From NCBI GenBank assembly GCA_002633005.1, contig NMRA01000182.1, positions 693,198 through 757,197 of the forward strand: a DNA stretch of 64,000 bases, in the 5' to 3' direction. Made by a program: the position numbers and the translations under genes. Within the stretch, counting starts at the first letter, position 1. Every line of letters starts with the position of its first letter. The notes below the pieces were generated by a model, which was given only the letters and a program-made list of their open reading frames with translations, had not been told where the DNA came from and did no database searches. Positions 1 to 64,000 of the stretch are shown here, piece by piece. This DNA is from Phoronis australis (taxonomy: Eukaryota; Animalia; Phoronida).

Positions 1-2189
1 GCCAAAACGAAAGTGTTTTGGTAAATAAAAACGACCTTTTTGAAACACACCAGCTGGCCTTAACAAAATAAAGCTGAGCCTGATGTTTTATGAGTTTCTC
101 AGTTTCTTAACCCTTTTTACTACAACTTTGTATTTTTTATTAAAAATCGCAAAAAGTACTAGGAAGCGGGTGCCTTTTCGTCGGCAACATCACATCATCG
201 TTTCGCACTATAGCAAGTTATGATATAGCAAGAATGAAGTATAATAAAATCTTGTTTGAACGGAATTATTGATATTTTATGTTATCCTACAAAAATGTCA
301 TTTTCACTTCTTATTTCAAAGCCATTTTTACTCATTTTGTCGCTTTCGCAAATTTATATAAAAAATCATTGGAACATGAGTTAACTTCCACCTGTTACTG
401 CTGATGTTGTTGATCCTATCGCAAGTAAAAAAAACTGGTGTCTTTCATAGTTTTTGTATAGTTAGTTTTTTCCATAACCCACTTAGTCAGTTTTCTGTCA
501 ATCTGTGACTCTCAGATTAAAAGGCTGTAGGTGGCGCTACTCGATTGTGCACTTATTTATTGAGCAAGATGCCAAACAAACAAATATCATTCGTACTACT
601 ATATCAGTGACCAAGAAAACCATGTGAAGCTGTCCGTGAGAATTTTTCTTCACGGATTTTCAGTTTTGGGGGTGCAACAGTAAAAATCTATTATAGGATT
701 AAATAGCTTACAAAAGTCAGTTGTAATATACAGATGAATTGCTACACCTATCACCATCTCATACTTCAGAGAAGCAGGTTTTTTTGCTTAGTGGTCAGTT
801 TTCGAACACCGCAATGGACTAAGAATCCCACGCACTTCTTACAGTGCATGCCGGTTAATTTTGGGACCTCCTGGACAAAATCCTGGGTCTGCACTTGAAA
901 AGGTCCGCTCCAACTATTAGCAAAGTTCATGCTAAAATTAATCAAGGTTTTTGAGAGCACAAGCGAAAATAGATAAATGTGGGTACAAGCAGATGGATAG
1001 TGTTGTTACACCATAGACTATAGATAGGGACTGCCAACTCCCGCTAGAGGGCGTTGAGCATGTCACGGTGCAATGGACATAAGCACCAACGATAAGAGGA
1101 CGCTGCACACGCAGGATAGAAAACTTCCGGTTTTTACGGAAGATTTAGTTAATGAGTAGAATTGCTAGATTTTTGAAGTTCATAAGACTTGTAAAAATAA
1201 AATGCGTATATTGTTCTCTGTCATGTCATTTAAAACATTCACAAGATGATTCAGACATGTTATGAGTTATTAACACCAGAAACGTCTTCAGCTGATTTTC
1301 CCGTGTTTACACATACAGTCGCATCAGCTGATTTCTTTTGCTGAAAGTAATATTAGTGTTTGTTAAATTCAGTACCGTACGAATCAGCTCGTAATCATAA
1401 GTACAAGTATTAACCAACAAAAATGAATTTGTAACAATGTTACACAAAAATATTTGTGTAATTCGCACAGCTTAGTTGTTCCAGGGGGAGGGATAAAAGC
1501 TCACTGACATTGACATATCATTTGCAAAAACTTGCTGTCACTAGTATCAGAGGCCAAAAGTACGTTGTAGGGAAACTTCTAAATATATTTATGATTATGC
1601 GAAATGGGGCTATTCGGTAAATCTGCAATAACTAGAGGGCGTGAGTGTACTAGTGGTGATAGATTAACAGCCTCGATTTCACGAGCCCTTTAAATACATG
1701 GTGAAATGGCTTGCATCCGTGCCAACTGAATCTGAGATTGCGTAAAAAGGGTGCTTCTATGAGAGGAAGTAAGCACGACCTCATACAAAGGTAAGGTTTG
1801 GGATTATTTTAACGATTATTCCATGATTATTCTACCGATACCTGTTAACTGAGGCACTCGCCGATGTCGACTTCGCGGCAGTCAGTCGCCAGTCAGAGTC
1901 TGGTTAATCTTTGTACGTTGTGATATGTGATACAATACTTGACGTAGCAATCGAGATCTTTTCGTACATCAAAGCATTATTATTGTTTGGAATGATTTCT
2001 AAAAGTTTATCAGTGACAGTTACATCAATCAATGCTGAATGTTNGCAGTAATATGGCTTAGCGCGACGACGTATTTTGATAAAAATCCCATCTTTTACCA
2101 GTTGTTTACATGCAGACAGCCACGCATGCGCAATTCAATCACCACTAGTACAGCAGCGACACCGCGAGGAGAATTCTCCGAATAGCCCC

Positions 2190-2579
2190 ATTGTTTCGAT
2201 ACACGGCACAATCTTTATTCCATTCCGTTCGCATCCTCGGAACAAAGTTTGACACTCAACAGAACATCGGTAAAGAAACTGACCAAGAGACATGATTAAA
2301 AGACAAACGATATTTTGAAACATTCTAGTTTCATTATCAAGTGGAAACAAAATGACGCAGTAATACCACCACAGAGTAAGAGCTAGTCAAATACCCAATG
2401 GTACAAAGCAGGTGTGGAATACTGCAAAGACTGACAAATGGAGAGGGTAACAAGAACATCGCGCAAACAAGTGCTGCATGACCCCTTTTGCTGCTCATTC
2501 AAAACAGGCTTCTCGAATGCAATCAAAAGAGACTCCAATACTCTCAATCGCAGCACACCGTGCTCTCCATGTCGACTCA
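2190..2579 (-). mobile_element. Penelope-like element 3' fragment (GIY-YIG C-terminus + pLTR), interrupted by the element at 2582
   Basis: LRLRVLESLLIAFEKPVLNEQQ; matches 24.85-25.2 kb; homology resumes briefly after 4559. Confidence 0.8.
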
Positions 2580-2581
2580 AT

Positions 2582-4557
2582 AGCGGAGTTGCAACGCCGC
2601 CATATTAGAAATGGGTCAGAATGTTGCATTGTGGTCTTAAGCCGGTAAAAAAGTACGTCAGCAACCGTGGGGGCGAACCGGCCTCAGGGAGGTTATACGT
2701 GTTGTGTGCCTGGCATGCTATAATACCAGTTAGCGAGATAAAACATTTAGTTACTACCTGTTTCCCAAGTATCAAGAACTGCGTTAAACATGGGTCAGAG
2801 ACATCGGTAGAGCTGTTAGCAAAGGCCGACTTCGTGAATTCTTTCCGACTTCGTAGCATAAAGTATGCAGCGCTCATTTTGAGGGCGGCAAGAAAACGTA
2901 TCTTGGAAACTGCCCAACAATATCTCCCTTCAAAGAAACAGTAACAAATACTCCACGGCGGTTGGTAGTGAAAAAAAAAAACTTTCACTTGACAAGAACC
3001 AAGCCAACATGAGCAATTTTGAGGACAATGCCTCTGCACAATCACCTGTTCTGGGTCAACTCACTTAACATACGCACACTTTTTGCATTGACGCGCTAAG
3101 ATAAAGCGTGCAGAATATTATTATTTACTTTCCACAAAATTGGTGTGCATTGCTATCAAAATTCGTTGTTAAATTACGATCATTTTTCATAAAAGGGCGA
3201 AATCTTGCCGACAAATGCGTAATCGTCGATAGGGCTGGAATTATTGAATAAGAATACAGCTTCGACTCAACGAATTACCTGAAATCCTCCTCAAGTTTTC
3301 CAAATAGCTTGTCTAAGATTTTTAAGTTCTTGTGGAGTCTGGGTTAACTGCAGATTAAGTCCAAATCTGCGCTAGATTGTAGCCCGCAACACGAGAAAAT
3401 CTCTGCACGAACACACATGTCGTTGTCACGTGACGTTTGTTTTGAAGTTTGTATGCGTGTTTGTGAGAGTAAGCGTGCGTGTGCTTGTCATCAGAGTTCA
3501 TTTGCCAGAGTAAATGCGATGTAATGATCTAGGTGTGCATTGTATCCAAAACAATTAACTCAAGCAGTCAAGCAGAGGGTGTTTTAATATTCAGCTTAGC
3601 ACTTGCTGGCCTCATCTGCTAAAAAACGTTCGAGAATTTTTTCGGTAAGACCGATATGTCACTCATTGAGTCGCCGGGTGAGTGGATGCGTGACCGTAGT
3701 GTAACAGCTATTTTTTTGAAGATTTGGGGTGTACATGTAAGGGTGCGAATGTATTCACTATCAGTGGGTCATTTTGACTTTAAAAACACCAATTAAGATT
3801 AGTTAAATAATTTCTCTTAAAAATAATGCAAAAGTTTTTTACGGTATTAGAAACTTTCGGAAATTAGTGCCAATATTTGTTTGGCGATGCTATGTTACCC
3901 GTTTCATGAATAGATAGTTCCCGACTAAACGTCTTCGATGACAGCTGGTACATTATGCAGCGCGCGCTTCTTGCCCGCGTGCTAACACAGGTCGAGTTTT
4001 TTATCAGTCTTCGATTCACGGTTTTCACGTGTAAAAAGAAGTTTGGATTCCTGTTGAGGCCGCAGAAGATCTGTACCGGAAAGAAACAATGCAATGCGGG
4101 TGACAAGTACGCTGCGTCTGTTTTCAAAGTCCAGACCCGCGTAGTGGGGCACAACCCTCGCAAGAGCAGCAAAACGTCTGCGTTCTTTTTGAATCGCGAC
4201 GTAAGTTTGAAGTGTATACGGACATAACGGTGAGGCTCGTGGTCTGCGAATTCAGGACCGTCGGATCTTTCAATTGATAAATTGGAGACGTTAGAACTGC
4301 AGGTAAGGGCATTTTTCGCATGTAGTTCATGGGCTGGGCGCTTTCTTTTGCAAAGTCTGAAAACGTGTTGGGGCATGAGCACTTATTAGGGCGAATAGCG
4401 GCAGAATTACATACAGCAGCGTAGTTTAATGCACATAAATCACACGTCATCCAAACCAATCGGCCATTCCATATACCCTAATCAATCCCAATAGCCTTTG
4501 CGCACCCTAATTTCCGGACATGCGCAATCGTTAAATCGATTCGGTTACAACTCCGCT
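2582..4557. mobile_element. Non-autonomous TIR DNA transposon with AT target duplication (ISL2EU/PIF-Harbinger-related)
   Basis: TIR AGCGGAGTTG(C/T)AAC at both ends, AT at 2580-2581 and 4558-4559; removing it restores the Penelope-like sequence. Confidence 0.75.
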
Positions 4558-4596
4558 ATTGACGTGTTCTTCACAGTTTTTTACAAGTGATACATA

Positions 4597-5447
4597 TAGA
4601 TTATTACATGGCGAAGTCGTTATCCCCGTTATCTAGAGCCCGAGTGGATTTTGGAGAATTATCGCCCGAGGGGAGTTAGCCCCGAGGGTGATAAATTCTC
4701 CAAAATCCACAAGGGCTCTAGATAAGGGGATAATGGCTGAGAACATGTAACAATCTATTTATACCACATACTAAACGAGAAACATTGCAATGAATCGATT
4801 TACCTTTTCTGACTCTCCACGGCTTTGTAACTACTTTCTGTGTCAGAGGCCCGGGGTCGGAGGTCGTTACCTTCTAAGAAAAGCCGGGCTATTTTTGTCA
4901 AATAATGCTTTTACTCAAAACCAATTGAAAACTTAAATATAATAGAAATAAATTGAATTTATAAATTAAGGTTTACCAACTATTATAGCTTAAAACACGT
5001 TTTTTTCACGCTAAGCTTCGACCGGGAGATTATCGTCTGCTAAAGTAGGTTACCACTGGTAACGGAATATAATTCTCAAGTCAAAGATCCTGAAGACACG
5101 ATACCCGCATTCAAAATGGAGATTGGTGATTTACCAGTAAGAGGACATGAGAGAAAAATTTCACTGAATTAAGATATCATTTTTATGGAAATTATGTGTC
5201 TTATTTTTTGTAGTGTATAAGTACAGTACAATGCGGTTTGTTGAACATGCGATTATTGCGCGTGCTCATTTAAGTATTCTATTTTCATTGTTGATGACGT
5301 CAGTCGCTGCATGGCGACCAGCAATTCCAGGGTCCCGGGTTCGACTCCGTCCTTGGTTTCCCGCCAAATCGTTATCTCACTAGTGAGATAACTTCATGGG
5401 TTATTACTCGGTTGTATCTGCCATTTGACGCTAATATTGTGGTATAA
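4597..5447. mobile_element. Non-autonomous element with 160-bp terminal hairpin (Crypton-like architecture)
   Basis: Imperfect inverted repeat 4597-4757, then TTATACCACA mirrored by TGTGGTATAA at 5438-5447; superfamily assignment tentative. Confidence 0.5.
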
Positions 5448-6218
5448 TTACGATTATGAAAAAAGTCATGCTCATTTTAGAGAAATGGACATTACGTCTT
5501 AAAAGACCTAATGTCCATTTCTCACTTTCCGTGTCTGAGCATCCTCTAAATAAAAAGGATAGGTTGTAAATATCACAAACACATAGAATATTTGTAAACT
5601 AATATGGAACTAAGAGTTTTATCTGAAACGTGATTTTTCAGAGTGAAATCNCCCCCCCCCCCCCCCAACACAAAATCCTGGATCCCCCTGGATATACATA
5701 TCATTAATATCAGATCAGTAACGGCCATTGTTGAAAGTTTATTCCCTTCTATACCTTATAGTATAAGTCACAAGAATTTACCGGTGAGTGAAAAATTTGT
5801 CAAGTGCTCCCAGTACTTCGATTTTTTGTTGAAACGGATATCAACAGAAAGAAGAAAGTTTAAATAATTCGCTGGCATACTTTTCATTTTCCACCACTTT
5901 GCATGCCAATAGATAAGAGCTTCTGAAAATCATGAAAAATGGCAGAATTTCGCTCTTGCAAAATTTTGGCCATATTAGTTTGATATGGCTCATATATTGT
6001 AGGCGTAGTGACGAATGAGAAACTACTACATTTAGGTGGAGCCAAAATTCCTACAAAATCACAAAATTCAAACTAAAGTTCATCGTTAGCGACTGAGAAT
6101 TCAACTAAATGAACAAAAATATTCAATTAACTCGACTTTTTCAATGGGACAAACTCCTCGATTCTTGTATTGAACTGTGCCAGCATTCGGGCCGATCAAC
6201 AACAACTTGTCAAGTTGA

Positions 6219-7892
6219 AGGAGCATGCCACACAAAAAACAGCCTATTAATTTATATCAATTTAGACCGAGTAGATCTACTCCATAACGACACGTACGGT
6301 TGCGTTACCTGACACCTGACGGCAGACGGAGGTGTTGAAATTATCCAATGACGTCATCGGTTTCACTCGCAGTCTGTTCAGCAGTTCACAACACGGGTTA
6401 CTGGTGTCAGCTTATCGCTTAAAGTCATCGTTTAACACCAATAAATCATCAAACTTCGATGTAAAACCCTTAAACACACACCGAATTCTTATGAAAACGT
6501 GTTTTATTTCGCTCTTACGGATTTATTGGTATTTGGACACACCGTAGCCTATAGTTTTCCAGGCCAATAAGGTCCGTAGCAGGAGTTTAGGGTCGGAATA
6601 GATAATTTCGAAGTATTTTTCTTGAGATACAGACAGGAGAACCTAGATCTGTATTGTTTAGACTTGTGATTTTTTGAGTTCTAAACACAAAACGCTTGTT
6701 ATCCTGGCCAGTGGCTCGGAGCCCGACTCCGTCGCGGCCGGCCGGATTGACTCGTTATCCCGAGCGGGCTAGTGGCTCGGAAAGGCTGATCAGACATCAC
6801 GAATATAAACCAGCCAATGTTCAGTGGAAACTAAACTTCCAGTCAAGAAAATACTATACTAGTGATCCAAAGATATGTGCATGTGATTATGTAGGTGAAT
6901 TACCACGAAACTGCAAATCTACTTACTCGTCGGGGCCGCGAATTCAGGTTCTGCTTTGGCCACAGCACCGTCAGGGCAGAAGTTGTACATTGACAATCAT
7001 TATTTGAGTAATGTAAATGTAAATAAAGATTCCCCTAACACCTGGCCGTGGGATGGAAATCGAGTTGTTTCACAACAGTTTCTGCCAGCAAACACTAAAT
7101 TAGCTGAGCTCACACGACCCGGTGTCCCGTCAATTAGTTTTATTGCACCGGCCTAAAGCCGGTAACGCAGTGATTTATTCATTGCGGGCTTCTCAAATCA
7201 TTTGCACTCACGAACACTCCAAAGGCATTAAAAATTGGATCCAATGAGACAGACTTTGTTTCAGTTTTATATAAGTATTGGTTAGGTGAGAATAATTCAT
7301 TTTGAAACAGAAAGCTCAGTAATAAACGCCAACATGGCAATTCGCAATCCCTACTTAGGACGAGCTAGAGCTCATCAGTCCCGACTTCGCAGGTGGATCG
7401 TTAAGTTTTACAGGCTATCAATTCGAACAGGAATACAGTGATGAAGAAATACTAGAGAGGCGCCGTGAACAAGCTCAGACAACGGAACGTATGGAGTTAT
7501 TTGGTAAGCCGGTATTCGTCTGGCACTGTCGACGTCTGCAGGCCACAGACACGGAAATGTTTCACGGCCTCATACTTGCTATTTACAGCGTACATTTCAT
7601 TCTTCACTACCATGAGCCACTTACTAAGCATTTCGAACTCTCGAGAAAGTAAAAAACGATATATCCACTTTCCTCGCAACTGCTTAGTTCGGACAAGCGG
7701 GAACGATGCACCGCAACATAGCGGCATTCACTCTGCATATGAACTACTGACGTCGCTAGCGTCGTTTCTCACCTTCCTCACAGGTTAACGCGACACCTAT
7801 TGGCAAGGTAAAGTCGACCGTATGCGAGGCGATGTAGATATAGACCGATTAAGACGGCAAAAAATACTAATTAAATCGGGTGGCATTCTCCT
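6219..7892 (+). mobile_element. Kolobok-type non-autonomous DNA transposon, copy 1
   Basis: TIRs AGGAGCATGCCAC...GTGGCATTCTCCT, flanks TTGA/TTAA; KolX-like GYQFEQEYSDEE on +, THAP-like remnant on -. Confidence 0.8.
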
Positions 7893-9514
7893 TTAAGAAA
7901 ATGGCGCTCCTACACGCCAAATGTGGAAATTGGTGTACATGTACGATGAGTTATTCTCGCAACGAACCTTGCGGTCTGTTTTATGTGAAATTTAGTAGTT
8001 CCTCCAGTTAGAAGTCGTAGCAACAGTTGGATAATCTTTGAAGTTTAGCGGTGGCAATTTTCGTGGTTTTCGTCATAGAAACTAACCACTCCCAGTTATT
8101 CCTGGGAGTTACATTCTTGGCAATAAGTCGGACATCTGTCAAAGTTCTGTCCGGGAATCCAATTGCAGAGTCATTTGACATACTTCATCAAGATACTGGT
8201 TTATATGCATTGGAATGAATTACTTTCTGCAGGTATTGATGCATAATTAGACGATAGCAATAAGTTGAAAACACCTCCGGCTCATGACGAGTTCGGAGAG
8301 TCATGCGAAACTCGAGTATGACGAGTCCGTACAGATATTTTGAGAATAGGTGTCATAAGTTGCTACATAACTTAAACTAGAGTTACAAATATCAAACTTA
8401 CTTCTGGCATGGGCGTTGTCTATGCTTACATGGTGGTACGCAAACACAAACAATACCCAAACAAAAACAAATGTAAACAATCAGTTAAATCTCTTGAGCC
8501 TAGTCAGTATAGGGACCTTATTAAAGTAATTAAGGTCACATCCAACAACTACTCTTCCGCTGAGTGCATGCTAACAGTTTCATTGCAAAACGTCATGTGT
8601 AACGAGTTAAAAGATCTCCTATAGAAGGCCTTGTCGGGGAAATTTTGTCAACTTTGCTCATGACAACGCAAAATAGGGGCGACCATGGGGAGAGATATGA
8701 GTGGTGACCATTTGGGGAGAAATAATCTTAGCCACTGATGGTCGTGAATAACATTAAAATCTTCAGTCACTTTTGACAGGCGCTTTTTTGGTTTATGTTC
8801 AGTCTGAGACTCGTTTGGTACACCTTTCGTCAAAGCGTACTTTTTACACGATTGATTCTAAGGTATTACTTCTACTGAGATTTTTCAAACAAGTGATTGA
8901 TTATTTTGAGAACTGTCTAGTATCTTAAACATGAGTATTGAGAAAAATAAGATGATCTTTGTGTTCCAGTACACTTGTTTTCTTCAAACAAAATGCAGTT
9001 TTTTGACTTGTGTAGAAATGGATCATACACTAAACCTAGCACAACTTCAAGAAACTGTGGTTTTGAGTCGCATGAACGGAACATACATATTGTGGAATTT
9101 TTAGCAGTCGCTGCAACACCAAATAGTTTAGATACTGGTTTGGGAAGCTGGTAACTTGGATACCACTCAAAGTATTATGTTTTCAACCGTAAATATGCGT
9201 ATCTGTCATTTTCGGAAACCGCAAATTCCAGTGCGGCACGTACCACCATGCTCGACCGCTTTTGTATAGTAGAAGAAGCATGGCGCTACTCCTTTGCATA
9301 TGTAATCGTAGATACTCCTAAAGAGATTCGCGACTTCGTGACGCAAAAGTACGTGAGCAGGATTCAAAACTTCCGGTCTCATGGCTAAGCATAGTAACGA
9401 AGGTAAACTTTGGTTTTTATTTCGCGCACATCAAGCACATTTTTGAGTTTGAAACTAATTTGTTGTGTTTAATGCAAACTAAATCGCAAATGCTAGGAAA
9501 CCTGTCGGAATTAA

Positions 9515-11201
9515 AGGAGAATGCCACCCGATTTAATTAGTTTTTTTGCCGTCTTAATCGGTCTAAATCCACATCGTCTCGCATACGGTCGACCTTACCT
9601 TGCCAAGAGGTGTCGCGTTAACCTGTGAGGATGGTGAGAAACGACGCTAGGGACGTCAGTTGTTCATATGCAGATTGAATGCCGCTATGTTGCGGTGCAT
9701 CGTTTCGGCTTGTCCGAACAAAGCAGTTGCGAGGAAAGTGGATATATCGTTTTTTTTTACTTTCTCGAGAGTCCGAAATGCTTAGGAAGTGGCTCATGGT
9801 AGTGAAGAATAAAATGCACGCTGTAAATAGCAAGTATGAGGCCGTGAAACATCTCCGTGACTTTGGCCTGCAGACGTCGACAGTGCCAGACGAATACCGG
9901 CTTACCAAATAACTCCATACATGTACGTTCCGTTGTTTGAGCTTGTTCACGGCGCCTCTCTAGTATTTCTTCGTCACTGTATTCCTGTTCGAATTGATAG
10001 CCTGTAAAACTTAACGATCCACTTGCGAAGTCGGGACTGATGAGCTCTAGCTCGTCCTAAGTAGGGATTGCGAATTGCCATGTTGGCGTTTATTACTGAG
10101 CTTTCTGTTTCAAAATGAATTATTCTCACCTAACCAATACTTATATAAAACTGAAACAAAGTCTGTCTCATTGGATCCAATTTTTAATGCCTTTGGAGTG
10201 TTCGTGAGTGCAAATGATTTGAGAAGCCCGCAATGAATAAATCACTGCGTTACCGGCTTTAGGCCGGTGCAATAAAACTAATTGACGGGACACCGGGTCG
10301 TGTGAGCTCAGCTAATTTAGTGTTTGCTGGCAGAAACTGTTGTGAAACAACTCGATTTCCATCCCACGGCCAGGTGTTAGGGGAATCTTTATTTACATTT
10401 ACAGTACTCAAATAATGATTGTCAATGTACAACTTCTGCCCTGACGGTGCTGTGGCCAAAGCAGAACCTGAATTCGCGGCCCCGACGAGTAAGTAGATTT
10501 GCAGTTTCGTGGTAATTCACCAACATAATCACATGCACATATCTTTGGATCACTAGTATAGTATTTTCTTGACTGGAAGTTTAGTTTCCACTGAACTTTG
10601 GCTGGTTTATGTTCGTGATGTCTGATCAGCCTTTCCGAGCCACTAGCCCGCTCGGGATAACGAGTCAATCCGGCCGGCCGCGATGGAGTCGGGCTCGGAG
10701 CCACTGGCCAGGATAACAAACGTTTTGTGTTTAGAACTCAAAAAATCACAAGTCTAAACAACACCGATCTAGGTTCTCATGTCTGTATCTCACGAAAAAT
10801 ACTTCGAAATTATCTCCGAACAGACCCCAATCTCCTGCTACCGACCTTATTGGTCTGCCGAACTTTCTAGGCTACGGTGTGTCCAAATACCAATAAATCC
10901 TTCAGAGCGAAATAAAACAACACGTTTTTATAAGAGCTCGGTGTATTTTTAAGGGTTTTACATCGAATTTTGATGATGTATTGGTGTTAAACGATGACTT
11001 CAAGCGATAAGCTAAAACCAGTAACCCGTGTTGTGAACTGCTGAACAGACATGGGTGTGAAACCGATGACGTCATTGGATGATTTCAACACCTCCGTCTG
11101 CCGTCAGGTGTCAGATAACGCAACCGTACGTGTCGTTATGGAGTCGAACTACTGGATCTTAATTGATTCTAATTGGGTTGTTTTTTGGGTGGCATGCTCC
11201 T
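9515..11201 (-). mobile_element. Kolobok-type element, copy 2 (inverted relative to copy 1)
   Basis: TTAA at 9511-9514 and 11202-11205; full-length similarity to copy 1. Confidence 0.85.
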
Positions 11202-11356
11202 TTAAATTTCTCCTCTGCCAGTTCACGTCTTTTCTTAGTGGTACTAACTCTTTCAATCTCAGTGACAAAATGGCACATATTTTGTACATACAATCTTTCA
11301 ACTCCAAGCGCAGATGGGGTGGGGATTTGTTTATTTGTCCCTAATGGATTTATGGC

Positions 11357-12375
11357 GGAAAAGGTTCAGCCCTTGCATACGTGATAGGATATAGATGGAC
11401 GACAACAACAACAAAACTGTTGCAGCTACTAATACTACTAACCCCAATCATAAACAGACTAAAGATGCCATATCTCATTAAATTGTGAATATGCAAATGA
11501 ACCACCATCCGAAGGTAAACTGATGCGAAGGTTCATTACTCCGAAGGCTCACCACTCCGAAGGTTCACTATTCCGAAGGTTCAACACCTTCGAAAGTTCA
11601 CTTCTTCGATTGTCCACAATTCCTAATCCAGAACTCCGACGGTTCACTTCTCTGATTGTATACTAATGAGTCAGAACTGACATGAATAAAGTATTATATT
11701 TGTGTCCATTAAGGAACCATTTAAAGGGTGTGCAAGAGCTGAATAATTCCTAAAACATTGATCACATTGTTTAACATAGAACTCAGTTCCAATCACTGCC
11801 AATCGTGATTCTTGAATCTAACCAAAAACTCATTCTCAATTAGGGACAACATCTGGGGAACGGACCCGCGCTGCGGCGACCAACTGCGGTTTTAAAATTT
11901 CAGAAAACTTGTTGAGACTTTCGTGAAGAGTTTCTGGGACAGGAGAGCCTACTAACTACATTTAGTTTCGACCCGACCGTGCGAGTAGTTCCGGTGGGTG
12001 ACCATGAGAGGCAGAGGCCGAAAATGTTTCAGTCGCGCTGTGAGATGGTGCAACCTTGACATGGATTTGATGAATGTATCGTGGTTGATAATTAATCAAT
12101 ATACCTACTTCATATTCTTTTAGAAATGCAAGAACCCACTCAGTTTTACGTATTTGAAAGACATGTGGGTAATTTCGCATGCACTTGAAATCAAAACAAC
12201 GTGATTTATTGTTTAGGAGTTGTTTACGGTATAGTTTCACCTAATGATCGTAATGTCGTTTGCTTTTGTATCTAAAACTATAACAGCTACACCTGAATCA
12301 GAAACTTAAGATATTTTCGGAGTAGTGAACCTTTGGAATAGTAAACCCTCGGATAATAGCCTGTTCCCATTTCCA
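11357..12375. repeat. Left arm of an old inverted duplication, with 15-bp CCGAAGGTTCACTAY arrays
   Basis: Reverse-complement similarity to 13865-15083; arrays at about 11510-11650 and 12320-12350. Confidence 0.75.
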
Positions 12376-13012
12376 GCAATGTAAGAAATGAATAACACAC
12401 AAAATGAAATCACATAAGAACTCACGTCAATTTAGTATCCCTCAGGGCCATGCCGAAAACTCCAGTGTCGACCTTTGAAAAATATCAAAGTCCACATTTC
12501 CTAGAAATTCGAACCTCCCCCGCGCAATGCTGGCTACGGGCCTCAGTTCCTCTACTTTCCCATTTTCCTGTTTAAGTCCTTGTTGTCCGTCTTTCAAATT
12601 TGAGTCATCCCCGTAGCCCAACAGGTAGATATCGCCACCAGTTTTCCCCGACATCTATCTTCTGAGCTGTCAAAGCTCAACTGACACGCACTGGCTTTGG
12701 GTGTGATATCAACAACTTCTTGAATAATTCCGGTTTATTTTTGATTCTAATGGATCTTCGCCAAATTTCATTCCGATATGCATGAACGCTCACATGAATC
12801 TAAAACTTTTTGTGTCGAAAAGTATGTATCCGATCCCCCAAAACTTCTCAATGTCGTTCGTTACGGTGTTGTAGTGGGTAACAGTTCTGCCTCATCTTGA
12901 AACAGTAAGAGCGCCATATAGTCTAAGGGAACGTATCATCTGCTATCATTCTATTTAACTTAACCCAGGTGTTTGACTTACCTACTGTTTTCAAAACATC
13001 GATCACGCATGG

Positions 13013-13228
13013 CAGTGGCAGATCTACATTTTCAGTAAGGGGGGTTTAGGATTCCAGTGAATCCGAGGCACGTAGCGCCGAGCGGAAGGAAGGGGAGAAA
13101 CATTTTTTGTGGTTTTTTTTTTTGTAGCTGATTTCATTTTTCTGGAGGGAATTTATTTCAAATTTTTATTTTTAATCCTGTCCCGATGGGGGTTGAACCC
13201 CCTAAATCCCCCTGTAGATCCGCCTCTG
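13013..13228. mobile_element. MITE with CAG..CTG ends and 5-bp TSD (hAT5-like)
   Basis: TIR CAGTGGCAGATCTAC/GTAGATCCGCCTCTG, TSD CATGG. Confidence 0.75.
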
Positions 13229-13864
13229 CATGGTTTAACTTCTCAAATTCTTATACTGCACTGTATTCTCGTGGTAATTCTGTCTCTATACCCCTTTTGC
13301 ACTCATTTTATTCGATGTATTCTTATCTTTCCCTTCTTGTTCTTCTTTTGACTACTTCATAAAAGAACTCTTGTGCTCAAACTCTTTCCCTCTCATATAT
13401 ATCTTTTGCTTGAACTGGTTTCGCAGCCCTCCTCCAAAACAGTGATGCGCAGGACCGTAGCCAGCATTGCGCGGGGAGTGGTTCGAATTTCTAGAAAGGT
13501 AGACCTTTTGCACTCGAGGTTTTGGTAAGGCGCTTGATGCAGTTTAATTATGGGGAAGGGAACTCTATATCTACGACAACGATGGCCCTCAGCTCTATGT
13601 TTCTGAGATAAGACGGAATTTGTAATACCAGAAATGAGTATGTCGCGACGGTTGCTCGCAAACAACAGGTATCAAATTCGGACGTAAAGTGATCCGTAAA
13701 TATAGCCTATCGTTCTCGCGTTACCTCATGCCAAACTTTCAAATCGCGCTTTTTTAAATGAGTGATTACAACTCATTACATACTCGCAAAGAAATATTTA
13801 GTGGGAGAATGCCTGACGTAATTTTTTCATCTGATTGTATTTTTGATGAAAGTTCCTTACATGG

Positions 13865-15083
13865 GTGGAAATGGGAACAGCCCCCTATTCCGAAAATTCA
13901 CTATTCCAAAGGTTCACTACTTCGAAGGTTCACCACTACGAAGGTTCACTACTCCGAAAATGTCTAAAATTTCAGGTGTAACTTCTACATGCAACATAAG
14001 CGACACTTCGGTTATTGCAACTATACCGACAAAAAACACCCGGCTAATAAATCACTTTGTTTTTGTGTCCTGTTCATGTCTGAGTGAGTATGTCTACTTG
14101 CATTTCTAAAAGAATATGAAGTCGGATTGTTGATGAATTATCAACCACGATACGTTCATCAATCCCATGATAAGATTGCATCATCTCACAGCGCGATAGA
14201 AAATTTTAGGACCGCTGCGCTTCAACCTCACCCACCGGAATTTCTCGCACCGCCGGGTCGAAACTAAATGTAGTAAGTAAGCTACCCTGTCCCTGTCACG
14301 AAGTCTCATTAAGTCTTCTTAAATTTAAAACCGCCGTTGGTCGTCGCCTCCCGGATGCGTGCCCCAGGTTTTGTCCCTAATTGAGAACGAGACTTTAGTT
14401 AGATTCAAGAATCACGATTGCCAGTGATAGGAACTGAGCTCTTTTGTAAACAATGTAAATCAATCTTTTCGGGACTATTCAACTCTTTCACACCCTTTAA
14501 ATGATTATTAAATGGACACAAATACAATATCTTATTCATTTTCAATTCTGAATCCTTAGTAGAAAATCAGGGCAATGAACTGTTGGAGTTCTGGTTTCGA
14601 AATTAAGAACATATGAAGTGGTGAACTTTCGATGGTAGCGAACCTTCGGATTAGCGAACCTTCGGTCATGTGCACGTAACCTTGGAAATCTTTTCCATCA
14701 AAATTGTTGCTCGTATGAAATCTACGGGGCTGTGCGCCATTGACATTGATTGACAAGAGAAGACTTTCTTCATTGACTAAAGTTTTAATTAGGTCTAGAC
14801 TTACCTAATAATGTGAACATGCGGGAATTTCTCAGTGCAAGAAAACGCGGTAACTGAATGTCTGATTTTTGAGAAACGACAGAGTAGTCTTTGAGCTTAC
14901 CGTTGGCGTGTACTGAATTTAAAGAACCGGAACGCAGCGCTTTACATCAGAAGCAAATTCAGAATTAATATTAACTTAGTTGTGATCATTGTGGTTAGTA
15001 GAACTAGTAGCTTCAACAGTTTTGTTGTCCATCTACTAAATCTTTTCTTATCCTATCGGATAGGCTAGGGCTGGACCTTTTCC
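13865..15083. repeat. Right arm of the old inverted duplication
   Basis: e.g. 14470-14535 is the reverse complement of about 11690-11750; arrays at 13885-13960 and 14620-14665. Confidence 0.75.
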
Positions 15084-16029
15084 TCGGAGGGGGGTTCGAT
15101 CGAGCCCCCAACCCCCCCCCCTGGCTACGGGCCTCATGCGAATGCATCGATATTTTTTTAATCTGGAACATTCCAAACGGCCGTGTACATGATGTGTTAG
15201 ATACCTAATCCTTAGTACTTGATCGCCGTGATGTACGATGTCGTGGCCAACTACTTCAGAAAAATGATGTGTACCAACACAGAAGTAATATCACTTGTAG
15301 TTGGTTGAATCGAAACATTTGTAAAGTGTTTTTTTTTACATCGACTTCACTCTGTCCAAAATGGGACAATGGCCTAGCCCTTCTAATCTGTGCTCTCACT
15401 TTAATACACAATTTGCAAATGCATCCAATCTTTCTTAAGTCACCTATCCGACAATACTCCTCGAGAACTATTAGTAATTATAAAAGGTCTATTCCGGTTA
15501 AAATTTGACATTCTTAATCAACTCACTGGCGAGTTCTTACAGCTTTCAAAAATCTACTCATGACGAATTCGTACAGTTGGCTCAGGCGAGTCCGTACAGT
15601 AGTTAGTCTGGCTGGCTAATTTACACTTTTCATTTCTTTGTTAATCAAGCACACTTTTAGCTGAATTTTCTGCAGCACACGCCCATATTCATGAACTATT
15701 ACTTATAGTATGAAATGTATTGAATCAATGACATAATGCATCATTTCATAACAAAGTTTCACCGATATTTCTATTTTTCTCACAGCACCACCGAGTCGTA
15801 TTGTGTCGTCATTGCTGGTCACCAATGTGAGATACTTTCAGCGTTTGCCACGACTTCTAAGCTATTGGACAGAACAGTCCCTAATTATATATAGAATCGA
15901 TTTGGACATTTCAAAGACAAATTTGTTCGACTGATGTTCTATTCCTACGTCAAATTGCTCACGACGACGCCGTATTCTCCGTGACAAGCCCAAACACGTT
16001 GTACAGGTCCCCACACCGTGAAAGACACC

Positions 16030-17640
16030 ATGTCATTAGAAAATCACTTTTACACTTCCTGTCCCTTGACCCTAAAATTCGGTTAAGTTGATCCGATCAA
16101 AATTGTATGTAACTTCTGGCTACTCTTGACTGGCACCAAGGGATATACGCAATTTGAAGAGCCAATCTCAAAAATCGCAGCAATAAAAGCATTTGAAAGA
16201 AATGTATAAGTTAAAGCCTCCGGGGGTGTTATAGTCTGATAACCAATGGAAATTGATTGGCAATTGGTTGAACCACTACGAATATGAACGCTCTCCCTAA
16301 TACAGCATGTAAAAATTAGCTTACTGCAAAAATCTGAAATTTAATAGAGAACTGCAGTTAATGACTTCAAAGTTGCACCTAATGATCTGAAAGTTTGTGC
16401 TCCAAGTTTCCTTAGGAAAGGATAACGTACGCCTGATTATGAAACGTCCATCTCAAAATTCATATTTGCAATTACCGACCTTTGATCCGGAAATTGATCC
16501 GATCGAAATTCCATGTAGGTTTTAGGTGCACTTATGCGGCACCAAGCTCCTTACGAAATTTGAAGAGCCATTCTCTAAATCGCAGGAGGAGATTAGCATT
16601 TGGAGAAATGTACTGGTTAACCACTCTGGGAGGCTTATAGTGCCTTTTGGGTCATATCCGTATTATCAATAGAATTGGATAGGCAATTGGTTGAAAAACT
16701 ACGAATATGAACGCCCTCCCTAAAATAACATGTAAGTACTAGCTGATTCAAAAAGTCTAAAATTTACCGGAAATCGGTACATAATGACCCCAAAGTTTGC
16801 GACTGAACTTCTTATAAGAATGGAATACTTACATATAAGCGTGATTATGAAAGATCTAACTAAAAATCCCTTTTGCATTTGATCCGGAAACTTGGTTCCC
16901 TTGATCCGATTGGAATTCCAACAAAAAGCTTTTCATTAGAATACAAAACTGACTTGTGAATTGGAAAATTCCAGCTCAAATATAAGTTTTTCACCTATTG
17001 GCCTTTGACCACAAAATGAGTTCAATTCATTTTATCGAAAATCCGTATATTCTCTCTATGTGGCCCCTACCTGCTTACAAAATTTAAAGAGTCTGTCTCA
17101 AAATTGCCCAGTGGAATGCATTTCAAAGAAATGTATGCTGGTTGATGACTCTGAGGGTCTTGTGGTGCATTATGGGTACTAGCAATAGTATCAATGAAAC
17201 TTGATTGGTTGGACCACCATGGACATGAAACATTTCTCCGGTACATCAAGTATGTACTATTTGATTAAAAAAGTCCGACATTCAACAGAAAGCTTAATAA
17301 TACCAAAATTGCACCTAATGACCCCAAATGCTGTAACTGAACCGTTTTTATGAATGGCAGACATATGCATGAATATGAAAAGTCTTGTTAAAAATCACTT
17401 TTGCACTTACTGACCTTTGACATAGAAATTTGGCTGAACACAGAAATTTCGTGTACTTTCTGGATGCACTTATATATGCACCAAGCTGTTCATGAGATTT
17501 GAAGAGGCAATCTCAAAAATCTCAATGGAGAAGTATTTTGGGGTTCTATAGTGCATTTTGGGTCACATCCTTATAGTATTTGATTAGCATGTGGCTGAAC
17601 CAGCATGAATATGAACGTTACTCACGATAAGCCGCAACAT
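16030..17640. repeat. Degenerate tandem array of Helentron/HINE type
   Basis: Recurring GCACCAAG, TTTGAAGAGCCA, ATATGAACGC, ACCTTTGA blocks at roughly 400-500 bp period; boundaries approximate. Confidence 0.6.
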
Positions 17641-18814
17641 AATGAATGCCCAAATTATCCATGTCATTTTAGTGATTTTTCCGGCCAAAGAGGGGGAGGC
17701 AGGACCTCTGCATTGCAACCATAAATCAAGGACCAACAGAGGTGATACTCAGTCAGAAGAATCAGAAGATTCCGTCTTCAGTCAAACCCGCAGCGCTTAC
17801 GACTATGATGTCCTACGCAACCAGTCGTTTTGAAGGGGCTTCTTCATAACTCTTTGAATGAGTTTTACAAACTGTGGCAGGTTGATGACGACGCATGGTA
17901 ACGAACTTTTTACCAATCCAAAAACTCGGTTTCGACTAGTGGCATTTCGTGCGCTTGCCTCTGTCTTTTCAGAGTTCATCAATAGCTTTCCATGAACGTC
18001 GACTTATAGGCTTCTATTAAGAAAACAAGTGTGGCTGCATTTTTGAAAAGAATACAATTACGTAATTTACACCAACTAGTAGGGATTTTCTGTAATGTTC
18101 GAGTCTTTGTCCTCCGCCTCCAGAACTGCCAAACTGTCAAACAAGGATTATAGAGGGAACTGAAAGACGTGTTTCTGATGAGAGAACCAGGGCTGACGTT
18201 GACTTTGGGCGAGTGGAAGTGCTGTGGTGCCACGTACTTTAATGCTTGCGTCCCTGTATGTTGTTACTCCTTCAGATGATCTCTGTGGCATTGTAGCAAG
18301 TGTTTGCCTCTGGAAGAGGTAACGGCTGAGCACGGATTTTTCGACGGATGTGACTCTACCGCTGTTTCCCCTAGCAGTAATTATATTTTTATCTCTGTAT
18401 TGTCAATAAAAAATAAATTGTTACTTAAGAGAGAGCCTACGTTTCTGCCCTCCTGGATGAATCACATACGCCAACAACACTTAAACACATACCAAATGTG
18501 TATCTTTTACTTAAAATGGATATTGGGATTCATTTGGTAACACGGTTATCACCGCAGAATAAATGCATAACAAAATAATTAAAATGGCGCGTCATTTGAG
18601 TTTTCGTAACCGGTGTTAAAAAACAGTGCAGGCGGCCTGGTCTCATTTGCGGTACACCAGACGTGCGCAGGCTTCAAGGTTGGGTCCATTGCACAAAACA
18701 CTTGAGCTAGAGCACTAGAGCCCACATCATAGTTCTCCGTGAAGAAAGTTTTTAAGTCTGCCAGTCTCCTTTAAGAAAACCGACAGACGTTTCGATTTGA
18801 TGGCATGTACTATG

Positions 18815-19156
18815 CATGCATGCTGTAAGCATGTAACTGTGCCATGCATGCTGTAAGCATGTAACTGTGCCATGCATGCTGTAAGCATGTAACTGTGCCA
18901 TGCATGCTCTAAGCATGTAACTGTGCCATGCATGCTGTAAGCATGTAACTATGCCATGCATGCCGTAAGCATGTAACTGTGCCATGCATGCCGTAAGCAT
19001 GTAACTGTGCCATGCATGCCGTAAGCATGTACCTGTGCCATGCATGCCGTAAGCATGTACCTGTGCCATGCATGCTGTAAGCATGTAACTGTGCCATGCA
19101 TGCTGTAAGCATGTAACTGTGCCATGCATGCTGTAAGCATGTAACTGTGCCATGCA
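18815..19156. repeat. Minisatellite, 12 x 28 bp (CATGCATGCTGTAAGCATGTAACTGTGC)
   Basis: 342 bp = 12 units + 6 nt; few variants, no spacers. Confidence 0.95.
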
Positions 19157-19760
19157 GTAGGTTGCTCCATGGCCTATAAAAAGCTGGACAAGACTCTTCC
19201 AGGTTTTTAGGGATTTCAAAGTCAGTATCAGACTCGGGACACACTGGGCTCCCCATATGGTCAGTATTGTGTCTGTGTCGGGCTAGGTTACAGTGGCCCG
19301 TTAAAATTGGAATGGCGTGTCTTATGCCCAATCTATCTAGACTCAGAAGGTTTTTTGAACCTTTTGGTTTGATCACGTTGGGAAAATTCTCCTTGGTCTC
19401 TCTGCAGGAATTTTAAAAGTGATGCCCACTGGGCTGCTGACTGGATAAGTGTCCAGTTGCGTATACTCATCCTGAAGCATCCGTAAGATATCGGGATAGC
19501 AGGTCTAGGCACAAAATGCAGAACACTTGCTTCTATCTTTGCAAGTCTGTCTGCATTCTCATTGCCATCAATTCCCACATGGAACCTGACTCGGTGTATA
19601 TTGACGCTTCTTTCAAATGCAAGCTTCGTAAAAAATACAAGCATTAATACAACGAGAGTTGATTCTTGATTTCTTTAGGGCTTTTGTTGCTGCTTGGCTA
19701 TCTGAAAAGATCATGGTAATTTGCTAATTGCTAAGCTCGGTGTTATACAGCATTGCCGTG
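19157..19760 (-). mobile_element. Degenerate non-LTR retrotransposon 3' fragment with RNase H (I/R1-Loa-like group)
   Basis: IFSDSQAA, HVGIDGNENADRLAK, LTGHCNL..H...SPVCP motifs with frameshifts. Confidence 0.8.
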
Positions 19761-20399
19761 CCAGTAACCGGTGCTGGTACGAGTGACATTAATCAGGTAT
19801 GTCACCAGAATATGAAACTTACACAAATGAACACAATGTAGTACATCCCGTATCATAAATCATTCTTCTCCTGACGTTCTGTAGTGTTTCACTAGAAAAG
19901 TCTCACGAGCTTCGACTCAAAGGTTTCAGACGAAATAAGATAATGACAATCGGATCAGTTTCATCAAACTGTACGTTGCCGTCAAACACGTTTACATAAA
20001 TATTGAGATGTCAGTGGCGTCTTCAGATGCCCTGATGAACATGGGAGCTTTTGAGGCAACTGATCTGCGATTGTGTGTTCACTTCAAGAGTAAGGATTAT
20101 GACAAAACACTTCAATACATACATGCATACATATATACACACATACTTACATTTTAGGTCTAACCCGTCACCATCTAGTACTAGGTCACTCTTGCCGTTC
20201 ACGTGCAGCACTTCATTACTATTTTTACGATTAGTAATCACATGGAAGTTCATCACTTTTAACGCACAGGTCAAACACGTCACAATACCTTTTCGACGTA
20301 TTTGACAAATAGTTTAAACCACTCACTTTTGCCAAGTTATAATTTAATTGCAGAAAGGTGATAGTTGGACCCCAGTCATTAGTCTTCCCAGAAAAACTT

Positions 20400-21400
20400 G
20401 TTTGGCTATACAATGATTATAACTTTTAGAATACTGTGATTCTGAACATCGAACACACTTTCCAAAGAATTTACAATGACTCTAGTAAGAGGGCTTATAA
20501 TACATCGGAAAGGGTCAATTAGTACAAAGGTCATCAAATTTTTCAAAATGTTATTTCTCCTACACTTTTCAAGGGATTCTCTTCAATTTCAGCGCCCAAA
20601 TTCAAGCGTGCATGCTAATCAAATACTTTACTTTTCTAAGTAAATTGGATCATCGAGTCCGAGATATTGGCCAAAGTTCATTGACAGAAAAGTTAAATTT
20701 CGAACAAGAAACTAGAAGGGTTAGTGTGGTTGCAACATGCAGTTGAATTCTAATTTCAAAGCTTTATGTCATTTGGTGCAACCGTGGGGTCATTAAGTGT
20801 ATTTCTCTTCTGAAATTTTCACCTTTGCATTCAACATGTACTCTGATGTGTGAACAATTAGACAACTGTGATTCTCACTATTAGTCAGAGTTTTCACGGA
20901 CTTTGCAATAATTTCACAACAAAGGCTTATAATCCACCGGAAAGGGTCAACTAGTGCAGACATCATCTAATTTTCAAAATGTTATTTCTCCAACATTTTC
21001 AATGAATTCTCTTCACTTTCTGGATACAGGTGCAAGCATATATGTCAATCAAATACATTACATTTCTGAGCAATCAGGCCATCCAATCAGTTAAAATAGG
21101 TCACTGAGTGCCAACTAATTTTGTGATTGACATTTCAGAGTTACATATGCGATTGATATATGTAATTCCAACTTCAGCGTTTCAGGATCATTAAGTGCAT
21201 TTTTGAAAAATTGACCTTTTCATTTAATATGTTATCGTGATTCTGAACTTTAACAACGCTTTTTTGGATTTCACTTCATTTCGCTACTGGGTTTCATAAT
21301 GCATCGGAAAGCGTCTTACACTACAAAGGATATCTAATTTCATTCAACATCTATTTATTTTATACAATTTCTAGTCTGTTGTGCGAACAGTTCAACATGT
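20400..21400. repeat. Helentron/HINE-type tandem array, opposite orientation to the 49-54 kb array
   Basis: GTCATTTGGTGCAACC, AATGTTATTTCTCC, GGGTCAATTAGT are reverse complements of 49.5-50.3 kb units. Confidence 0.7.
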
Positions 21401-21668
21401 GTGATTCACCATGATCCTTCCTCGTTCTGCTATGGCGCAGAAGCCACCGAAAAGATTGTAACCTTTCCAAAATGTCTCTTGCAAGTTTATATTTCTGAAC
21501 CTGCTGTCAAGGCAGATTTGTACATATTTCAATTAGATTTTGTGGTTACCACAAAAACAGAGAAAACATTCAAGAATTGCTTGCACATCGATGTATTCCN
21601 CGCCAATAAAGTATGACTATTTTCGTCTGGCGTGAGTAAACGACACGCCTACATAAGCGAACAGGGTC

Positions 21669-21676
21669 TATAAATA
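21669..21676 (+). promoter_or_regulatory. Candidate TATA box of the protease-homologue gene
   Basis: TATAAATA 64 nt upstream of the proposed ATG. Confidence 0.5.
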
Positions 21677-21732
21677 CTGATTACAAAACAAACAAGCTGT
21701 TGCAGAAGCAGAAGACAGGGTTCTCGGCAGAT

Positions 21733-21777
21733 ATGACTTTCGTTGTTCTTTGGATAATTTCGACCATCTCTGCAATG
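21733..21777 (+). CDS. Exon 1: signal peptide first half (MTFVVLWIISTISAM)
   Basis: ATG 64 nt after TATAAATA, hydrophobic run, donor ATG|GTAATT, phase 0. Confidence 0.65.
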
Positions 21778-24700
21778 GTAATTGAGGTGACCTGATTCAT
21801 TGATCTTAATTTTCAGCGAAACTACTCACAGAGCAGCGACAGAACAAAAGAAACGAAGAATTCACGTTGCCAAGTAAAACAAAATGTTATTTTTAAGTTA
21901 TGAGGGACTTCCTCAATTAGACTTCGCAAATTCTATGATTTCAGTAAATCTCATCACAAGTAAATGTTTTCTGAAGGCAGATATCCGTGCCACAGTTTAT
22001 GAAATATCTTTTAGGTTTTGCTGCATGCAAATTCAAATTTAAATGGAGCTTTACATAAGTGGGCTGTTTTCGAAGCAACATTAAAGGAGAATGACACCCG
22101 ATTTAGTCTTTTTTGCCGTCTTAATCGGTCTATATCCACATCGCTTCGCACACGGTCGATCTTACCTTGCCAAGAGGTGTCGCGTTAACCTGTGAGCAAG
22201 GTGAGAAACGACACTAGCGACGTCAGTGGTTCATATGCAGAGTGAATGCCACTATGTTGCGGTGCATCGTTCCCGCTTGTCCGAACTAAGCAGTTGCGAG
22301 GAAAGCGGGTATATCGTATTTTTTTACTTCCTCGAGAGTCCGAAATGCTTAGGAAGTGGCTCATGGTTGTGAAGAATGAAATGTACGCTGTAAAAAGCAA
22401 GTATGAGGCCGTGAAACATCTCCGTGCCTGTGGCCTGCAGACGTCGACAGTGCCTGACGAATGCCAGCTTACCAAATAACTCCATACGTTCCGTTGCCTG
22501 AGCTTGTTCACGGCGCCTCTCCAATATTTCTTCATCACTGTATTCCTGTTCGGGACAGATGAGCTCTAGCTCGTCCTAAGTCGGGATTGCGAGTTGCCAT
22601 GTTGGCGTTTATTACTGAGCGTTCTGTTTCAAAATGAATTATTCTCACCCTAACCAATACTTACATAAAACTGAAACAAAGCCCGTCTCATTAGATGCAG
22701 TTAAAATGCCTTTGGAGTGTTCGTAAGTGCAAATGATTTGAGAAGCCCGCAATGAATAAATCACTGCGTTACCGGCTTTAGGTGCAATAAAACTAATTGA
22801 CGGGACACCGAGGCCGTGTGAGCTCATGCTAATTTAGTGTTTGCTGGCAGAAACTGTTGTGAAACAACTCGATTTCCATCCCACGGCCAGGTGTTAGGGG
22901 AATCTATATTTACATTTACATTACTCAAATAATGATTGTCAATGTACAACTTCTGCCCTGACGGTGCTGTGGCCAAAGCGGAACCTGAATTCGCGCGGCC
23001 CCCGACGAGTAAGTAGATTTGCAGTTTCGTGGATAATTCACCAACTTAATCGCGTGCACATTACTTTGGCTCACTATATTATAGTATTTTCTTGACTGGA
23101 AGTTTAGTTTCCACTGAACTTTGGCTGGTTTATGTTCGTGATGTCTGACCAGTTTCCGAGCCACTGGCCGGGATAACTTACGAGTCAATCCGGCCGGTCG
23201 CGACGGGCCTGATCGGGCTCCGAGCCACTGGCCAGGATAACAAACGTTTTGTGTTTAGAACTCAAAAAATCTTAAGTCTGAACAACACAGATCTAGGTTC
23301 TCCTGTCTGTATCTCACGGAAAATACTTCGAAATTATCTCCGAACAGACCCCAAACTCCTGCTACGGACCTTATTGGCCGGCCGATCTTTGTAGGCTACG
23401 ATGTGTCCAAATACCAATAAATCCTTCAGAGCGAAATAAAACAACACGTTTTTATTAGAACTCGGTGTATTTTAAAGGGTTTTACATCGAAGTTTGATGA
23501 TTTATTGGTGTTAAACGATGACTTCAAGCGATAAGCTGACACCAGTAACCCGTGCTGTGAACTGCTGAACAGATTGCGAGTGAAACCAATGACGTCATTG
23601 GATAATTTCAACATCTCCTTCCACCGTCAGGTGTCAGGTAACACAACCGTACGTGTCGTTATGGAGTAGAACTACTCGATCTAAATTGATACAAATTAGT
23701 TTGTTTTGTGGGTGGCATGCTCCTTTAAATGGTTGATGGTTTTACTCAAATTGTTACTTTTTTATAGTGCTCAAATGGTATATCTAAATGTTTCATTTAA
23801 GTCCAATAAACCTTTGTTCTGAAATACGAAGGCACTGTATGGCTCAAAAATTGGCAACAATCTACAGCTATTCTCTCCCATAGTTTCTCAATGCCTTTAA
23901 AAGTGCACTTCTCAAATCACTCCATACCTTGATGGAGAGCGGTTGCCAATAGGTGGCGTGCAGACAAGACTTTTGTGACTAGCTCCATTAGCTTATTCAT
24001 GACATTGCTAAGTGATACAACATGATAATACAATAACTCCATTCTTAGGCTGATTTGTATCACTAACACCTTGTCTTTCAAATTATTTTAACCATAGCTG
24101 GATTTAGGGAGTTGGGCGACAACTTGTCATTTTTAAGGATTTGTGCGGACACTTTTCATTCGAAAAATTGTTGTCGCTCTGTGCCAACGTGTCTTAGGTC
24201 CGCCAGTTCCGACGGTGGTCTGCTGCTTTTTGTGACAAAAGGTGTGACCAGTTTGTTACATTTTGAGGGCCTAATTCCTAGTCTTCATTTTATTCCGTTT
24301 GTGGAACTAAATACCCCTTTAAATGAGGTACATGTATACACGTGTGCACACTAGAAAAATTGACGTTGTATGTTTCATCAATTTGTTTTCTTCAGGCATT
24401 GATAGGTTGCCATGGACAAACAATTGACCAGGAGATGCGGAAGGGCAAGGGCGCACGTAAGTTTCACTGTGATACAAGTAAAGTAATTGAGTTTATAAGT
24501 TGAAGCGTCAATTCCTTATCGCTTCCCTTTTAACATTTGAAATCAAAAACATGCCGAACTGAGGGCATCAAGGGGACATCGGAATAGGAAGTCCTCCAAC
24601 TTGGTCATGAAAAATAACATTTCTAAAGCAAAAGTCCGCACCCGTTGCACAGTGTAGTGTTGTTTATGAGTTTGTATGCCCTATGAACGAATGTTTTCGT

Positions 24701-27700
24701 TCAAACGTCAAACAATGTTACATTGGTCAAACGGTTTGCAGTCTTTCCCGTCGGTTATCCCTGCTTTTTCAAAATGGAGCCATTCAAGATCATTTTCTGC
24801 AATGCCACGCACGTAAAATCACCCGTCAAGAAATTGCGGAAAACACGTCAATTTGCTACGTGGAGCAAGATGTGCTGCGTTTGAAAGTATTAGAGTCCCT
24901 TTTAATTGCTTTTGAGAAGCCTGTTTTGAATGAGCAGCAAACAGGGTCGCGCCGCACGTTACACTTGTTTGCGTGACTTTCCTGTTACCCCAATTCATTA
25001 GTCATTCTTTGCAGTATTTCACACCCGCCGTGTCTCACTGTGTGTTTCGTCAGCTTATACTCTGTGGTTGCATTGTGTCATTTTATCTTCACTTGAGAAT
25101 GAAACAAGTATGTTCCGAAATATCGTGTGTCTTTTAATTATGTCGCTAGGTCAGTTACTGTATCTGTGTTCAGTTGAGAGTAGACTTTTGTTCCGAAGGT
25201 ACGAACGTAACGGAATAAAGACTGTGAACAATGAAAAGTGTCGTGCATTTAACAAATTCCGTATAAGGATTGGGTATCTAACATTGCACAAACATGAAAT
25301 GTTTCACAGTATAAATTGTGGGTGGATTTCCAACACTGTTTTGGAGGAGGGCTACGAAACCAGGTCGAGCAAAAGATAACGCGGAAACGAGCTTGATCAC
25401 AAGTGTCCATTTATAAAGAAGTCAAAAGCAGAACGAGAAGGCAAAGATGAAGAAAATTCCTGGCGAAAAGAGTGCAAAAAGTATATAAAGACAGATTTAG
25501 CACGAGAATACAGTGCAATAAAAGAAATATCGTCATCGATGCTTTGAAAACAATAGGGAAGTCAGACACCTGCAAGTTTAATTGGATAGCATCCTCCGGT
25601 GATGAGGTACTCGAACGACATTACAAAATTTTGGTGGGTCGGATACACACTTTTCCAGTAAAATTGAGATTCATGAGGGTTCAAGGATATCGGAATGAAA
25701 TCTGGTGAAGACACATTTGAATCGAAAATGAACTTTGCCGTGCCAAACGTTAAGCAAATGCCTACGTCAAAAGTGGCTAAGTCTATAACTGCTCGCTCCC
25801 AAAGCCAGTGCGTGTCAGTTGAGCTTAAACGGCAAGAAGATAAATGTTTGAAAAACTAAAACTGGTGGAGACATTGACCTGTTTGGCTACGAAGAACAAC
25901 CGAATTTGAAAGACGAACAACAAAGACTGAACAGGAAACTGAAAGAGTAGAGGAACTGAGAAATTTGTTACAACTGCAGTCTATTAGGGACAAGTATTTT
26001 AACAAATACCCACCCTGTCTACGCTTGCAGTTGAAAGAATGTATACACAAAATATGTGGCATTTTGCCACTGAGATTGAAAGAGTAAGTCCCACTAAGGA
26101 GGGACGTGAACTGGCATAATTAAGAAATTGAGAAGAAGATGAGCTCTCCTATACATGTCAAATATGGACATAGGTGTAATGAGTCTTTCTTGCGCTGATG
26201 TATGTAAATTTTAGATATTTTCTCTTGTTTGGAGTCGTTGCAACAGTCGGTAAACTGTGAAGATTAGTGCAGGGCAATTTACGTTGTTCACGTCGAAGAA
26301 ACCAACAAATCCCAGTTATTTCTGGGAGGTATAGTCTGTGCAGTAAGTCGGACAGCAAGTTTTTGGCCGGAAATCCGATTGCAGCCATTTGACATTTTTT
26401 TACCAAGATACTAGTTTATATGTATAGGAATGACTTATTTATTGATGCATAATTAGACGACATCAATAAGTTGAAAATACCACTGGCTCAATGCCAAAGT
26501 GTACAGTAGTTGCTCATGACGAGACCGGACATTCACGCGAAACTCTAGTATGACGAGTCCGTACAGATATTTTGAGCATAGGTGTCATAAAATACCACAT
26601 AACGTTAACTGCAATTTACAAATGTCAACTATACTTCTCATCCGGGTTGTCTATGGTTACATGGTGGTAATTGTTCAGTGATTTAGTAAGCTTATTGTCC
26701 GATAGATTTTGCTACGGCTCCTAGTCAATTAATAGAAGTATAGACTGTTCGCACGTCTGTTTATAGACATTACTGCACTCACTAAGTAACACTCGATCAC
26801 GTAACAGCGTTGCCGAACGTCCTGTAGATTTCGTCTTCAACCACACTTCAGTCGCCACTTTCGGACACTGTGTGTTATTTTCACTTTTGAACCGTTCATT
26901 TGCGCTCAAACGTTAATCCAATATGACGACCCTCGGGGTCTGAAGATGGCGACCAACCTGTTCCAGGCATTAAACCGCTCGCACTTCTCACCCCGCTTAC
27001 GGACAATTCGTCAGAACAGTGGCAGACGTTTATGCAGAAATAGGGCTTCTATAGTACCATCACCAGGTAAGCTGACCAGTCCCATGAATACCAAGTGGTC
27101 TTGTTTTTGCATACGCTTGGTGACGCTGCGTTGAAAACTTACAATAACTTCCACTTCGACAGGGCTGAATGTGATCGTATCCTGTCACAGATAATTGACA
27201 AGTTTGACCAGTATGCTGTTGGTACATTCAATGAGACCTATGAACGTTTTCTATTTAACTCGCGCACTCAAAACCCTGATGAGACATTCGAATCCTTTCA
27301 CTCTGCTATTCGTGGGCTCAGCAAAACCTGCAAGTCCTGCAACTCTTTCGACACTTGTGTGAACTCCATCATACGTGACCGTATTGTGTTGGGTGCTCGT
27401 GATGACACCACACAGCTGTCGCTACTCAAGGAACCAGCCCTCACACTTGACAAGTGCGTTGACATTTGTAAAACGTACGAACATGCTGCTGCACAGGACA
27501 AAGTACTGAACTCGGCACAATCCGTTAACAAGGTGGACGCTATGCCCCTCTCTAAGCCACCCCACGGGTACGACTGTGCTTCTATTGCGGAACAAAGCAT
27601 GCCATGAGAAAAGAAACGTGATCGGCCTGGGAGAAAACCTGTTCCAACTGTCAGCAACCGAACCACTTTGCGTCCAACTGCCCTCCTATTCCTGCAACCA

Positions 27701-30700
27701 GACCTTCCCAACGCGTGACCCCTAGCTTCACACCTGCTCGCAAAGACGGACAACGTCGTGTGCATGGTGTCCACGATAACGACTATTTGGTAGACCCCGA
27801 CCCAGATGACAGAACCACATGGCTTAACAGAGTTCACACAAATGAACAAAGCTCATTCATGTTCAAATGAGAATCATCGAGGAGGACTGTGATGACATAT
27901 TCGAAGCTGATAATGGTGCAACCACGAGCACTATTCTGGTGAAATACGTAACCAAGGTACAAATAGAAACTACAGGAAAGGCACTTAGCATGTGGAACAA
28001 AGACACCCACCCACCTCTTGGTTCTTTTAGACTCACATTGCACAACCCTAAGACTCTGTATCGTTCTTGGTGGTACAAGAAGACTTCGCCCCCTTACTGT
28101 CACTCAGTGCATCTCTCCAAATGGCTCTGATCTCGGTGAATAAGGAAAACTTTGAGCGTCGTAGCCAAGTGTCGTTCACTGATGAGTTATCCGATGTATT
28201 TGACGAGAGTCTTGGCACTTTGACTGGAGAGGTCCACCTCAAAGTGGATCCTTAGATTTTCCCCGTGATCAGGCCTGCTCGCAAAGAATCACTATCATGC
28301 AGGCCCAAACTCAAAGCTGAACTAGACGTCTGGCAAAACTTAATGTCATCTCGCCAGTAAACGAACCTACTCCCTGAGTAGCCAAATGGCTGTAGCTGAG
28401 AAGAAAAACGGTCAACTGCGTATATGTCTCGACCCCCGTAAAATCAACCAAGCACTGAAGCGTGAACGTTATACTCTACCTGTGCTTGAAGACCACATGC
28501 ACTTGCTATCACAGGCAACAGTTTTCACTAAAGTTGATCTCTCGTGTGCCTATTGACTTGTACAACTCGACGAACCCTCTCGTAAACTTACCACACTACA
28601 ATCCTGCTTTGGCGATCGATACCAGTGGAATCGTCTACCATTTGGGTTATCGGTATGCGCTGAGATCTTCGTCAAGAAGACGGCAGAAGCCCTCACCGGC
28701 CTCGCAGATGTACTGTGCATTGCAGATGATGCTGTAATCTATGCAGCCGAACATGATGCCAACCTGCTATGCTGCTGGAAGAAGAGCCTTAAACTCAAGA
28801 AGCAGAAGTTTTCTCACACGATCCCCGAAAAATCTTTCATGGGTCATACTTTTTCTGCTCTTGGTATGCGTCCTGATTCTGAAATAGTCAGAGCACTGGC
28901 TGCAATGGCATCCCCTCAAAACGTTAAAGAACACCGACGCTTCATGGGTATGATCAACTACTTTGCCAAGTACCTACCCAACCTAGCAGCTGTAATTGCC
29001 CCCCTCACGAAACCTCCTTAAGAAAGATGTACCCTGGACATGTTCGGACGTGCAAGAATCAGCTACACAGACAATCAGGAAACTGATTACAGAAGCTCCA
29101 GTTCTCTGCTTATACGATATCAACAAAGACTTAACTTTTAAAAACGACGCAAGCGGCTTTGGGGTCGGTTCATGTCTGATTGCTTTCTCCAGCTGTTCGC
29201 TCACTGATGCAGAGACCCGATATGCTCAAATTGAGAAAGTTCTGCTGGCTGTGGTCATTGGATTGGAGAAATTCCACTGCTACACCTATGGTTGCACCCT
29301 ACAGGTCATCAATGATTACAAGCCGCTAGTTGCTATCAAATTTAAGCCACTTTATCGCGCACCAAGACATCTCGAATCACTTCTCGAACTCGCTCAGAAA
29401 TATGACTTCGAGCTTGTACACCGTCCAGGTAAATCTATACCTGTGGCTGATGCTCTATCCCGAGCCCCAATGACTGGCAAAGCAACAGAGGAACTCACAA
29501 GTGGGAATGCTGTTTCGTTGCTACCTATCACAGAGTCATTTTTGGCACAAATACGCCATGATTTTGATCACGACAACGTATTACCTGTGCTCAAATCGAC
29601 TATTTTATAAGGGTGGCCGACTCACCGACATGACACCCCAGAAATCATCCGACCACACTTGGACTACCATGACGAACTAGCTCTACAAGACGGCATAATC
29701 CTCCGAGGTGACACTGTTGTCATTCTCAGATCACTCCGAGCTGACATCAAGTGGAAAGTCCATACTGGCCACTAGGGTATTAACTCTCGTCTTCGTCGTC
29801 TTCGACAACTCGTATACTGGCCCGGCATGTCCAAGGAAATACATGTACGCCAGTATGTTGAATCCTGCAGTGTTTGTGCCACGTATGCAACCACCAGAGA
29901 CACTCAACACGCATGACGTTCCAGAACGTCCTTAGCAGATAGTAGGCACAAATCTTTTTGCCCTATGCAATCGTTCTTACCTTATCACTGTTGACTACTA
30001 CAATCATTTTTGAGATTGATTACTTACCTGACACTCTCTCGGAGAAGGTCGTTAGCAAGATGAAGTATCATTTTGCCAGACACTGCATACCGGATACTCT
30101 TGTCAGCGACGGTGGTCCGCAGTACTTTTCGCACAAATTCAAACGTTTTGCCTCCTATTGGGCATTCAATCACATAGTCACCACCCCTTGTAACAGCAAA
30201 GCAAATGGCGCTGCTGAACTCGATGTTAAAACTGCCAAGCGCTTGCTACGCCGCTGTGAGGCAGCACATGAAGATCCATACCTGGGTTTACTGAATATTT
30301 GCATAACACCGAATGAGGCCTTTTCAAACAGTCCAGTTGAACGCTTATTCGGGAGGAAAACCAAGAGTCTAGTTCCGACCACGTCTAAGATGCTGCACCC
30401 TCCTAACCAAAACTCCAGTGAACCTGAAATTATGAAAGACAAGTCATCTACTGCTGACCGCCTTAATCCACACCGAAGAGAATTACCCTCCATCCAGGTG
30501 ACTGTACGTATGCAACCCATTCAGCCAGGTCATTTGAGATGGCAAGCCGCAACTTTAACCAACCCCTTTTCACCTAGGTTGACTCGACTCATTTAACTTG
30601 ACTAACAAATTTGAACTTTTCATTGACAATTAAGTTAGTCATGCACAACGTTTTGTGTTGATATTGCAGCTGAATAATGAAATAACTAACACGCTTAAGG

Positions 30701-33700
30701 CATCTATAGGTTATGTTGACCAACAACATGTTTTCATCAATCGCCGTTAGGATTTATTCCTCAAGAGCTTACAAACACCAATGTCATATCGAAAACAACA
30801 AAGCGAGCCCCACCATTCTATCGGCTGTCAAATGAGGACACGGTAAAACAATATGTTTTAACATATCTAATTAAAATTAGATAATATCGAGTTACGAGTA
30901 TTCATTGGCCGATACGTACTGCGCAGACTATTGACAACCAATCGCAACATTAGTCACCCTCCCCTGTGAGTAGCGTGAAGTCGTCACATGTAGCTGCTCG
31001 TTTCAGTGTTGTTTTCGATATAATAAAGACAGGCAAGGCGTTGCATTTACTATGGTTGGAACAACTCGGTATTTGAGTAAGCTCTCTTTCTACTTTCTCG
31101 CGGGTACAGAAATGGCATAAGTTTAATCTAGAAACTTGGGTGGTGGTGTTCTTGGCACACCGACGGTGGGTACGTTCACACGTCACATTCATTCCGTGGA
31201 GCTAAGAAATATTATTTTTTCTTCTATTTTCTTGTTTTTGAGAAATTGAATTCGCATATGTGATATATAGTGCTATAAAGGATTGGTTTAGTGATGCTGA
31301 CAATGTAGTCACTTATTAAAACAGATAAATTATATTGTTTTTAATACTTTAAAGTCATAGTTTTATGGCACTGCGCCATCGACGAATAAGACCCCCGTTT
31401 GTAAGAGAAAATTAGGCGTAAAAACCAAACCAAATTACTTGAAAATTCCTGACAAGGTTTCTGAGTGATGCTGGCAAGAATTTATTTAAAAAGGCTTAAT
31501 TGAAATCAATTACGGGGTATTTTTGCTGTCAATGTTAGCTTGCTAAAATGAAAACTTGGTTTTAAAGGGGTTCTAGGGTATAAAAACAACATCTACATGT
31601 AACTATAGTGTATGTTTATAATCCCAGTTTGCCTATCTAAACCCAGAAACTGTTTAGTAATGGTTTCACGAAATCACTGGATATGACTTGGATTTCAGAA
31701 ACTCAGTCAGACTTAATCAAGAAAAACGGCGTGAGCTACTTGCTCAAGATTGGAGAATATACGAGCAAAAGACTAGTTGTTAAAACACGCCCATAGTTGA
31801 AACGCTTACTTTTATGAAATTGGATGAATTGATTTTACATAACTTATCCACACATTCTAGATTACTTACACTTTGGTGAACCCCACACTTAAGCACGAAA
31901 TCGTAGGAGTATTGCAAAAACTTATCAAAATGAGTCAAGGAAATCACTGAGGCCACACACGTCATCATAGCTTTTCCGTTGATTTAATATATGCGTCAGA
32001 ATAGAGGTGTTCGAGGTGCGCAAAGTATGCTTCGACGAACGTTGTTCGATCTTGCAAGTTTCCCTGGACCGTCGGTTCTTACAGTCAGTTTCAAATAAGT
32101 GTGCCTTGATAGCAATGGTAAAAATAAATAATAACATTTCTAAAACTTCATTGAAATGAACACTGCCGCAATTACAATGTCAAAATTTTGCCTGCAATCA
32201 AGGTAGCCGACTTATGACGTGACTGCTTTTACTCTCACTCGCAAGCCCTTTTCCACTAACGTCTACTACACCTCTTCGTATAGACCCAATTCACGCGGCG
32301 GACATTAAAATCCAAAGCGAGGCTCACTGCGATAAACAAAGCGGAAATTTACATTGCGTGAATTAAAGTCATATGATCCGTTTGTAGACGTTTTAAAAAC
32401 ATCGTGAATCTGCATAAAAACCATTGAAACATACTCTCTGACACTTAATTAGAACTTTTCGTAAGTATGGGGTCGATCTGCTGCATGTACATATTTTTTC
32501 TTTTATTTTTTATTTTCTTAAAATATGCGTGATCAAAACAAACGAATGTTGCCCATAATGCTGTGCGGTTTGACGTTTTGGCAACTCGAGACAAATAGTC
32601 AGCTGTTTCCGGTACTGCTTCGAAGAAGAGAAGTTCGCCTTACCAGGTAATTTATTCGTTTCTTGAACATTTTGATGACGATATTGCTCCCTGTATGAGC
32701 TGAACAGTCTAACTATTACTCTTAGAATTAGATGAAACCATTACCTGTGGGAAAATTATGTACTGAATTCGATAGTAATCGTTATGATCGAGTCGAGTGT
32801 GCAGTTGTACCCTAGCCAGCCGGCTAGCGGTATCAAAATACAGCTAGGCACCACTGTGTATTTTTCTTCAATAGAGCCCGAAATTCACCCAGCCAGGGTA
32901 GTATATTTAAATTACAGATTTGTACCAAGGCTCGATGGTCGTGAGTTGAATTTCTACCTGCTGGCAGTTTTCAGACTTTGGACTTGAATTGCAAAACTAT
33001 TCGTGTTTTTTCATTGCCATAAGAAAATCATCGTCTATCACCAGGTACTCTATACTCTACTTGTATATTGTACTAGCAGGGGCACATTGGAGGATTTAAG
33101 GGGGGGCAAGAGGGCCATGGCCCCCCTAAAATTCTCCCAGATACCATTTGGCAGTTCGGGGTGCAAATTGCTGACTAGCACATGCCCCTTGAGCAAACCC
33201 TGTTTACCGTTTATGTTTTTTTAGTAATAAGATCCACAAACCCAAAAATTCGACACCCCCGTATTCCTACATCAGGCTGCGCTCGAGCATGTCGCAAAAT
33301 TCTGGTTATTCCTGTGCCCTGGCCCCCCTAACTTAAACCACTGGATTCGCCCCTGGGGCAGATCCAGGATTTTGAGTTAGGGGAACAGGGCAGAGTATTG
33401 GCCAGGGTTTAGTTCACCAAACATTTGCACCCCCGAACTGCCAAATGGGAACTGTGAGAATTTTAGGGAGGCCATAGCCCCCCTCTAAATCCACCACTGA
33501 CTAGTCAGCTAGCTAGTCCACTTGAACACAACCCACTGGATCAGCGATGAATCCTCGGATTAAATGCAAGCAAACTTGGGAAGTGCCGGTAGGCTGAAGC
33601 TTGTTGCGAGAATAGTGAGATCATAGAAAACCATGGTTGGGAATGGGATGCAACAAATTTGATGCCTGTTATTCAGTGAAGAAATCTGGTTCTCAAATTG

Positions 33701-36700
33701 CAGGACACTGGGAGTGGTCACATCATTACAGAACAATATACTATGTATGGAACCTCCTCAAAGGCAAAAGGGTATAAGCCAAAGGCAGATCAGTAGTAGC
33801 ATTAATAAAGGTCGAGCAGGTTACATCTTGTATTATCAGTGGTAGGGTCTCGATTGGGTAAATAAAGGGCTAGGGACAGGGGAAGGTTAATGGCAGTGCT
33901 TGCTTTTAATTAATATACTCTTTCTTGGACTTTGAGCGTGCAACTAGGCCCTTGCAGACTCACTTTATCAAGAACACAATCCATCAATTTACATGGCAGA
34001 GGGCCTAAAGAGTGCTTCGAAAATCATCTATCCTCCTTGAATGTCAGCTGTTACAGACTTCTAGCATCGGTATTGGCAAGTTAACACAGGAAATAAACTT
34101 AATTAGTCTGGAAACAGGTAGAACACTGAAGTTTCAATTTCAGGTACACTCATACTTTTGCGAAAATGCGTATCCTATGCAATGTATTGATCAATGTTAT
34201 CTATGTACTGCTCAGAATGGCATTTTATGTGATTACCATGTTTTTAAAGGTTCACCGTAATGTGCGTCACCAGTTCACCAACAATAACAATACTCAAGCA
34301 ACAGAGTCAACATGATTGGAGTACTGAGCCATGTGCAGAGGAATAGGCTTAGGTGGCAATTGATGTTCGGTCTCTTCACATGCAGGTATGCTTGGAACTC
34401 TCGTTTCTTAACGCAATAGAACCGATTCTACATAACTTTTGTGTTCAGTCATTCTTATTGTTTTCTTTCATCAGTAATCACACAAGCTTTATAGGTAACA
34501 AAACTGAAGAAAACCTGTAAGAAAATACATTTGCTATGTATCACTAAAATATGCCACATAAACTGCTGAAATTTATACTGTCTTAAAACTTCATTAATTA
34601 AAACTTCATTAATAATGGACCACTGGCTTTTTGAAGAACAACAACCAGTTTGTAGCTATGAAAACATCATTCTCCTTCATGTTGAGGTCATGTTTAAACT
34701 ACAACTCAAAATTAATGTGGTTTGATTTTTTCAGTCTCACATAAGTATATCTGTGGATGAGGGCATTGTATTCAACTTGCTGTGTCCATACTCACTGGGG
34801 TGGTGGGTACCACCAGCTGTGATTGTCATCAGGGTGTATCTGTGGCAGATGCTGAGGAGTGTCCACTACACTGAAAAGATCTATAAGAAGCAGCCTGTCA
34901 CCTGCATTTTGCTTATGCCTGTGAGCATTTCTTATAAAGACAGTTTTGGAAATCCAGTTAAGCACCCTCATTATGCACACATGTGACTCTGTGAAAGAAA
35001 ACACTGCTGACATGACACTTGTAATAACCTTTTACCATTTTCCTTCCAAGGCTCTGGCTACAGAGATTTGGTCTTGCACTCAACATCAATGTTTCAGACA
35101 AATACCCAAAACTCAATTTATGCTCATAATTGTTACTTATTGAGAAAATGTGAACAAATTATTTCAAGGCTATTAGGTATTAATGATACCTGGACTAAAC
35201 CTTTACTTGGCAATTGTGAAGTGAAAACATTATATGCATTTATACTACAGTTGTAAGCGAGTTGAAAATTTTCACATGCAAATTAGTTACATTACAAATG
35301 TTATTTGCTCAACTGGGCATCCTCCAAAGCACTGATACATTAGAATAAAAACTTCACACTAAAGTACGGTTTACACAAACCTAATATAAATAACTCAAAT
35401 GAAACACTGCTTCGTGCATTTCAATGTGCATTTCCATGTTTTAATATGGAACAGCAGTGTACGAAGTGCACTCATCCTTCAAAATATCTCTAATATTTGT
35501 CTGGTAAGCTGCTTGGCTGTATTTATAAGTTTAGGTGTAAAAGTCTAGGTCCAAGCAGTTTTTTTAGTAAAAAAGCTCGCTACAGGGGGTTAGTTTGAAA
35601 ACGCAGATGTAAACGCTTTGATCTAGGTATTTGTGTAAAAAAATCAGTGTGAGGGGTTGCTGGTGCACTGCACGGTGGTAGGGGTAATGCGTTGTCGGAA
35701 TCACGGACACTCCGAAATATTGGGAATCCCATTTTGGACACCCTATTTTCGAAATCCTGGGTGAATCCCTGAATAGAAATTGAACAGGCTTTAAACAAGG
35801 CATGTTTAAATACTGTAAACGAAACAGTGATATCTTTGGTTAGGATTGTGAGTTGTGAGTTGAATAAAATGTGAAATGTCACTCCATGAGATATTAAGGA
35901 AATGAATGAAACAATACCTCAAGGTTTCTTCAGGTGATGACCAGTCTGGGACTCTTGCAAAGAAGTTTGTAGAGGGCGTTGTCTAAACCACTCATTCTGA
36001 AAGTACAGATGATGAAGGAGGGTTTAAATACAATTTGACTCACTTTACCAGGAGCAATCACAAGATTTAAGAATGTACTTTCAGTCAATTTGTCACACCT
36101 TTATGCTTAAAACAACTTTGATTTAATTACCAGAAGGCAAAATTTGTAGCTGAGACAGCATTATTCTAAACTGACAGCGACTTAAGAGACTTATAATTGA
36201 TGAAAATTCCGGCTTACGTTAAAGCCCATAGCCTAATCTCTGTATTCGATACACAACTCGAAAATTTAGCAATTCCATGACATGAGAAAACATAAGATTT
36301 GTACTCCAATCACGTGATTTGACTGGCTAATTTTTTGAGGTTGTGAGTTCAAGTAATGTACCTGGACCATGCAGATTGCAATTAACCATTTTCTCCTAAC
36401 CTGCACAGTCTAAGATGGAAATACAGAGAAAAGTGGCCATCAATAACAGAAGTTTAGCACACCTATTCTTTCTTTTAAAACTTAATGGAATAAGAAAGAT
36501 CAACTTACGGTTACACGGGCCCCTGTAGGTGGTCAGTATTCTCCTAACTGGAAAAAATAAAACAAAACTAATAAGACATTCTCAAGTATAGCCATCTTGA
36601 CCAAGACTTATCCCCCCCCCCACTGTACTCAGTACGACCAACACTGATATGAGCTTTCTAAGGCGTGGCCAGGTGAAGTCCCTAACACATCCTACAAACA

Positions 36701-39700
36701 TCCCCCCCTCTCCCGCCACAATTCTTTACACCACCTGCCACATTGTTCTGCTAGTTGACATCGATCTAAAAGCCCTTTTGTACTTAATTTCGGTCTGAGC
36801 AGAGTGTCGACATGAACTGGAAAGTTAATCGAACCGTTTTTACCGCCTTTGGATGTCTAAGTAAACTGTAGCTGATGATGTTGTCATCGAAGTAATCGCA
36901 ACGTAGTGCAGATGCAACACTTGTACACCATGATTTTTTAATGGGATAATTTGGGAACATTGACATGTGCTAATGGACACAAAAACCTATTTCTAATTCG
37001 ATTAGTGACTACTCGAGCAAAATATGAACAGCTTTTAGCGACGACATTACCCTGTAATTCTCGATGATAGCAGTGGCCCCTGACAATAACGTCTTCGATG
37101 TAACCGAAGTTGATCATTTATACTACCATACACCACAGCATCGACGCTCCGCTTGTCTACTGTGAAGTCAACTGGCACAGATAACTTCGATTCAGGACCG
37201 AAGTTAACCCTCCATACTGACTGCAACTCCCCAAAACATCGCCATGTCGACGTTAGAATGAAAGGGCCTTACCAGTTTTAACTACATGTTAAAACACTAA
37301 CATGGTGTAACTAGTCCGGGTCAGCGTGAATCAGTACTACTACTAGTAGTATTAGAACAAAAACTGAACAGCTGATCGAATTGAGGCTCTTTAAAATGAT
37401 TCGGGTCCGATGTATGCTGACTGAGATCAGTCACCCATCAGTGAATGCTCTAACCGTGTATACAAGTCATTGAACATTTCACAAACAGCACACTTACTGA
37501 CTTATATTTGTCCATCGAAAGCCTGGTATTGTTCATTTGTTGTAATGTAAAACCTTCACGAGTTCGAACATTCAGTCTTGTCCTCATTGATTCTCACCTA
37601 TCGAACGAGTCGCTTACAGGTACGCGGTTTGTTGGTAATGCCGCTTTTTGTACTGGCTAACACGTCTTTTTCTGAATCTCGTAGAGCAGGACGACTGCGT
37701 TTCGCCTTCGGAAGTACACTTCATAGACCTACTTCTCCCCGCCATTTGTATAAATTCTGTTGACCTCTAGATCTGTGGTTGCGCATGCGTTGTTGTAATG
37801 TTTATAATCTGTTTAGTATCACGGATACTAAATTCTTTGTAAACATTTCATTCGTTTGTAGTATTTACAACGATTTTTTTCAAACTTTTTGCACAAGTTG
37901 AGAGTTAATAACTTTTTGAACTCCATGTCACATCAAAAAACCGGCTTAAACGGCGTTAAGAGGTTTTTTTTCTTCTATAACTCGGACCATAGGCCTTTAA
38001 ATGGCCGGTCTTTGGTGTCCAACCTGAATATTAAATCTTAAAAAATGTGTCAATAATTAACCACAGAGACGTAGAAAAATACAGTTAAAGAACAAGTCAC
38101 TGCACCAAAGAGTTGTATGACGAAAGGATATAAGTTTTTTTTTCGGAAAACTAGGTTCGAAACATGAAAAATAAACATGACCAAATTGCGGCGATCGTAG
38201 TGTTACGAATTAGGTATCATGCTGAATGCAGGGTTACGTTTCTTCTGATGAATTCTTGATAAAAATGTTTTCTACACGAACCAGGTCATCTGGTCGTATT
38301 GTTGACGATTTGAAGATATATTCGACAGTGGTGGCTCATAGCATTTTGCTGTCATGTGCAATTAGTCTCATCTGGTTTAATTTGTTGATCAAGAGTAGGC
38401 CTATTAGCTTCAAGCATAGCCTAGGTCCTGATGAGGTACTAGGCACTACCGGGACTAACAATTCATTTGTTATTGATCTGAAATACTACTTGATGTTATT
38501 AAATATATATTTTGATTACGATAAAAAACCACGCTCGCAATTGAACATAAAAATTATATGACCATCAATTCTGCTTTCTTGGTTTTAATAATTACGTCTA
38601 TTTCCTGTGTTATATTTTTCAAATATCAATCTCGATCAAGTTGAATTTTAAAACTAAAACACCTAATTCTTTCGTCCAAAGCATACCTCGTTTTAGAGCT
38701 CAATTTCAGTTAACTGGACAGAACACAGTGGCGAATTTAGAGGGGAGCCAAGGGGGCCCATGCCCCCCCCCCTAAACTTCTCCTAGATTCCTTTTGGCAG
38801 TTCAGGGGCGCGAATGTCTGACATGCAAAATCCTGGCTAATACTCTGCCTTGCCCCCCCCCCCTAACTCAAAGTCCTGGATCCCCTCTGGAACAAGCATA
38901 GTTATCATGTTTTTTTCAGAGGCCTCGTATATCCTCATATATTTAGTGGGAATGTTTATAGCACGGAGGGAAAAGGTGCCTGTGCGGCCTTCTGTGAGGG
39001 GAACTTTCGCCGAGTGACGGGTCAGTGAAAAATCTACTGACCTCCCACCATCAATAGCACCCCACCCTGTTGCAAGCTCTCATAGCTCTGTCTCAAGTAG
39101 CATTTTCAGTGGCTGATCTAGGATACCATGAGAGGGGACCCACATCCTCGGAGAAGCGGGCAAAGCGCGATTGTATGCACCCTGCACGCAGGAGGCCCGG
39201 AAGTTGCGGGAGCCGAGGTTGTATACCTTCTGCTCAGGAAATCTGTCGTTGGACTAAAATAAAAGAACGAAACGTGATTCCCCCCCTTGTCCCCTACTGG
39301 TCCTAGCTCGAACTCAGTATTTCCTCCCGTTTCACTTACGTTTTGCTGGTTTATTTTGCTTGCGGCAGTCAAGGGGGGTCGGGCCCCTGTCAGCCCCTAA
39401 ATCCGCCTATGATTGTGTACTTTTTCAAATTGTCACCTCTGTGGTCACAGGTGATTTGAGCCGTTGGAGAGAATTTTTTTATCACTAAGGGAATTTTTAG
39501 GCCTCGTGGGGCCGGGAATTTTCAATATTTTCAAGGGGGGAATAGGGCCGATATTTGGCCCCAAAATTGAGGGATTAAGGGCCCTGTCCTTTTTGTAAAG
39601 AAAGATGCATGGCGCTTCAACCCATAGTCATGAAAACACAGCCTAGGTGGCCGAAGATTCTCCGGTCCTCGTTTCTATGGCGGCATCCGAGATGCGACAA

Positions 39701-42700
39701 ATTATGATTCGAAAAAAGTTTTTACACGGACATATTTTCCTTCGTCGCGGCGTATGGAAAGGACCCAACGTTTCCGAATTCCAACGTCCTAACCTTGGGG
39801 GTTGTAAAGCAGACAGTTGAGTGTCCGTATTTTTTCTAGCTGTTCGAGGAACCCGGAGTCGTAGCGAGCTTCGTTTTGGAACGCGCTTCCTGTCGGCGTG
39901 AATAGGGTCTATAGGCAGCGCCGGTCAGTAGGAATGGTTACTTTCGACTTTGCGTCGAAGTATAAATCGCAAGTTTTCTCCACAGAGGCGAAACGTCCGC
40001 TCGTCTTTATAGTAATAACAACAAAGCTGCTCCAATTTCAAGAAATAGCATAGTCAGTTCTTGGAAAGCTCATTGAACGCCAAACTATTTTCCGCACTTT
40101 TTAGTTTCAACGATCACTGCCTCTACTACGGCGCAACACTCCTAGTTCCGCTGGCTAATTCGAAGGGACACCCCCAACACCCATTTATAAAATCAAAATG
40201 GTTCGGTGTTACCCTGACCCAATATTCTCCTGTCTTGATGGTTCGATGATCTTTAGGTCCGATATCCCACGTCCTTAGTCAACTATTGCGACTGAATGGG
40301 TAAGCAGGAACAGGTTGTTAACAAAAACCACCTCCAATTTTCCACTACCCTAGTCGTTAGTCAACCACGGCATAGATTTTTGAGGTTCAATTGGAAACAA
40401 GACTGTTCCGACTGAAGTAGGCTTATTGGAAATAAAGTTATTCAGGGTGGCTGTAAGGCCAGTTGGTAAGAATAGTCGCACACACAGTCACGTCTATAAG
40501 CAAAGTTTGCCGTACAGAATCGAATTAAACAAATGCGGAATTAGTATGCGCTCGGTTCCCATTCAAAGTCTGTCTAATTAGATACAACTTACCTTGGAGC
40601 GTTCGTGAATGCAAATGTTTTGAGAAGCCAGCAATGAATAAAACACTGCGTTACCGGCTTTCAATTAGTTTATTGCATTTAAAGCCGGTAACGCAGTGTT
40701 TTATTCATTGCTGGCTTCTCAAAACATTTGCATTCACGAACGCTCCAAGGTAAGTTGTATCTAATTAGACAGACTTTGCTTCAGTTTTGTATCAGCATTG
40801 ATTAAGGTGAGAATAATTCATTTTGAGAGCTCAATAATAAACGTCATCGTGGCAACTCGCATTCCCGATTTAGATGCGTGCTCATCCGACTTCAAGGGTC
40901 GATCGTTATTTTTCACAACTATCAGCTCGAGCCGGAATGCACTCATCAAAAAATACTAGAGAGGCTCCGTGAAGGTGCACAGACAACGGGACACACGAAT
41001 AGCTCCGAAAATCGTTTGAATGACTTGTCGTGGTGTCAGCGAGCTGACTGCACGATAATAGAAACGACCGACGCCACGAGAGTTCTCAACCAGTGAACGC
41101 CTTCTTGCAGAAGAGCAGGTGTGTCTCAGGGACCATCCTGATTTTTGCGCCGCATCTTAACAGAGGTGTGCTTACGTGTTTTTTTAGGCCGCTGAGGAAA
41201 AGAAGAGGCAAAGACATTCTACACCCATAGGACTAAACAGAAGCCTGCCTTGAATTAATTGTACGCTTTCGTGGTCAACTACAATTCTCCATAATCAAAA
41301 ACTAATCAAAAACCGGTCCGTCTCCTGCCTATCCAACGCAAGGACGCTAGGCACGACATCTGAATTCAGCCTCAGTCTCTTTTTGTGCCCGGGCATGAGC
41401 TGTTAGGTAAGCCGGCATTTGGTAGTCAGTGAAATCAGTGTCGGCGAAAACTGACCACTGACAGACGCGAAGAAGTTTAACGGGGTCGTATAATACTTGG
41501 TATTAACGGCGTAGTTTTCCTTCTTCACTATAGCGAGCCACTTCCGAAGCATTATGGGCTGTCGAGGAAATCGAAAAATGATATACCCGCATTCCTCACA
41601 GCTTCACAGTTCGCATATGCAAGAACGATACACCACACCATAGCAGCACTCACTCTGAAGAAGAACCACTGACGCCGCTGCGTCGTTCCTCACCTTCCTT
41701 ATAGGTTAGTGCGACACCTCTCGGCGAGGTAAGATCGATTGTATACGACGTGATGTGGATATAGACCGATTGAGAGAGTAAAAAGACTAATTAAATCGGG
41801 TGGCATTCTCCTTTAAGTTTATAATCCGCTGGCTCTATACGCACGCACTTCGTCGATGTTTTTTTAATGCTGAAGCATCGAGACGCGGACCAAAATCAAT
41901 CCTAAATTCAGGATTAAAACATCTGGATTCTACAAAGGTCTGGGCCACGGTGGAGTGCAGATGAGCTCTGAAAACTTGCTCGCCACTTGCACAATCAACC
42001 AGTGATCTTCTACTCGTCCAGCACCGCTTTTAGTCCCATTGGCGAGTGGGCGAGTTGCTAAGTATATACCTGTCTTTATCACGCTCATTAGGTACAATTT
42101 GTCATTTTTTCACACGCACGCAAAAGTGTTACGACGCGACTGGTTAATAACACCGAGTACCAATTCTTTGGTATTACATCCTAACCGAATCGCAAGGAGG
42201 TGTAAAGTAGAACTTCATTCGCCTTACATTTCCTCGTCGGCAAACACTAATTCTAACAACCAAAAATGTAAGGGTGGCAAAATTATGATTGACAAATTTG
42301 GTGTCGCAACTGCACCTACTCCCAGTGGGGAGGACACATAAACAAGTTCTTAAGCGGATCATCTTCGGCGAATTCCATACCCATATTAGAATTTCACGCT
42401 GTCGCCAATGAACTCGTTACCTGCGTTATTGCGCCAATAACTTTATCATACCACTATCTGTACTTCATGTGCATTTGGTGAATTCGCTGCCAGGCTTTCA
42501 GGATTTGCACGACTTTGTCTCAGTACTCCCTAGCTGAAAATTGCAGTGGATTTCTGACTTGAACATACGTGGGTAAGATTTATTGTACAATATATTCGCT
42601 TTATTTGTGAAATGGCGTAGAGAAGAATTTACACCAAATTCCTTTCTATTACGCAGATTGCCTGGACGAAATCATGAACTGTGAGTTATTGGCTAGATTA

Positions 42701-54700: not shown

Positions 54701-57150
54701 AATTGCTGGTGTTTCTCAGTATAGGCTGTGCTAATTAATAAATAATTGCAGATGGTCTGTACCTGACGTGTGCAAGCCGCGCATGAGGGCCTATTACACT
54801 CTTATCCTGAAACCATTTTATGCTTTAAAACCGAGCTGAGGAGCTAGAAACCTAACTCAAGTGTTTAGAAGTGAGACCCTGTGGGACTCGAACCCACGAC
54901 CTCGAGTAAAGAAAGTGGACACATTTCACACTAGGCCACACTACCTCCTGAATCTGTGCCAATTGGTTCAGTATTAGTAATGCCGCCCCTTTAGTAACTT
55001 GAAACATGAAGGGTACATGCTCAGTTTCATGTGCTCGTGTAAACACTCTATTTCAGCATCCAAATTACGACGGAAATGGCAATGGTTTCCCTAATGACAT
55101 AGCCTTGTTGAAATTTACCGAACCAGTCACTTTCACCAACGAGATCATTCCCGCATGTCTACCTCCCGCGGACATGATTATTGCCGGAAACGACAGCTGT
55201 TGGATTTCAGGATGGAGTAAAACCCAAGGTAGATTTACTACTCAGCGAATAAAAATGCTTACTTTACAGTACATGTTGTGTTTTGGTATACATGAATGTA
55301 CACGTTTGATTTTCAGGTATAAAACTTCAAGTTCTCATATCAGGCATGCGTTCAGTAGACGCTAGGACCTACGCTAGGACCTAGCCAAAAGGTAGTCAAG
55401 GTCACGTGCTCTTATTTAAAATACACTGAAATATCTCGCGTAATCTCGCAAAGTCTTGCTTTTAAGCTAGGTCCTAGCGTTACTGAACGGGAGGCAGATT
55501 TTTCAATTTTAGAGATCATGAGTACGATAAGCCTACAACATGGCCGACAAGTACAATTGTATTTTGTCAAATTTCTTGACAAGAATAAAATTCAAGAAAA
55601 TTTTATCCCGTTGTTAGTGTGACTTGTATAGTGCAGATATCGCAATGTAACATTTAGGAAAGTTTATATTACTTGCAGCATGATAATTTTGTTAATTGTT
55701 TTGTACGAAATAATTGAAGAATTATCGTATACCTGTAAATGCATCATTTTGTATAGCGTAACTCCGACAGCATTCAATCCCTCTTTGTCATGTCGCCTCG
55801 TTTAAGGAGAAAAGAACAGGGCGAATAATTCATTATTATCTGCTGCGTATTCTTACTTGTATTTCAATTTATAGACCCAAACCAGAAGAGCGAAATTTTG
55901 AACGAGCTGAAGGTTGACGTACTAACCAATGACGTATGCTCTGACAAGTGGAATAGCAGTTATATCAACAGCGGCCATGTTTGCTTGAACAACGGTCTCT
56001 CGGGAGCCTGCAATGTAAGTATCTATGGGTTAGCAAAACTGATTCGATGCCTGAAACCAACTAAATTGTAAACAATGCAGCAAATTTTATAAAAACTCTT
56101 TCCAAGTACCATGGAACATATTTTCGGTGCCACATTTTAAAGTCATTGCAAGTTGTGTATAAACATCCTTTTATTTGGCCTTCGACTTTTATCATAAACT
56201 TTGGATGCTTAGAAGTAGACACATGTAGCATGAACTTACAAATAGCAAGTTGATCACGGAAAAATACGATAACTGGCCTGATCAATGAAATGGTTTGTTA
56301 ACTTATTAACATAACAGCGTTAACTGTATTCCTACATGTGAAACGGAATGCGCACAAGCCATCCTAAGACCTTGGCATCGAAGTAGTTATTGCATTAATT
56401 TGCACACAAACAAATTGAAAAAACTCAGATGGTTTATAATATAAAGCACAGACACATCAGGCTGTGTTAAGCATAAATTGAATAAAGGCACATCGTGACT
56501 CTAATGGTTGGCAAAAACAAGCCTCTTTCGTGGTGTAATTCTTCCTGGAACCGAATTACCAGGAGAAACAGCGATCTTAGTTTTTTTTTAATCTAGTAAC
56601 CAATCCTAAATTGAATTTAATTTAATTGTTCATTTACATACAAGATGTAGCAGTCCCTGAAGAAACTGTTTTCAGCATCGTGGCACAGAGCAGGAAACCC
56701 CTAGATGTGAGGAGTTCCTTAACGCTGGGTTAACATGGAGTTTAGGACTCAAGAGAATAGGGCCGTTCAGTAAAGACGCTGTTAACAGCTAACCCAAGGT
56801 ATACTGAAGTTGTTTAGAAACACACCTAAATATTACGTCTTGTGTTTTGGCGGAAAATAGTTTGAAGGCGCCGCCAAAAGAAAAAGCAGTGTTTCAATGG
56901 CGAAAGGTGAAGTTTTGGCTGACCGTACCAATCGTAGATGTGGTTCTTTTGACTAATGTGAACACAACTTTTTTCTCTTTAGGGAGACAATGGTGGCCCA
57001 CTTTCATGCAAAGGTGACGACGGGAAATGGTACGTGAACGGCGCTGCCTCGTGGGGCCCATTAGGATGTAAGACGGAAGGTTACCCCAGTGTCTATTCAC
57101 GAGTAACCTTCTTCCTGGATTGGATCAAGGACACATTGACTAACCATTAA
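21733..57150 (+). CDS. Secreted multidomain serine-protease homologue (signal peptide-ShKT-CUB-6Cys module-trypsin domain, catalytically inactive); 11 coding exons, 467 aa
   Basis: Hand-spliced join(21733-21777,24396-24456,42657-42788,44084-44262,45439-45574,46647-46745,47109-47274,48748-48853,55057-55228,55875-56014,56983-57150) = 1404 nt, open frame, all GT-AG, intron phases 0,1,1,0,1,1,2,0,1,0. Linking exons 1-2 to exon 3 across an 18 kb intron is inferred from phase match and signal-peptide logic. Confidence 0.85.
22085..23724 (-). mobile_element. Kolobok-type element, copy 3 (in intron 1)
   Basis: TTAA on both sides, same TIRs and internal sequence. Confidence 0.85.
24396..24456 (+). 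CDS. Exon 2: end of signal peptide and short pro-region (ALIGCHG-QTIDQEMRKGKGA)
   Basis: Strong acceptor tttgttttcttcag, donor GTAAGT; C-H-G resembles a signal peptidase -3/-1 site; phase 0 to 1. Confidence 0.7.
24621..25225 (+). mobile_element. Penelope-like element 3' fragment with GIY-YIG endonuclease
   Basis: VVYEFVCP...C...YIGQT...L..R...AI.DH...H...E.LLI...P.LN; AATAAA near end. Confidence 0.85.
25089..25128 (+). ncRNA. Minimal type I hammerhead ribozyme motif (U3-A8 variant) in Penelope-like pLTR
   Basis: cac-TTGAGAA-tgaaac aagtat gttcc-GAAA-TA-TC-gtg: 3-bp stem I, core, stem II, palindromic ATAT stem III. Confidence 0.6.
25400..26670 (+). repeat. Unclassified coding-derived repeat family B (longest copy)
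   Basis: Homologous pieces at 12440-12850 (-), 11206-11350 (-), 7897-8440 (+), weaker at about 15340-15600. Confidence 0.7.
26923..30575 (+). mobile_element. Degenerate Gypsy (Mag-like) LTR-retrotransposon internal region: gag-PR-RT-RH-INT
   Basis: gag NETYERFLF..R.Q...E, two Cys/His knuckles (27577-27680), DNGA protease site, LRICLDP, CIADD, DAS..G, YAQIEK, ADALSR, SDGGPQ, ANGAAE; many stops and frameshifts; no LTR pair found. Confidence 0.92.
33077..33499. mobile_element. Inverted dimer of hAT5-like MITE
   Basis: Two opposed copies fused at CCCCTGGGG (about 33350-33358); TSD ACTAG flanks the whole unit. Confidence 0.7.
38726..38889. mobile_element. hAT5-like MITE (monomer of the 33 kb family)
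   Basis: CAGTGGCG...CCCCTCTG, TSD GAACA. Confidence 0.75.
39107..39411. mobile_element. hAT5-like MITE
   Basis: CAGTGGCTGATCTAGG...CCTAAATCCGCCTATG, imperfect TSD ATTTT/ATTGT. Confidence 0.55.
40040..40550. repeat. Unclassified ~500-bp repeat family C, copy 1
   Basis: Direct diverged match to 42933-43460. Confidence 0.8.
40564..41812 (+). mobile_element. Kolobok-type element, copy 4: 5'-truncated, diverged, retains more coding remnant
   Basis: Right TIR + TTAA at 41813-41816; - strand MVWCIV...GISFF/RFP...MLRKWLAIVKKENY...RVC (THAP, frameshifted); + strand YQLEPE...RLNDLSWC...CLRDHPDF (KolX/P2X7-ballast-like). Confidence 0.8.
42657..42788 (+). CDS. Exon 3: ShKT domain (CLDEIMNCELLARLGLCTAHKYEELMSKHCKNTCHLC)
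   Basis: Six-Cys ShKT pattern C-x-D...C...C...C-x-x-T-C-x-x-C; acceptor acgcag, donor GTGAGT; phase 1-1. Confidence 0.9.
42933..43460. repeat. Unclassified repeat family C, copy 2
   Basis: Direct diverged match to 40040-40550. Confidence 0.8.
44084..44262 (+). CDS. Exon 4: CUB domain N-half (CGGNFEGESGIIQSPNYPSNY...CEYDYLE)
   Basis: CUB motifs CGG, SPNYP, C-x-YDYL; splice sites cag/GTACGT. Confidence 0.95.
44406..44790. mobile_element. MITE with CATAGACTATAG-type TIRs
   Basis: Imperfect ~30-bp TIRs; the same end motif occurs at 1011-1042. Confidence 0.6.
45439..45574 (+). CDS. Exon 5: CUB domain C-half (IQDNGASKKLCG...MRFVTDSSVQQTGWKIEFE)
   Basis: CUB motifs LCG, F-x-TD-x-S, G-W/F; splice sites ttacag/GTGAGT. 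Confidence 0.95.
46168..46203 (+). CDS. Possible extra 36-nt Pro-rich linker exon (GAPVPNAVPPLK)
   Basis: Acceptor ttgttaatag, frame-preserving phase 1-1, but weak donor GTATAT directly abutting a MITE. Confidence 0.35.
46207..46574. mobile_element. MITE with long imperfect TIRs
   Basis: TATTAAATGCA..TTACATGCTTG mirrored at the right end; internal TATACACTGTAACACTCTTCAA also mirrored. Confidence 0.65.
46647..46745 (+). CDS. Exon 6: compact six-cysteine module (CKYTCVPEVFCTGQVVNEHCAAAGTVCC)
   Basis: C-x3-C-x5-C-x8-C-x6-CC; acceptor ttttccacag, donor GTAAGA; phase 1-1. Confidence 0.85.
47109..47274 (+). CDS. Exon 7: activation segment and trypsin-domain start (CGVRKESR-IVGG...WPWQVSL...HFCGATLI...TSARCV)
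   Basis: R-IVGG, WPWQVSL, HFCG; catalytic His position reads CGT (Arg) at 47261-47263. Confidence 0.95.
48748..48853 (+). CDS. Exon 8: trypsin domain (KVVLGEH...KIFM)
   Basis: V-x-LGEH motif; splice sites tttttag/GTAAGT. Confidence 0.92.
49107..54464. mobile_element. Helentron-associated (HINE-like) element with tandem array, split by the LINE
   Basis: Repeated TGCACCTAATGACC and GACCTTTG units on both sides of the LINE, AAG/AAT microsatellite 54367-54410, terminal hairpin CTCTGC..GCAGAG. Confidence 0.65.
50291..53912 (+). mobile_element. Degenerate L2/CR1-group LINE (APE endonuclease + RT) in intron 8
   Basis: DILCLNETWL, GGGVAIY, YRPPS, GDFN, PTR, NYRP.S.LP, QSGFRP, DLKKAFD, PQGSILGPLLF, YADDT; 3' stem-loop and (AATA)n tail. 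Confidence 0.95.
54740..54947 (-). mobile_element. tRNA-derived SINE
   Basis: A box TGGCCTAGTG and B box GGTTCGAGTCC in 54872-54947, no proper cloverleaf; 3' boundary approximate. Confidence 0.6.
55057..55228 (+). CDS. Exon 9: trypsin domain with Asp102 (HPNY...NDIALLK...PACLP...CWISGWS)
   Basis: NDIALLK and P-A-CLP motifs; tttcag/GTAGAT. Confidence 0.95.
55875..56014 (+). CDS. Exon 10: trypsin domain (ILNELKVDVLTNDVC...HVC...SGACN)
   Basis: Cys168/Cys182/Cys191 positions conserved; tttatag/GTAAGT. Confidence 0.92.
56983..57150 (+). CDS. Exon 11: trypsin domain C-terminus (GDNGGPLSC...SWG..GC...PSVYSRV..FLDWI), stop TAA
   Basis: GDSGGP motif reads GDNGGP (AAT at 56989-56991); long polypyrimidine acceptor. 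Confidence 0.95.
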   Translation, partial: GDNGGPLSCKGDDGKWYVNGAASWGPLGCKTEGYPSVYSRVTFFLDWIKDTLTNH

Positions 57151-59199
57151 TCTTCTATATGGTTATATGAGTGTTAACGATGAAGTGGTAAAATGAAAAT
57201 GATTACCTTCTGAATCACACAGGTAGTGTTTTCTTTTATTTAACTTATTCGATTATAACTTCACCTGCGAAACCAGTTATTTTTCAATACAATGACTAGC
57301 GTTCTTAGTTACACAGCAGACAATAATGACGTGAATGGAGTTCATTGATTAATTCAATGTCACGATTCATCGCCTTTGGCTGGGTTTTTTCTATTGTGAA
57401 CTATATGATTTCGATTTGACCTTTAATCTATGGTCAGCGCGCTTTCGGATTCCCCAAAGACCTACAACTTCAAACTTGGGTAAAACACAAAACTTCATAA
57501 AACTAATAGTGGAAAATTTACATATTTTAAGTGGTTTTATGTCAGACCTTGACTACAGTTAAGAGCAAAATTACAAATAAACCTAAGGGCAGTGGGTGGA
57601 ACCATCTCCACGGCCGTAGAATAATTCTTACAAAGCAGATCACTTACCATGGAATCGGAACCGTTACCCTGTCATAGCCCACAAAACATTACGCAGTGCA
57701 AAAATTCTTATCACGCACAAGATTTAGTGCATGGACCCGTAGTGCGTGGTAAACGTGCCAATGTGTACCAAACGAAGCAAGACTTGCCATTGAAATACAT
57801 ATACCATCTGGTCTTGACGTGATAGTCACATTAATCATTAGTCAGAGATGTGCACGCCTAATACCATATCTATAGGTTATGGAATTCATGATGTGACATA
57901 TTATTGGGGACAAATAAACTAACAATAATATATATTTTAGACTGTATTGGGAATTTCAGGGTCACAGCTCTACAAGTGAATATTTCCCAGAAGGAACCAG
58001 ATGGGTTCCTTAATTACAAGACATAACACACATTTGCGATACCCAATGTGTAATTGAGTATCGGATACTAAGTGGCACAGGTTACCATGGTACCAAATGG
58101 TACATAATACCAAATAGGTATCTGCCGATTACCTACCAAGTGGGTCGAGCAAAACGGCAAATTCAATAACAAGTATCAAATGGGTACAAGCTGCCAAATG
58201 GGCAAATGTCATATAAAGTGCCAAGTGGGTACACCAAACAGCCAACTGGGCAAAGCAGGTTCCGGACAAGCTGAGTGATCATACCATCCAGAGTGATAAA
58301 AAGAAATATTGTAAGGAACGTGGTGTTGTGGCTCAGTATGTGCTGAGAGCTGTGACCGGGCTGGAGAGAGGCAAGCTGCAATGATGGACGCTCGAGTACA
58401 GGTCTGGTCGCTAGCCAATGACGTCTTTTCTTGCTTGAAGGTAACACGCTCCGGACTTGAAGGAGGTACCAGCAGTGACTGCAATAACAACAATGACCAA
58501 CAGCAGATTTTGTTCGACAAAAGTAGGGAGGGTCGGAAAGATATAAATCCGTTGAATTGAGATTTTGTGGAACCCAGGGTAGGGAGGGTGGGAGAGGTAT
58601 CAAATTGTCTAATTGGGAAAACTTAGGAGTGAATGTACTGTTGCTTGAGGCTGGGCCAACAGGAAGCTGGAGAGAAAGAACTTGATTGACGGCTGTGGGG
58701 AAAGACCGCATCTCTGGAACTGCAAAATACATTTTTCGACACAACGAATCCAAGTTTTCATGCCAAAAATAAGATTTAGGCCCTGTCCACACGGCTCCAT
58801 TTCAATTTGAAGACCCAGCTTTTTCTTTGCACTTTCAAAGAATTCTCCATTCTCGTGTATCCTTTTGCACTGTTCTTAAAATTCCTCCGTGCACGCGCAT
58901 CGTTTTTCATCCTTTTCAAACATTCTCTCGTTCTCACAAATTCATTGGAAGACCTGTGGACGGAAGTCATACTCGAAACAAAAAGTAGCCTCCTTAAATG
59001 CTTGCGCTTTCAAAGTTTACCTATTTGACCTTTCTAATTCAGTGAATGCTTTCAGGACAAATGTGAACGGAGTCGTTTTGACAGGAAGCGAGCACATTTT
59101 GATATTCAGAAATGACAACAACAACTGCAACATTAACAGTGATAATAACAGTATACGGACAATAATAATAATAATAATAGTAATAACCAGAAAGATTAC

Positions 59200-59840
59200 T
59201 GTCACGGTGAAACAATAATGGACACTGCGTGTGCGTTTTACTGGAAGTGTTACAGGAAGTTATTGACAACAACCCGTTTACTAATGTGAAAAGGAAGTCC
59301 GTAAAACTATAGGAGAAAATAATTGTTGATAATTTGATGTTCTTTGCAACAATTGGCCCTTGCCGGTGCATCATGAGCTCTGATGAGAGAAGAAATGTAA
59401 ACTCAATGAAAAGTGTGGTCAGTGCTAAGAATCACAGATCCCTAACTTTAAGCACTTTAGAATACAAGATGAATGGATTGGTAAAAATTCCAGAAGAAAA
59501 ATGAACGTAATGACCCCATGTTTGCACCAAATGACCTACTAACAGATATGTAAATTTGAAGTGTGTATCTCAAAATTTTAGTTTGCACCTAATGTCCTTT
59601 GACCTGTTTAATATGATTGGATGAATCGATTATTTAGGAAAGTTTTTTTTTAAATTCCCTTGTTGACTTATACCTGAGCACCAAATTTAAAAAAGAAGGA
59701 GTAGCGTTTTGAAAATTACATGTCCTTTGCACCAAATGACCTCTTCCGGTGCATGATAAGCCTCTTTGGTAGAATTATTTCAAAGTCCGTGTAAAGGGTG
59801 TTTAATGCTGCGAATCAATTGTTTAACTGTTGACACGTCA
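59200..59840. repeat. Further copy of the Helentron-type array
   Basis: 59200-59530 aligns to 49200-49540, 59540-59760 to 54020-54250. Confidence 0.75.
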
Positions 59841-60579
59841 GAATACTAGCGAATAAATAAAAACAATTAATAAATAAAAATAGATAAATAACAAAGAAGA
59901 GATAAAAACAAATATGTAAATATCTTTTTCAGTGCAATAAAAACAAATATATGATAATATAACAATAATAAAATTAGTACATATACAGTAATAGTAAATA
60001 TAATTATCTTTTAGATCTGAATGTATTAAGACTACAGAAAGAAATGAAAGAAAGAAATTAGAAGCATCAATGGGCATAGAATACGCTTATCAGTAGTTCT
60101 CAAAATCATGCAAACAAATTGCGAAAATTTCTACATGAGCAATCAAATGCAGGGAACAGTAAAGACATTAAGTTCAAATCACCCAGTCATCAGTTTCAAG
60201 CAAAAACACCCTTTGTTTCAATCGTGAACATCATCTATCTTAATCAGTGGAGAAGCAAGAAAGCTTTTGCAAGAATGTTCAACTAGTTGCTGCTGCAGCC
60301 GTGGGCAGTGCAAAAAGCATGGCTTAATGCAACCGATGGTGTGAACAAGATAATCAATAAGAACACGATAGCTACAAAGATTTTCCTTATCTTCAATTGA
60401 ATTTCTCACCGTATTCAGTTCTATGTCAGGCCTGTGAGAAGGCAAAAATTTCTGGGGGCACAAACTAATCTGACTTTCCAACCTACCCCCTTCATATCGC
60501 CACCCCCACCTTCGCACCCCCGGTGTCTGGATGTCACCATATTTGTACTGGACCCCTAAATATGAAAAAATCTATATCT

Positions 60580-61283
60580 TGTCAGAATATAGACTGACAC
60601 TGTTTGTAGTTGTATTGTTTTGATTTGTTCGATTGGCATGACCCCTGAGTTCAGTACATTGATGATGTAATTTGTTTACTACAGAATAGTATGGACCTTT
60701 CTAGAAGACTCTAGCATGTCAGTGATTAACTCAGTCTGGAATATTCTAGAGACTAGTATATGTTTGTAGAATGATTGGGTAGATTCCGGAAAGTTCTAGA
60801 ACGTGCTTGAATTGGTGAAAAGTTCTAAAATAATGCATTAGTCTGTGAATACCCAGGCACGGATTTGTATTAGTCAGTTAAGCATAAAAGCAGTAAAGTT
60901 GTTAAGTGTTCAGCAGCCAGAGTAAAGCAATTAACAGTTAAACAGTGGAGAGCATTTCAGTTGAGTTGCAGCTAAGAAAATCAGTAGTTACACCGAGATT
61001 CAATGGAGAGCCAGCTATATAGACAGAAGATTATTTGAATCAGCGAGTGTAACAGTTGCTGGAAGTGTCTCAGAAGTTCATACAAGTCAAGGCTTCACAG
61101 CACGTGGCTGGAGCATAAAACTGGCATTACGTCGAAGGTTTCGTTTGAGAAGATTTGTGAACGTACGGTCGAGATTAATAAAAGGATTAACTCGAACCAG
61201 TCTTCAGTCTATCATTGCACCGAAAGCTATTAGCACCGGTCTGTAACAACCTGTGCCCACCCACACACGGGGAAAACATGACA
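60580..61283 (+). mobile_element. Probable solo LTR
   Basis: TGTCA...TGACA ends, AATAAA about 100 nt from the 3' end; TSD not clean. Confidence 0.5.
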
Positions 61284-62749
61284 ATATGCACACTCAATGT
61301 GTAGGCCACGAACAGTACTACTCTCTCCGGGGACTTTCAAATGTTCCCCATTGTTATTTGTATGTGTTGAACAATATTTTTTAGCTTTCAGACTTGTGAC
61401 ATACTTTTCCAGGAGTAATTGATGTTTACCTCATCAGCAAATATCTAATTTAATGGCATTCAACAATTGCGGTTGTCCACCAAAGTCCCAATTCCGTTGT
61501 TTAATTATTCCTCAAAATAGCCCCTCATTTCCACAAACGTTGCCGACTGAATTGGGGAAAATTCGAATGTACTTGGTGTTACTTTCAACAAGTGCACCTC
61601 ATGGACGTAAATGTATTGCAGTCGAAGATAAAATGTGTGAAGCAACTTCCCTCAATCTGACATGTTTTGAGTTGTTCTGGTAGGCGGCCATATTGGATTG
61701 AAGTTGCATACATTTCTCTGTTGTCGTATCATGTCAGGCGACTGATAAAGAGGGCTTTTGATTGTGAACGATGTCCTTATGTTACTACACAGCTGCAAAG
61801 AAGTACAGATCTGTGTGTCATGTGGTCACTCACGGAAAGCACACAGGGTGCAATGGGCGGAATGTAACACGCTGCGTCAAGGACAAGAATGTATTCAGCA
61901 ATAGGGTTACTGAACCAACAACTAACTCTAAGTGTAGAACGCCCCTTCATGGAGAGTGTCGGAAAAGCTCTAGTTGTACTTTGGTCTGTTGCACAATTAA
62001 AACTAGTCACCACGGTGGCAAACATGTAAAGGATTCTCATCGAGCATTTTGCGGCGGTCACTTCTGACCACACGCAGGTCATGTGACCAAACACCTCGAT
62101 TTGAGATTAGAGAAGGAGCGTGAGAGGAGTGCGTTCTGAGCGGTGACCATCGATTATTGAGGTTCATGACAATGACCTATCATTTATTATCTGCGTTTTC
62201 TTCGGTTGTTATGAAGCTAATACACTTTTTACAAACAAAGATAGCATATGTCACAAAACTCTGCGGTCTTATCGGGCGAGGATTAATGTTAATTCTTAAC
62301 CAGCTCACTGAAGATTCCATACAGTAACGAAAAAACCCACTTATGAAATATCCCTAATAGTTTGTCCCTCTAACCAAAATTTCTAGGTTATCATCAAATA
62401 TTTAACAGCACCACTGCTACTGTGTCACACTAAATGTTGTGCGCTACGACTCGAAAAGCTTGTAGCACTTGCCGCAGCTCATAATACTTGATGTTATTGT
62501 TTAAAGTACAATATTTTCAGATTGCGACATACTTTAAGTTCAGTTTGGCAAAGTGTCTATACTGCTCATGACGAATCCAAACAGGCAGTACACGACCCAA
62601 CCCCCACACTGTAGAATTCAATGATTTGTAATCATCCACCACTCTCCCATTGTGTGTGTTACCTGTTCATTTTTGCCAAGCCAAAAAGAAGGACACTTCC
62701 AAGTTCGAAAAATAAATATTTAATTAAGCAATTCAATTGACAATCCATT

Positions 62750-63973
62750 ATATAATTAAATTAAGGTTATGTAAGACCTCAAAAAAATTTTAAATTTGGC
62801 TGATCGGATTCATATAAAACTTCCAGATAATATGCTTTATGCACTACTTTCAAAACGATGTTAGGAATTGTTCTTAAATAGATCCACTTTTCCATGAGGA
62901 GCTTTCAAAAAGATCACTTTTATGGTTTTGATAAAAAACTCCAAAGTTGCATGAAACGAAATGAAATGATATCTTATAAAACCATAGCAGCACTTCTGAG
63001 ATCTTGAACACTTGTTTATCAGGTCCTATATAACATTAAATTTCAAAAATTTTAAATCGAACATTTAAGTTATCGACATCTTCTAGCAAGCCCACGTCGT
63101 GGTTAAAACTCGTTGTACGTCAAAATCTAGCTTTCTCAAATAGAGCTTCTCTGTTTAAGGTGCTCTGGTTCATCCAAACATGAGGCTTTCATAAGCGAGA
63201 GTTTTTGAATCTTTGAAATTTAAAATCTGTTCTCTAATCGACGTCTTCTGCTATCAGTTCGCCAATAAAGGTGAAAGCTTCGCGTACCTCATTCTCTGCC
63301 GTTTCTGAGTCTGAGCCTGATTGGTTATGAGTTAAGGGTTCCTCACGTTCAACTCTAGAGGTGTCCATGACTGATAGTGTCTGGTCATCGGGTCGGGGTT
63401 CTTCAAAAGCGGAGGCTGTCTCCCAGTCACAGCCCGATCCATCCATAACGAGGTTGTGTCAAAGTATTCTTCGTATCCATTTCCTGCTTCTCCTTCGTAT
63501 GTGGATAATTCATCAAAATCATCGTATTCACACTCGTGTGTTGCCTTTCTCGCGACGTTGTCATCCTTCACCTGGCCGTAGATGCTACTGGCTGATGCAA
63601 TGCCACACTGAAGTGTTTTATCATCGATAGCATATTCATTCTTCAGGCTTTCTCTTTCCTCCACATGCGTACAGTCTCCCTCATTCAGTGGGACGTCATC
63701 GTTGTAGGCGTTAGCAACACTGGCGATGCCTGCAGCAGCGGTCCCATCTTCGCGAGAGTCAGTACCAGATGCAGTAGCGGCGGAAGCTGCACCATCAGCG
63801 ACCGTTGCACTGGTCGAAGCTACACTAGCAGTGCCCCTTGAAACTTCAAATACACTCTCTTCTTTTTCATAATTCTCTTTTTCTACAACTACAGACTCTT
63901 CCATCGTAGCATACGATTTCAAGTTCACGTTCGCACGCATCCTCTTGGGAGGTAGACCAGCATATCTCATCAT
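62750..63973 (-). pseudogene. Intronless, frameshifted acidic/Ala-Ser-rich ORF remnant of unknown origin
   Basis: 213-aa and 70-aa overlapping ORFs joined by a frameshift near 63450, followed by stop-interrupted globular-looking sequence. Confidence 0.4.
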
Positions 63974-64000
63974 TGGTTCGGTTTCAAAGTCGATGGATAG

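What the first reader, a model, noticed from the sequence alone, without database searches (positions are those of the whole stretch)
21733..57150. Intact secreted pseudo-protease with unusual ShKT-CUB-6Cys-trypsin architecture
Seen: an open 11-exon frame with two catalytic residues lost (TAAHC->TSARC, GDSGGP->GDNGGP) while Asp102, the R-IVGG activation site, Asp194 and the structural cysteines are kept. Established: such S1A homologues act as cofactors, decoys or binding proteins (e.g. arthropod clip-domain SPHs such as PPAF-II and masquerade). Inference: a toxin-fold module, a CUB domain, a defensin/clip-like module and an activatable dead protease point to a secreted immune, mucus or venom scaffold. 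I do not recognise this combination but cannot confirm novelty. Both catalytic changes are single transitions (CAT->CGT, AGT->AAT), so recent decay is the alternative.
Basis: partly seen in the sequence, partly recalled or inferred. Interest (0 to 1): 0.85.

Follow-up and report, generated by a model that had tools for sequence, protein, structure and literature searches.

The report
Young catalytically dead protease duplicate
This is an intact gene for a predicted secreted chymotrypsin-like protein that has lost two of its three catalytic residues; a roughly 93% identical sister copy keeps the catalytic serine and is the one expressed in the RNA samples tested, so the window's copy is likely a young non-cutting offshoot of an ordinary invertebrate protease family, or else a decaying spare.

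Summary
An 11-exon, 467-aa open frame encodes a signal peptide, ShKT, CUB, a six-cysteine module and an S1A domain with His57Arg and Ser195Asn. Read-derived DNA contigs carry both codons, so this is not an assembly error.

The interpretation needs lowering. CUB-6Cys-chymotrypsin is an existing lophotrochozoan family: 17 of 269 fetched proteins have the module before an S1A domain, 4 with CUB, all with His and Ser motifs. Only the ShKT module was unseen in it (0 of 17).

The same genome holds a sister copy, 92.7% identical over 615 coding bases and at twice the DNA depth. It keeps Ser195 and supplies 195 of 195 reads at that codon in the expressing RNA run. Window-type RNA was seen only as about three reads over the CUB exons; ShKT splicing is unproven.

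The window copy lacks 6 of 45 family-invariant residues, 5 of them in the cleft, yet keeps its frame, splice sites and 26 cysteines. Fully neutral decay gives that pattern at most 0.2% of the time in simulation.

Verdict: likely a young serine-protease homologue (0.5), otherwise a decaying duplicate (0.35). No evidence for a venom or clip-cascade role.

The parts
21669..21676 (+). TATA-like box (TATAAATA) 57 nt upstream of the start codon
   Evidence: sequence; function inferred
21733..21777 (+). exon 1: start codon and hydrophobic core of the predicted signal peptide
   Evidence: 9-aa hydropathy up to 2.7; no RNA laid here
24396..24456 (+). exon 2: end of predicted signal peptide and short basic linker (phase 0 to 1)
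   Evidence: best-scoring phase 0-to-1 exon candidate between exon 1 and the ShKT exon; no RNA laid here
42657..42788 (+). exon 3: ShKT domain, 6 Cys, symmetric phase 1-1 exon that can be skipped in frame
   Evidence: Pfam ShK E 1.1e-8; nearest PDB match is the MMP-23 ShKT domain, E 0.019; RNA depth in its bin 0 in X5 and X7, 0.06 in X6
44084..45574 (+). exons 4 (44084-44262) and 5 (45439-45574): CUB domain, 4 Cys
   Evidence: Pfam CUB; junction in 95 X5 reads (sister type) and 3 X6 reads
46647..46745 (+). exon 6: six-cysteine module C-x3-C-x5-C-x8-C-x6-CC, predicted beta-defensin-like
   Evidence: same module in 17 relatives; model pLDDT 84; 7 of 9 structural matches are defensins or defensin-like, Z 2.0-3.0
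47109..47274 (+). exon 7: linker Cys219, R226-IVGG activation site, TSARC motif
   Evidence: Pfam Trypsin E 3.5e-11
47261..47263 (+). codon at catalytic His57 reads CGT (Arg)
   Evidence: X1 contig with 0 differences; state in the sister not shown in the tables
48748..48853 (+). exon 8: protease domain
55057..55228 (+). exon 9: Asp102 (55096-55098) kept; position 142 is Ser (55216-55218) where the sister and 21 of 21 relatives have Gly
   Evidence: (loose end at 55873)
55875..56014 (+). exon 10: protease domain up to Cys191; Gly189
   Evidence: junctions 55228>55875 (180 X5 reads) and 56014>56983 (153-154 X5 reads), sister type
56989..56991 (+). codon at catalytic Ser195 reads AAT (Asn); the expressed sister reads AGT (Ser)
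   Evidence: G at 56990 in X5 195 of 195, X6 1 of 1, X8 contig; X1 holds both types at depths 22.3 and 41.3
56983..57150 (+). exon 11: GDNGGP, substrate-binding strand changed at positions 213, 217, 218 and 221, stop codon

Best explanation
The gene is a close duplicate (about 93% identical) of an expressed chymotrypsin-like protease gene that keeps Ser195, and it likely persists as a young non-catalytic serine-protease homologue whose predicted product would be secreted and would bind partners rather than cut them. Shown: the intact frame, Arg57 and Asn195, the sister with Ser195, and losses concentrated in the cleft while all 26 cysteines are kept. Inferred: the precursor is secreted and can still be cut at R226-I227; the protease domain stays disulfide-tethered (Cys219 to Cys342, the 1-122 pair) to the CUB and defensin-like modules; and, because the substrate-binding strand has also changed (213 Thr/Ala, 217 Arg/Pro, 218 Ser/Leu), binding would run mainly through CUB, the 6-Cys module and ShKT. 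The most likely role is a passive scaffold or competitor in the same secretion as the active sister. Its main tissue or stage of expression is not among the samples tested.
For: Frame, 20 splice dinucleotides and 26 Cys are intact. The window lacks 6 of 45 columns invariant in 21 active relatives; the active members lack 0-2 each in a leave-one-out count. 5 of 15 cleft columns are lost against 1 of 30 others, Fisher p 0.012; without His57 and Ser195, 3 of 13 against 1 of 30, p 0.075 (the cleft list is recalled textbook numbering). In neutral simulations the joint chance of at least 4 invariant hits, no Cys hit and an intact frame peaks at 0.0017 over 6 divergence levels. Window versus sister dN/dS is 0.51 over 615 nt, binomial p 0.036 against neutrality. 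In the protease part the sister residue is the commoner family residue at 10 of 16 differing positions and the window residue at 3, with 3 ties; in CUB it is 5 against 4 of 13, with 4 ties. Trace window-type transcripts exist: X6 has 3 sense reads across the CUB junction, of which only 1 carries sister letters on either side, and X7 has 1 sense read without sister letters at 12 listed sites. Dead S1A homologues are common in invertebrates (101 SPHs beside 120 SPs in one moth; PMC4676143, abstract).
Against: No window-type read was seen at either catalytic codon: 0 of 195 in X5 and 0 of 1 in X6 at 56990, and the His57 row was not shown. X5, where the sister is strongly expressed, has no window-type read at the listed CUB sites (for example 0 of 106 at 44100). 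The copy sits at half the sister's DNA depth, as a hemizygous dispensable gene would. The pairwise dN/dS mixes both lineages and rests on the listed rows only (CUB list possibly incomplete; 8 of 9 differences in exon 10). The gene was picked because it looked like this, which inflates the simulation argument. Only 3 of the 6 invariant losses (142, 195, 213) are shown to differ from the sister. No binding partner or function was tested.
Confidence: 0.5

Rival explanations
1. A redundant duplicate under relaxed selection, on its way to becoming a pseudogene: barely transcribed, possibly carried on one haplotype only, and not yet hit by a stop or frameshift.
For: The active sister supplies all informative reads in X5. 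Window-type RNA is about 3 reads among the 11-13 million records read per run. DNA depth is 22 against 41-48. Amino-acid change is lopsided to the window copy. The introns carry many transposon pieces. Hemizygous dispensable genes from young families are widespread in a mussel (PMC7653742, abstract).
Against: Enough neutral time to hit 4-6 invariant residues should usually break the frame, a splice site or a cysteine; the joint chance is at most 0.0017. Losses cluster in the cleft. A TATA-like box, signal peptide and activation site are intact. The RNA donors are other samples (S2-S5) and some may lack the copy.
Confidence: 0.35
2. The window shows one highly diverged, loss-of-function haplotype of the same locus as the sister (an allele rather than a separate gene), with a further near-identical active copy elsewhere.
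For: Exon structure is the same and flanking intron sequence still aligns at about 85-90% in X1 contigs. Marine invertebrates can be very heterozygous (general knowledge).
Against: Depth is about 1:2, not 1:1 (22 against 41-48). dS of 0.12 with many intron indels is high for alleles.
Confidence: 0.1
3. One reading: a venom, mucus or immune-cascade cofactor that works like arthropod clip-domain SPHs, with the ShKT module acting as a toxin.
For: The ShKT domain is real and has a Lys-Tyr pair at residues 57-58. ShKT can accompany trypsin-like domains (PMC6409789, passage). CUB-trypsin clusters automatically named venom serine protease exist in arthropods (for the relative P0163).
Against: Tissue labels are not available, so no gland expression is shown. 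The ShKT exon had no X5 reads and is skippable in frame. Its best solved matches are accessory domains of metalloproteases. Accessory ShKT domains in secreted proteins can be non-toxic (PMC7333891, passages). The nearest relatives carry chymotrypsin, elastase, hepsin or ovochymase-like names.
Confidence: 0.05

Closest known systems
Lingula anatina XP_013387554.1 (P0118), Potamilus P0158, Watersipora P0159 and unnamed P0163: CUB(1-2)-6Cys-chymotrypsin-like proteases
   Same: Same domain order from CUB onward, 42-44% identity over about 400 aa; same 6-Cys module; same GACNGD-type S1 region
   Different: All four keep TAAHC and GDSGGP; none has ShKT; three have two CUB domains
Lingula anatina 'chymotrypsinogen A' (P0196): signal-6Cys-S1A
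   Same: Closest protease domain, 57-58% identity and nearest by tree path
   Different: Catalytic motifs intact; no CUB or ShKT; the tree placement is not strongly supported (85/81)
Expressed sister copy in the same organism (runs X1, X5, X6, X8)
   Same: 92.7% identical over 615 coding nt; shares the 3 junctions seen
   Different: Ser195, Gly142 and Thr213 kept; strongly expressed in X5; twice the DNA depth; its His57 and ShKT exon were not seen
Arthropod serine protease homologues, including clip-domain SPHs (PPAF-II and masquerade names recalled)
   Same: Predicted secreted S1A domain without a full triad, activation site kept, small disulfide module in front
   Different: The module is 32 aa with no Pfam match and models as beta-defensin-like; relatives are lophotrochozoan; this copy is very young and no cascade role is shown
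Accessory ShKT domains of MMP-23 (PDB 2k72) and a zinc metalloproteinase (PDB 2mcr)
   Same: Six-Cys ShKT spacing within a larger protease-family protein
   Different: Here the domain is N-terminal on an S1A scaffold, and its inclusion in mRNA is unproven

Membership tests
Peptidase S1A (chymotrypsin fold) | Trypsin-domain profile match, IVGG start, conserved disulfide cysteines | tested here: met
   Pfam PF00089 above cut-off on 3 of 5 protease exons; 10 Cys and 39 of 45 invariant columns kept
Active S1A protease | His57-Asp102-Ser195 triad | tested here: not met
   Arg57, Asp102, Asn195; both codons confirmed in X1 contigs
Trypsin-specificity enzymes | Asp189 at the base of the S1 pocket | tested here: not met
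   Gly189, Gly216, Ser226 by alignment to chymotrypsinogen through P0196; chymotrypsin/elastase-like
Serine protease homologue (functional pseudoenzyme) | Triad lost with open frame and fold cysteines kept | tested here: met
Serine protease homologue (functional pseudoenzyme) | Expressed as a full-length spliced mRNA and protein | tested here: inconclusive
   about 3 window-type reads over CUB in X6 and X7; none at the Ser195 codon; 18-19% of each raw run read
Serine protease homologue (functional pseudoenzyme) | Purifying selection on the dead copy itself | tested here: inconclusive
   pairwise dN/dS 0.51, not lineage-specific; neutral simulation unlikely but ascertainment-biased
Serine protease homologue (functional pseudoenzyme) | A non-catalytic function (cofactor, decoy or binding) | not testable with these tools
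   needs bench assays
Clip-domain SPH | N-terminal clip domain | tested here: inconclusive
   no Pfam family at E<=1 for the 32-aa exon; the model matches defensins weakly, Z 2.0-3.0; shorter than clip domains as recalled
Lophotrochozoan (CUB)-6Cys-chymotrypsin family | C-C-C-C-CC module directly before the S1A domain, with optional CUB domains | tested here: met
   17 of 269 fetched proteins, 4 with CUB; module alignment
ShK-type channel toxins | Small free peptide | tested here: not met
   the domain is one exon of a 467-aa frame
ShK-type channel toxins | Lys-Tyr functional dyad in the equivalent position | tested here: inconclusive
   KY at residues 57-58; no free ShK toxin appeared among the 2 PDB matches, so the position could not be aligned

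The most novel reading that the evidence does not exclude
A pseudoenzyme caught at birth: within about 12% synonymous divergence from an active sister, the copy has selectively dismantled its cleft (57, 142, 195, 213, 217-218), kept every disulfide, carries an ShKT exon not seen elsewhere in the family, segregates as a presence/absence gene, and acts as a secreted binding protein in a tissue not yet sampled.
Probability: 0.25. Interest if true: 0.6.

Novelty: new variant of a known kind. Interest (0 to 1): 0.33.

Why it matters
If the copy is functional, it and its 93%-identical active sister form a natural before-and-after pair for how serine-protease homologues arise, in a lophotrochozoan family where all 17 relatives seen keep the catalytic motifs. 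The search also shows a recurrent beta-defensin-like module without a Pfam family in front of these proteases. If the copy is decaying, it is an ordinary dying duplicate.

Tried and rejected
Assembly error at the two codons: rejected, X1 contigs match the window with 0 differences. A ten-exon model with exon 1 joined straight to ShKT: rejected, the phases do not fit; the exon at 24396-24456 resolves it. A second copy inside the window: tblastn found none. No whole genome is held, so the sister's locus could not be read.

Exon queries in the 5.8-billion-protein set found no close relative (2 distant fish proteins among 4 candidates; none of 8); this is weak evidence. The ESM Atlas gave no usable hit for the 6-Cys exon and Foldseek gave no PDB match; neither shows a new fold. 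Clip domains were not among the 9 VIA-align rows, which does not exclude them. No RNA holder was listed for the stretch by index; the RNA runs came by species label.

Alignment A1 misplaced the CUB and 6-Cys exons and was not used further. The tree left out P0116 and placed the window only in an unstarred clade. Paper searches with no hit. One search listed 17 of 18 papers holding ShKT, CUB, trypsin and serine protease; I read passages of 4 and none described this architecture; the other 13 and all supplements were not read. Earlier scan notes held nothing. No complex was predicted, because no specific partner is claimed.
Full report
1. Observation. The window is animal DNA, 40.5% GC and rich in repeats. 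On the + strand I recovered eleven exons whose phases chain into a 1404-nt frame of 467 codons, with no internal stop and GT-AG at all ten introns. Exon 1 ends in phase 0 and the ShKT exon starts in phase 1, so a linking exon is required. The best-scoring candidate, 24396-24456, completes a signal-peptide-like N-terminus. Pfam confirms ShK, CUB and Trypsin on the exons scanned singly (6 of 9 with a match above cut-off) and gives nothing for the six-cysteine exon. Position 57 is CGT (Arg) and position 195 is AAT (Asn). Read-derived contigs of DNA run X1 cover both codons with no difference, so they are real, though X1 may be the window's source.

2. The sister copy. RNA run X5 gives sense-strand spliced reads over 44262>45439 (95 reads), 55228>55875 (180) and 56014>56983 (153). 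These reads differ from the window at fixed sites, for example 106 of 106 at 44100, and the same letters lie in X1 DNA contigs at depth 41-48, beside window-type contigs at depth 20-28. At 56990 the reads have G, giving Ser195: X5 195 of 195, X6 1 of 1, and the one X8 contig. The sister also has Gly142 and Thr213. Over the 615 coding bases I could compare there are 45 differences (92.7% identity; dS 0.124, dN 0.064, ratio 0.51). The CUB list may be incomplete and 8 of 9 exon-10 differences were listed. The sister's residue 57 was not in the rows shown; His is inferred.

3. Expression of the window copy. It was seen only in traces. In X6, 3 sense reads cross the CUB junction and only 1 carries sister letters on either side. 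In X7, one sense read lacks sister letters at 12 listed sites. None was seen at the Ser195 codon. Only 18-19% of each raw run was read, tissues are not given, and the RNA donors differ from the DNA sample. The bin holding the ShKT exon has depth 0 in X5 and X7 and 0.06 in X6. So the sister's transcript either lacks that exon or is under 90% alike there. X1 shows about 143 bases of surplus depth in that bin and a contig break at the exon's acceptor, a hint only that the sister's DNA has it. The exon is phase 1-1 and can be skipped in frame. The 1:2 depth ratio fits a copy on one haplotype, or two identical sisters; I could not calibrate genome-wide depth.

4. The family. A search of 1.84 billion representatives with exon 9 (best 150 of 1444) and one with the Lingula protein P0118 (best 120 of 860) left 269 proteins in hand. 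Eighteen match a six-cysteine pattern; I dropped one (P0013), whose match is not in front of a protease domain. The other 17 carry it before a chymotrypsin-like domain, and all 17 have TAAHC and GDSGGP. Named ones come from Lingula, Owenia, Watersipora and several bivalves. Four also have CUB: P0118, P0158, P0159 and P0163, the last with a single CUB as in the window (44% identity over 406 aa). None of the 17 has an ShK pattern; 2 of the 269 do, both Acropora proteins with another layout. These proteins were selected by protease and CUB likeness, so this is not an exhaustive architecture search. The nearest protease domain is Lingula P0196 (57-58%), which points to a lophotrochozoan host. The S1 pocket (Gly189, Gly216, Ser226) is chymotrypsin/elastase-like. 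A model of the six-cysteine exon (pLDDT 84, 11 sequences) matches defensins or defensin-like peptides in 7 of 9 rows, at Z 2.0-3.0, which is weak. The ShKT domain's only PDB matches, also weak, are accessory domains of metalloproteases (E 0.019 and 0.48).

5. Decay or new role. Against 21 active relatives, 45 columns are invariant. The window lacks 6 of them (55, 57, 108, 142, 195, 213 in chymotrypsin numbering), whereas active members lack 0-2 each. Five of the six are cleft positions (5 of 15 against 1 of 30; p 0.012, or p 0.075 once His57 and Ser195 are set aside). In the protease part the sister has the commoner family residue at 10 of 16 differences and the window at 3; in CUB the split is 5 to 4 of 13. 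All 26 mature cysteines, the frame and the splice sites survive. Under fully neutral change the joint chance of at least four invariant hits with all that intact never exceeded 0.0017 at six divergence levels (4000 runs each, assumed indel rate). This favours selection that keeps the fold but not catalysis. Against it stand the near-silence of the copy, its half depth, the small counts, and the fact that the gene was chosen for this look. I put 0.5 on a young functional homologue, 0.35 on a decaying duplicate, 0.1 on a diverged allele and 0.05 on a venom or clip-type cofactor.

6. Mechanism. Shown: no catalytic serine or histidine, activation site and Asp194 kept, substrate-binding strand altered at 213, 217, 218 and 221. 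Inferred from S1A knowledge: secretion, cleavage at R226-I227, a Cys219-Cys342 tether, and no proteolysis. Inferred more weakly: binding through CUB, the defensin-like module and ShKT, as a scaffold or competitor alongside the active sister.

7. Literature seen. PMC6409789, passages: ShKT occurs with trypsin-like and other accessory domains. PMC7333891, passages: a limpet mucus protein with CUB and ShKT is judged unlikely to block channels. PMC5778601 and PMC4848628, passages: no such architecture in what I read. PMC4676143, abstract: 120 SPs and 101 SPHs in one moth. PMC7653742, abstract: hemizygous dispensable genes in a mussel. Searches found no paper. Supplements were not read and may list such architectures. 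The names PPAF-II and masquerade, clip-domain length and the cleft numbering are recalled.

8. Verdict. The feature is real. It is a new variant of a known kind: a dead, ShKT-bearing member of an existing active family, with function unproven. Interest 0.33.

Noticed in passing
window 6212-7896, 9510-11207, 22080-23730 (partial copy near 40560-41820): Three copies of a 1.7-kb element, 89-94% alike, in both orientations; one lies in intron 1. One short ORF from it had no Pfam match.
   Followed up: partly
window 27300-30000 (+): Broken LTR-retrotransposon-like remnant in the 18.2-kb intron 2: zinc knuckle at 27622-27867 and RT-RNaseH at 28996-29607.
   Followed up: partly
window 51200-53600 (+): Broken LINE-like element (weak endonuclease match and RT pieces) in intron 8.
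   Followed up: partly
window 40564-40778: A 215-bp near-perfect palindrome (95%); smaller ones at 4587-4767, 5480-5523 and 46174-46607.
   Followed up: no
window 18803-19156: Tandem array of a 28-bp unit, 12.7 copies, 96% alike.
   Followed up: no
window 55340-55500: Short, very high-copy element with inverted ends in intron 9, present in many RNA reads of all three raw runs.
   Followed up: no
P0083, P0118, P0136, P0158, P0159, P0163, P0196, P0198, P0213, P0214, P0216, P0221, P0236, P0244, P0260, P0269, P0020: A beta-defensin-like six-cysteine module recurs in front of lophotrochozoan chymotrypsin-like proteases; of the 4 scanned here, only P0083 touched Defensin_beta, at E 0.051.
   Followed up: partly
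P0013, residue 1051: An unrelated multidomain protease has the same TSARC change in one of its three protease domains.
   Followed up: no
window 63237-63458 (-): An acidic 74-aa open stretch near the window end with no Pfam match; it may be an exon of a neighbouring gene.
   Followed up: partly
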